Origin: Bellilinea caldifistulae
Lineage (GTDB): Bacteria > Chloroflexota > Anaerolineae > Anaerolineales > Anaerolineaceae
Assembly: GCF_001306055.1 (NCBI RefSeq)
Contig: NZ_LGHJ01000019.1
Coordinates: 30,001-62,000 of the forward strand
Length of the DNA stretch: 32,000 nt
Direction of reading: 5' to 3'
In this document: piece by piece, positions 1-32,000 of the stretch
How the letters are laid out: every line of letters begins with the position of its first letter
Position numbering within the stretch: the stretch's first letter is position 1
The notes under the pieces: generated by a model
Databases searched by the model: none
What the model saw: the letters and a program-made list of their open reading frames with translations, nothing else
Told to the model about the DNA's origin: nothing
Program-made: the position numbers and the translations under genes

Positions 1-880
1 CAACCGTTGTCGGGGGGCTAAAGTAAACGGCAAATTGGTTACCTTAGATTACACCCTCAAAACCGGTGATCAAGTCGAAATCCTGACCGCCAAACAGGGC
101 GGTCCCAGTCGCGACTGGCTCAACCCCTCATTAGGATTGGTGAAAACCCAGCGTGCCAGATCGAAAATCCGGGCGTGGTTCAAAAAGCAAGACCGCGAAC
201 AAAACCTGACCCAGGGTAAAGCCATGTTCGAGAAAGAATTGCGCCGCCTTGGGATTACCGATGTGGATGTTGAAAAGCTGGCACAGGATTTTGACTTTAA
301 GAACGCGGATGATTTGTATGTTGCCATCGGATGCGGGGACATTGGCCTGGGCAGGGTGATTAACCGTATCAGCGATGATAATGCCAAGAAAGATCCCTTC
401 ATTTTTACCTTGCACCAACCTAAGGAAAGTAAACCTCCCGGAAATGGTGTTACCGTCCTTGGGTTGAAAGGCTTATTGACCACCTTTGCTCGTTGTTGTA
501 ATCCGGCCCCCGGTGATGAAATTGTCGGCTACATTACTCGCGGACGCGGCGCGACGATTCATCGTCAGGACTGCCCGAATGTACTGCGTTTGAAAGAACG
601 CGAACGGATTGTCAAAGTGACATGGGGTGAACCCCATCAAACTTATCCGGTTCATGTACTGGTAAAAGCTTATGACCGTCAGGGGCTAATGAACGACATT
701 TCGATGATTATCAGTAACGAAGAGGTGAATTTACTCGATATTGACTTGAAAGTCACCCATAATCTGGCATCGATTCACATGGTGGTTGAAGTCAGTGATA
801 TCAATCAACTCAGCCGGGTTCTGACCCGGATCGAGAACCTTCCGAACGTTCTGGAAGCCCATCGCACCAATCCGGGTTAA
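1..880 (+). CDS. rel: RelA/SpoT-family (p)ppGpp synthetase/hydrolase, C-terminal part (5' end lies outside the window)
   Basis: The frame is open from nt 2 (NRCRGAKVNGKLVTLDYTLKTGDQVEILT, the end of a TGS domain). A conserved Cys-rich segment follows (FARCCNPAPGDEIVGYITRGRGATIHRQDCPN), then an ACT-like C-terminal domain (VLVKAYDRQGLMNDIS..VVEVSDINQLSRVLTRIENLPNV). The stop is at 878-880. The TTG at 35 in the track is internal. Confidence 0.9.
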   Translation, partial: NRCRGAKVNGKLVTLDYTLKTGDQVEILTAKQGGPSRDWLNPSLGLVKTQRARSKIRAWFKKQDREQNLTQGKAMFEKELRRLGITDVDVEKLAQDFDFKNADDLYVAIGCGDIGLGRVINRISDDNAKKDPFIFTLHQPKESKPPGNGVTVLGLKGLLTTFARCCNPAPGDEIVGYITRGRGATIHRQDCPNVLRLKERERIVKVTWGEPHQTYPVHVLVKAYDRQGLMNDISMIISNEEVNLLDIDLKVTHNLASIHMVVEVSDINQLSRVLTRIENLPNVLEAHRTNPG

Positions 881-896
881 AGACGAGGACGATCCC

Positions 897-2168
897 ATGA
901 CGGATTTAATATCGGTTAATCAAGCGCTTTCACAAATCCTCTCTGAATTCTCGTCACTGCCACCAGAAGAGATCGAAATATCCGAAGCGCTTTTCCGTAC
1001 ACTGGCTGAAGATATCCACTCGCCCTTCGACCTGCCGTTGTTTTCCAATTCGAGTGTAGATGGCTTTGCAGTCTGTGCCTCAAAAGATATCCGTGCCGGT
1101 TTGAGAGGAAATTTTACCCTGCCTGTGGTAGGCGATATTCCCGCAGGCGTACAAACCAACCTCCGGCTTGGAAAAGGTGAAACCGCTCGCATTATGACCG
1201 GCGCCCCCCTACCGGAAGGAGCAGATGCCGTATTACCTGTCGAAGACACCAGTTATCCGTACCGTGACGGTTCCGCACCGCTTCCCACCGAAGTGACTTT
1301 TTACCGCTTTCCCAAGCCGGGAGAAAATGTCCGTCCACGCGGTCAGGATGTTCAAAAAGGCCAGAAATTACTCATCAAAGGCAGAAAACTCCAGCCCCAA
1401 GATATTGGCATGCTGGCAACACTCGGACTTGACCGAATACCCGTCGTCCGAAAGCCAAGAATTGCCCTCTTTTCCAGCGGTGATGAATTGCTGTCTCCCG
1501 GTATTCCTCCCCAACCCGGTAAAATATTTGATGCCAACAGTTATTCACTGGGGCTGCTGGCCCAGCGTGAAGGCGCCGAAGTCATCCGTCTGGGGGTTGC
1601 CAGGGATCAGTATCAAGCCGTAGTGGATTTGTTCGAGAAGGCCAAAAACGCCAATACCGACCTGATTCTGACCTCTGCTGGTGTGAGTGTGGGTGCTTTC
1701 GATTTTGTTCGTCAGGTATTGGAAGAACACGGGCAGGTCAAACTCTGGCGAGTCAATATGCGCCCCGGAAAACCCCTGACGTACGGTTCATTTGCCGGTA
1801 TACCGGTTATCAGCCTGCCGGGCAATCCCGTTTCTGCATTCGTTGGTTTTCTGGTGTTTGTTCGCCCGGTCATTGCAAAACTTACTGGACTGGAACCCAC
1901 CCCACCCGCCACCCTACCGGTCATCCTTGAGCATCCCGTGCTTTCGGATGGAAGAGAAAGCTACTTGCGTGCCATTGTCCAAAAAACGCAAGATGGTTTT
2001 GTTGCTCGCCTTACCGGGCATCAGGGATCTGGCAATTTGTACTCCCTGGTTCAGGCAAACGCTTTACTGATTATCCCCGCGGGTGTAAAATCATTGCCTG
2101 CCGGAGAAACTGTTCAGGCTTGGTTGCTGGATGATGAACCATTACCGGTATTGGAGAAACCTGAATGA
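897..2168 (+). CDS. moeA: Molybdopterin molybdenumtransferase MoeA
   Basis: 423 aa with the MoeA three-domain layout. Hallmark motifs are SVDGFAV, IMTGAPLPEGADAV, LFSSGDEL, TSAGVSVG and SLPGNPVSAF. It starts 16 nt after the rel stop. Confidence 0.9.
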   Translation: MTDLISVNQALSQILSEFSSLPPEEIEISEALFRTLAEDIHSPFDLPLFSNSSVDGFAVCASKDIRAGLRGNFTLPVVGDIPAGVQTNLRLGKGETARIMTGAPLPEGADAVLPVEDTSYPYRDGSAPLPTEVTFYRFPKPGENVRPRGQDVQKGQKLLIKGRKLQPQDIGMLATLGLDRIPVVRKPRIALFSSGDELLSPGIPPQPGKIFDANSYSLGLLAQREGAEVIRLGVARDQYQAVVDLFEKAKNANTDLILTSAGVSVGAFDFVRQVLEEHGQVKLWRVNMRPGKPLTYGSFAGIPVISLPGNPVSAFVGFLVFVRPVIAKLTGLEPTPPATLPVILEHPVLSDGRESYLRAIVQKTQDGFVARLTGHQGSGNLYSLVQANALLIIPAGVKSLPAGETVQAWLLDDEPLPVLEKPE

Positions 2169-2599
2169 GGCTTTGGAAAAGAATTGCATTGCTCACGGCA
2201 TGGGTTGGCGTACTCGACTCGATTTACCTGACAATTCTAAAGTTAAGCAACAATAAATCATTATGTATTCAGGGAGTTGGCGATTGCTGGTCGGTCAATA
2301 CCAGCATTTATTCGGAAATTTTTGGAATTCCCATCGCCATACTGGGATTGGGTGCCTATGGGTTTATTCTCATGTTGCTGTGGGCGGAACGGCGCAGCCG
2401 TTTGGTCCATCAATATGCCGATTTTATCCTGTTCGGTGTCACATTAATCGGCATTATTTACTCAACCTACTTGACGTACCTTGAAATTGCGGTTATAAAA
2501 GCGATTTGTCCGTTCTGTGTGGTTTCAGCAGTCGCAATGTTGATTTTGTTTATTTATTCAGTTAAGAGACTGTTTGAACCGAGCGGCGATGAATCTTAG
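2165..2599 (+). CDS. Vitamin K epoxide reductase (VKOR)-family membrane protein
   Basis: 144 aa with about 4 TM segments. It has the loop Cys pair (SLCIQGVGDCWSV) and the CxxC in the last helix (CPFC) typical of bacterial VKOR homologues. Its ATGA start/stop overlaps moeA. Confidence 0.75.
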   Translation: MRLWKRIALLTAWVGVLDSIYLTILKLSNNKSLCIQGVGDCWSVNTSIYSEIFGIPIAILGLGAYGFILMLLWAERRSRLVHQYADFILFGVTLIGIIYSTYLTYLEIAVIKAICPFCVVSAVAMLILFIYSVKRLFEPSGDES

Positions 2600-2616
2600 C
2601 TCCTCAGGAGGATCGA

Positions 2617-2850
2617 ATGCCAAAAATCCGCTGCCACTATATTGATTGCGCTTTCCTCGACGATGGTTATTGCAGTGCTGCACTCGTAGAAATTGACCCC
2701 GATTCGGGCTGCCTCACCTACTCTCCCACCGCCGAGAGTGAACATGAGGATGAGTGGGACGAAGAAGAAATCGAAGAATGGGAAGATTTAGAAGAGGAAC
2801 TGGAAGAAGAAGACGAAGATTGGATTGACGACGACGAAGAAGAGTTCTAA
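2617..2850 (+). CDS. Small Cys4 protein with a poly-acidic tail (DUF1540-like N-terminus?)
   Basis: 77 aa. A strong SD (AGGAGG, 2605-2610) lies 6 nt before the ATG, and an intrinsic terminator follows directly. The N-terminal 35 aa carry 4 Cys (C6, C11, C19, C32). The C-terminal ~40 aa are almost entirely D/E, punctuated by W/F. Confidence 0.65.
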   Translation: MPKIRCHYIDCAFLDDGYCSAALVEIDPDSGCLTYSPTAESEHEDEWDEEEIEEWEDLEEELEEEDEDWIDDDEEEF

Positions 2851-2874
2851 TTTTGATATTTCCTTTGGGCAATA

Positions 2875-2907
2875 CCCCGGATAAGGCTGGGATTCCGGGG
2901 TTTTTTT
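2875..2907 (+). terminator. Rho-independent terminator after the small acidic protein gene
   Basis: A 7-bp GC-rich stem, CCCCGGA (2875-2881) with TCCGGGG (2894-2900), has a 12-nt loop and is followed by TTTTTTT (2901-2907). Confidence 0.8.
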
Positions 2908-2914
2908 GTGAAAA

Positions 2915-4225
2915 TTGGATGCAATGGCACAGGAAAATCTTCTCCAAAAGAGTTTACGGTTCAACACCATTGTCAACCTGATCGATGGGGGATTTTTTGG
3001 ATTTGCCCTGGGTCTTGCCTCATTTAGCACGGTAATTCCTCTTTTTATCGCCAACTTTACCGATTCGGCCGCCTGGATCGGTCTGGTTCCCGCTATCCAT
3101 GCCGTAGGCTGGCAATTTCCGCAATTATTGACTGCCCGCTGGGTCAGCCGCATGAAACGTTTCAAACCGTTTGTGTTGTTTATGACGGTGCAGGAGCGTC
3201 TTCCTTTTTTAGGACTGGCATTACTGGCATGGTGGTCTCCGGCGATTGATAATCGGCTTACGCTGACCATTGCATTCTCGCTTCTCATCTGGCAAGGAGT
3301 TGGCGGAGGATTGACCGCAAATGCCTGGCAAAATTTCATCGGAAAAATCATCCCCTACAACCTGCGGGCTACTTTCTTTGGCGCTCAATCAGCAGCAGCC
3401 AACCTCTTAGGTGGAATTGGGGCGATTCTGGCCGGCTTTCTACTGGAACGGCTTGATTTTCCAACCAATTTTATGGTTTGTTTTCTGCTTGCCAGTGGGA
3501 TGATGGTCGTATCGTGGGTGTTCCTTTCCCTCAGCCGCGAACCCGATCACCCAATAGACTCGCAGCCGGATAATCAAAAGGTTTTCTGGCAAAAAGTCCT
3601 GGTGATTATCCGCAAGGATCGCCCCTTCCGCTGGTTTATCATCAGCCGAATTCTGTTTCAATTTGCAACCATGGCTGCCGCTTTCTATACGGTCTATGCG
3701 GTCAAAGTGCTCGGCATGGGAGAAGTTGCTGCCGGTGTAATGACCAGCATCCTGTTTATCGTTCAGGTTGTCTCCAACATGGCGTTTGGCTGGCTGGCAG
3801 ATCGAAAAGGCCGATTGCCGGTGTTGATGATCGGAGCATTGTGTTCGGTCATCGCTGCTGGCGCAGCCTGGCTTGCTCCGGATTACAACTGGTTTTATGC
3901 CATTATGATTTTTGCCGGAATGGCAAGTTCGGTTTTCTGGACAATTGGCATTGCCGTCAGCCTTGAATTTGGGACGGAACAGGAACGCCCGACCTATGTT
4001 GGTTTGGCCAATACACTCATCGCCCCCAGTGCAATCCTTGCGCCGCTGTTGGGCGGCTGGTTAGCCGATTGGGTGAGCTATCGTCTGACTTTTCTGGTAT
4101 CGGCTTTGTTTGGGCTATTGACCTGGTTGATTCTCTTCTTGTTTGTCCGCATCCCACAAAAAGCCCCCCTACCCGCAGCATTGGCTTATTCTGCTGATCC
4201 CCCTCTCGAAACACGAAACCAATGA
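2915..4225 (+). CDS. MFS transporter
   Basis: 436 aa with about 12 predicted TM helices. It has an MFS motif-A-like GWLADRKGR in the second half and a central cytoplasmic loop (SREPDHPIDSQPDNQK). The start could be ATG 2915 or ATG 2924; no obvious SD. Confidence 0.8.
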   Translation: MDAMAQENLLQKSLRFNTIVNLIDGGFFGFALGLASFSTVIPLFIANFTDSAAWIGLVPAIHAVGWQFPQLLTARWVSRMKRFKPFVLFMTVQERLPFLGLALLAWWSPAIDNRLTLTIAFSLLIWQGVGGGLTANAWQNFIGKIIPYNLRATFFGAQSAAANLLGGIGAILAGFLLERLDFPTNFMVCFLLASGMMVVSWVFLSLSREPDHPIDSQPDNQKVFWQKVLVIIRKDRPFRWFIISRILFQFATMAAAFYTVYAVKVLGMGEVAAGVMTSILFIVQVVSNMAFGWLADRKGRLPVLMIGALCSVIAAGAAWLAPDYNWFYAIMIFAGMASSVFWTIGIAVSLEFGTEQERPTYVGLANTLIAPSAILAPLLGGWLADWVSYRLTFLVSALFGLLTWLILFLFVRIPQKAPLPAALAYSADPPLETRNQ

Positions 4226-4560
4226 TAGGCAAAAAAATAAAGCGGTGAAATCAGAATCACAAAAAAGAACAAGAACATCTTGGGTATTCCCAAAGTCCAT
4301 AAAAACATCAACGAAAAAATTACGATCAATACTGACCCGGCTTTTTCGTTTTTGAGCGCCACAACATAACCGCTAATCATCCCCAATTGAAATACCAGAT
4401 TCAAGGGAAAATTATTTTCGATTAAATCCGGTTGCTGAAAAAAGATTTCGACCTGATTGATAAAGAAAGCCCCCATCAATAATAGCATCACCACACAGAA
4501 AAATCGGCCAATCCAAATGACTTTAAACCGATTGAACTTAAAAAGGGGTTCATCATCCAT
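4186..4560 (-). CDS. Hypothetical small membrane protein
   Basis: 124 aa with 3-4 hydrophobic helices, in a locally AT-rich stretch. The 3' end overlaps the convergent MFS gene by 40 nt. A possible TTGTGT-17-TATATA promoter lies on the - strand (4609-4581), with no clear SD. No family recognised. Confidence 0.45.
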   Translation of the reverse strand: MDDEPLFKFNRFKVIWIGRFFCVVMLLLMGAFFINQVEIFFQQPDLIENNFPLNLVFQLGMISGYVVALKNEKAGSVLIVIFSLMFLWTLGIPKMFLFFFVILISPLYFFAYHWFRVSRGGSAE

Positions 4561-4635
4561 GCCAACACCAATAAAATGATTATATAATGTTTACTGATTT
4601 AGTACACAAAACTGTATTTTTTCAAAGAAATTCAT

Positions 4636-4667
4636 AATAAAAATGCACCCGATTGATTACCGGGTGC
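4636..4667 (-). terminator. Rho-independent terminator downstream of glnS
   Basis: On the - strand the stem is GCACCCG..9-nt loop..CGGGTGC (+ coords 4645-4651 and 4661-4667). It is followed by ATTTTTATT (complement of 4636-4644), 26 nt after the glnS stop. Confidence 0.8.
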
Positions 4668-4693
4668 CTTCTTTACGTTTACCATAACCGTTT

Positions 4694-6379
4694 TTACTTC
4701 ATTTTCTGCTCAATTTTTGCCCAGGTATCCCGCAAAGTGACCGTCAGGTTGAAAACCAAAAGCGAATCGCTAGTATCCGGGTCAACACAAAAGAAACCCT
4801 TGCGTTCAAATTGGAAGCGGTCGCCCGGTTTTGCCTGAGCGAGGCTTTTTTCCACTTTGCATCCGGAAATAACCTTCATTGACTCGGGATTCAGATAATC
4901 GAGAAAAGTCTTGCCCTCTTCCGGTTGGCTAGGGTTGGGAACGGTGAACAGGCGGTCATACCAGCGTACTTCGGCATCCAGCGCGTGTGAGGCTGATACC
5001 CAATGGATGGTGCCTTGAACTTTTCGGCCATCCGGCGCGTAACCACCGCGCGTTTCCGGATCATAGGTGCAGTGGATTTCGCTCACCAGACCTGTTTGCG
5101 GATCTTTGACATAATCCACGCACTTGATGATGTAACCCCAGCGTAATCGCACCTCGCGGCCGGGAGCAAGACGGTAGTATTTTGGCGGGGGTTCTTCCCG
5201 AAAATCGTCCCTTTCGATATAAAGCTCACGGCTGAAAGGTACCTTGCGCGTTCCAGCAGCGGGGTCTTCCGGGTTGTTGATGGCTTCCAATTCTTCCACC
5301 TGCCCTTCCGGATAATTGACAATAATCAACTTCACCGGATCAATCACAGCCATCACCCGCGGGGCACGCAAGTTTAAGTCATCCCTGACCGCACTTTCCA
5401 ACAGGGCTACATCCACCACGCTCTCTTTTTTGGAAACCCCCACCATGCCAATAAATTTACGAATGGCTTCGGGAGTGTAACCCCGACGGCGCATCCCTCG
5501 CAAGGTCGGCATGCGAGGGTCATCCCATCCGCGCACATGCCCTTCTTCAACCAGTTGTTTCAAAAATCGCTTGCTCAGAATGGTATAGGTCAGGTTGAGT
5601 CGCGCAAATTCAATTTGACGACTCGGGAAAATACCCAACTCACGGATAAACCACTCATACAGGGGCCGATGGTCCTCATACGCCAAATCACAAAGAGAAT
5701 GGGTGATCCCTTCAATCGAATCGCATTGTCCGTGGGCAAAATCGTACATGGGGTAAATACACCATTGATTACCGGTCCGGTGATGCGTTGCGTGAATGAT
5801 ACGGTACATGACCGGATCGCGCATGTTAATGTTTCCAGAGGCCATATCAATTTTGGCCCGTAATACACACGCACCCTCTGGAAATTCACCTTTGCGCATT
5901 CGTTCAAAGAGGTCCAAATTTTCTTCAACGGTTCGATTGCGGTAGGGGCTTTCCCGGCCAGGTTCTGTCAGAGTACCCCGGTATTCTCGGATTTCCTCCG
6001 GGCTGAGATGGCACACATAGGCCTTCCCCTTCTTGATCAGTTGAACTGCAAACTCGTATAATTGCTCAAAATAATCCGAGGCGTAAAATTCCCGATCACC
6101 CCAATCAAACCCCAACCAGCGGATATCTTCTTTGATCGCTTCCACGTACTCTACATCTTCTTTGACCGGATTTGTATCATCAAACCGCAGGTTGGTTGTT
6201 CCACCAAACGCCTGAGCAGTTTCAAAATCAATGCAAATGGCTTTGGCGTGTCCAATGTGCAAATATCCGTTCGGTTCGGGTGGAAAACGGGTGCGTACAT
6301 AATTGAATCTTCCCGATTCGAGGTCTTCCCTCACTGCATCGAGAATGAAGTTACTGGATTCTTGGGATTGATCGGTCAT
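4694..6379 (-). CDS. glnS: Glutaminyl-tRNA synthetase
   Basis: 561 aa class I aaRS. It has the HIGH motif ([14 protein letters not shown]), a KMSKS-type loop (TILSKR), and the GlnRS-specific C-terminal beta-barrel anticodon-binding region. SD GGAGG (complement of 6389-6393) lies upstream of ATG 6379. Confidence 0.95.
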
Positions 6380-6400
6380 TTAGAAAACCTCCTGCAGATT

Positions 6401-6428
6401 AGAGAAAAGCACCCTCTCGAAAGGGTGC
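6401..6428 (-). terminator. Hairpin plus short T-tract between tRNA-Gln and glnS (leaky terminator or processing/stabilising hairpin)
   Basis: On the - strand the stem is GCACCCT..6-nt loop..AGGGTGC (+ coords 6422-6428 and 6409-6415), followed by TTTTCTCT (complement of 6401-6408). It ends only 21 nt before the glnS ATG. Confidence 0.55.
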
Positions 6429-6441
6429 TTTCGCCATCAGG

Positions 6442-6512
6442 CTGGGGGCAGAGGATTCGAACCCCTATCAACAGATCCAGAGTCTGCTGTCCTGCCGTTG
6501 GACGAGCCCCCA
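6442..6512 (-). tRNA. tRNA-Gln (anticodon CUG)
   Basis: Hand-folded cloverleaf on the - strand: TGGGGGC TC GTCC AACGGCA GGAC A GCAGA CTCTGGA TCTGT TGAT AGGGG TTCGAAT CCTCT GCCCCCA G. All four stems pair. It has U33, anticodon CTG, a TTCGAAT T-loop, a U1:A72 pair and G73. The next bases are CC then T, so a full CCA is not encoded. Confidence 0.9.
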
Positions 6513-6527
6513 AATCTAACGAGCCAC

Positions 6528-6556
6528 ATTCTATCACTTTTCCATATGGCTGTCTA
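6528..6556 (-). promoter_or_regulatory. Sigma70-like promoter for tRNA-Gln
   Basis: On the - strand, TAGACA (complement of 6551-6556), a 17-nt spacer, then TAGAAT (complement of 6528-6533). The -10 ends 15 nt upstream of the mature tRNA 5' end. It sits just after the gltX stop. Confidence 0.5.
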
Positions 6557-6559
6557 GGC

Positions 6560-8068
6560 TTACGCAGGGCTTTGTTCTTTCATCTGTTTTAAAAGTACAA
6601 CCGCTTTTTCCATCCTTTTTATGACGGTGTTCTTCCCAATGATTTCCATGCTCTCGAACAAGGGTGGACTGACTTTTTGGCCGGTTACAGCCACGCGGAT
6701 CAAGCCGAATACCTGGGCTGGTTTCAATCCGGTTTCCTCCACCAATTGACGCATGGGAGGCTCAGTGGTGGATACCTGCATATCGGGTAATTCTTTGAGG
6801 ATCGCCAATATCCTCTCTGCCAGTTCATAACTTTGCTTTACGGATAAATCCTTCACCAGCAATTCCTCGGGGACTGGCTGAACATCCTCAACGAAAAAGA
6901 AACCGGCTATTTCAGGAGCTTCATCCAGCGTGTGAAGGCGTTCCTGGATCAAGGGGGTGACTTTGAGCAAGGTTTCATCAGAAACCGAGTATCCTTTTTC
7001 AACCAGAAACGGCTTGACCCGTTTGGCCAGCTCTTCTATCGGCAAATGACGGATATGTAATCCGTTGAAATGATCAAATTTGGTAAAATTGATCGCCGCC
7101 GGTGCGGGGTTGAGTCGTTCCAAACTGAATTTTTCGATCAAATCGGCCATGGTGAAAAACTCGGTATGATCATCATAACTCCATCCCATCAACGCAATCC
7201 AATTGACGACCGCCTCCGGCAGATAACCAAGGCCTTGCAGATCTTTGATGAAAATGGAGTAACCATCCTTAATCAACTCAGCCGATTCGCGTTTGCTCAT
7301 TTTACCCTTGCCGCTGGGCTTTAGGAAAACCGAAAGGTGAACCCAAACCGGTTCCTGCCAGCCAAAAGCGCGGTGAATCAGCCCATGTAAAGGAAAGGTA
7401 GGCAGCCATTCCGAACCACGAATCACATGGGTGATCTTCATCAGGTGATCGTCCACCGCAGCCGCCAGATGGTATAGAGCCAACCCATCTGATTTGACCA
7501 GAATGTAATCATCCAAAACCCTATTCTCAACCGTAATCTCTCCGCGCAGCAAATCGGTCACGGTTGTAGTCCCCTCCTGCGGGGTTTTGAAACGAATCAC
7601 ATACGGTTCGCCGGCCATTGCCCGTGCTTTCGCTTCGCCCGGTTCAAGCCGCCGGCAGGTGCCGTTATAACGCGGTGATTCCTTACGGCTCAATTGTTCC
7701 TGTCGAACGGCCTCCAAACGTTGAGGTGAACAAAAGCAGTAGTAAGCTTTTCCTTCTTCGATTAACTGCTGGGCATATTGCTGGTAAATTTCTTTTCTCT
7801 GGGATTGGCGGTAAGGTGCGTAAGGGCCACCCTTGTCCGGGCCTTCATCCCACTCCAGCCCCAACCAGCGCAATCCCTGGATGATTTCCTCCTCAGCACC
7901 GGCAACATAACGCTTTCGGTCGGTATCCTCAATTCGCAAAATAAATTGACCGCCGGTTTTCCGGGCGATCAAATAATTGTAGAGCGCCGTGCGCGCTCCG
8001 CCAATATGTAAATGCCCGGTCGGCGATGGGGCAAAACGAACACGCACAGGTGAAAGCGACTCGACCAT
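6560..8068 (-). CDS. gltX: Glutamyl-tRNA synthetase
   Basis: 502 aa. It has HIGH-type PSPTGHLHIGGARTALYNY, KMSKS (GKMSKRES) and a helical C-terminal anticodon-binding domain. Confidence 0.95.
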   Translation of the reverse strand: MVESLSPVRVRFAPSPTGHLHIGGARTALYNYLIARKTGGQFILRIEDTDRKRYVAGAEEEIIQGLRWLGLEWDEGPDKGGPYAPYRQSQRKEIYQQYAQQLIEEGKAYYCFCSPQRLEAVRQEQLSRKESPRYNGTCRRLEPGEAKARAMAGEPYVIRFKTPQEGTTTVTDLLRGEITVENRVLDDYILVKSDGLALYHLAAAVDDHLMKITHVIRGSEWLPTFPLHGLIHRAFGWQEPVWVHLSVFLKPSGKGKMSKRESAELIKDGYSIFIKDLQGLGYLPEAVVNWIALMGWSYDDHTEFFTMADLIEKFSLERLNPAPAAINFTKFDHFNGLHIRHLPIEELAKRVKPFLVEKGYSVSDETLLKVTPLIQERLHTLDEAPEIAGFFFVEDVQPVPEELLVKDLSVKQSYELAERILAILKELPDMQVSTTEPPMRQLVEETGLKPAQVFGLIRVAVTGQKVSPPLFESMEIIGKNTVIKRMEKAVVLLKQMKEQSPA

Positions 8069-8085
8069 AATGCTCCTTGTGAACT

Positions 8086-9213
8086 CTAAAAATCTAAGGT
8101 CTGGCTATGGGCAGCCACGCTTTCCACCAGCCCAATCCCCAGAACCAATGAAATCAACGAACTTCCACCATAACTGATAAACGGCAAGGTCAGGCCGGTA
8201 ACCGGCAGCACATTTAAATTGACCCCAATATTAACCGCCATTTGAAAGAAAATCAAAATAGCAATTCCATAGGCAATTAAACTACCAAAAGCATCACTTG
8301 CCTTTTGTGCCACCCGCAGGCAACGGATGACCACGAAGACCAACAGTCCGATCACAAGGGTTGTTCCCACAAACCCGAACTCTTCCGCCATTGCCGAAAA
8401 GATGAAGTCCGTATGGCGCACTTTTAGAAAGCGTAATTGGACCTGGGTGCCAGCCCCGTATCCTTTGCCAAACGCCCCTCCATTTCCAATCGTGATGAGG
8501 GCTTGTTCAATGTTGTAAGTTTCACCGTGGCGGGCGTTTGGATCGGGGAAAAGGAAATTGACAATCCGGTCGACCTGATAAGGTTCAATAAAAGGTACAT
8601 CAACTCCCGCCGCCAATAGACCGACTAAGAGAGCAAATACGGTTACGCCGAGAATTCCAAAAATGATGATATAACGAGTCGGCAAACCGCTAATCCACAT
8701 CAATGCAAACCAGATCACAATGACGACGATGGAGGTGCTGAGGTTCGGCTGCAATAAAATCCACACCACCATTCCAAAAGTCATTAGCGCACTTTTGCCA
8801 ATCCATAGTAAATTTTTGGGTTGATCGGCTGTACGGGAAAAATAATCTGCCAGCACAATGATCATGATAATCTTTGCCAGCTCGGAGGGTTGAATATTGA
8901 TGATCCCCGCCCTAAACCAACGGGTGGATCCAAAGGCAGCCTCCCCAATGATGTTGATGCCAATCAACATCACCACCCCAAAAATGTACATCAGACGAGA
9001 TAATGAAGACCAGGTTCGGTAATTGATCGAGGCGGTGATCAGGATGATCCCCATCCCCAAAGCCACATAAATGGATTGGCTTTGAACAGAACCAGCCAGT
9101 TCTTCATTACCGGCAATCGCCGAGCGGATCATCACAATCCCAAATACACACAGGATTAATACCGCCCCAAACAACCAGTAATCAAAATGACGCCAGACTT
9201 CTCGCCGTAACAT
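8086..9213 (-). CDS. rodA: SEDS-family peptidoglycan glycosyltransferase (RodA by context; FtsW/RodA/SpoVE family)
   Basis: 375 aa with about 10 TM helices. SEDS motifs are present (QPSELAKI, HTDFIFSAMAEEFG, LPFISYGGSS). It lies in the mre/mrdA/min cluster. Confidence 0.85.
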   Translation of the reverse strand: MLRREVWRHFDYWLFGAVLILCVFGIVMIRSAIAGNEELAGSVQSQSIYVALGMGIILITASINYRTWSSLSRLMYIFGVVMLIGINIIGEAAFGSTRWFRAGIINIQPSELAKIIMIIVLADYFSRTADQPKNLLWIGKSALMTFGMVVWILLQPNLSTSIVVIVIWFALMWISGLPTRYIIIFGILGVTVFALLVGLLAAGVDVPFIEPYQVDRIVNFLFPDPNARHGETYNIEQALITIGNGGAFGKGYGAGTQVQLRFLKVRHTDFIFSAMAEEFGFVGTTLVIGLLVFVVIRCLRVAQKASDAFGSLIAYGIAILIFFQMAVNIGVNLNVLPVTGLTLPFISYGGSSLISLVLGIGLVESVAAHSQTLDF

Positions 9214-9226
9214 TTATTTTCTTAAA

Positions 9227-9499
9227 CTATCTCCGCCGGGCATTGGCAGGTTTCAATGGAATATCGGCAATTAACCGTTGCTCACGCCCATCCTGAGCCA
9301 TATCAATTTTAACCGCCGAGGGATCAATCGCAACATGCCGCGAGATGACTTCGAGCAATTCGTTTTTCATCACTTCTAATTGATGCGGGGTTAAATCCGT
9401 CCGGTCATGAATCAAGACCAGTTTCAGCCTTTCCTTGGCTTGCTCGGCGCTTTTGTCTTTCTTACCCAGCAGTTGTTCCAACCAGCCAGCCATAATCAT
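9227..9499 (-). CDS. minE: Cell division topological specificity factor MinE
   Basis: 90 aa with the MinE signature (AKERLKLVLIHDRTDLTP..L..MK.E.L.VISR). Its ATGA overlaps the minD stop. Confidence 0.9.
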   Translation of the reverse strand: MIMAGWLEQLLGKKDKSAEQAKERLKLVLIHDRTDLTPHQLEVMKNELLEVISRHVAIDPSAVKIDMAQDGREQRLIADIPLKPANARRR

Positions 9500-10299
9500 G
9501 CACCTCCTGAACGGAACATTCTGCTAAGCCGGGCAAAAAAGCCATCTTTTTCATCCAGGCTGAGGAATGGTACTTGCTCCCCGTTGAGACGTCGGGCAAT
9601 ATTCTGAAAAGCCAGACCCGCTTTGCTCTTCCCATCCAGCGCAACCGGCTGCCCGCGATTGGTAGAAACAACCACTGCCTCATCTTCCGGCACAATCCCA
9701 ATTAATTCAACCGCCAGTAATTCAAGCACATCTTCGGCATTGAGCATATCGCCGCGCTTGACCAGATTCATATTGACTCGATTCAGAATCAGGCGAGCCG
9801 GGCCTTTCTCTTCTGCTTCGATCAGGCCAATGATTCGGTCGGCATCCCGAACTGCCGAAACTTCCGGATTGGTGACTACCAGCACCATATCAGCTGGCGC
9901 AAGAGCGTTTCGAAAACCGCGTTCAATTCCGGCGGGCGAGTCAATCAAAATCCAATCCACTTCATTGCGCAATTCATCGCACAAGCGAACCATGTCGCTT
10001 GGCGAAATGGCATTTTTATCTCGGGTCTGGGCAGCAGGGATTAAATACAACTCGGGCAGGCGTTTATCGCGGATCATGGCCTGTCGCAAACGGCAGCGTC
10101 CTTCGACCACATCAACCACATCATATACAATCCGGTTTTCCAAACCCAAAACAACATCCAGATTGCGCAGTCCAATGTCCGCATCAATGCAAACGACCTT
10201 ATAAGAAAGTGCTGCCAGAGCAACGGCAATGTTTGCTGTGGTGGTTGTTTTTCCAACACCACCTTTTCCTGAAGTTACAGTAAGTACTTTGGCTGCCAT
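9496..10299 (-). CDS. minD: Septum site-determining ATPase MinD
   Basis: 267 aa. It has the deviant Walker A SGKGGVGKTT, the switch regions, and a C-terminal amphipathic membrane-targeting helix (GFFARLSRMF). Confidence 0.95.
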   Translation of the reverse strand: MAAKVLTVTSGKGGVGKTTTTANIAVALAALSYKVVCIDADIGLRNLDVVLGLENRIVYDVVDVVEGRCRLRQAMIRDKRLPELYLIPAAQTRDKNAISPSDMVRLCDELRNEVDWILIDSPAGIERGFRNALAPADMVLVVTNPEVSAVRDADRIIGLIEAEEKGPARLILNRVNMNLVKRGDMLNAEDVLELLAVELIGIVPEDEAVVVSTNRGQPVALDGKSKAGLAFQNIARRLNGEQVPFLSLDEKDGFFARLSRMFRSGGA

Positions 10300-10308
10300 T
10301 CTCCTCCC

Positions 10309-11043
10309 CTATTTCACTTTGGTATTCCAAATTTCAGTAATAATTTCATTTTTGACAATTCGCGCAATTTCGGCACCTTTATTTTTCTTTTTTATTGGTG
10401 GCACATAAAAAAGATTGGCTATGCGAAGTTGAGTTGGACTCATTTCCAACGCGCACACAACGCAATGCTCGTTTCCCTGTGCGCCGGCGTGGACTGTGCC
10501 GCGCAATCTTCCCCAAACCACCACATTCCCGTCCGCGATGATTTCCGCACCGGGGTTGACATCGCCAATCACCACCACGTGCCCGTGTGTCGAAACCCGA
10601 AATCCAGACCGCAGGGTTCGTTGAATCAAGATGGCATCCTCCCCCGGTAACTGCGTATCCATCGGACGCACGACCCGCTCTGGTTTTGGAGTCGAAAGGC
10701 GGGTTGCCAATCCCAAAACTTGCGCGGTCTGCTCCGTTACCGGTGAATGGCTGATAACCGCCCACAAAGAAATCTCGCGGTCAGAAAGGCGGTCTCGCAG
10801 GGCTCCCATTTGGGCAGCATGCAGAATGCGATTACCTACATCCAGTGCCAGGCGGGCGCCGCGGAAGAAGGTACCTTTCTCCTCGATTTGTTTCAACAAA
10901 CGTTCCTGTAATGTGTCCCAATCACCCTCGCCAAGAGTTACCAGCAACCCCTCACGGATTCCTTTGATGGTGATTGCGGTATCTTTCTCGTTTCCGGTTT
11001 TATAACCGGGTCTTTCGTCTGGATTCGTTGTTCGGGTAATCAT
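10309..11043 (-). CDS. minC: Septum site-determining protein MinC
   Basis: 244 aa. The C-terminal beta-helix repeat (GHVVVIGDVNPGAEIIADGNVVVWGRLRGTVHAG) is typical of MinC. It sits directly upstream of minD. Confidence 0.85.
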   Translation of the reverse strand: MITRTTNPDERPGYKTGNEKDTAITIKGIREGLLVTLGEGDWDTLQERLLKQIEEKGTFFRGARLALDVGNRILHAAQMGALRDRLSDREISLWAVISHSPVTEQTAQVLGLATRLSTPKPERVVRPMDTQLPGEDAILIQRTLRSGFRVSTHGHVVVIGDVNPGAEIIADGNVVVWGRLRGTVHAGAQGNEHCVVCALEMSPTQLRIANLFYVPPIKKKNKGAEIARIVKNEIITEIWNTKVK

Positions 11044-11108
11044 AACTATCCATTATAGCAAAGCCTGCCCAGCCATGTGGCTGAAAAGAGCAGCCGCTTT
11101 TGGGGGGT

Positions 11109-13193
11109 CTATTCGCCTTCATCAATCTTTTTCAAATCGAAGTAGGCTTCCATCGTTCGTCTCACAACCGGGGCAGCCAGCACCGCGCCTTCTCCGCCGT
11201 TATAAACGAAAGCAACCACCGCAATTTCGGGGTTATTGTATGGCGCAAAACCCACATACCAGGCGTGAGATGGCCAGTTGCCGCGTTGACACAAGCCCTT
11301 TTCTCGGGCAACGTTGTCGCAATATTCAGCCGTGCCGGTCTTACCGGCCGATTCAAAAGTAGCTCCAGCAAAGATCAGAGATGCGGTGCCTTCCACTGTT
11401 GTATATCGCATACCTTTTCGAACTTCTTCCAAAACCCACGGCTGTACAGTTTTCTTTTCACCGGTTTGGAAGAAATTTTCATCATAGATATTGATCACCG
11501 GATCTTTGGTGATGTCCCAGATCACCTGAGGAACAAAAGGACGAATAACCTCTCCCTCGCTGTTTGTGATTTCTTTGATCAGGGTCGGTTTCATCATCCG
11601 ACCATTATTGGCAATCGTGGCTGCTGAAACCAGCACTTGCAATGGTGTAGCCAGATCATATCCCTCTCCCACCGCCGCCAGGTAAGTATCCCCGGTTGCC
11701 CAGTTCTCGCCCACGGTGCGCCGCTTCCAGGTGGGGTCTGGAACCAATCCATCCGCCTCACCGGGTAGCTCAATGCCAAAAGTTCGGCCATATCCCAGTG
11801 CCTGCGCATATTCCTTAAGACGCCAGACCCCTAAGCCTCCATTTGGCACCTCATTCTGATAACCACCACCCAGCTTGTAAAAATACACATTGCAGGAAAC
11901 ACCTACACCCTTTACAAAATTTACTTGGTCGTGACCTTTGCCGGTTGTTTTATAGGTGTAACAAACATATTCCTCAAACCGCGGGCGGGGGTCATTGGGA
12001 GCAAAACGTTGTTCCAATGTAATCACACCCGGATCGAAGATTTCTTGCTCCGGCGTTACCACCCCCTCGTTGAGCGCCCCAATCGCTGTTGCCAGTTTAT
12101 AAACCGAACCCGGTGAATGTTCCGCCGAAATGGCATGGTTGAAAAGCGGGCGGGCGGGATCACGCGTTAATTGTTCATAATAATAAGCCGGGATGAAACG
12201 CGCCATCCGATTATTTTCAAAAGTCGGGTGAGAAACCAGCGCCAGTATCTCGCCGGTACGGACATCCATCACAATGACCACACCTTGCGTATAACGGTCC
12301 GGATCTCCAACGCGGATATTGTAAAACTGCATGTTATTCAACAATGCCGCCCGCGCAGCCGCCTGCAGGCGCACATCTATCGTCAGGTGGATATTATTAC
12401 CCGGCACCGGTTCGATGGGTGGTTCAACATCACGGATGATTTTTCCAGCATTATCCACTTCCACGACTCGCCGTCCGTTTTTACCCATCAAAACATCATT
12501 CAGGCTGTTTTCCACACCCGCGTAGCCAACCTTATCCCGATTGGCAACAAAACCAAGATTTTCCCAATAATCCTGCTCAATTGCCGGGATAGGTCCCAAA
12601 AAACCGACAATCGTTGAAGTCAGCACGCCTGTTGGATAATCCCGAATGGGTTCGATCTCGATCTCCACGCCCGGTAAATCGGCGCTCTTTTCACGAATGA
12701 CCATAGCGGTAGTTTCGTCAATGTTACACTTAACCCGAACGGGGCTGAATGGCGCCAGCGAATCGCCGATGAACACAATTTGGGCAATTCCTAAATCATT
12801 GAAGCAGGGGGTAAAGTTACGAACAGTTTCCTCGTTAATTTCCCCGTTATTGACCGGTACATTGATAAGGGAAGACAGCCGGCGGTAAACTTCCTGCACA
12901 GCCCCCTCATCGGTCGGAAGATTTGCCGGGATGATCACCACATTGTAGGAAGCAATATTCCGCGCCAGCACCGTGCCGTTGCGGTCAAAAATCAAGCCGC
13001 GCTGGGTTGGCAGCCGCACAATATTGGTACGATTGTCCTCCGCTCGTATCAAGTAGGCTTCACTTTGCAGGATTTGAATCGTGAACAAGCGAAACAAATA
13101 AAACGCAATCACCCCACCTATAACAAGGTAGGTCATGATCAAGCGCCAACCGCTGAGAAATTGAGGTGCGGGGGATGGAGTATTTTCGTTCAT
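11109..13193 (-). CDS. mrdA: Penicillin-binding protein 2 (elongasome transpeptidase)
   Basis: 694 aa with an N-terminal TM anchor and a PBP dimerisation domain. The transpeptidase motifs are SxxK (SVYK), SxN (SCN) and KTG (GKTGTAE). It follows mreD by 8 nt. Confidence 0.9.
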   Translation of the reverse strand: MNENTPSPAPQFLSGWRLIMTYLVIGGVIAFYLFRLFTIQILQSEAYLIRAEDNRTNIVRLPTQRGLIFDRNGTVLARNIASYNVVIIPANLPTDEGAVQEVYRRLSSLINVPVNNGEINEETVRNFTPCFNDLGIAQIVFIGDSLAPFSPVRVKCNIDETTAMVIREKSADLPGVEIEIEPIRDYPTGVLTSTIVGFLGPIPAIEQDYWENLGFVANRDKVGYAGVENSLNDVLMGKNGRRVVEVDNAGKIIRDVEPPIEPVPGNNIHLTIDVRLQAAARAALLNNMQFYNIRVGDPDRYTQGVVIVMDVRTGEILALVSHPTFENNRMARFIPAYYYEQLTRDPARPLFNHAISAEHSPGSVYKLATAIGALNEGVVTPEQEIFDPGVITLEQRFAPNDPRPRFEEYVCYTYKTTGKGHDQVNFVKGVGVSCNVYFYKLGGGYQNEVPNGGLGVWRLKEYAQALGYGRTFGIELPGEADGLVPDPTWKRRTVGENWATGDTYLAAVGEGYDLATPLQVLVSAATIANNGRMMKPTLIKEITNSEGEVIRPFVPQVIWDITKDPVINIYDENFFQTGEKKTVQPWVLEEVRKGMRYTTVEGTASLIFAGATFESAGKTGTAEYCDNVAREKGLCQRGNWPSHAWYVGFAPYNNPEIAVVAFVYNGGEGAVLAAPVVRRTMEAYFDLKKIDEGE

Positions 13194-13201
13194 TTTGGAG
13201 A

Positions 13202-13702
13202 TTAAATTACCTCAACCGGATAAACCCAATGAGCCAGATCATTGACAATCACAAATATCGGTAAGGCAAAAATCAAGTTCAACAGGGTACTGGGCAATGT
13301 TACCAGAGAGATACTCTCCTGAATAGGGAGCGCTGTCCCGTTGAAAAACAGTGCAAGGTAAGTGATTCCGTGATAAAGAATGGTTGCAACAAAGGTCATC
13401 AGCAGCATGGCTAAAATAGGGGTTTGCCAGACTTGCCGCTGCAAAAGCCTTCCAATGGCGGTGGCTACCAGATAGGCTATTAAAGGTACAAAGAAGGGGG
13501 TTGCAGAAACCAGCGATACCAGGGTGCCACCAATCAAGGTCCATTGCCACGCATGTTTGACCCGTTCATGAAGTGACCAGGCGATGACAAATAACAGCAT
13601 TAAATCCGCTGTTCCCTGAAGTAGCGGTAACCGGCTGACAATTGCCAGTTGCAGCATCAGTAGAAGGGTAAAAATGGGAATGCCCAAAAGAGAGATCAAC
13701 AT
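13202..13702 (-). CDS. mreD: Rod shape-determining protein MreD
   Basis: 166 aa polytopic membrane protein located between mreC and mrdA. Size and hydrophobicity fit MreD. Confidence 0.75.
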   Translation of the reverse strand: MLISLLGIPIFTLLLMLQLAIVSRLPLLQGTADLMLLFVIAWSLHERVKHAWQWTLIGGTLVSLVSATPFFVPLIAYLVATAIGRLLQRQVWQTPILAMLLMTFVATILYHGITYLALFFNGTALPIQESISLVTLPSTLLNLIFALPIFVIVNDLAHWVYPVEVI

Positions 13703-13708
13703 CTCAAA

Positions 13709-14557
13709 TCAAGGCACGCTGGTAGGGATCAACGGAGAAAAATCAACCGGCCGGAAATTGGTAATTACCAGAACCGCCTGCAATGTAGAAAAATCAACCA
13801 CAGGTTGTACTGAGGCGGACTGAAACAACTCGTTGGATTGTTTACGCACCGAAATAACCTGTCCAATCAGCAAGTCGGCTGGATAAGTTCCTCCTAAACC
13901 GGAGGTTAGCACCAGATCGCCGGGTTGAAGCGGTGCATCCTGCGATACCATTTCAACGGTTAGATCGCCGGTTACCGATCCAACCAGTTGCGCCTCACTA
14001 CGATGCGGCTCGATCCGCACATTCACAATTGAGGAAGGATCGGTGATTAACCTGACTCTGGCAGCCGTGGCGGTGACCGCATCAATTTGCCCAACCAATC
14101 CCTGATTGGTAATCACCGGCATTCCACGCCTTAATCCATCATCCGATCCGCGATCAATGAACACATATTTTAAGAACGGATTGGGGTCTTTACCGATTAC
14201 AGCGGCTGCAACATACTGTCCACCCTGCGGATTGGATCGGGCAAAATCCAACAGGGCATACAACACCTGGGCTTCACGCAATTGTTGCTGTAATTCGATG
14301 ATTTGAGCCTGCAGGCTGGTAACTTCTTGTTCCAATTGTTGATTACGTGCTCGAAGGGTTGCCACATCGCGCGGAACGGTGACAAATTCATAAACTGCCA
14401 TGTAACGGGTCGCCAGCCATTCCTGCACATTGACCAAGGGTGAGAGCACAGTCCCCAACAGAGGGGTCAAAAAACCACTCAAAGCAAACAGGACAATCCC
14501 CACCCCTACCAGCAACAGGGTTGCGGTTTGCCAGAATCCAGAACCGGTTGTTTTCAT
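13709..14557 (-). CDS. mreC: Rod shape-determining protein MreC
   Basis: 282 aa. It has an N-terminal TM, a coiled coil (LRARNQQLEQEVTSLQAQIIELQQQL), then beta-rich domains with GMPVIT..GLVGQI and LTSGLGG.YP..L.IG motifs. Confidence 0.9.
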   Translation of the reverse strand: MKTTGSGFWQTATLLLVGVGIVLFALSGFLTPLLGTVLSPLVNVQEWLATRYMAVYEFVTVPRDVATLRARNQQLEQEVTSLQAQIIELQQQLREAQVLYALLDFARSNPQGGQYVAAAVIGKDPNPFLKYVFIDRGSDDGLRRGMPVITNQGLVGQIDAVTATAARVRLITDPSSIVNVRIEPHRSEAQLVGSVTGDLTVEMVSQDAPLQPGDLVLTSGLGGTYPADLLIGQVISVRKQSNELFQSASVQPVVDFSTLQAVLVITNFRPVDFSPLIPTSVP

Positions 14558-14602
14558 GATATGCCCAGCATTTTAACACAACGGCCAAGCGACCAGGGTT
14601 GG

Positions 14603-15664
14603 TTATCGGCTGCCTGTACGATCCAATCCAACCAAAAAATCGGCATATTTATCCAGATCCTCAAGGATCATCCCCGCACCACGGGCAACGCAGGTCATTG
14701 GGTCTTCTGCAACCCATACCCGTACATGTAATTCATCAGATAGTCGTTCAACCAGTCCCTGCAATTGAGCACCCCCGCCCGCCAGACAAATCCCAGTTTC
14801 AATCAAGTCGGCCACAATTTCTGGCGGCGCTTCGTCAATCGCATCCTTGATGGTATCCACAATGACCTGAACCGAACCGGCGATGGCTTCTCGTATTTCT
14901 ACTGAGGAAATTTCCAGTGTTTCGGGCAATCCACTGACCAGATTCCGCCCGCGAACGCTCATTGTCTTTTCCTCGGGTAAGGGGTAAGCCGAACCAATCT
15001 GCATTTTGACCAGCTCCGCCATTCGTTCCCCAATAAACAGGTTGTACTTGTTACGAATGTACTGGATGATATCCTGATCCATCTCATCACCCGCTACTCG
15101 CAGGGAGCGCGAAACCACAATCCCGCCCATCGAGATGATTGCCACCTCGGTTGTACCTCCGCCAATATCCACAACCATGCTTCCCTGAACCTCAGCAACG
15201 GGCAATCCCGCCCCTAGTGCGGCAGCTCGAGGTTCTTCAATCAGGTAAGTTTCTCGGGCTCCGGCAGACATCGCCGCATCATAGACAGCCCGTTTTTCCA
15301 CTTCCGTTGCGCCAGAAGGAATACCCACAACAACCCGCGGGCGTGGCATCGGCACAACGGATTGTTGATGGGCTTTTCCAATAAAATAGCCCAGCATCGC
15401 CTGGGTAATCTCAAACTCCGAAATGACTCCATCTCGCAACGGACGCACCGCAATCACATTGGCCGGTGTGCGTCCGACCATCTCTTTCGCTTGTAATCCA
15501 ATGGCAAGCGGGCGGCGGGTTCGTTTCTCAATTGCCACCCAGGATGGTTCATTGATAACGATTCCTTTACCCCGAACATTGACCAATGTATTGGCCGTAC
15601 CAAGGTCAATGCCAATATCCAGAGAAAACAATCCCATCAGCCAGTTGAAAGGATTGAAAGCCAA
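14603..15664 (-). CDS. mreB: Rod shape-determining actin homologue MreB
   Basis: 353 aa with the actin-fold ATPase motifs (DIGIDLGTANT, DIGGGTTEVA, GIVLAGGGA-like CLAGGGAQL). It has a TTG start at 15664 with AAGGAG 6 nt upstream. An in-frame ATG 9 codons downstream is an alternative start. Confidence 0.93.
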   Translation of the reverse strand: MAFNPFNWLMGLFSLDIGIDLGTANTLVNVRGKGIVINEPSWVAIEKRTRRPLAIGLQAKEMVGRTPANVIAVRPLRDGVISEFEITQAMLGYFIGKAHQQSVVPMPRPRVVVGIPSGATEVEKRAVYDAAMSAGARETYLIEEPRAAALGAGLPVAEVQGSMVVDIGGGTTEVAIISMGGIVVSRSLRVAGDEMDQDIIQYIRNKYNLFIGERMAELVKMQIGSAYPLPEEKTMSVRGRNLVSGLPETLEISSVEIREAIAGSVQVIVDTIKDAIDEAPPEIVADLIETGICLAGGGAQLQGLVERLSDELHVRVWVAEDPMTCVARGAGMILEDLDKYADFLVGLDRTGSR

Positions 15665-15720
15665 ATTGGTCTCCTTAATCCGTAAAGGATTTGTTAAATT
15701 TGTTCACAGATCAATCAAAA

Positions 15721-15729
15721 ATTATACCA
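15721..15729 (-). promoter_or_regulatory. Extended -10 promoter element for the mreB operon
   Basis: The - strand reads TGgTATAAT (complement of 15721-15729), about 55 nt upstream of the mreB start. There is no good -35, as expected for an extended -10 promoter. Confidence 0.45.
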
Positions 15730-15748
15730 TAGTGCAACATTACGGCGC

Positions 15749-15777
15749 TTGACATTCTTCGCCCAACTGCATATAAT
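15749..15777 (+). promoter_or_regulatory. Consensus sigma70 promoter of tRNA-Gly
   Basis: TTGACA (15749-15754), exactly 17 nt of spacer, then TATAAT (15772-15777). The tRNA 5' end is 12 nt downstream of the -10. Confidence 0.8.
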
Positions 15778-15789
15778 CCCAATCACAAT

Positions 15790-15861
15790 GCGGGTGTAGT
15801 TCAGTGGTAGAACGTTTGCTTCCCAAGCAAAATGTCGTGGGTTCGAGTCCCATCACCCGCT
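15790..15861 (+). tRNA. tRNA-Gly (anticodon CCC)
   Basis: Hand-folded: GCGGGTG TA GTTC AGTGGTA GAAC G TTTGC TTCCCAA GCAAA ATGTC GTGGG TTCGAGT CCCAT CACCCGC T. All stems pair. It has U33 and anticodon CCC. CCA is not encoded. Confidence 0.92.
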
Positions 15862-15884
15862 CTAAGACAGGCACACTTATTTTC

Positions 15885-15929
15885 AACCGACTGGCAGGAT
15901 CCTTGCACCAGTCGGTTTGTTTTATTTTT
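15885..15929 (+). terminator. Rho-independent terminator after tRNA-Gly
   Basis: A 10-bp stem, AACCGACTGG (15885-15894) with CCAGTCGGTT (15908-15917), has a 13-nt loop and is followed by TGTTTTATTTTT. Confidence 0.85.
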
Positions 15930-15980
15930 CAATAACTTAACAATAATGCAAGGGATGATGAGCCAGCCCCAAGAAAATAC

Positions 15981-15986
15981 TATAAT
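15981..15986 (+). promoter_or_regulatory. Candidate -10 box for the signalling operon
   Basis: TATAAT at 15981-15986 lies in the AT-rich gap between the tRNA-Gly terminator and the first receiver gene. There is no convincing -35 (TGATGA with a 19-nt spacer at best). Confidence 0.3.
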
Positions 15987-16055
15987 TTAACCGAGATTTT
16001 TCTAAATAATTTCCTCAAACGCTGCTTCCTCACTTTTCAAGGAGTGCCTCATCTG

Positions 16056-16448
16056 ATGACCGCGGGAAAGAGTATCCTTTACATCGAAGACAATTTTGAC
16101 AATCGAATGCTGGTTCGGCGTCTGCTGGAACATGAGGGCTTTTTGGTCTTGGAAGCCGAAAACGCCCATCAAGCTTTGGAGTTACTTCAAACTCGCATTC
16201 CGGATTTGATTCTGATGGACATCAATATGCCGGAAATTGACGGCTACACCCTCACCCGGCAAATCAAGACAGCTCCTCAAACCAGCCATGTGCCCGTAAT
16301 TGCCCTGACCGCCAATGTCATGCGCGGCGACAAGGAACGTACCTTGCGGGCGGGTTGCGACGGGTACATCGAAAAGCCCATTGACATTGACACTTTCATT
16401 GATCAGGTCAATCAATTTCTGAACGGTAATCGAGTCAAGCAGCTATGA
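16056..16448 (+). CDS. Stand-alone response-regulator receiver protein (CheY-like), RR1
   Basis: It carries the acidic pocket (IEDN), phospho-acceptor Asp (DLILMDINMPEIDG), T (ALTAN) and K (IEKPI), and has no output domain. I prefer ATG 16056 (AAGGAG at 16039-16044) over the track's GTG 16044, which overlaps the SD. Confidence 0.88.
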   Translation: MTAGKSILYIEDNFDNRMLVRRLLEHEGFLVLEAENAHQALELLQTRIPDLILMDINMPEIDGYTLTRQIKTAPQTSHVPVIALTANVMRGDKERTLRAGCDGYIEKPIDIDTFIDQVNQFLNGNRVKQL

Positions 16449-16906
16449 ACACAACCTCAAATCAAAATCCTCAAAAACCAGCCCCGGCCGCCGGTACCAC
16501 TGGCAGCCTGCTCAAAGATGTTACGGTTCTGGTGGTAGAAGATAATGTGTCCAACTTCGTGTTGATTGCCCGCATGCTAGGATTTTTAGGGATTCACTGC
16601 GAGTGGAAAACCTCCGGTTATGAAGTAGTCGAATTTGCGGATACGCTCCCCCGTTTGGATCTGATTTTGATGGATATTCGCCTTCCTTATGAGGATGGCT
16701 ATTCGGCTTTTAACAAAATCCGCCAATCTGAGCGATTCAAGAATGTTCCGGTAGTAGCCGTCACCGCTGAAGCCAGTCTGGAGCAAATGAACAAAGCCCG
16801 CAAAGCCGGCTTTGACGGCTTTTTGGGTAAACCACTCGATCCCGATCGCTTCCCCGATCAAATCCAGCGCATTCTGGCAGGTGAACCCGTCTGGGAAATG
16901 GATTAA
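16445..16906 (+). CDS. Stand-alone response-regulator receiver protein, RR2
   Basis: 153 aa. A ~25-aa unstructured N-terminus is followed by a complete receiver (VVEDN, DLILMDIRLPYEDG, AVTAEA, LGKPL). Its ATGA overlaps the RR1 stop. Confidence 0.88.
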   Translation: MNTTSNQNPQKPAPAAGTTGSLLKDVTVLVVEDNVSNFVLIARMLGFLGIHCEWKTSGYEVVEFADTLPRLDLILMDIRLPYEDGYSAFNKIRQSERFKNVPVVAVTAEASLEQMNKARKAGFDGFLGKPLDPDRFPDQIQRILAGEPVWEMD

Positions 16907-16916
16907 GGATTTTCTG

Positions 16917-19900
16917 ATGACTCTTCCATCTACCCCGTCCCGAAAATCTTCTCCCACTTTCTTCAAGCGAATCAGGCATAAGGCTCTATTATTTTTGTTC
17001 TTGCTGGCAGTTTTCCCCTTACTGCTCTCGGTTGCTTCCACCGTCCTTGCAGTATCTCTGCTGCCACCTGCAACAAGCGGACAAACTCCATGGATTTTGA
17101 TTCTTTCACAACCGGTATTTTGGGCAGGATCAGGGATCAGCCTGTTAATCGCTGCAGGGATCACCTGGCTGTTCATTCAGGTGTTCATCGTGCCGATAGA
17201 AAATCTCTCCACCCAAACCGAAAAACTCGCCAATGGGGATTGGAGTCAAAAGTTCACTGTTCAAAGCAAAGATGAAATTGGGAAACTGGCCTACGCTCTG
17301 AATCTGCTTCGCAATGAACTGGGACGAATGTACCGAAAAATTGAGTTACAGGCAATTTCTCAAAAAGCCGACCCATCTTCCGGGCTGGTTGAGTCTGGTT
17401 TAGACCTCACCGTTGAAGAGGACCGCCAGGAAAACTTCGACAGTGAGTTTTCCTTCGAACCGATTGAATTTGACCGCCAAGAGGAAAACCCGTTATATCA
17501 CGCCGCTCAAAAAATCAATCACGCCGGTGAAGAATCTCAGATTAATCAAATCCTCGACGAAACTCTATCCAAAATCGATTATGTTTCGGCATTCTTTGAC
17601 ATCTACCCCAATAATTTGCGTCTGATGCATCTCCTTGACCGGCAGGTGCGGTATACCGAAAAGTCCCTGAAAGGGACCGCCATTCAGATTGAAAACCCGC
17701 AAACTTTATTTTCGGGCAAAGATTGTATTATCCTCGAACAAAAAGAGGAAATCAGTGAACTTGTCAATCTGTTCACCCTCTTTGAAAATCGCAATTGCAA
17801 TTCCATCGCAATTTTCCCTTTACTGGTCAATCAACGGGTCGTCAGGCTGTTTGTCATTGGTTCGCGTAAGCCAACCCCGCTTTCGGCGGTGAACCTACAA
17901 CCCTTTATCCATTTATCTCATACCATCAGTGCGGTACTGGAAAAACTTGGCAGCATCCGCAGCCTTCGCAGTCAAATGTCTGCTTATGAGACCCTGACCA
18001 GCATCAGTCAGGCGATCAGCAATGAATTCAGCCTGCAACCTCTTTATCAGTTGGTGCACCAAAAGGTCAGTGAACAAATTGGTGCGGATTTATCTTTTTC
18101 CTTCGCTATTTACGATCAAGCCAATCAAATTATCCAGTTCCCCTATCACTACGAAGACGGGAAAGTGACTTCCATTCCACCCTTCCCGTTGGGTGAGGGT
18201 CTGACCTCCTATATCATTCAGAATCGAAAATCGCTGCTGCTGCCCTTAAAGTTTGAACCGAAAGACTTACCCGCCAGCTGGAACGCTTATAAATACATGT
18301 ATGCGGTTTCGGATGTTGAACGAGATGCCATGCGTTTAGGCGCAAAAATTGTTGGTAAGCCTGCCAAATCCTGGCTGGGTGTACCGCTGATGGTGGGCGG
18401 CCAGGTTCTTGGTGCAATCATCGTACAGGATACCCAAAAAGAAGAACGCTTTTCGGAAAAAGACCTGATTTTACTGGAGACAATTGCCCCCCAAATCGCC
18501 ATTTCCATCCGCAATGCACAGCTGGTTGAGAACATGACCTCAACTTTGCAAGCCTACGATCAGGAACACACCCTGCTGAATGCCTTGCTGGAAAACGTGC
18601 CGGAGAAAATTTACTTCAAAGATCAGGAAGGGCGTTATCTGCGGGTTTCCAATTCCTTTATTGCCAGCCTTGGATACTCCTCAGCCAGTGAGATTACCGG
18701 CTACACTGATGAAGAATTAATCCCCGGCGAGGCTGGCAACCTCCGCCATCAGCATGACATGCGAGTCATTTCCTCTGGTATTCCTGTTGTCGGCGAAATG
18801 GTCGAATATCATGCGGAAAATGGAGAAACGCTCTGGGAGCTAGTTTCCCGTGTTCCGCTATTTTCAAATGCGGACCCCGCCAATAAAAACCCCTATGCTT
18901 TGCTGGTGATTTCTCAGGATATCACCGAGTTGAAGAGAACCGAAAACCTGAGCAACCGGCAGGCCCAACAGCTGCTCACCGCTGCCGAGATTGCCCGCGA
19001 TGTGGCTTCCTCCCTGCAGACCGAACAAGTGCTGGTCAATGCGACTAACCTGATTCGCGAACGATTTGGTTATTACCACGCTTCGGTTTTCCTTGTGGAT
19101 CCGACAGGAAAATACGCGGTGTTACATGAAGCCTCCGGCGAGATCGGGCAGAAGATGAAAGCTGCCGGACACCGTCTGGCTGTTGGCTCTCGTTCACTGG
19201 TTGGGCAGGCCGTTGCCAAAGCCGAAACGGTTGTGTCCAACAATACCCGCCAAAATCCCAATTATTACCCCAACCCCCTCCTTCCAGATACCCATTCGGA
19301 ATTGGTTGTGCCTTTGAAAACCGCAAACCGTGTGATTGGTGCGCTGGATGTGCAAAGTGACCGGGTTAATGCCTTTACAACCGAGGACATTCACACGCTG
19401 GAAATCCTGGCAGATCAGCTGGCAATGGCATTGGAAAATGCCCATCTATACGCCCATGCGCAGGAAAATCTGGTCAAACATCGCTTACTCCATCAGATGA
19501 CCACCGCCGCTTCTACCAGCACGAACCTCAGTGAAGCGATCCAGAGAACGGTTTATAACCTGCGAACATCTCTGGGCGAGGAACGTGTAGCCTTTTATCT
19601 CGCTGATCAGAGCGGCAACCTGTTCCTGCATACCGCCATCGGATTTGAGGGATTGGAAATCAATCAGATCAACATCCAGAACAGCAAACATCTGCTGGCA
19701 ATTTCCGCCCGAGACCGCTATCCGGTGCGGGTTGGTCGTCTATCGTCGGGTGAGACCAATGTGACCATCCACCCGGAAACGCAATCTGCGCTGGCTGTTC
19801 CGATTCTTTTCTCGGATGAATTGCTTGGCGTTCTCACTGTGGAATCCGAGCAGGTGGATCGCTTCGACGAAAACGATCAGGAAATCATTGGCGCACTTGG

Positions 19901-20192
19901 CGACGCACTGGGTGCGATCCTCACCAATGCCCGTCTGGTGGATCAAATTCGCCAACAAGTTGAACGACAGCGGATGCTTTATGAAATCACCAGTAAAATT
20001 CGCCGTTCGGTTGATATCGAAACCATTCTTCGTACCTCGGTAAATGAAATTAGCAGGGCAGTCGGTGCACGCAAAGCCCATATCCAGATTAATCCAGGTG
20101 TTCAAAGTTCATCACGTGAGAGCCATGCTGCTTTAACATCCATCCCCGATGAACACAACAATGGTCACCACATTGAGGATAACGGCAAATGA
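16917..20192 (+). CDS. Membrane HAMP - GAF-like - GAF - PAS - GAF - GAF protein with no recognisable output domain (GAF-1)
   Basis: ATG 16917 has AAGGA 7 nt upstream. The track's 16812 start overlaps RR2 in another frame. There are two TM helices, then HAMP (~17180-17330, KDEIGKLAYALNLL). Next come a GAF-like region (~17500-17950), GAF (~17960-18540), PAS (~18560-18940, LLENVPEKIYFKDQEGRYLRVSN) and the signature GAF (18981-19451). A further GAF follows (~19480-19960), then a terminal helix/strand fragment. It has no HisKA, GGDEF, EAL, HD-GYP, cyclase or HTH motifs. Confidence 0.85.
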   Translation: MTLPSTPSRKSSPTFFKRIRHKALLFLFLLAVFPLLLSVASTVLAVSLLPPATSGQTPWILILSQPVFWAGSGISLLIAAGITWLFIQVFIVPIENLSTQTEKLANGDWSQKFTVQSKDEIGKLAYALNLLRNELGRMYRKIELQAISQKADPSSGLVESGLDLTVEEDRQENFDSEFSFEPIEFDRQEENPLYHAAQKINHAGEESQINQILDETLSKIDYVSAFFDIYPNNLRLMHLLDRQVRYTEKSLKGTAIQIENPQTLFSGKDCIILEQKEEISELVNLFTLFENRNCNSIAIFPLLVNQRVVRLFVIGSRKPTPLSAVNLQPFIHLSHTISAVLEKLGSIRSLRSQMSAYETLTSISQAISNEFSLQPLYQLVHQKVSEQIGADLSFSFAIYDQANQIIQFPYHYEDGKVTSIPPFPLGEGLTSYIIQNRKSLLLPLKFEPKDLPASWNAYKYMYAVSDVERDAMRLGAKIVGKPAKSWLGVPLMVGGQVLGAIIVQDTQKEERFSEKDLILLETIAPQIAISIRNAQLVENMTSTLQAYDQEHTLLNALLENVPEKIYFKDQEGRYLRVSNSFIASLGYSSASEITGYTDEELIPGEAGNLRHQHDMRVISSGIPVVGEMVEYHAENGETLWELVSRVPLFSNADPANKNPYALLVISQDITELKRTENLSNRQAQQLLTAAEIARDVASSLQTEQVLVNATNLIRERFGYYHASVFLVDPTGKYAVLHEASGEIGQKMKAAGHRLAVGSRSLVGQAVAKAETVVSNNTRQNPNYYPNPLLPDTHSELVVPLKTANRVIGALDVQSDRVNAFTTEDIHTLEILADQLAMALENAHLYAHAQENLVKHRLLHQMTTAASTSTNLSEAIQRTVYNLRTSLGEERVAFYLADQSGNLFLHTAIGFEGLEINQINIQNSKHLLAISARDRYPVRVGRLSSGETNVTIHPETQSALAVPILFSDELLGVLTVESEQVDRFDENDQEIIGALGDALGAILTNARLVDQIRQQVERQRMLYEITSKIRRSVDIETILRTSVNEISRAVGARKAHIQINPGVQSSSRESHAALTSIPDEHNNGHHIEDNGK

Positions 20193-21856
20193 ACTTCATC
20201 CGCCAAATTAATCCTGCCCATACCCCTCCTCACATCTCCCGTTTAGGGGAGCTAGCCACCTGGCGCGAGCGTATCTTACAGACTACACTCCTCCTGTTTG
20301 CGCTGGCAGGCACAGTGATTTACTACCTTGCCATACAACGGGCAATCCAATATCAAGACCGCACCTCAATTTACCTGTACACCGGGGCATTGCTGGTAGC
20401 GCTTGCTTTACCCCTCCTCAGAAAATTATCCTTCAACCTGCGTACCCTGGCAATTCTGGTCGTCCTGTATGGTTTGGCCGTTCAAAATCTGGTGGTTTAC
20501 GGCGTAACACGGAACGCGGTTGCCTATGTATTGGCCATTGTTTTCATCGCTGGACTTTTATGGGGGGTACGGGCTGGTGTTTTTGCCATCCTTTTCACCT
20601 TTGCCACGGTGGTGGGGATGGGCTACGGGATGAACTACGGGGGCATGAACCAGCCATTGCAGGAAACTCTATTGAATTCAATGAGTTTCGAAAACTGGGT
20701 CAATGTGGCAATTCATTTCAGCATCGTGGGCGGTTTCATTTTGCTGTCCATCTACACTATCTTGAACGGTTTACAAAGTTCATTGTTGCAACAACGAACC
20801 TTGACAATGCAATTGAACGCTGCCCGTCTGAACCTCGAAAAAAATGTGGAAGAACGAACCACAACCCTGAAGCGCCGTTTGAACCAGATACGTACCGCAG
20901 CAGAAATTGCCAGAGCAGTCAACACCTTTCTCGATCCCGAAACACTTCTCCAACAATCGGTTGACCTGATTCAAAAAGAATTTGATCTGTATTACGCCGG
21001 TATTTTTTTAGTGGATGAGCGCGGCGAATTTGCCGTCCTCAAAGCAGGCACAGGCGAAGCCGGCCGCCAGATGATTGCCGCCGGTCACAAACTGGCGGTT
21101 GGCGGAAACTCGATGATTGGCTGGGCAACAGCACGCAAAGAACCCAAAATTGCACTGGATACCGGGGTTGAAGCCGTCCGTTTCAACAATCCTTACTTAC
21201 CCCTAACCCGTTCTGAAATGGCACTACCCATTATCAGCCGCGGTGTCTGCTTAGGTGCCCTGACCATTCAATCTACCCAACCCGAAGCCTTCGATCAAGA
21301 TGATATTCGCATTTTGATGGGTATTGCCGATTCGCTCGCGACCGCCCTGGAAAATGCCCGCCTGTTTCAGGAAACCCAACAAAATCTTGAAGAGATCCGC
21401 GCACTCAACCGGGCTTACCTCATGCAATCCTGGGAAGACGCGGTTGCCATGCACGGCAAACTTGAGTACACCTACCAAAATCCCTCCGCCATTCAAGATG
21501 GAAAAGCATCTAACCAAATCCACATCCCCTTGACCCTTCGCGATCAGGCAATTGGTAACCTGACTCTTGAATTAGGCGATAAGAGCTTGACACCCGAAGA
21601 AATGGAATTTGTGGATGGGGTAATCAATCAAACCGCCATTGCTCTGGAAAATGCCCGCTTGATTCAGGAAACCCAACGTCGGGCAATGGAAGAGCAGCGC
21701 CTCAGTGAAATGACCGCTCAATTTTCGCGCGCAAATACCGTTGACCAGATTCTCAAAGCGGCTCTCCTTGAAATCGGTCACCTTCCCAATGTGGCTGAGG
21801 TGAGCGTCCAGTTAATTCCGCCGGTTGAAGATCAAATGGAGGAAGTTGAAGGATGA
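20189..21856 (+). CDS. Polytopic membrane domain - S-helix - GAF - conserved tail protein, no output domain (GAF-2)
   Basis: 555 aa. Its ATGA overlaps GAF-1, with GAGGA 9 nt upstream. A ~210-aa multi-TM N-terminus is followed by a coiled coil with an ERT motif (20852-20860). Then come the signature GAF (20897-21367) and the tail module (21368-21856). Confidence 0.85.
   Translation: MNFIRQINPAHTPPHISRLGELATWRERILQTTLLLFALAGTVIYYLAIQRAIQYQDRTSIYLYTGALLVALALPLLRKLSFNLRTLAILVVLYGLAVQNLVVYGVTRNAVAYVLAIVFIAGLLWGVRAGVFAILFTFATVVGMGYGMNYGGMNQPLQETLLNSMSFENWVNVAIHFSIVGGFILLSIYTILNGLQSSLLQQRTLTMQLNAARLNLEKNVEERTTTLKRRLNQIRTAAEIARAVNTFLDPETLLQQSVDLIQKEFDLYYAGIFLVDERGEFAVLKAGTGEAGRQMIAAGHKLAVGGNSMIGWATARKEPKIALDTGVEAVRFNNPYLPLTRSEMALPIISRGVCLGALTIQSTQPEAFDQDDIRILMGIADSLATALENARLFQETQQNLEEIRALNRAYLMQSWEDAVAMHGKLEYTYQNPSAIQDGKASNQIHIPLTLRDQAIGNLTLELGDKSLTPEEMEFVDGVINQTAIALENARLIQETQRRAMEEQRLSEMTAQFSRANTVDQILKAALLEIGHLPNVAEVSVQLIPPVEDQMEEVEG
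21344..21380 (+). repeat. 37-nt intragenic direct repeat, copy A (end of the signature GAF in GAF-2)
   Basis: GCCCTGGAAAATGCCCGCCTGTTTCAGGAAACCCAAC matches copy B at 34 of 37 positions. It encodes ALENARLFQETQ. Confidence 0.9.
21641..21677 (+). repeat. 37-nt intragenic direct repeat, copy B (end of the half-GAF in the GAF-2 tail)
   Basis: GCTCTGGAAAATGCCCGCTTGATTCAGGAAACCCAAC encodes ALENARLIQETQ. It lies 297 nt (99 codons) downstream of copy A, in the same frame. Confidence 0.9.
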
Positions 21857-23559
21857 GTCAAAATCTCCCCACCCGCCCCTACTCCTCTTTATCATCCGCA
21901 TTCAGCCGCGGAGGTGAAGTGGATGACCTGAGTGGCGCTCTCCAGCCCATTTTGAATCTCACCAGCGTACTCAGTCTGGCCGCCTACCTGTGGATTGCCT
22001 TTCAGAACGCCCTCACCCAACAGCCCCTCCTTCCACTGGCACTAGCTCCGCTGCTCGCACTCCTCCTGCTGGTTACTTTTCGTCAAAGCTTTTCAACCTC
22101 TTTACGGACTGGCTTCCTGATAATCTTTTATTTGCTGGTTGGTTTCGCCTTATTTTTACTTGGAGAGATGCAAAGCATTGGACTTCTCCTTTTCCTGACC
22201 GCGGTTCAAGTTGCCCTTATATTCTGGAATGGAAAAGCGGGCATGACCACTTTCTTGGTTAGTCTGGCACTCATTCTGACGGCGGGTATTTCTCTCCATT
22301 TTGGGTTGCTGAAACCATTTGGTCTGGGAACTCAATCCCTTGAACTCGTACCTTTCATCGGATTGATTGCGGCTTTCGTCCTTTCCAATTGGGTTTTGGC
22401 CATGATTTCCGGACACCTTCTCAAGGTTTACAACAGGGCAGCTTCTTCTGAAAAAGAACTCTCCCAAATTCTGGATGAAGAAAGAAAAAACCTGGAAGCG
22501 CGCATCGAAGAACGCACCCGGCTACTTACCCGGCAAACCAGCCTGATGGAAACCGCCGGTGAGATTGCCCACCAAATCTCAATGGAAACCAGTCAGGAAA
22601 ATCTTTTCCGTAATACCATTCAACTGATTCGCGACCGTTTGGGATACTATCACGCTGGCATTTTCCTCATGGACGATACAGATGAGTATGCCGTACTGGT
22701 TTCTGCGCTGGGAGAAGCGGGTGAGAAGATGCTCGCCCAAGGTCACCGCCTTAAAAAAGGCGAGGAAGGTATTGTCGGAAACGTGGTTGCCCGTGGAGAG
22801 GCGCGCATTGCTTTGGACGTCGGCAAGGATGCAGTCCACTTCAAGAATCCGCTCTTGCCTTACACCCGCTCTGAAATTGCCCTTCCCATCAAGATTGGAG
22901 ATCGAGTGCTCGGCGCATTAGATATTCAATCTACCGAGCCGGAAGCGTTCTCACAGGTGGATATTCAATCGCTTCAAATTATTGCCAATCAACTGGCAGT
23001 GGCATTGGAACGCATCCGACTGATTGACCAGCTTCAACAAACTGTAGCCGATTTGGAAAGCGGGTACCGCACCGAAACCCGCAAGTCCTGGCGGATGTAC
23101 ATCCGCAGTAGTCGTAAAACCCGCGGTTTTCGCTATGATCCTGATCGTAAGCAAGTTGAACCAATTCCCGTTGTGAAAAATCCTTCACAATCTTTATCGG
23201 ATGCCCAAACGGTACAGGTGCCGCTGCACAGCCGAGGTGAAGTGATCGGGGTGCTCAATATTAAGTTCAAAGGCGGGCAGCCGTCTCCTGAAATTCAGCG
23301 GCTTCTTCACACAACTGCAGAACGGTTGGGTTCAGCTCTGGAAACCGCCCGTTTGTTGGAGGAATTACAACTCCGTGCCGAGAGAGAACATCTGGTAGGC
23401 GATCTTGCCACACAGGTACGCTCCAGTACCGATTTCGAACAAATTCTTAAGACAACCGCCCAGCAAATCAGACAAAAACTGGGTTTACGCGAAGTAACTG
23501 TCCAGATTCTTCCTTCGCAAGAGATACAGCATGGGGATTATCCACTGGAGGTTTCATGA
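21853..23559 (+). CDS. Polytopic membrane domain - S-helix - GAF - conserved tail protein, no output domain (GAF-3)
   Basis: 568 aa. Its ATGA overlaps GAF-2, with GGAGGA upstream. The plan matches GAF-2: ERT at 22510-22518, signature GAF at 22555-23025, tail at 23026-23559. Confidence 0.85.
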   Translation: MSQNLPTRPYSSLSSAFSRGGEVDDLSGALQPILNLTSVLSLAAYLWIAFQNALTQQPLLPLALAPLLALLLLVTFRQSFSTSLRTGFLIIFYLLVGFALFLLGEMQSIGLLLFLTAVQVALIFWNGKAGMTTFLVSLALILTAGISLHFGLLKPFGLGTQSLELVPFIGLIAAFVLSNWVLAMISGHLLKVYNRAASSEKELSQILDEERKNLEARIEERTRLLTRQTSLMETAGEIAHQISMETSQENLFRNTIQLIRDRLGYYHAGIFLMDDTDEYAVLVSALGEAGEKMLAQGHRLKKGEEGIVGNVVARGEARIALDVGKDAVHFKNPLLPYTRSEIALPIKIGDRVLGALDIQSTEPEAFSQVDIQSLQIIANQLAVALERIRLIDQLQQTVADLESGYRTETRKSWRMYIRSSRKTRGFRYDPDRKQVEPIPVVKNPSQSLSDAQTVQVPLHSRGEVIGVLNIKFKGGQPSPEIQRLLHTTAERLGSALETARLLEELQLRAEREHLVGDLATQVRSSTDFEQILKTTAQQIRQKLGLREVTVQILPSQEIQHGDYPLEVS

Positions 23560-26501
23560 ATATCGGATACCAGAGCAATTTGATGAGGATAATCTCGCAA
23601 GAAGGCGTCGAGCCAGCGTATCGCCGTGATCGCTTTGCTGCCGGCGTGGCTCGGCTTGCTGCCATTATTCTTGGAATTACAAGTGTCATCTTCCTGCTAA
23701 CATCCTTCAATCAACCTTACTGGCAAATCTTTACTCTTACATTTTTTAGCGCGGGCGGCTTTCTTGCATCTCTTTTCGCCGCTACTTTTCCTGAGAAAGA
23801 AGCCGCCGAAAAGCGCACCTACCTGCTTGCTCCAACGCTTTCAATAAGTGCCATTGCTTTCAGTGCTCTCATTGTCAATGTCGCTTTGCCTTTGGCAATC
23901 ATCCTCTTTTTGGTATTGACTCTTCTGGTCACCGGTTCCCTTGAAGGTCAACGAAGGGATACCGGTATCTCTCTGGCTTTCTTTTCAGCACTGACGGCTG
24001 TCATCGCCGGCAACTTTTTACCTGTCTCGCAAGTCAGGTTGCCGCAGATTGAATTGTTCATTCCGGTATTGTTGGGCATCTTAATGATGGTTTATATCAT
24101 CTTGTTGATGCTGGAAGTTCTTTCCGCCACATTACGCATCAAACTGCTGACAATTTCACTGGCAATTGCCATTGTCCCATTACTGGTCATCTCGATTATC
24201 AATTCGCGTTTCTTTCAGGATGCTCTGCGTAATCAGACCAATCAAGTCCTTCTTCTTGCAGCCCAGCAGACTGCTTCTAAAGTCGATTCGTTCTTTGAAG
24301 AAAACAAACAATCCATTGCCAGTGAAGCTTCTCTGGCTGTATTTTCGAACTACCTTTCGCTTTCGCCTTTGTACCGCCCTAACAGTACCCAGGAAGTGGC
24401 AGCTACTCTGACCTTGCGTTCGTTATCTTCCCGTCAACAGCGCTTTCTGCGTTCTTATGGTTTGGTTGATGCGGAAGGCAAAGCCGTTCTGGATATTAAT
24501 CCTCTTCAAATCGGGCAAGACGAATCTCAAAACGAGTACTTTACACTCCCGCTCACAACTGGGCAGGTTTATGCCTCACCTGTAATTTTTGACCCGAGAT
24601 CTCGGAATGGATATATCTATTTCTCAAGCCCGGTACGGAATCAACGCCAGCAGGTAATCGGTGTTTTGCGCGCTAAATTTGACGCCCTGATCTTGCAGGA
24701 ATTACTGGAGCAAGAGGTAAATTTGGTGGGCATCCGTTCCTACCCAATCTTGCTCGATGAGAATTATTTGCGTCTGGCCGATACGCTCATTCCCAACAGT
24801 ATTTATAAACTGGTCATGCCGCTGCCTTCGGACGTGATGGGAAAATTGATTCAATCCAATCGTGTTCCGAATTTACCACTTTACGAAATGAGCACCAATG
24901 ATGTTGCCCTCTCGGCAGGTTTGGAAAACTATTTGAACTCCCCCTTCTTTACTGCAGAATTTCACCCGGATGATCCCAGCCATCCTGAAATTGGTGCCAT
25001 CACTCGCTTGAAAACCAACCCGTGGTATGTGGTCTTTGTCCGCGAACAGACTACTTTTGCCGGCTTAGTCGCACGGCAAGGCCGCTTATCCATCTTAATT
25101 TCTACCTTGATTGCTGGGTTGGTGGGGTTAATTGCCAGCGTGGTTTCCGGCTCGTTTAGCCGGCCGATTGTTCGTTTGCAGCAAACTGCAGAGCTGATCT
25201 CCTCCGGTGAGCTGGATGCACAGGCGCAGGTAGAAACCGGTGATGAGATTGGAAAACTGGCTCAGGCATTCAATTTTATGACCAACCAGTTGAAGAACCT
25301 GATCAACACGCTGGAAGACCGGGTTCGAGAGCGAACCCGTGAACTCGCCCAACAAAATGAGGCATTGCTCTACAGGACACGCCAGTTGCAAACCGTTTCG
25401 GATGTAGCCCGCGGTATCGTTTCGACCCAAAAACTGGAAAGTCTGCTGAACCAGCTCACCATCCTGATCAGCGAACGATTTGGGTTTTATCACGTGGGCG
25501 TTTTCTTGTTGGACGAACAGAAGGAATACGCCGTTCTGCGAGCAGCAAACTCAGAAGGCGGTAAACGGATGCTTGCTCGCCAGCACCGGCTCAAGGTCGG
25601 TCAGGTTGGTATTGTGGGTTATGTAACCGGTAGCGGAGAAGCCCGTATCGCCACTGATGTTGGTAAAGACGCAGTCTTCTTCAACAATCCCGATTTACCT
25701 CAAACCCGATCCGAAATGGCACTCCCCCTCAAAGCAAACAACGAGGTGATCGGCGCTCTGGATGTGCAAAGTACAATACCCAACGCCTTCACCCAGGAAG
25801 ACGTTGAATTATTCAGCATCCTGGCTGATCAAATTGCCATCGCCATCCTCAATAACCGGCTCTACACCGAAACCCTGCAAGCGCTGGAGGAATCTCAACG
25901 CGTTCACCGGCTTTACCTGCGTCAGGAATGGAGCAAAGAAGCCGGAGAACGACCGGTAATTGGCTATCGGGCAACACCTCATGGTTTGATTGCATTGGAA
26001 GAGATGCGCGAACAGGAAATTTCCGATGTGCTGCTCTCCGGAGATGTTATCGTCCGCCCGGCAAAGGAAAGTCAACCGGCGGCATTATCGGTTCCGGTCA
26101 GGCTGAGAGGTGAAACCGTTGGGGTGATTCACATTGAAGATGATCAAATTGCCGATCGGGTTTGGAGTGAAGAAGAAATTCGTTCCATTCAGGCAGTTGC
26201 TGATCAGGTTGGGCTGGCTCTGGAAAATGCGCGTTTGCTGGAAAAGACCATCCGTCGCGCTGAGCGCGAGCGCCGCGTTTTGGAAATCACCAGCAAGATC
26301 CGCTCCACAAATGACCCGAACACGATGATCGAGATTGCCATTCAAGAATTGAAACGCACTTTGAATGCCAGCCATGCTCAAGTCATATGGAAAGATACTG
26401 GTGAAGAAACCACACCTCCACAACAGCAGAGCAATGAACCATCCACTCTACAAAAACGGAATAACGGATCAAACGGTTCGAGCAGGAAGGGGCAGGTATG
26501 A
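23556..26501 (+). CDS. Multi-TM - Cache-like extracytoplasmic domain - HAMP - S-helix - GAF - conserved tail protein, no output domain (GAF-4)
   Basis: 981 aa. Its ATGA overlaps GAF-3, with GGAGG 5 nt upstream. About 6 N-terminal TM helices are followed by a ~290-aa Cache-like region (24215-25080, ..GLVDAEGKAVLD..DESQNEYF..GYIYFSSPV..VIGVLRAKF). Then come a TM, HAMP (25158-25300, GDEIGKLAQAFNFM), ERT (25329-25337), the signature GAF (25395-25865) and the tail (25866-26501). Confidence 0.85.
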   Translation: MNIGYQSNLMRIISQEGVEPAYRRDRFAAGVARLAAIILGITSVIFLLTSFNQPYWQIFTLTFFSAGGFLASLFAATFPEKEAAEKRTYLLAPTLSISAIAFSALIVNVALPLAIILFLVLTLLVTGSLEGQRRDTGISLAFFSALTAVIAGNFLPVSQVRLPQIELFIPVLLGILMMVYIILLMLEVLSATLRIKLLTISLAIAIVPLLVISIINSRFFQDALRNQTNQVLLLAAQQTASKVDSFFEENKQSIASEASLAVFSNYLSLSPLYRPNSTQEVAATLTLRSLSSRQQRFLRSYGLVDAEGKAVLDINPLQIGQDESQNEYFTLPLTTGQVYASPVIFDPRSRNGYIYFSSPVRNQRQQVIGVLRAKFDALILQELLEQEVNLVGIRSYPILLDENYLRLADTLIPNSIYKLVMPLPSDVMGKLIQSNRVPNLPLYEMSTNDVALSAGLENYLNSPFFTAEFHPDDPSHPEIGAITRLKTNPWYVVFVREQTTFAGLVARQGRLSILISTLIAGLVGLIASVVSGSFSRPIVRLQQTAELISSGELDAQAQVETGDEIGKLAQAFNFMTNQLKNLINTLEDRVRERTRELAQQNEALLYRTRQLQTVSDVARGIVSTQKLESLLNQLTILISERFGFYHVGVFLLDEQKEYAVLRAANSEGGKRMLARQHRLKVGQVGIVGYVTGSGEARIATDVGKDAVFFNNPDLPQTRSEMALPLKANNEVIGALDVQSTIPNAFTQEDVELFSILADQIAIAILNNRLYTETLQALEESQRVHRLYLRQEWSKEAGERPVIGYRATPHGLIALEEMREQEISDVLLSGDVIVRPAKESQPAALSVPVRLRGETVGVIHIEDDQIADRVWSEEEIRSIQAVADQVGLALENARLLEKTIRRAERERRVLEITSKIRSTNDPNTMIEIAIQELKRTLNASHAQVIWKDTGEETTPPQQQSNEPSTLQKRNNGSNGSSRKGQV

Positions 26502-27280
26502 CTTATTTTATTTCCATCACAAACGAAAAAGGCGGAGTTGCCAAAACGACTACAGCGCTCTCTCTGGGTGCAGCCCTGGTTGAAGCGGGGCGGCAGGTGT
26601 TGCTGGTTGATTTGGACGCTCAGGCCAATCTAACCCTCGCACTGGGAACGGATCCCCTCAACGGACATGCAACCATTCTGAACGCCGTTGCCGATCAATC
26701 TCCCATCCATAAACTATGGCGGGAAACCGGTATTCCGGGTTTATTTTTTATCCCTTCCAATCATGATATGGGCTATAGCGAACGAATTTTGCCCGCCCGT
26801 CCCGAATATGAATTTACCCTGAAAAAGGCGTTTTCCGAAATCTCGCTGCCGTTTGATTATGTAATATTTGACTGTCCCCCCTTTTTGGGTTCCGTGGTGA
26901 TTAATGCCCTGACCGCGTCGCAATTACTCATCATTCCTACGCAGGCAGAGTACTTTTCCATTTATGCCTTGAAAAACATGATGAGTTTAATCCGCCGCAT
27001 TCGCTCGCAAACCAATCCCGATCTCACCTACCGGCTTTTACTCACCATGTTTGATCGCCGCAACCGCATCCATCGAACCCTGAGTGAACAGTTACGTGCA
27101 AGTTTTGGCAATGGTGTGCTGGAAACCGTCATCATGGTGGATACCCGTCTGCGGGAAAGTTCCATTGCCGGTCTGCCGATTATCTACCATGCTCCCAAAA
27201 GCCGTTCTGCTTTGCAATACCGCGAATTAGCCCAGGAGATCCTGCAATATGTCGAAAAAGCAATTGCTCAACCGGCTTGA
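26498..27280 (+). CDS. ParA/MinD-family P-loop ATPase (orphan; no ParB in the window)
   Basis: 260 aa. It has the deviant Walker A (NEKGGVAKTTT), Walker A' (LLVDLDAQANLT) and Walker B (YVIFDCPP). Its ATGA overlaps the GAF-4 stop. Confidence 0.88.
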   Translation: MTYFISITNEKGGVAKTTTALSLGAALVEAGRQVLLVDLDAQANLTLALGTDPLNGHATILNAVADQSPIHKLWRETGIPGLFFIPSNHDMGYSERILPARPEYEFTLKKAFSEISLPFDYVIFDCPPFLGSVVINALTASQLLIIPTQAEYFSIYALKNMMSLIRRIRSQTNPDLTYRLLLTMFDRRNRIHRTLSEQLRASFGNGVLETVIMVDTRLRESSIAGLPIIYHAPKSRSALQYRELAQEILQYVEKAIAQPA

Positions 27281-30200
27281 CCATCTCTTTGCCAACATTA
27301 CGGAAGATGCCGCCGAGCAGATTCCTCCCCCTCCACCCCCACCGACGGTTCTGCCACAATGGAAGTGGGAAACAGACGAAAGCGGCTGCATTATTTTCTG
27401 TGAAGATGCCATAAAGGTTTGCCTGGGTTACTCACCGGATGAGATCATCGGTCAACCCTTATCTTCATTTGGGTTGAGCAGTGAATCGGTTACTGCATTG
27501 CAAAATGCCTTAAATCAGGATGTGTTTCCCATTGATTTGTCCGTCGTATTTCAATCCAAAAGCGGTAACCCTGTACCAGCCCGTCTGACCATCTTCAAAA
27601 AAGGCGCATTAAACGGCGAGAAGGGCGGTTTTCGTGGTTTTACCCAACCCTTGTTAGAGAGCAAGCCGGTAAAACCTCAATCAGAGAATGAGGACATTCC
27701 GAAAACCCAATTTGCCAGCCAGCAAACAACCCCAAGCGCAAGAAAAACGCCAGTCAGGGCTCCGATTCAGCCAAAAGCCCAAAAAGCCGCCCCTCCTTCG
27801 GTCAGACCTCGTTCAAAATCTATTCTTGAAAACCCGGCCATCATCACCGTTCCTTTGAAAAAGAGGCAACAAGAAATCGGCATTCTTGAAATCATGGCCG
27901 ATGGCGTACAACGCCGTTGGAGCGAAGAAGAATTACTACTGGTACAGGAAGTTGCCAATCAACTTGGCCTTGCAATCGAAAATGCAGAATTGTATGCTGC
28001 TGTTCAACAGGAACTCAACGAGAGAGTTCGCGCCGAACAAGAGATTTTACGCCGCAACAAAGATCTCGCTGCTCTGAATGAGATTGGTCAGCAAATCTCG
28101 CGTCTGACCGATAAAGATCAGATCATTGCCACCTTACAGCAAGCGCTTGTGCAACTGTTGAACTGCCGCAATTTGACCATTGCGATGCTGGATTCCGATC
28201 AGCAAACCCTGACTTTTCCCGTGCATACCGTTGATTCAAACTCTCAACCCTTACCCCCCAGGCCACTTGGAGATGACCTGATCAGTTATGTCGTTCACAG
28301 CCGGGAGGTTTTACGCATCAATCGGGATGTGGCAAACGCCTTATCTGCCAGAAAAATTATCCCCGATCAACCCATTCCTGCTGCTCTTCTTGCCGTCCCA
28401 ATGGTCACCGCCGAAAAGGTTATGGGTGTCATTTACCTTCAAGAGTTTGAGCAGGGTGCTGGTTTTTCAGATATTCAAGCAGACTTGCTTTCCACAATTG
28501 CCTCTCAGGTAGCCATTGCTCTGGCAAACGCCAATCTCTTCCAGGAAGTTACCACCGCCCTGCAAGCCATCGAAAAACGTGAACGCTATCAGGCTAACGT
28601 GGCTCAGGCAGTTGCCACATTGACTGAAAGCGGCGTTCGCGGTATTCCCGCCATGTTGGGCTTCCTTGGCGAAGCAGCCCAATGCGATTACATCTACTTT
28701 GCCAGTGCACGGGAAGACGAACAGGGCTTGCACTGGATCGTTACCGACCATTGGATTGCCCCTCAAATCCGCCCCGGTTCTGATCTGGTCGTACGGCAGC
28801 CGCTTTCTGCCGCTTTGTTCCCTAACTGGGCCTCAGCGTTGAAAGAGAAAGGCTGGTTTTCCGGTCAGCCTGAAGATTTCGAAGGGCGTGAACGCGAGTT
28901 CCTCCGTCAGCGCGGTATTCACTCCATCCTTTTACTGGCTGTACCGGGTAATCGCGATATTCCCAGTTTTATCGCATTCGAACAAAGGACTGCCCGAGCC
29001 TGGAAAAATGATGAAATCGGCGTGTTACAGGTGGCGGCAGATGCACTGGCGAACACGTTCGTCCGCCAAGACCTGCTGGAACAATTGCGATCCTCGCTGG
29101 ATGAGACCGAAACGCTGTATAAAATCAGCCATAATCTGGCTTTGGCGGGTGATTACCACGAGATGGTGCGCGCCATTGCCGGCGGGATCACCGATGAAAA
29201 GGTGAATCGCATTGTATTGGTTCTGTTTGAACAATCCGATCCATTAAGTACCCCACTCCTGCGAATTGCTGCAACGTGGCACTCAGGAAGAGGTGCCCAT
29301 CCCCCGTTGATTGGTACCGAATTGGATTACGCCACCTACAATCCGCTGGTTTCAATTGAAACCCCCGCTTTTTATAACGATATCTATGATTTAGGAATTT
29401 TGCCCGCCGCCCGTTCGGCACTGGAAGAGTTAAATGTACGCTCGATTGCGGTTTTACCCCTTTGGGCTGCTCGCAAACAATTAGGTGCTTTACTCTTTCT
29501 TTCAGAAGGGTTGCATTACTTTACGATACGTGAGATGCGCACCTTCCCGCCACTCGTGGATCAGATGGCTACCGCCATCGAGAACATGCGCCTGTTCGAA
29601 CAAACTCAGGCAGCCCTTGCCGAAACCGAACTTTATTACCGGATCAGCAGCGGCATTGCGCAAGCAGGTGATGCCAACGACTTGGTTGATCTGGTAATGA
29701 CCGAAATTCTGCCAGCCAACGCAGAACGGGTGTCCATCATCCAGATGTTCAACGACCCAAACGGTGTGCCGCTGGAATTTGAGGTCGTTGCCAGCACCTC
29801 GGTCAGCGGTAACACGGAACTGGCTAATATTCGCCAATCCATCAATCATTTACCGATTCTCAAGGAATTGCGGGAAGAACCGATTGTATTGGATAATCTT
29901 GAAAATAGCCGGTTGGATTCCCTTTCTAAACAAACCCTGAAACAGATGGGGGTTGCTTCGGGTATTTTTGTGCCATTGTTCAGCGCCGGAAAAATTGTTG
30001 GTATTCTGGCAGCCACTTCCAGTCAACCCGCCAGTTACGACATGGAAGAGGTACGTGTGCTGAATGTGGCGAGCAGTGGTGTGGCAGTAGCGTTAGAAAG
30101 ACAACGCCTTCTCAAAGAAGCCCAGCGCCGCGCCCTTGAACTTCAAGCTGCTGCCGAAATTGCCCGCGATACCACGAGCGTCCTTTCTCAAGATGAATTG

Positions 30201-32000
30201 CTCAACCGGATCGTCAATCTCCTTCGCGAGCGATTCGGTTTTTACCACACTGCCATCTTTTTGGTCAACGACGAAGGCACCCACGCCATTATTCAGCAAG
30301 CCAGCGGAATGGGCGCCCAGGAAGTCATGCGAAGCAATCAAAAGATTGCGGTCGGCTCCCGCTCGATTATTGGCAAAGTAACCGATACTGGCAGTCCGGT
30401 GCTGGTCAATAATGTTGCTGAAAGCCCTATCTACCTTCCCAATCCGCACCTGCCCGAAACACGCTCGGAGTTGGGCATTCCCCTGCGTATTGCTGACCGT
30501 ATCATCGGCGCCTTGGATATTCAATCCGAACGTCCGAATGCCTTTCAGGAAGACGATCTGGGAGTGTTCCAGATTCTGGCTGATCAGATTGCAGTGGCCA
30601 TTGAAAATGCCCGCGCCTACGAGCTGGCTCAAAAAGCCTATCAGGAAATGCGCGAAGTTGACCGCTTGAAGTCTCAATTCCTCGCCAATATGAGCCATGA
30701 ATTGCGAACACCCCTCAATTCGATTATTGGCTTTTCGCGGGTCATCCTCAAAGGGATTGATGGCCCGATCAACGACCTCCAGAGACAGGATCTCACCTCG
30801 ATCTACAACTCCGGTCAGCACTTGCTCGGCCTGATCAATGATGTCCTTGATCTTTCCAAAATCGAAGCCGGAAAAATGGAGCTGCAATTCGAGGAAGTGA
30901 ACATTGCTGATTTGGTCAATTCTGTCATGTCCACGGCTGTGGGGTTGGTAAAAGACAAGCCCATCAAACTCAATCATCAAGTGGAACCTGATTTACCGGT
31001 TGTAATTGCCGATAACACCCGCATCCGTCAGGTTTTGCTCAACTTTATCTCCAATGCGGCAAAATTCACCGATGCCGGCTCCATCACCGTGGAAGCCAGG
31101 AAATCTCTCAGCCCTGATAACAAACCTGAGGTCATGGTCATTGTTACCGACACAGGCCAGGGAATTGACGAGAAAGGACGGGAAAAATTATTCCTGCCGT
31201 TCTCTCAAGTGGATGATTCTCCCACCCGCAAAACTGGTGGAACCGGCCTGGGTCTGTCCATTTCCCGCTCCTTTATTGAACTACATGGCGGTCGGATTGG
31301 CTTGTTATGGAGTGAAGTGGGTAAAGGCAGCGCCTTCTACTTCACCCTGCCGGTTCAGCAGCCAGCCAAACAGACCAGCGAACTTAAATCGGATGAGATT
31401 TTATCCAAAACCGAAAAAGTGATTCTGGCCATTGACGATGACCCGCAAGTCATAAAACTATACGAACGCTTTTTACAAACCAGTGGTTACAAAGTCGTTC
31501 CGCTCACTCAGCCAAAACTTGCCGTTGAAAAAGCCAAATCTCTCAAACCTTTTGCAATCACCCTGGATATTATGATGCCTGAGGTAGATGGTTGGCAGGT
31601 CATTCACGCCTTGAAGAATGATCCCCAAACTAAAGATATTCCGGTCATTATTTGCAGCATTCTGGAAGAGGAAGAAAAAGGATTTAGTCTGGGCGCAGCC
31701 GATTATCTGGTTAAACCTTTCCTTCAGGAAGATCTGGTCAATGCGGTTTACCGCCTGAACCGCCAAAACCGAATTCATCGCATTCTGGTTGTGGATGATT
31801 CGCTGGAAGATCAGCGTCTGATTCAGAAAACACTTGCGGAGCAAAAGAATTTTGAGATCTTCGCCGCATTCGATGGTGAAAAAGCCTTGCAGATGATTCA
31901 CAATATCAAACCAGATGCGGTCATTTTGGATCTCTTCATGCCGGGATTGGATGGTTTTCAGTTATTGGAGAAAATTCGAACCGCTCCCGAATACCGTAAC
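27249..32000 (+). CDS. Soluble PAS / multi-GAF hybrid sensor histidine kinase with two C-terminal receiver domains (3' end outside the window)
   Basis: This gene is NOT in the supplied ORF track. I translated the frame of nt 27249 by hand to nt 32000 and found no stop. An in-frame TAG lies at 27228-27230, AGGAG at 27234-27238, and the ATG at 27249. Domains: PAS-like (~27350-27620), half-GAF (27843-27995), 4 GAF/GAF-like modules (~28080-30110) and the signature GAF (30150-30620). The kinase core has the H-box MSHELRTPLNSI (His codon 30696-30698), N-box VLLNFISNAAKFT, G1 DTGQGI and G2 GGTGLGLSIS (to ~31360). REC1 has Asp codon 31566-31568 and REC2 has Asp codon 31929-31931. I saw no TM segment. 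Confidence 0.9.
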   Translation, partial: MSKKQLLNRLDHLFANITEDAAEQIPPPPPPPTVLPQWKWETDESGCIIFCEDAIKVCLGYSPDEIIGQPLSSFGLSSESVTALQNALNQDVFPIDLSVVFQSKSGNPVPARLTIFKKGALNGEKGGFRGFTQPLLESKPVKPQSENEDIPKTQFASQQTTPSARKTPVRAPIQPKAQKAAPPSVRPRSKSILENPAIITVPLKKRQQEIGILEIMADGVQRRWSEEELLLVQEVANQLGLAIENAELYAAVQQELNERVRAEQEILRRNKDLAALNEIGQQISRLTDKDQIIATLQQALVQLLNCRNLTIAMLDSDQQTLTFPVHTVDSNSQPLPPRPLGDDLISYVVHSREVLRINRDVANALSARKIIPDQPIPAALLAVPMVTAEKVMGVIYLQEFEQGAGFSDIQADLLSTIASQVAIALANANLFQEVTTALQAIEKRERYQANVAQAVATLTESGVRGIPAMLGFLGEAAQCDYIYFASAREDEQGLHWIVTDHWIAPQIRPGSDLVVRQPLSAALFPNWASALKEKGWFSGQPEDFEGREREFLRQRGIHSILLLAVPGNRDIPSFIAFEQRTARAWKNDEIGVLQVAADALANTFVRQDLLEQLRSSLDETETLYKISHNLALAGDYHEMVRAIAGGITDEKVNRIVLVLFEQSDPLSTPLLRIAATWHSGRGAHPPLIGTELDYATYNPLVSIETPAFYNDIYDLGILPAARSALEELNVRSIAVLPLWAARKQLGALLFLSEGLHYFTIREMRTFPPLVDQMATAIENMRLFEQTQAALAETELYYRISSGIAQAGDANDLVDLVMTEILPANAERVSIIQMFNDPNGVPLEFEVVASTSVSGNTELANIRQSINHLPILKELREEPIVLDNLENSRLDSLSKQTLKQMGVASGIFVPLFSAGKIVGILAATSSQPASYDMEEVRVLNVASSGVAVALERQRLLKEAQRRALELQAAAEIARDTTSVLSQDELLNRIVNLLRERFGFYHTAIFLVNDEGTHAIIQQASGMGAQEVMRSNQKIAVGSRSIIGKVTDTGSPVLVNNVAESPIYLPNPHLPETRSELGIPLRIADRIIGALDIQSERPNAFQEDDLGVFQILADQIAVAIENARAYELAQKAYQEMREVDRLKSQFLANMSHELRTPLNSIIGFSRVILKGIDGPINDLQRQDLTSIYNSGQHLLGLINDVLDLSKIEAGKMELQFEEVNIADLVNSVMSTAVGLVKDKPIKLNHQVEPDLPVVIADNTRIRQVLLNFISNAAKFTDAGSITVEARKSLSPDNKPEVMVIVTDTGQGIDEKGREKLFLPFSQVDDSPTRKTGGTGLGLSISRSFIELHGGRIGLLWSEVGKGSAFYFTLPVQQPAKQTSELKSDEILSKTEKVILAIDDDPQVIKLYERFLQTSGYKVVPLTQPKLAVEKAKSLKPFAITLDIMMPEVDGWQVIHALKNDPQTKDIPVIICSILEEEEKGFSLGAADYLVKPFLQEDLVNAVYRLNRQNRIHRILVVDDSLEDQRLIQKTLAEQKNFEIFAAFDGEKALQMIHNIKPDAVILDLFMPGLDGFQLLEKIRTAPEYRN

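Follow-up and report, generated by a model that had tools for sequence, protein, structure and literature searches.

A conserved cluster of transmitter-less membrane GAF proteins, a ParA-like ATPase and a soluble hybrid histidine kinase in filamentous Anaerolineae

To our knowledge, ParA-positioned receptor arrays have so far been known only for chemotaxis-type systems. In the chemosensory arrays that are accompanied by ParA homologues (Vibrio ParC/ParP and Rhodobacter PpfA/TlpT), many receptors with variable inputs share one conserved signalling module, with a single soluble kinase and single-domain CheY-like receivers, and a ParA/MinD ATPase is encoded inside the cluster. The partner of the ATPase carries a charged N-terminal peptide (PMC10241942). 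Such charged peptides have been reported for ParA/MinD partners, and the cargo of these ATPases has been predicted from the gene neighbourhood (PMC10241942). Counterparts of these features, with a candidate for the partner peptide, were found in a locus of Bellilinea caldifistulae, within the 32,000 nucleotide stretch of DNA that was analysed here (the window). The Anaerolineae, to which this organism belongs, are dominant among the bacteria of the environment and of digesters, yet little studied as a class. The gene cluster is real and conserved across filamentous Anaerolineae, and full-text literature searches revealed no prior description of it; it is apparently undescribed so far. We hold with moderate confidence that it encodes one multi-component two-component system, found Anaerolineae-wide, in which variable sensors are combined with one soluble kinase that is the partner of ParA.

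Analysis of the window revealed eight + strand genes running from 16056 to beyond the window end at 32000, and the locus extends a further ~9 kb past this point. The sole intergenic gap in the eight-gene run is 10 nt long (16907–16916), five start/stop overlaps of the sequence ATGA are present (16445, 20189, 21853, 23556 and 26498) and the kinase gene, whose ATG is at 27249, overlaps the ParA gene by 32 nt. A first-pass annotation of this DNA had described the same gene set, gap and overlaps, all of which were present in the ORF coordinates, and the gene calls in the source record (GCA_001050215.2, DF967971.1) are the same; the start of the first gene in that layout most likely needs correction. 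The gene order and the 32-nt overlap were found again in relatives down to ~40% identity, which argues that the tight packing is not due to chance. Rfam analysis revealed two tRNAs only, and thus no riboswitch or leader. The promoter and terminator scan gave counts no higher than chance, the single perfect promoter being that of the upstream tRNA-Gly gene. PADLOC found no defence-system match, only two marginal receiver-type matches, and a defence system was rejected.

The first two genes encode free single-domain receivers. RR1 (16056–16448, + strand; 130 aa; Pfam Response_reg, E 5e-30) lies in an ORF that opens at GTG 16044, but its start is most likely ATG 16056 because this codon is preceded by AAGGAG at 16039–16044. 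RR2 (16445–16906, + strand; 153 aa; Response_reg, E 2e-20) has a 25-aa N-terminal extension. The RR1 orthologues in distant clusters showed 62–75% identity, and RR2 is among the best-conserved genes of the cluster (74–82%).

The last of the eight genes, g8 (27249 to past 32000, + strand), encodes a kinase of 1634 aa in full that is cut by the window end. Pfam analysis showed that it contains a PAS domain and five GAF domains, followed by HisKA (from 30669), HATPase_c (to 31358), a first receiver (31422–31748) and a second (from 31791), which is the feature set of a hybrid kinase; by eye, the H-box reads SHELRTPL and both receivers have the DD/D/T-S/K residues. No TM segment was found by the TM scan. 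The earlier description of this protein as the sole catalytic transmitter of the window cluster, without a TM segment, agreed with these results, as HisKA and HATPase_c were found in g8 and in none of the four large proteins encoded upstream (g3 to g6). The multi-step phosphorelay that had been proposed alongside is unsupported as written, because no Hpt domain was matched by Pfam in the scanned locus genes. As had been noted before, no CheW and no MCP signalling hairpin is encoded by the locus; Pfam and NCBIfam gave no match to CheW, a CheA-type kinase, CheR or CheB in the locus, and no MCPsignal (PF00015) match in g3 to g6.

Past the window, 3′ of the kinase, the locus encodes a fusion of a ThrC-like PLP enzyme with a receiver, then an EamA exporter and, further on, a convergent REC-kinase and an OmpR-type regulator. 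The ThrC-like-REC gene is directly 3′ of the kinase in L001, L003, L004, L005, L019, L022, L032, L036, L037, L052, L056 and L100, and the pair of enzyme and exporter is kept beside the kinase. The best NCBIfam model of the enzyme, PRK08197, scored 246 bits against a cut-off of 303, such that the threonine synthase cut-off was missed. The PLP lysine (SFKDR) and ASTGN are retained, and a Ser aligns with the Arg of the N-P-x-R-I-E-G-Q-K-T motif, which we take to be the substrate-phosphate binder. The ThrC-like-REC enzyme, EamA, the REC-kinase and the OmpR regulator, all of which lie outside the stretch seen by the first-pass annotation, are likely to be outputs. If this is true, the ThrC-like enzyme with its receiver, encoded beside an exporter, would be an amino-acid-type enzyme under the direct control of a two-component system, which is unusual.

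The gene that precedes the kinase, g7 (26498–27280, + strand), encodes a ParA/Soj-like ATPase of 260 aa (Pfam AAA_31, E 1e-46); its nearest sequences in the PDB are 8RAY, a member of the ParA family, and Soj, and it reached no NCBIfam subfamily cut-off. The deviant Walker A motif is intact (KGGVAKTT), and 36 orthologues show no variation in this motif, D38/D40 or D125 (Walker A, A′ and B). An alignment of g7 'VDTRLRES' with Soj 'PRNVRLAEA' places a single arginine at the Soj 'NVRL' position, which suggests that g7 may bind DNA. A MinD-like amphipathic C-terminus was not seen by eye. No ParB adjoins g7; the next gene encodes the kinase, and the kinase begins with a basic peptide, MSKKQLLNRLDHLFAN (27249–27296, + strand; the ParA gene ends 32 nt into it), which is a candidate ParA-interaction tag. 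A basic peptide ending in RL(D/E)xLF was encoded at the start of 38 of the 42 distinct genes found 3′ of ParAs of this system, compared to none of 40 controls. In L019 and L046, which have another gene order, the peptide is on a membrane GAF protein that is there encoded next after ParA; the peptide thus tracks the position after ParA and not the identity of the kinase. In the control loci, ParA is followed by ParB or by FtsZ, each with an analogous N-terminal peptide of its own (KKRGLGRGLDALL in a ParB), and ParB adjoins only control ParAs of ≤40% identity. As the protein encoded after ParA bears a conserved ParB-like basic peptide, the link between ParA and the kinase gains independent support, and the peptide is a concrete, testable candidate for a ParA "luggage tag".

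The same peptide could serve another purpose if ParA were itself the regulated output, with the sensors and kinase switching the ATPase through it and so governing how the nucleoid is organised, where septa are placed or where the multicellular filament grows. The loci in the window, L003 and L004 are divergent to mreB-mreC-mreD-PBP2-minCDE-rodA, and related ParA-like ATPases are coupled in control loci to FtsZ with similar N-terminal peptides, both of which are consistent with such a role. However, the mreB neighbourhood is missing in L005 and L018, receiver-bearing outputs (RR1, RR2, ThrC-like-REC and the REC-kinase with its OmpR regulator) are conserved alongside, and known ParA partners are normally a cargo or a cargo adaptor (PMC10241942). 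We consider control of ParA by the kinase to be improbable and prefer the kinase as partner of ParA.

Between the receivers and ParA, four + strand genes encode membrane GAF proteins. The g3 product (16917–20192; 1091 aa) was found by domain and TM scans to consist of two TM segments, HAMP, two GAFs, PAS, a GAF domain which we have designated GAF-S, a further GAF and a C-terminal stub, with no transmitter. The g4 product (20189–21856; 555 aa) has a MASE11 membrane domain (Pfam, E 7e-21), an S-helix, GAF-S, a reduced GAF and the stub, as identified by Pfam (MASE11 and GAF) and our own HMMs. The g5 product (21853–23559; 568 aa; AF2 model with pLDDT 82) has six TM segments, a long helix, GAF-S, a reduced GAF (MOD2) and the stub, and its Foldseek matches were to GAFs alone. 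The g6 product (23556–26501; 981 aa) is, by the TM scan, a multi-TM protein with dCache_1 (Pfam, E 2e-15), a TM segment, HAMP (E 1e-11), GAF-S, MOD2 and the stub. The four proteins therefore have a C-terminal module in common, in which GAF-S is followed by another GAF, complete or reduced, and then by a stub of 45 aa. Weak NCBIfam matches to NarQ and NarX were obtained for g3 and g6, and 688 homologues of g5 were found at E ≤ 1e-3. The claim that these proteins are output-less held: in g3 to g6, Pfam and NCBIfam detected neither a kinase nor a cyclase, phosphodiesterase or DNA-binding domain, and a hidden output domain in their tails was rejected from searches of both databases, two AlphaFold models and Foldseek.

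Our own HMM detected five GAF-S domains, in g3 (18969–19448), g4 (20882–21370), g5 (22543–23025), g6 (25383–25862) and the kinase (30138–30617), where GAF-S is the last of the five GAFs and lies directly before the phospho-acceptor helix. These domains scored 172–264 bits, and the other GAFs of the same proteins scored below 35 bits. The stub, at 19950–20090 in g3, 21674–21814 in g4, 23368–23508 in g5 and 26253–26384 in g6 (all + strand), stands where the kinase has its DHp according to our own HMMs, and its sequence and stop position are kept in 116 distinct sequences. It was predicted by AF2 to form a helical hairpin. Comparison by hhalign gave a probability of 90.7% (E 1.3e-6) between the stub and the first 60 aa of GAF-S, compared to 0.3% between the stub and DHp. 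Judged from these profile alignments, the stub corresponds to the beginning of one more GAF, and a degenerate DHp without its histidine was rejected. Complementation of a split GAF, in which the sensor stub would be completed by an orphan beta-beta-alpha piece of the kinase N-terminus (g8 187–249), was unsupported because an exhaustive profile search matched this unit to GAF-GAF junctions in giant tandem-GAF proteins, and because the piece is missing from both the kinase and the tagged sensor of L019. This search returned 10,307 matches at E 1e-30 or better, a number inflated by generic tandem GAFs, and its counts were therefore not used for family size.

The position of the stub would suit transmitter-less decoys that heterodimerise with, and inhibit, the kinase or membrane kinase paralogues in the manner of RetS on GacS, rather than building a receptor array by which the kinase is activated. 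A membrane kinase that is built like the sensors, with the layout (dCache-)HAMP-GAF-HisKA-HATPase_c, is kept in L044 and L100, because of which the sensors look like kinases minus the transmitter. Against this, the stub does not resemble a DHp, the kinase is soluble with many more GAFs than the sensors, and the sign of regulation is unreadable from sequence; such inhibition seems unlikely to us. Contact between sensors and kinase would not be needed if the five GAF-S domains bound one diffusible ligand, possibly tied to the ThrC-like enzyme and EamA, with the membrane proteins acting as ligand sinks or signalling through another partner. The GAF-S motif F.NP.LP.TRSE and H298 are invariant across paralogues and genomes, the structural neighbours found by Foldseek are small-molecule-binding GAFs (PtsP, cAMP-binding Lcd1 and fRMsr), and the retention of the enzyme-plus-exporter pair beside the kinase points in the same direction. 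However, an input module and GAF alone, without a partner, cannot relay a signal, and a complex is suggested by the fixed order of the genes and their tight coupling in translation; by eye, the dCache of g6 also lacks the R-x-W-Y part of the amino-acid-binding motif. A common ligand in place of contact is doubtful, and sensors that act on the kinase within a complex remain our preferred reading.

The same gene order was found at 39–52% g5 identity in L003, L004 and L005/L006. L018 is a variant cluster with 7 sensors, the order is rearranged in L019, L100, L044 and L046, and the contig of L101, which is incomplete and shows neither ParA nor kinase, has seven GAF genes in a row. Clusters have from 3 to at least 7 sensors, with four in the B. 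caldifistulae locus, and the inputs of the sensors include MASE11, dCache, CHASE4, 4HB_MCP (in only one of the relatives examined), HAMP or PAS; the sensors are fast-evolving and the core of the cluster is conserved. A metagenome scan was run with the ParA profile, identity being measured against g7. Wherever the contig had enough flanking DNA, the genes of ParAs at least 44% identical to g7 were preceded, within 10 kb, by genes for as many as 5 stub-ended proteins and followed by one for a kinase or a GAF protein, whereas no stub-ended proteins were found at 45 loci with a ParA ≤40% identical to g7. Conservation of the gene set in relatives, which the first-pass annotation had named as a check, is thus strong across Anaerolineae. 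Additionally, five stub-ended proteins picked by homology, not context, were all in such a cluster. Some matches carried taxon names, all of them Anaerolineae or Chloroflexota; a genome-contig scan with a single ParA found close Bellilinea relatives only, and the breadth of the survey comes from look-ups of the contigs encoding homologues and from the metagenome scan. Chance neighbourhood, or decay of truncated kinase genes, would account for the missing transmitter alone and is effectively refuted by the conserved stop and stub and by an order and overlaps that recur across dozens of loci, the negative control being clean.

In a system of variable sensors and one soluble kinase, the sensors would modulate the kinase by hetero-oligomerising through the common S-helix/GAF-S module, and nucleoid-bound ParA would use the kinase N-terminal peptide as a partner tag, so that complexes of sensors and kinase would be distributed or positioned within these long, filamentous cells. 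The proposed targets of phosphorylation by the kinase are RR1 and RR2, ThrC-like-REC and the REC-kinase. A more specific version can be offered only tentatively, as a possibility: the stub-ended GAF proteins may be a new class of transmitter-less receptors which, through GAF/S-helix contacts, form a membrane-associated complex with the soluble kinase, a GAF-based counterpart of the chemoreceptor array that is distributed by ParA along multicellular filaments by way of the ParB-like tag and whose output includes a PLP enzyme, encoded as a pair with an exporter, that is controlled directly by phosphorylation. If true, this would give a function to at least 116 distinct output-less "GAF domain-containing proteins", would mean that evolution arrived more than once at the combination of many receptors with a single soluble kinase and a ParA tag, and, through the PLP enzyme and metabolite exporter, could provide a route of cell-to-cell signalling.

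The parallel to chemosensory arrays drawn by the first-pass annotation fits in that the core is conserved, the sensors are fast-evolving and variable in number, and ParA is in the cluster; the array itself and the signalling from sensors to kinase are the conjectural part of it. Unlike those systems, the locus has no MCP signalling domain, CheW, CheA-type kinase, CheR or CheB, its kinase is a HisKA-type hybrid that itself carries the candidate tag, and in its common module a GAF precedes a truncated one. As in RetS/GacS/LadS, several sensors would converge on one kinase by protein-protein contact and not through phosphotransfer alone, but those partners keep DHp and catalytic domains, both of which the sensors here lack, their stub not being DHp-like. 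The HAMP, S-helix, GAF build of g6 and g3 is shared with NarX/NarQ-type kinases (TM, HAMP, S-helix, GAF-like, DHp, CA), and variant clusters keep full kinases of such a layout, whereas g3 to g6 have no DHp and CA. Like the stressosome (RsbR paralogues, RsbS and RsbT), the locus encodes paralogous sensors with divergent N-terminal inputs and a common C-terminal domain that may serve assembly, and one soluble kinase that they would control; unlike it, there is no STAS domain, the kinase is a histidine and not a serine kinase, the sensors are in the membrane and ParA is present. As in ParABS/McdAB, the gene 3′ of a deviant Walker A ATPase encodes a protein that starts with a basic peptide, although a signalling kinase or GAF sensor here takes the place of the DNA-binding ParB or the carboxysome adaptor, and neither parS nor ParB is found in the locus. 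With ParA/MinD cargo-positioning systems of the ParC/PpfA/McdA type it has in common an intact deviant Walker A ATPase and a conserved linkage with candidate cargo genes.

ORF listing and translation confirmed eight + strand genes in the window (Bellilinea caldifistulae, Anaerolineae, Chloroflexota; record GCA_001050215.2 DF967971.1): g1 (16044/16056-16448) and g2 (16445-16906), g3 (16917-20192), g4 (20189-21856), g5 (21853-23559) and g6 (23556-26501), g7 (26498-27280), and g8, which starts at 27249 and runs past the window end. The first-pass annotation had described ATGA overlaps at five junctions, a gap of 10 nt and an overlap of 32 nt between the ParA and kinase genes, and all were present. 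The g1 start is likely to be the ATG at 16056, because AAGGAG is found at 16039-16044. The 380-nt spacer between mreB and g1 was ruled out as a leader, as it contained an independent tRNA-Gly(CCC) gene (15790-15862) with a perfect TTGACA-17-TATAAT promoter (15749-15777) and its own terminator, a hairpin followed by a T-run (approximately 15887-15930), the whole element spanning 15749-15930.

Two RR genes, the genes for four GAF sensors, then ParA, kinase and ThrC-like-REC stood in the same order, with the same 32-nt overlap, in L003 (a Bellilinea MAG; g5 52% identical), L004 (an uncultured Thermanaerothrix; 47%) and L005 (a 1.86-Mb metagenome contig; 39%). L018 encoded seven sensors, L019 and L100 had a rearranged order and additional Methyltransf_19 genes, L044 and L100 encoded an additional membrane HAMP-GAF-HisKA-HATPase_c kinase, and L101 had seven GAF genes in a row on an incomplete contig with no ParA or kinase in view. 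The Methyltransf_19 (PF04672) genes, one to four in number, lay between the sensors and the kinase (L019, 12944-18501; L100, 12935-13729) beside a gene for a 161-aa helical protein, to which the N-terminus of the L019 kinase was similar; they may serve an adaptation-type modification. Scanning metagenomes with a profile of ParA gave 80 loci, those with low-identity ParA serving as an internal control. Where flanking DNA sufficed, loci with ParA at least 44% identical to g7 (system loci) had as many as five stub-ended proteins encoded upstream, with a gene for a kinase or GAF protein on the downstream side; the 45 loci with ParA at most 40% identical (controls) lacked stub proteins, kinases and ThrC-like genes. 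The gene set, whose neighbourhood the first-pass annotation had proposed to check, is thus syntenic. Identity to the window proteins followed a core-and-periphery pattern: RR2 74-82%, ThrC-like-REC 63-83%, RR1 62-75%, ParA 52-77%, EamA 53-67%, kinase 48-69% and sensors 30-69%. All names attached to hits were Anaerolineae or Chloroflexota.

Domain assignment with Pfam and NCBIfam revealed one receiver each in g1 and g2; two TM segments, HAMP, GAFs, PAS and further GAFs in g3; MASE11 and GAF in g4; six TM segments and GAF in g5; multiple TM segments, dCache_1, HAMP and GAF in g6; ParA/AAA_31 in g7; and PAS, five GAFs, HisKA, HATPase_c and two receivers in g8, in which a hydropathy scan found no TM segment. 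No catalytic or DNA-binding family in either collection matched g3-g6. In the AF2 model of g5 (pLDDT 82, from an alignment of 53 sequences) a TM bundle was followed by a long helix, a full GAF, a four-stranded reduced GAF and a terminal helical hairpin, and Foldseek matched the model to GAF domains only in the PDB. The last 159 residues, modelled separately (pLDDT 89), had no significant structural match (best E-value 0.03, to GAF/PHY fragments). Sequence and fold therefore agree that the sensors lack an output.

Three HMMs made from the g5 family (GAF-S, the conserved GAF; MOD2, the reduced GAF; and TAIL, the C-terminal piece) were used to compare module order in the window locus, L003, L004, L005, L018 and L019. 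All output-less proteins finished with GAF-S followed by either MOD2 or a full GAF and, last, TAIL; in the kinases HisKA directly followed GAF-S and TAIL was never present. The GAF-S HMM scored 172-264 bits in g3-g6 and g8, against <35 bits for their remaining GAFs, and its invariant motif was F.NP.LP.TRSE. TAIL was kept in 116 distinct sequences (consensus RAERE.lv..is.kvRss.d.d.ILrTt..ElG..LG..ev.VQL). As hhalign paired it with residues 1-56 of GAF-S (probability 90.7%, E 1.3e-6), and a relationship to the DHp of the kinases was rejected (probability 0.3%), TAIL is, judged by homology, a stub left from a truncated GAF and kept by conservation. Giant proteins (P0400-P0549), 1.5-3.9 thousand residues long, carried 10-21 tandem GAFs belonging to this subfamily and repeating every ~175 aa. 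Many also had MOD2 and the stub within ~30 residues of the C-terminus, and so appear output-less too.

The g7 protein was Soj-like, with invariant Walker A, A' and B residues; no ParB adjoined it at the locus, and a separate minCDE set lay upstream within the window. The kinase N-terminus, MSKKQLLNRLDHLF, was kept wherever the kinase gene comes after ParA. In L019 and L046 the gene directly after ParA instead encoded a membrane GAF sensor, with the N-terminus M(M/T)D.DL..R(V/L)EGLFSD; the L019 kinase had an unrelated one. The motif [RKQ][LIV][EDKNQ]x[LIM][FL] was found in 38/42 distinct genes downstream of ParA in system loci and in 0/40 in controls, where analogous peptides were on ParB (KKRGLGRGLDALL) or FtsZ (extensions such as RRASMREGPLAELFR). 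The partners of ParA/MinD ATPases are reported to bind them by way of a charged peptide at the N-terminus, and the cargo to be predictable from gene neighbourhood (PMC10241942). Given this work and the peptide data, the kinase, or a complex containing it, is the most likely candidate for the ParA partner. In control loci, ParA-like ATPases 35-38% identical to g7 had an FtsZ gene directly after them, often overlapping (L059, L060, L062, L063, L068, L079, L081, L089, L090, L092, L094, L096 and L099; FtsZ identity Pfam-confirmed in three). The ParB-peptide-like N-terminal extension of this FtsZ (KKKRLARGFSKII, RRASMREGPLAELFR or SMKDGLSELFRR) looks like a tag for ParA-FtsZ pairing.

Beyond the window, in the coordinates of the extended Bellilinea locus (L001), ThrC-like-REC (15677-17365; 562 aa) began 20 nt past the kinase stop and ~170 nt past the window end. 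It encoded a PLP enzyme with a Cys4 ribbon at the N-terminus and a receiver at the C-terminus, ~70% identical between Anaerolineae genera. The PLP lysine and ASTGN loop were retained; the protein scored 246 bits, below the NCBI threonine synthase cut-off of 303, and had Ser in place of the Arg of N-P-x-R-I-E-G-Q-K-T, which we take to bind the substrate phosphate in canonical enzymes. An EamA-family transporter gene followed and, downstream, a convergent pair on the minus strand (18342-20722) encoding a 533-aa REC-kinase together with an OmpR-type regulator. Each of these genes was found again in distant clusters, the pair at 37-42% identity and also in L032 and L037; it could be a transcriptional branch of the system.

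The best-supported model, on which our confidence is evenly balanced, is that the locus encodes a multi-sensor signalling complex. Transmitter-less sensors would signal to the soluble kinase via the common S-helix/GAF-S module, ParA would distribute the sensor-kinase complex through the kinase tag, and phosphate would pass to RR1, RR2, ThrC-like-REC and the REC-kinase with its OmpR regulator. The multi-step phosphorelay proposed in the first-pass annotation would not be of the classical His-Asp-His-Asp type, because no HPt domain is present at the locus. Alternatively, the output may be ParA itself, with control over the nucleoid or division, as the mreB-min neighbourhood would suggest, although that neighbourhood is not conserved. 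The sensors may otherwise be inhibitory decoys, or one ligand may bind to sensors and kinase separately. The conservation data rule out both accidental clustering and decaying genes.

A set of genes for morphogenesis and division, mreB-mreC-(mreD)-PBP2-minC-minD-(minE)-rodA, occupied 8086-15664 on the minus strand and diverged from the signalling locus; its position beside the locus was retained in L003 and L004 but not in L005 or L018. On the same strand were glnS and gltX (4694-8068), with a tRNA-Gln(CTG) gene (6440-6512) between them.

The proposed multi-sensor complex was likened to a chemosensory array positioned by ParA and to the stressosome. The chemosensory parallel drawn at first pass stands as an analogy and fails as membership, the MCP hairpin, CheW and CheA all being absent; the absence of a STAS domain likewise sets the locus apart from stressosomes. 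Full-text searching of the literature found no description of this system. Its likeness to the ParA/MinD cargo system was seen both at the sequence level and in gene linkage.

Follow-up and report, generated by a model that had tools for sequence, protein, structure and literature searches.

A length-conserved GAF subfamily represented once in each of five neighbouring sensor and kinase genes of Bellilinea caldifistulae

Five adjacent and co-directional genes of Bellilinea caldifistulae encode large signalling proteins (designated P1 to P5), each with one GAF domain of exactly the same length. A preliminary description of this DNA had regarded such a length-locked module, found once per protein, as what a common interaction or heterodimerisation surface would look like, rather than five independent ligand sensors. 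The question is therefore what the constant length reflects, i.e., pairing of the five proteins or a property of the domain itself. The window analysed here comprised 32,000 nucleotides; the features of the operon are listed in Table 1.

Table 1. Coordinates of the operon genes, subtype GAF copies and related features in the window
Feature	Position	Strand	Description	Basis
REC1	16056..16448	+	single-domain response regulator, first operon gene	Pfam Response_reg 104 bits; 130-aa gene call
REC2	16445..16906	+	single-domain response regulator; ATGA overlap with REC1	Pfam Response_reg; 77–85% identity across genera
P1	16917..20192	+	1091 aa: 2 TM, HAMP, divergent GAFs, PAS, subtype GAF, GAF, tail	Pfam; gene call
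P1 subtype GAF	18981..19451	+	157 codons, in HAMP-GAF-PAS-GAFsub-GAF-tail protein	208.9 bits, independent family HMM; 53–59% identity to positional orthologues in other genera
P1 tail	19983–20189	+	helix-helix-strand	C-terminal alignment
P2	20189..21856	+	555 aa: MASE11, S-helix, subtype GAF, mini-GAF, tail	Pfam MASE11 75 bits, GAF_2; C-terminal alignment
P2 ERT motif	20852..20860	+	S-helix	translation
P2 subtype GAF	20897..21367	+	157 codons, in MASE11 membrane sensor	213.7 bits
P2 tail	21686–21853	+	helix-helix-strand	C-terminal alignment
P3	21853..23559	+	568 aa: TM bundle, S-helix, subtype GAF, mini-GAF, tail	Pfam; AF2 full-length pLDDT 82
P3 ERT motif	22510–22518	+	S-helix	translation
P3 subtype GAF	22555..23025	+	157 codons, in multi-TM sensor	215.1 bits; AF2 model
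P3 tail	23380..23556	+	helix-helix-strand	C-terminal alignment
P4	23556..26501	+	981 aa: dCache_1, HAMP, S-helix, subtype GAF, mini-GAF, tail	Pfam
P4 ERT motif	25329–25337	+	S-helix	translation
P4 subtype GAF	25395..25865	+	157 codons, in dCache-HAMP sensor	233.2 bits; 73–76% identity to orthologues
P4 tail	26265–26498	+	helix-helix-strand	C-terminal alignment
ParA/MinD-like	26498..27280	+	P-loop ATPase	Pfam AAA_31 159 bits, CbiA
P5	27249..32000, cut by window end	+	soluble hybrid histidine kinase	Pfam; gene call
P5 subtype GAF	30150..30620	+	157 codons, last module before DHp	201.9 bits
P5 phospho-accepting His codon	30696..30698	+	H-box SHELRTP	Pfam HisKA 72 bits

The five segments of 471 nucleotides are real, each translating into 157 residues in frame with one of the five large open reading frames. 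Their gapless alignment was reproduced: MAFFT introduced no gap, and gap openings were absent from all ten BLASTP pairs (E values from about 8e-39 to 2e-58). Pairwise identities in the ungapped protein alignment were 36–52%. Across the five copies 27 columns were invariant, and all residues named earlier as invariant were present (G69, G75, N98-P99, L101-P102, T104, S106-E107, P111, G120-A-L122, Q125-S126, A131-F132 and D136). For scoring, a family HMM was used for which 249 copies from other genomes had served as input, the window and Bellilinea being left out. With this HMM the subtype copies reached 202–233 bits, and no other GAF-like module in P1–P5 exceeded 45 bits; within the window, one copy per protein and a much greater divergence of the remaining modules were thus correctly described, and no further copy was found elsewhere in the 32,000 nucleotides. 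Whole-protein scores for Pfam GAF_2 (PF13185; GAF being PF01590) were 64–201 bits in all five proteins, above the cut-off of 28.6 bits, and the best-scoring stretch was the subtype copy in each.

According to the genome record, P1 starts at position 16917 and not at the first TTG, and P5 has a full length of 1634 aa; P3 has a match of 100% identity among B. caldifistulae proteins. P5 is a hybrid histidine kinase, with HATPase_c (90 bits) and two Response_reg stretches in addition to HisKA and the H-box; its order of domains is PAS, an orphan half-GAF (at about residues 190–260), four divergent GAFs, the subtype GAF, HisKA, HATPase_c and two REC. No recognisable output domain was detected in P1–P4 by Pfam (no HisKA, HATPase_c or receiver), and NCBIfam names for these proteins were limited to sub-threshold partial matches. 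P1–P4 end in helix-helix-strand tails, and 228 of 277 subtype-bearing reading frames of related loci end within 40 aa past such a tail; the AF2 monomer of P3 leaves the last conserved strand of the tail unplaced.

The arrangement REC-REC, 1–6 output-less membrane GAF sensors, ParA, hybrid kinase and a ThrC-like/REC protein has been conserved across about 80 species, which differ in how many sensor genes they possess. REC1 is present in nearly all related loci, and the ParA-like gene always directly precedes the kinase gene. The operon kinase carries exactly one subtype copy, beside DHp, and a ThrC-like PALP enzyme fused to REC lies 3' of the kinase in every locus reaching that far. A literature search for this operon, for MASE11-GAF sensors or for ThrC-REC fusions yielded no paper.

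The wider occurrence of the domain bears directly on the question. The five segments belong to one subtype, i.e., a GAF_2 subfamily which is very large and typical of Anaerolineae (Chloroflexota). Within this well-known domain the subfamily is an ordinary one, though uncurated. A single 9-residue pattern gave at least 599 tblastn-confirmed matches in species-representative genomes, the best 80 of which were all from Chloroflexota. At E ≤ 1e-30, 13,604 clusters of 50% identity matched the subtype, a count which is based on whole-protein scores and overestimates strict members. Exactly 157 aa were found in 237 of 254 full-length copies from 80 genomes (93%), and Y32, G75, N98, L101, P102, T104, E107, P111, G120, Q125, S126 and F132 were conserved to at least 95% among 259 distinct copies. 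Fixed length and invariant residues are therefore family-wide and no marks of this locus. One copy per protein is not a rule either, since many proteins of the subfamily contain two to four or more: orthologues of P1 often have two, three are fused into one kinase in Thermoflexus, other proteins have three or four copies (each of at least 200 bits), and 2603 matches were obtained for a family of kinases, about 700 aa long, in which two copies stand in tandem. Two-copy kinases also occur in unrelated loci. Among the best 120 matches of two protein searches there was no other B. caldifistulae protein.

Could the similarity of the five copies simply stem from recent tandem duplication or gene conversion within the locus, and carry no functional meaning? 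The genes are neighbours of the same direction, and a sensor gene count between 1 and 6 implies that duplications do occur. This origin is nevertheless extremely improbable and was discarded, because DNA identity between the copies is merely 49–56% and every copy resembles its positional orthologue in other genera (47–76% protein identity) more than its neighbours (36–52%). Since orthologues are more alike than paralogues, the five copies are ancient paralogues. Identity within a locus also does not exceed that across loci: paralogues of the same genome shared 44.2%, as against 42.6% for non-orthologous copies of different genomes.

A GAF fold consists of a six-stranded antiparallel sheet, with the terminal helices on one side and short helices and a loop on the other. 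Such a canonical fold was predicted for the subtype copy of P3 (AF2, pLDDT 96), with the order H-H-E-E-H-E-H-E-loop-E-E-H and with long helices, continuous at both termini, entering and leaving the body. Foldseek gave 426 PDB matches at E ≤ 0.001, and the best 50 of these were all GAF domains or GAF-containing proteins. The nearest were fRMsr (3mmh) and the PtsP GAF (3trc/3ci6), with target-normalised TM-scores of 0.83–0.88; NifA/Nlh GAFs and the cAMP-bound Lcd1 GAF were also among them, and phytochrome structures were distant fold matches only. A bilin-binding GAF of the phytochrome or cyanobacteriochrome type was rejected, as the required Cys is absent and no column has a conserved Cys. Cyclic-nucleotide-binding GAFs of the phosphodiesterase/cyclase type are defined by the NKFDE motif. 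From this only F132-x3-D136 is kept; I, V or L rather than E follows D136, there is no conserved N-K pair upstream, and this type was rejected as well.

The fRMsr/MsrC, PtsP EI-Ntr and NifA/Nlh GAFs share the fold with the subtype (Foldseek E of 1e-10, TM-scores 0.81–0.88, rmsd 1.8–2.7) and are also its best PDB sequence matches, with acidic and polar residues kept at substrate-binding strand positions, although identity is only 20–26%. They are stand-alone or N-terminal domains, whereas the subtype sits between long helices of large multi-domain proteins. By alignment, its invariant residues appear to map to positions of an fRMsr-type ligand pocket, away from the exposed surface and the helices: H33, F37, the N98-P-x-L-P-x-T104 loop, E107, D123 and Q125 align to fRMsr Trp66, Tyr70, the loop of the catalytic Cys, Glu132, Asp149 and Asp151, residues which in fRMsr bind the free amino acid substrate (bioRxiv 10.1101/2021.02.26.433065). 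At the three acidic positions (yeast numbering), E107 is conserved to 98%, D123 occurs in four of the five copies, and Q125 (96%) replaces the second Asp. An fRMsr enzyme was ruled out: fRMsr possesses resolving Cys residues in addition to the catalytic Cys of its H[I/V]xCD motif (bioRxiv 10.1101/2021.02.26.433065), and neither the five copies nor the family consensus have an invariant Cys, the aligned loop being an invariant N-P-x-L-P-x-T.

Because the same subtype with the same conserved pocket residues recurs, five sensors of different ligands are unlikely, and this part of the earlier reasoning stands; the invariants, however, seem to lie at the pocket and not on an interaction surface. 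The pocket may bind one common small ligand or may serve as a structural core. Binding of the same small cytoplasmic molecule by all copies, which would gate sensors and kinase together, is a tentative possibility with rather less than even odds. It is suggested by the alignment of polar family invariants with the substrate-binding residues of fRMsr and by the nearest structures (fRMsr, PtsP, NifA/Nlh and cAMP-bound Lcd1), and a speculative candidate would be the compound made by the ThrC-like, REC-regulated PLP enzyme which is encoded after the kinase, at the operon's end. On the other hand, these residues could have a purely structural role, as a hydrogen-bond core; P2 departs at two putative pocket positions (Y33, T123), and the beta4-beta5 loop of P1 and P5 is unlike that of P2–P4, so that the pockets may not be identical.

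A common ligand is compatible with the explanation which we prefer. An S-helix links two signalling domains by about 40 residues of helix, the central heptad of which bears an ERT signature (PMC1592074), and heptad periodicity of linker length is an accepted signature of continuous coiled-coil linkers (PMC6798134). S-helices are present in P2, P3 and P4, where the module starts 12, 12 and 19 aa after ERT; the S-helix input into these copies had been recognised correctly. P1 has KRT instead and P5 no ERT. The full-length AF2 model of P3 shows an unbroken helix from the membrane to the GAF domain. In the kinase the copy lies, as noted before, directly N-terminal to the HisKA helix and ends 25 residues before the phospho-accepting His, a distance identical in 22 of 22 kinases. 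Among related proteins, ERT and module start were separated by 5, 12 or 19 aa in 126 of 127 cases, and the linkers of tandem copies measured 12, 19, 26, 33 or 40 aa in 94 of 96. Linker lengths thus follow a strict 7n+5 rule, which argues for a module placed in line along an uninterrupted coiled-coil spine.

The subtype GAF would accordingly be an in-line signal-transmission unit, its length and signature being properties of the subfamily; we assign to this explanation a probability of roughly 0.6. The GAF body would hang on a continuous dimeric helical spine, probably a parallel one, which may be homo- or heterodimeric. Its N-terminal helix would extend the upstream S-helix or coiled coil, and its C-terminal helix would run into the next, i.e., that of another sensor module or the DHp helix of the kinase with the phospho-accepting His. 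Constant length, gapless alignment and invariant residues could then be explained by the compactness of the fold, by the conservation of an internal pocket like that of fRMsr, PtsP and NifA, and by the heptad register of the linkers. Each membrane sensor would use one copy as the first cytoplasmic relay after the S-helix, and the soluble hybrid kinase one as the last relay before its catalytic core. A difficulty is that nothing enzymatic follows in P1–P4; an additional partner-binding step, which this explanation leaves unspecified, is required.

Upstream ERT S-helices, heptad-periodic linkers, a fixed distance to the phospho-accepting His and serial sensor modules on one helical spine are shared with other coiled-coil sensor kinases, e.g., the LOV kinase YF1 and phytochrome kinases. 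Unlike in these, the rule is unusually strict here (7n+5 in about 98% of linkers), one GAF subtype is repeated up to about nine times, and the rule holds in effector-less proteins too.

If the fixed length reflects the way in which the module is built into a rigid helical rod, it is no proof of pairing of the five proteins. The mixed dimers or oligomers of P1–P4 with P5 which the preliminary description had favoured would form by GAF-GAF contacts or mixed continuous coiled coils, several sensors controlling one kinase; we regard them as unlikely. What remains of that proposal is the tightly coupled operon with output-less sensors beside a single-copy kinase; the arguments from length and from one copy per protein are not locus-specific. 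ATGA start/stop overlaps at the gene junctions suggest coupled translation, and in Thermoflexus and L023 the sensor part and the kinase are fused into one protein with two or three copies. A precedent exists in plants, where the ethylene receptor OsERS2 contacts the separate hybrid kinase MHZ1/OsHK1 through its GAF domain and inhibits it (PMC6981129). Ethylene receptors are likewise paralogous membrane receptors with one GAF each after the TM input, but they are eukaryotic and retain a kinase-like domain, the sequence relationship is limited to the GAF fold, and a contact of this kind between the Bellilinea proteins would be hypothetical. Against mixed dimers, length and signature are equally locked where no partner protein is needed (tandem arrays in one chain, two-copy kinases of unrelated loci), P1 orthologues often have two copies, and the invariants are at putative pocket positions rather than on helices. 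Within-genome co-adaptation, a weak proxy for heteromerisation, was not apparent from the identities (44.2 vs 42.6%), and the columns which deviated most were outside helices alpha1 and alpha5. Furthermore, a membrane-anchored chain and a soluble one of 1634 aa in one parallel coiled coil would leave other modules unpaired.

Since output-less sensors stand next to one soluble hybrid kinase in a conserved operon, some physical coupling of the four membrane sensors to P5 is plausible, and they may act on this kinase. A more far-reaching interpretation, which we consider improbable, is an undescribed machine resembling a receptor array. In this machine 1–6 sensors with inputs such as MASE11, a TM bundle, dCache-HAMP and HAMP-PAS would plug into the kinase, the ParA-like ATPase would position the complex, and the ThrC-like PLP enzyme would be the output. 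Contact would be made by the shared GAF/coiled-coil module or by pairing of the sensor tail with the orphan N-terminal half-GAF of the kinase (trans-complementation), and the product of the REC-regulated enzyme might feed back onto the common GAF pocket.

Chemoreceptor arrays have many MCP paralogues, one CheA and, in some operons, a ParA-like positioning ATPase. The present operon is similar in that its sensor paralogues vary in number and have different inputs but share a cytoplasmic module of conserved length, and in that a single kinase is accompanied by single-domain REC proteins and an ATPase of the ParA type. Unlike in such arrays, the shared module is a GAF domain and not a helical hairpin, and no MCPsignal, CheA, CheW, CheR or CheB domain was detected by Pfam in the 18 window proteins scanned; a chemotaxis-like system was rejected on this ground.

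The fixed length of the subtype can be accounted for by known principles of coiled-coil-linked sensor modules, and the 7n+5 rule over hundreds of natural copies provides a clean data set on register keeping in multi-module sensor kinases. The operon, from a poorly studied filamentous phylum (Chloroflexota; Anaerolineae), is of greater interest than the GAF subtype, as it combines several output-less sensors with a single soluble kinase, an ATPase of the ParA type and a PLP enzyme fused to a receiver; docking of the sensors on the kinase, if it indeed takes place, would represent a novel means of channelling numerous inputs into a single phosphorelay. As a separate observation, the operon adjoins cell-shape and division genes.

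The five GAF segments singled out in the preliminary description, one in each of the four membrane sensors P1–P4 and one in the soluble hybrid histidine kinase P5, were found to be 157 residues each, in frame and alignable without gaps at 36–52% identity, and all positions it had named as invariant were among the 27 invariant columns of the five-copy alignment. BLASTP of all ten pairs gave 0 gap openings and E values of 8e-39 to 2e-58. A family HMM, built from 249 copies of other genomes to avoid circularity, scored the five copies at 202–233 bits, against ≤45 bits for all remaining GAF-like modules of P1–P5; the best BLASTP match from these other modules extended over 153 residues at 27% identity, with 5 gaps. 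Occurrence once per protein, within the window, and the much greater divergence of the other modules were thus borne out. The placement was also as described: the P5 copy is N-terminal to HisKA, with its end 25 residues before the phospho-accepting His, and the copies of P2, P3 and P4 start 12, 12 and 19 residues, respectively, past the ERT motif of the signalling helix (S-helix).

When 1.84 billion cluster representatives were searched with a profile, 13,604 proteins matched at E ≤ 1e-30, an upper bound on strict members, since whole-protein scores were used. In species-representative genomes, at least 599 stretches with a nine-residue pattern were confirmed by tblastn, the best 80 of which were all from Anaerolineae, Thermoflexus or other Chloroflexota; the named protein matches were all from Chloroflexota. 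The 80 related loci contained 306 strong copies. Exactly 157 residues were counted in 237 of their 254 full-length copies, and 157 or 158 residues in 420 of 517 copies of a more diverse set. Conserved to ≥95% in 259 distinct copies were Y32, G75, N98, L101, P102, T104, E107, P111, G120, Q125, S126 and F132, and the invariant positions of the window are the signature of the family. Length and signature therefore characterise the subfamily and are not peculiar to this locus.

One copy per protein is no rule of the family. In the related loci, 23 ORFs carried two copies and 3 ORFs three; two is the usual number in P1 orthologues of about 1300 aa, and three are present in the 1934-aa protein of Thermoflexus. 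Among other Chloroflexota proteins, P0180 and P0123 contained three or four copies of ~200 bits each, and P0121 an array of about nine weaker copies. Soluble kinases of ~700 aa (2603 matches at E ≤ 1e-20) possess two tandem copies of 195–223 bits; one of them is situated in an unrelated locus. A different locus type with the same subtype (L081, 5679–10136) encodes a REC-GAFsub-HATPase protein, a REC protein, a GAFsub-GAFsub-HATPase-REC kinase and an FHA-GAF-guanylate-cyclase protein, adjoining a multi-GAF protein of 2508 aa. The preliminary description had held that a length-locked, one-per-protein module would look like a common interaction or heterodimerisation surface, rather than five independent ligand sensors. 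This argument fails, because both properties are generic to a huge subfamily, which is also multi-copy per chain.

An AF2 model (125-sequence alignment, pLDDT 96) showed a canonical GAF body with a long N-terminal helix leading in (S-helix to GAF alpha1) and a helix of ~50 residues leading out. The nearest solved structures were fRMsr (3mmh), the PtsP GAF (3trc, 3ci6), Nlh2 and the cAMP-bound Lcd1 GAF; the same proteins led a PDB sequence search. In an HMMER alignment with fRMsr, H33, F37, E107, D123 and Q125 of the subtype fell on Trp66, Tyr70, Glu132, Asp149 and Asp151, respectively, and the N-P-x-L-P-x-T loop on the catalytic-Cys loop. The invariant residues of the family thus coincide with sites for which a part in substrate binding or catalysis has been reported in fRMsr (bioRxiv 10.1101/2021.02.26.433065), whereas the catalytic cysteines are absent, which rules out the subtype as an fRMsr. 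What the conserved residues indicate is a shared pocket, which they would line, and not a face on the outside of the module. They speak for a single ligand or structural core common to all copies, and against an interaction surface made up of the invariant positions. In the P2 copy two pocket residues differ from those of the family (Y33 for H, T123 for D); this copy is also alone in having Cys at position 118.

Identities to positional orthologues from other genera were 53–59% (P1), 54–64% (P2), 47–53% (P3), 73–76% (P4) and 56–59% (P5). Each copy was nearer its orthologue than its neighbours (36–52%); the five are therefore paralogues of long standing, with no gene conversion among them. Within a single locus, identity between paralogues was 44.2%, versus 42.6% for non-orthologous copies of different loci, a weak test, which gave no support for interface co-adaptation; in the same weak comparison, the most strongly deviating columns were outside the terminal helices.

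In 126 of 127 cases the module began 5 (32 cases), 12 (69) or 19 (25) residues past the T of ERT, and of 96 short linkers between consecutive copies of one protein 94 were 12 (69), 19 (17), 26 (4), 33 (1) or 40 (3) residues long. From module end to phospho-His 25 residues were counted in 22/22 kinases, and no operon kinase has another module between the subtype copy and DHp. This 7n+5 rule is the hallmark of continuous coiled-coil linkers, as known for sensor kinases and for sensor modules in tandem (PMC6798134), and likewise for the S-helix (PMC1592074). In the simplest reading, the subtype would be a relay placed in line on a dimeric helical spine, and module geometry, not a partner-matching requirement, would hold it uniform.

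Features of the operon and of related loci
Feature	Position	Strand	Domains or remarks
REC1	16056-16448	+	single-domain response regulator
REC2	16445-16906	+	single-domain response regulator
P1	16917-20192	+	2 TM, HAMP, divergent GAFs, PAS, GAF, GAF
P2	20189-21856	+	MASE11, GAF
P3	21853-23559	+	TM bundle, GAF
P4	23556-26501	+	dCache, HAMP, GAF
ParA/MinD-like ATPase	26498-27280	+	
P5	27249 to past window end	+	PAS, several GAFs, HisKA, HATPase_c, two REC
Subtype copies, P1-P5	18981-19451, 20897-21367, 22555-23025, 25395-25865, 30150-30620		157 residues each
Helix-helix-strand tails	19983-20189, 21686-21853, 23380-23556, 26265-26498	+	
P5 orphan half-GAF	about 27834-27998	+	residues ~196-250
ThrC-like/REC gene	L083 20322-21707		just past window end
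ThrC-like/REC gene	L059 11977-13710		

The operon (about 2.468–2.490 Mb of DF967971.1) is tightly packed on the + strand. The window is from Bellilinea caldifistulae (Anaerolineae, Chloroflexota), and P3 matches a protein of this species at 100% identity. ATGA start/stop overlaps of 4 nt at five junctions (16445, 20189, 21853, 23556, 26498) and an overlap of 32 nt between the ParA-like and kinase genes suggest translational coupling along the whole operon, in which no convincing internal terminators were found. The order REC1-REC2, one to six subtype-bearing proteins without kinase domain, ParA-like protein, kinase with one copy and ThrC-like/REC protein recurs in essentially all 80 loci, as far as the DNA examined extends. 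In Thermoflexus and L023 the sensor part is fused to the kinase: two to three subtype copies are joined to the kinase core, neither separate sensors nor a ParA gene could be detected within the locus DNA examined, and the protein is a fused counterpart of the split system. In Thermoflexus japonica (L050, 8741–14542) one protein after REC1-REC2 comprises dCache, HAMP, three copies, HisKA, HATPase and two REC; in L023 (8846–12943) REC2 only is followed by a single protein with subtype copies and kinase core. Across genera, REC2 is 77–85% and REC1 about 55–67% identical; the sensors of these operons share only 27–40% identity in their N-terminal parts. The gene next to P5 on its 3' side encodes a ThrC-like PLP enzyme (PRK08197, 248 bits, under the cut-off of 303) with a C-terminal receiver domain; it is present 3' of the kinase in every related locus extending that far, and may represent the enzymatic output of the system.

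No output domain was recognisable in P1–P4 with Pfam. Their C-termini are alike, with a short 4-stranded "mini-GAF" and a helix-helix-strand tail, which resembles the first elements of another GAF and then ends; in 228 of 277 subtype-bearing ORFs of the related loci the stop is ≤40 residues past this module. When P3 was modelled at full length with AF2 (pLDDT 82), its final conserved strand was left unplaced. P5 and many orthologues contain, at the N-terminus, PAS, a disordered, in P5 Pro/Ala/Lys-rich linker, and then an orphan half-GAF of beta5-beta6-alpha5 only. From the missing output domain, the shared tails and the half-GAF of P5 it follows that the sensors very probably act by protein-protein contact. 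The kinase P5 would be their obvious target, and the contact could be made by the shared GAF and spine, as had been proposed, or by the tail, with trans-complementation of tail and half-GAF as an idea for a candidate docking mode. A precedent for GAF-mediated receptor-kinase contact is the ethylene receptor OsERS2, whose GAF binds and inhibits a separate kinase (PMC6981129). The original proposal is borne out only in part: sensor-kinase coupling is likely from the operon context. No curated family was found for P1–P4, and no publication describing the operon. The GAF subtype itself was judged ordinary, and the operon a new form of multi-sensor two-component signalling.

The operon begins 3' of a tRNA-Gly(CCC) gene (15790–15862), located between mreB and REC1, with a perfect TTGACA-17-TATAAT promoter match at 15749–15777 and a hairpin with T-run on its 3' side (about 15870–15915). 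Upstream and divergent is a cell-shape/division cluster of mreB, mreC, an ORF of 166 aa without Pfam match, PBP2, minC, minD and rodA (8086–15664, − strand); mreB adjoins the operon also in L001, L003, L004, L005, L012, L015, L022 and L038. Adjacent GlnRS-like and GluRS genes (4694–8068, − strand) have a tRNA-Gln gene (6440–6512) between them.

Follow-up and report, generated by a model that had tools for sequence, protein, structure and literature searches.

Bacterial chemoreceptor arrays can be positioned by ParA-like ATPases, as with PpfA/TlpT of Rhodobacter and ParC of Vibrio, and the partners of ParA proteins often carry a Lys-rich N-terminal peptide together with a disordered linker. Signalling proteins are also known to hetero-associate through homologous dimerisation helices, as do RetS and GacS. 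At the level of single domains, the structures of GAF-GAF and GAF-PHY junctions (SyB-Cph1, 8w26; Cph2, 4bwi; PDE2A, 1mc0/3ibj; 6oap) display a continuous helix that runs from α5 through the linker into α1.

The window analysed here is a stretch of 32,000 nt from Bellilinea caldifistulae (assembly GCF_001306055.1, contig NZ_LGHJ01000019.1, positions 30,001-62,000, forward strand). Its operon encodes response regulators, four paralogous GAF sensors (G1-G4), a ParA-like ATPase and a soluble hybrid kinase. As in the ParA-positioned arrays, varied sensor domains are combined with a common C-terminal helical module, the receptor genes stand beside those of a single soluble kinase and a ParA-like ATPase, and the kinase combines a Lys-rich N-terminal peptide with a disordered linker. 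The analogy is a functional one only; unlike in those arrays, no MCPsignal, CheA or CheW domain is present (MCPsignal is absent also from G4, a dCache and HAMP protein), and the sensor tails, with a pairwise identity of just 26-28% in the alignment, do not resemble receptor tips. Such low identity among paralogues counts against a common docking surface, for which more uniformity would be expected. By analogy with RetS-GacS, the kinase would be acted upon by a sensor that is output-less or not its cognate one, through the pairing of homologous helical segments; the parallel here is a unit shared by sensors and kinase that, in contrast to the DHp domain of that system, is GAF-derived.

The three-part tail in the operon

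An initial annotation of the window had proposed that G2, G3 and G4 end in an ordered tail of three parts: a Trp-containing stretch with a following aromatic-x-Y motif (a), a segment resembling the last part of a GAF domain (b) and one resembling its beginning (c). Each motif quoted for this tail was located in the expected ORF and within a few nucleotides of the position given (ALENARLIQE of G2, for example, ends at 21670 and not at 21677). The features on which our argument rests are the following.

16044-16448, + strand: response-regulator ORF (translation) that opens the operon, with an ATGA overlap with the next ORF
16445-16906, + strand: single-domain response regulator (translation), ATGA overlap at 16445
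16812-20192, + strand: G1 ORF
19950-20096, + strand: terminal (c) stub of G1 (aa 1047-1095); MLYEITSKIRR starts at 19974
20189-21856, + strand: G2 ORF, with a MASE11 membrane domain at the N-terminus (Pfam, aa 25-195) and the stop codon at 21854-21856
20933-21370, + strand: signature GAF of G2 (aa 249-394; Pfam GAF_2, aa 249-388), canonical fold in the AlphaFold2 (AF2) model; Foldseek TM 0.78-0.85, for example about 0.8 to the PtsP and fRMsr GAFs
21371-21481, + strand: (a) of the G2 tail (segA, aa 395-431); YLMQSWEDA at 21416, LEYTYQ at 21461
21515-21667, + strand: (b) of the G2 tail, β-hairpin plus α5 (C-terminal part of Pfam GAF_2); IHIPLTL starts at 21518
21668-21817, + strand: (c) of the G2 tail (segC, aa 494-543), with spine helix, turn, α1' and the VAEVSVQL strand motif
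21853-23559, + strand: G3 ORF
23029-23142, 23206-23361 and 23362-23508, + strand: (a), (b) and (c) of the G3 tail (HMM matches, alignment); RKSWRMYI starts at 23080, VQVPLHS starts at 23212, ALETARLLEE ends at 23364
25869-25979, + strand: (a) of the G4 tail, Trp helix; YLRQEWSKEA starts at 25914
25980-26081, + strand: middle of the G4 tail, with GYRA hairpin, short helix and strand (AF2 model)
26082-26243, + strand: (b) of the G4 tail, β5-β6-α5; LSVPVRL starts at 26085, ALENARLLEK ends at 26246
26244-26393, + strand: (c) stub of the G4 tail (segC, aa 897-946)
26499-26501, + strand: stop codon of the G4 ORF, which has a low-complexity NG-rich end after (c)
26498-27280, + strand: ParA/MinD-like P-loop ATPase (NCBIfam ParA_partition, 1e-29, below its cut-off)
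27249-27299, + strand: Lys-rich N-terminal peptide of the kinase, MSKKQLLNRLDHLFANI (translation)
27366-27602, + strand: PAS domain of the kinase (PAS_9, aa 41-118)
27636-27836, + strand: Pro/Lys-rich linker of the kinase
27843-27992, + strand: headless (b) of the kinase, β-hairpin plus α5 (partial Pfam GAF); ITVPLKKRQ...AIENAELY spans 27843-27995, precisely as first annotated
28113-28529, + strand: first complete GAF of the kinase, reached from (b) via a linker helix
30186-30614, + strand: signature GAF of the kinase (Pfam)
30669-30872, + strand: HisKA of the kinase (Pfam), followed by HATPase_c and two receiver domains

The genes are tightly packed, with ATGA overlaps at the junctions between the two response regulators, G1 and G2, G2 and G3, G3 and G4, and G4 and the ParA-like gene, whose start thus overlaps the G4 stop and which shares its last 32 nt with the beginning of the kinase gene. 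Hydrophobic segments are found at the N-termini of G1-G4, and the kinase has no transmembrane-like segment outside its GAF strands; its C-terminal part covers 30186-31997 and its ORF extends beyond the window.

The HMM architecture is Mbabc for G2, G3 and G4 and bMbbc for G1, and the G2 and G4 tails match one another across (a), (b) and (c) (BLASTP, E=2e-16). That G1 would also terminate in (c) was borne out by a segC HMM match and by BLASTP against the G4 copy (E=4e-9); in G1 this stub comes after a third GAF that is complete and has its (b) at 19788-19940. The lone (b) attributed to the kinase is indeed there and close to that of G4 (BLASTP, 46% identity, E=3e-16), and in segment-class scoring within the window its top score is likewise against the G4 tail. 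Between the two α5 segments lie 48 aa in G2, 60 aa in G3 and 72 aa in G4, compared with 111-135 aa where a full GAF intervenes.

The tail is the only candidate output of these sensors, as had been supposed, since Pfam finds no other output domain in G1-G4: HisKA and HATPase_c, both present in the adjacent kinase, are absent from the four proteins at E<=0.1 and from the tails at E<=10. We also considered (c) as a HisKA/DHp-like element and rejected this, there being no HisKA match at E<=10 and a return helix of just 13-15 residues.

Homology and predicted fold of the tail pieces

When the tails alone were compared with Pfam, the matches to GAF profiles were confined to their C-terminal part. 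The G2 tail scored 18-21.5 bits, below all cut-offs, over profile positions 81/83-129/136 (83-136 of 136 for GAF_2), the G3 tail 25.9 bits to PF01590 over positions 93-133 of 133 only, and the G4 tail 39.3 bits over GAF positions 58-133 only; the kinase fragment is confined to positions 88-133. None of the tails aligns at gathering score with the greater part of a Pfam GAF profile. In hhalign comparisons with the signature GAF, tail positions 33-129 align with positions 75-172 (probability 99%) and (c) aligns with positions 1-56, corresponding to α1-β1 (probability 71-88%); the GYxY motif maps to β3 and not to β1-β2, and the Trp helix of (a) has no match. A profile search of the PDB gave matches to the tail at E 2e-13 to 1e-4, in which (b) corresponds to the C-terminal ends of GAFs of known structure (DosT, 2vzw residues 94-148; DevS), (c) to their N-termini (6bhn 3-46, 2lb5 11-59, 6uv8 5-56), and (b)+(c) to residues 146-239 of 8w26, a junction past the first GAF in an entry whose title names GAF-PHY domains. 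By sequence comparison, (b) and (c) are therefore homologous to the GAF segments β5-β6-α5 and α1-β1, and together they equal a GAF-GAF junction, which agrees with the earlier view of the tail as GAF-derived pieces in this order.

Single-chain AF2 models, one of G2 and one of the G4 tail, have pLDDT values of 87.6 and 85.9. In both, α5 of (b) runs unbroken into (c) as one helix of 45-46 residues, and beyond this spine the chain turns back into a short antiparallel helix. The G2 model has strands at 218-226 and 229-238, helices at 245-290 and 294-306 and then coil, and the Trp helix of (a) is unbroken with α5 of the signature GAF (helix 146-198). The G4 tail model begins with a helix (2-28), two strands (33-37 and 40-44), a helix (50-58) and a strand (62-64), with 10-residue-block mean pLDDT of 77-96 over residues 1-70; (b) and (c) follow as strands 72-80 and 83-92 and helices 102-146 and 151-165, then coil, with block means of 90-98 over residues 101-150. 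The terminal strand is in both models a low-confidence coil (block-mean pLDDT 54-64 in the G4 tail) that is unpaired with the (b) sheet. A partner, or an oligomeric form of the protein, is thus probably required for part of (c). According to these models, the G4-type (a)+(b) is a predicted reduced five-strand GAF-like module without α1'-β1-β2-α2 (its sheet order and packing being read from secondary-structure strings only), which in G2 is predicted to shrink to a hairpin plus helices.

GAFs were the sole structural neighbours of the G4 tail model in the PDB (Foldseek, probability 1.00, best E about 1e-3), and the Foldseek matches of this model and of the signature GAF include the junction structures 8w26, 4bwi and 1mc0/3ibj and the dual-sensor kinase 6oap. 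Unlike a canonical GAF (PF01590/PF13185/PF13492), to whose β5-β6-α5 and α1-β1 the pieces (b) and (c) correspond, neither tail piece is whole: of the roughly 133 profile positions 41-76 are covered, (a)+(b) is without α1'-β1-β2-α2 (and, in the G2 and G3 tails, also without the greater part of the pocket half), and the target-normalised TM to solved single-domain GAF chains stays below 0.5 (0.40-0.46 over 86-126 aligned columns). A five- or six-stranded antiparallel sheet flanked by α1/α5 and by pocket helices, superposable on solved GAFs, is seen neither in the G4 tail model nor in that of the G2 tail, which has just one hairpin. Unlike the solved junctions, moreover, the tail chain stops past β1, and the stub is the conserved C-terminus of the family. 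No complete known domain covers the tail, just as the initial annotation had anticipated: the Pfam and Foldseek matches are partial, and neither the tail nor its family is represented by a model in NCBIfam. Literature searches on circularly permuted or domain-swapped GAFs, on MASE11 and on Anaerolineae GAFs yielded no description of the module.

Mean-field direct coupling analysis (DCA) of 362 tails (about 325 effective sequences) is confounded by subfamily signatures and was read at the level of block enrichment only, not of individual pairs. The top 80 couplings contain none of the 170 pairs between the (b) sheet and the terminal strand (0 fold) and one of the 522 α5/α1' pairs, with α5/β1 at 0.5 fold; couplings within (c) are enriched 4-6 fold, a value that the subfamily signatures can inflate, and the support for a self-contained (c) stub is accordingly weak. 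Several of the top pairs fall on near-invariant columns (W22, G86, E120, E161) and must for that reason be artefacts, and the α5/linker and α5/α1' pairs imply registers that disagree by about 10 residues.

A family of sensors in the Anaerolineae

We define the family as proteins with a signature GAF, then a second (b), then a (c) no more than 60 aa from the C-terminus; G1-G4 all have this arrangement of sensor, signature GAF, reduced GAF and stub. A search for related loci, seeded with an 11-sequence tail alignment, found 312 ORFs that end within 60 aa of (c), in 80 loci of 79 Anaerolineae/Chloroflexota genomes. The tail is thus strongly conserved elsewhere, and the notion that it might be private to this genome fails. 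Most of the stub-ending ORFs are Mbabc or Mbbc, and they occur in arrays of 3-6 paralogues whose usual neighbours are genes for a ParA-like ATPase and for a soluble multi-GAF hybrid kinase. The tail is the C-terminal module that defines this large family of membrane-anchored GAF sensors, which is restricted to the Anaerolineae and has no enzymatic output.

In an alignment of 117 homologous tails the Trp of (a) is invariant and G-[YF]-x-Y is conserved, while (c) is fully occupied and as conserved as (b) through an A-x-[IV]-x-[LW] strand, past which, at tail position 175, conservation collapses. The columns of (b) and (c), last strand included, carry 2-4 bits across sequences that are 25-50% identical; orthologues share 43-87% identity in the G2 tail and about 82-83% in the G4 tail. 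In about 235 family members, 42-99 aa separate the two α5 segments. Of the 122 metagenomic homologues scored, 114 align with the tail profile over essentially its full length, and the matches listed for them stop 0-41 aa short of the C-terminus.

An exhaustive search of representatives with the tail profile informs on architecture and not on counts of true tails, since (b)+(c) matches every GAF-GAF junction and the results were dominated by multi-GAF proteins of very large size (the best-scoring 150 have 1098-3952 aa and 5-20 matched stretches). Of these 150, 43 also terminate in (c), and most of the others continue for 180-850 aa past the last (b), which leaves room for a kinase core. Nearly all internal (c) segments (64 of 66) are followed by a (b) 59-78 aa further on and so start complete GAFs; in the other two (P0188 and P0169) (c) stands closely before a GYxY-short-(b) in the same chain, so that a natural minimal (c)+(b) mini-domain is rare. 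The Anaerolineae multi-GAF histidine kinases resemble G1-G4 in their signature GAF, which in some is followed by an (a)(b) module, and in their internal (c)-type GAF starts. They differ from them in that most run on to further GAFs and a kinase core, whereas G1-G4 are without HisKA/HATPase. Fused proteins in which sensor, signature GAF and (a)(b) module lead through further GAFs to a kinase were also found.

The surroundings of the tail are conserved as well. The order response regulator, G2-like, G4-like, ParA, kinase is kept in at least 15 loci. A ParA-like match occurs in 36 of the 80 related loci, and in most of these a kinase adjoins it; in one syntenic locus (L001) the response regulators have receiver-domain matches and the ParA position is likewise occupied (CbiA, AAA_31 and MipZ matches). 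At least 23 ParA-adjacent kinases have the Lys-rich peptide and disordered linker. The kinase (b) is kept in orthologous kinases and the linker ahead of it varies; the head (b) of the window kinase is without the GYxY part that is still present in some orthologues.

The idea that a sensor stub and a kinase head are the halves of one ancestral GAF was considered and rejected, because in none of 10 fused kinases was the head class the best match of the (b) that follows the (a)(b) module. There, the (b) of the (a)(b) module had the kinase-head class as second-best, behind tail-(b), in 5 of 10, and the (b) past this module was closest to the second (b) of kinases in 7 of 10 and to tail (b) in 3 of 10.

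Competing explanations of the tail

The tail looks like two truncated GAF repeats, as in multi-GAF sensor-kinase arrays, with no demonstrated rearranged fold. We consider it somewhat better than an even chance (a probability of about 0.55) that it is a GAF-derived, non-ligand-binding spine-and-cap module that marks output-less sensors and probably couples them to the kinase. The (a)+(b) part would be a headless GAF in which α1'-β1-β2-α2 has been lost and the invariant-Trp helix continues α5 of the signature GAF instead, and which would keep, besides β5-β6-α5, no more than the GYxY strand region and a variable remnant. With the ligand-pocket half gone, ligand binding is unlikely. In (c), α5 would extend as an inter-domain spine helix, followed by a turn and by α1' and β1 of the lost next GAF, so that in the models a small sheet sits on a helix of about 45 residues that ends in a helix-turn-helix(-strand) stub. 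We infer that helix and stub form a dimeric helical spine with a cap, which would relay conformational change from the MASE11, dCache-HAMP and HAMP-PAS sensors and the signature GAF to the C-terminus. The tail end would there offer a conserved surface to a partner, the likeliest being the translationally coupled, soluble, ParA-associated hybrid kinase, whose own spine opens with a (b)-linker-α1'β1 unit like that of the sensor tails.

A more ambitious and rather doubtful extension is that the operon encodes an undescribed receptor-array-like machine, in which G1-G4 would plug into one ParA-positioned soluble hybrid kinase via GAF-derived connectors. This could happen in either of two ways: the (b)-spine-(c) of a sensor might pair with the homologous unit at the kinase head, or the α1'-β1 stub might complete a partner's headless GAF remnant as a split-domain connector. 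Four stubs and four headless modules, a conserved strand that the models leave unplaced, and translational coupling are compatible with such a machine.

The second of these ways is in itself unlikely. It supposes that the (c) of one sensor docks on the headless (b) of the kinase or of the next paralogue, and thereby restores a core of GAF type and chains the sensors to the kinase. The numbers suit it, since the kinase has a headless module, as do G2, G3 and G4, and stubs are found in G1-G4. Despite its conservation the terminal strand finds no place in a monomer prediction, and the genes are translationally coupled. The arrangement of P0188 and P0169, with (c) directly before GYxY-short-(b) in the same chain, indicates that α1'-β1 can serve a reduced module. 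The likeness of the kinase-head (b) to the adjacent tail (b) is slightly higher within a locus (86.7 in the same locus vs 81.6 across loci, permutation p=0.014), a difference confounded by the two-clade structure. Against it stand the absence of strand/(b)-sheet pairs among the top 80 DCA couplings (which sees same-family contacts only), the fused kinases, where the (b) past the (a)(b) module is never closest to the head class, and the internal (c) segments, all but two of which are part of full GAFs.

We think it quite improbable that (a)+(b) is an ordinary, small but complete GAF with a diverged first half, to which (c) adds a mere C-terminal helix extension. The order of elements in the G4 tail model (α-β-β-α-β-β-β-α) is superficially GAF-like and every Foldseek match is a GAF with probability 1.00, but the TM values given above are low, the first hairpin maps to β3 and the Trp helix to nothing, G2 has 48 aa ahead of (b) and a model without a five- or six-strand sheet, and (c) aligns specifically to α1-β1 of solved GAFs.

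The initial annotation had further suggested that the tail might be a circularly permuted GAF. In such a fold (a)+(b) would form one compact domain with the (c) of their own chain, β1 of (c) filling the gap beside β6 and α1' packing on α5 of (b). Duplication plus truncation is a route to permuted domains, and the order seen here is the one expected from that route. GYxY-mid-(b)-(c) is a circular permutation of the rare in-cis (c)-GYxY-mid-(b), and (c) partly supplies the pieces that (a)+(b) lacks. Neither the AF2 models nor the DCA support an insertion of (c) into the (b) sheet, and the suggestion is thus unsupported. The confidently predicted straight helix of 45-46 residues places (c) one domain-length from the (b) sheet, the terminal strand is unpaired coil, the (b)-sheet/β1 and α5/β1 couplings are not enriched, β2-α2 would be absent even so, and in G1 (c) comes after a complete GAF with no gap to fill. 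The evidence against a single-chain permutation, which comes from monomer prediction and a small alignment, is moderate and not decisive, and we regard such a fold as very unlikely.

That the tail serves no function and is what remains of a truncated multi-GAF gene in decay is hardly credible: the 42-99 aa spacing in (a)+(b) is highly variable and the window kinase has lost the GYxY part from its head (b), but 312 ORFs in 79 genomes have the same stopping point, the information content of (b) and (c) is maintained to the last strand at low overall identity, and orthologous tails are well conserved.

Hundreds to thousands of Anaerolineae proteins that share this C-terminal module are annotated merely as "GAF domain-containing protein", and the domain databases register the module just as a partial GAF match. 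Its recognition tells output-less sensors from kinases in Anaerolineae genomes and flags those calls of a "second GAF" that cannot bind ligand. The arrays of sensors beside one soluble kinase and a ParA-like ATPase pose the question of the route from output-less sensors to the kinase. If the tail is a spine cap only, it would be a case of ordinary domain erosion in repeat arrays; if it is true that truncated domain pieces act as connectors, this would be an unusual wiring of two-component signalling and a possible design principle for engineered sensors.

Operon context of the tailed sensors

The membrane sensors of this locus, which have no enzymatic output, carry at their extreme C-terminus a conserved, family-defining module derived from GAF domains, and they are co-encoded with a soluble kinase whose own spine begins with a homologous unit. 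In the sensors the module consists of (a) a Trp helix with an aromatic/GYxY region, (b) the last β-β-α5 of a GAF and (c) a terminal α1'-β1 stub; the kinase unit is composed of (b), a linker and α1'β1. The genes from the response regulators to the kinase form a tightly packed operon:

16044-16448 and 16445-16906, plus strand: two single-domain response regulators
16812-20192, plus strand: sensor G1 (ORF), with HAMP, GAF, PAS, GAF and GAF
20189-21856, plus strand: sensor G2, with a MASE11 membrane domain and GAF
21853-23559, plus strand: sensor G3, with a membrane region and GAF
23556-26501, plus strand: sensor G4, with dCache, HAMP and GAF
26498-27280, plus strand: ParA/MinD-like ATPase
from 27249 to beyond the window end, plus strand: hybrid histidine kinase, with PAS, five Pfam GAF matches, HisKA, HATPase_c and two receivers

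ATGA stop/start overlaps join the two response regulators, G1/G2, G2/G3, G3/G4 and G4/ParA (16445, 20189, 21853, 23556 and 26498), which points to coupled translation along the operon, and the first 32 nt of the kinase gene lie within the end of the ParA gene. All four sensors have hydrophobic segments at the N-terminus, and the kinase has none outside its GAF strands. The longest G1 ORF begins with TTG and overlaps the response-regulator gene by 95 nt (16812-16916); the ATG at 16917 (MTLPSTPSRK...), just past the regulator stop, is a more plausible start.

One GAF subtype, the signature GAF (20933-21370, 22588-23025, 25434-25865 and 30186-30614), is common to G1-G4 and the kinase. It has a conserved FNNPxLPxTRSExAxP motif and directly precedes HisKA in the kinase and the tail in the sensors. 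Directly upstream of the operon, on the minus strand (8086-15664), lies a cell-shape and division cluster in the order FtsW/RodA-like, MinD-like, MinC, PBP2-type transpeptidase, a small ORF that is possibly MreD, MreC and MreB. Two adjoining paralogues of class I Glu/Gln-type aminoacyl-tRNA synthetases (561 aa and 502 aa), with differing anticodon-binding domains, occupy 4694-8068 of the same strand.

GAF homology and conservation of the tail

The initial annotation had described an ordered (a)-(b)-(c) tail common to G2, G3 and G4, in which (b) is only the C-terminal part of a GAF, together with a (c) fragment ending G1 and a kinase (b) close to that of G4. All of its quoted motifs are present where it placed them, within a few nucleotides, and the resemblance between the pieces is well beyond chance: the G2 and G4 tails match across the three parts (E=2e-16), as do the (c) segments of G1 and G4 (E=4e-9), and the kinase (b) is 46% identical to that of G4 (E=3e-16). 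When the tails are scanned alone, Pfam GAF matches are confined to the C-terminal part of the profile (positions 83-136 of 136 in G2, 93-133 in G3, 58-133 in G4 and 88-133 in the kinase fragment). In profile-profile comparison with the family's own signature GAF, the stretch running from GYxY to where (b) ends is placed on positions 75-172 (probability 99%) and (c) on positions 1-56, which comprise the α1 helices and β1 (probability 71-88%). A profile run against PDB sequences matched (b) to the C-terminal strand-strand-helix of the DosT and DevS GAFs, (c) to the N-terminal 45-50 residues of cyanobacteriochrome GAFs, and (b)+(c) to residues 146-239 of 8w26, the junction past the first GAF in an entry titled 'GAF-PHY domains'. 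On all these results that description is correct.

The spacing between the signature-GAF α5 and the next (b) comes in two size classes, 42-99 residues in ~235 members and 111-135 in ~30. At 48 residues in G2, 60 in G3 and 72 in G4, it cannot accommodate the first two thirds of a GAF. The tail is most simply described as a pair of truncated GAF-array repeats: a headless GAF without α1'-β1-β2-α2, then the initial helix-turn-helix-strand of the next GAF. Internal (c)-type segments of larger proteins are followed by a (b) 59-78 residues on in 61 of 66 cases, and farther on in three more; in these proteins (c) simply begins a complete GAF. Neither Pfam nor NCBIfam has a model that covers the module, and literature searches found nothing on it.

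Conservation of the tail extends beyond the Bellilinea caldifistulae genome, in relatives, loci and ORF counts across Anaerolineae/Chloroflexota, and the description stands firmly and holds for a large family. A first search returned 8 relatives (45-87% identity) and a profile search 232; the best match spans approximately the whole tail profile in 114 of 122 retrieved homologues, and the matches listed leave 0-41 residues before the C-terminus. Scanning one genome per species gave 79 loci, nearly all titled Anaerolineae, Anaerolineales, Chloroflexia or Chloroflexota, and one only 'bacterium'. These loci and one metagenome contig hold 312 ORFs that end at most 60 residues from a (c) segment, typically in same-strand arrays of 3-6 paralogues with the architecture signature GAF-(b)-(a)-(b)-(c) or signature GAF-(b)-(b)-(c).

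In an alignment of 117 tails, the Trp of (a) is invariant and G-[YF]-x-Y conserved, and P, R, G and ALENARL are near-invariant in (b). Conservation of (c) equals that of (b) through an alternating hydrophobic A-x-[IV]-x-[LW] pattern, beyond which it collapses into low-complexity, often NG-rich ends. Asn/Gly-rich ends of this kind, such as NNGSNGSSRKGQV and HNNGHHIEDNGK, follow (c) in G4 (26394-26498), G1 (~20100-20189) and related tails, and ~37% of the 117 have an NGxNG-like motif in the aligned C-terminal columns. Paralogous tails are 26-28% identical, whereas the closest G2-type orthologues reach 43-87%, a difference which suggests paralogue-specific rather than generic contacts.

An exhaustive search with the tail profile matched 62,152 representatives at E<=1e-3, and 8,423 have E<1e-30. 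The best 150 (P0123-P0272, from a library without taxonomy) are very large (1098-3952 aa); each has 5-20 matched stretches, and HMMs recognise as many as 18 GAF segments in one protein. Of these 150, 43 likewise end in (c); most of the others continue for 180-850 residues, room for a kinase core, and in some kinases a signature GAF-(a)-(b) block is internal and followed by ordinary GAFs. Some of the 150 carry a (c)-type start on every repeat ('cbcbcb' patterns). Rare units in P0188 (C-terminal 330 aa) and P0169 (aa 700-960) have, in cis, a (c)-type α1'-β1, ~27-43 aa, and then GYxY and (b); such a unit is a GAF without β2/α2 and shows that a reduced module can own its α1'-β1.

Predicted fold and alternative arrangements

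Single-chain AlphaFold2 models were made of G2 residues 225-555 (100-sequence alignment, pLDDT 87.6) and of the G4 tail alone (52 trimmed homologues, pLDDT 85.9). The signature GAF of G2 is canonical (Foldseek TM 0.78-0.85 to PtsP and free-Met-sulfoxide-reductase GAFs); the closest structures to the signature GAFs are likewise of the PtsP and free-methionine-R-sulfoxide-reductase types (TM ~0.8). Its α5 runs unbroken as one helix through the Trp segment, beyond which come a short helix, a β-hairpin, a continuous helix of 46 residues (α5 of (b), linker and the start of (c)), a 13-residue helix and coil. The G4-tail model has a Trp helix, a GYRA hairpin, a short helix, a short strand and a β5-β6 hairpin, then a continuous helix (102-146; mean pLDDT of 10-residue blocks 90-98 over 101-150) and a return helix (151-165); the conserved terminal strand appears as coil (block means 54-64). 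Against the PDB, Foldseek matched this model to GAF-containing structures only, weakly and partially (best E=1e-3; target-normalised TM 0.40-0.46 over 86-126 columns with single-domain GAF chains), and the tail is accordingly GAF-derived and unassigned to any complete known domain.

Among the rivals to two truncated repeats, complementation in trans, by which the stub of one chain would complete the headless module of another, is an attractive candidate: stubs and headless modules number 4:4, and the model leaves the conserved terminal strand unplaced. In segment-class scoring of fused kinases, the tail-(b) class is the best match for the (b) of the (a)(b) block in 10/10, with the kinase-head class second in five, and for the following (b) it is the second (b) class of the kinase in 7/10. 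Sensors and kinase thus have a (b)-linker-α1'β1 unit in common, and theirs are not two halves that would together make one domain.

The initial annotation had also suggested a circularly permuted GAF. In such a domain β1 of (c) would lie beside the last (b) strand and α1' would pack on the α5 of (b). The tail order GYxY-mid-(b)-(c) is indeed a circular permutation of the rare (c)-GYxY-short-(b) order of P0188/P0169, so the idea is not absurd by sequence order; folding in that way nevertheless has no support. Both models place (c) a full helix-length from the (b) sheet. Mean-field DCA of 362 stub-ended tails (~325 effective sequences, near-invariant columns removed), a small alignment in which subfamily signatures can imitate coupling and single pairs are unreliable, put none of the 170 possible (b)-sheet/β1 pairs among the 80 strongest couplings. 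Enrichment was likewise absent for α5/β1 (0.5 fold) and α5/α1' (0.3 fold), compared with 5.8 fold for α1'/β1, 5.0 for linker/β1 and 3.8 for linker/α1' within (c), and 2.3 for the (b) sheet with its own α5. As moderate negative evidence only, this favours a stub packed on itself.

The remaining rivals are an ordinary small GAF and a functionless relic. Profile coverage and fold superposition place the tail outside the complete-GAF class, although its pieces are homologous to GAF segments.

The kinase head and a possible output surface

Of the units in the window, that of G4 comes closest to the one at the kinase head. The kinase (b) is conserved in orthologous kinases behind a linker that varies in length and composition, with a GYxY-like remnant ahead of (b) in some. 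At least 23 ParA-adjacent kinases share one N-terminal plan: a Lys-rich peptide (M[SP]KK...RLxxLF), a Pro/Ala-rich disordered stretch, headless (b), and lastly complete GAFs with the kinase core. At least 15 loci repeat the order RR...G2-like...G4-like-ParA-kinase. In the window, the kinase N-terminus (27249-27836) comprises a Lys-rich amphipathic peptide (MSKKQLLNRLDHLF / MSKKQLLNRLDHLFANI), a PAS domain and a Pro/Lys/Ala-rich linker; the peptide looks like the N-terminal peptide of a ParA partner.

The tail sensors are neither kinases nor chemoreceptors. Nearest to the tail in working may be the helical junctions of tandem GAF and GAF-PHY sensors, from which it differs in ending in a stub; the operon as a whole resembles, by analogy only, systems in which several receptors feed one ParA-positioned kinase. 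The exciting structural interpretation finds no support in the computations, and the functional reading is a proposal. According to it, the reduced module would have lost ligand binding and become a structural rider on a dimeric helical spine, which (c) would cap. The capped end of the spine may be the surface by which the sensors influence the kinase, most simply through pairing of homologous spine units. If the Lys-rich peptide is that of a ParA partner, the kinase would be spatially positioned by the ATPase.
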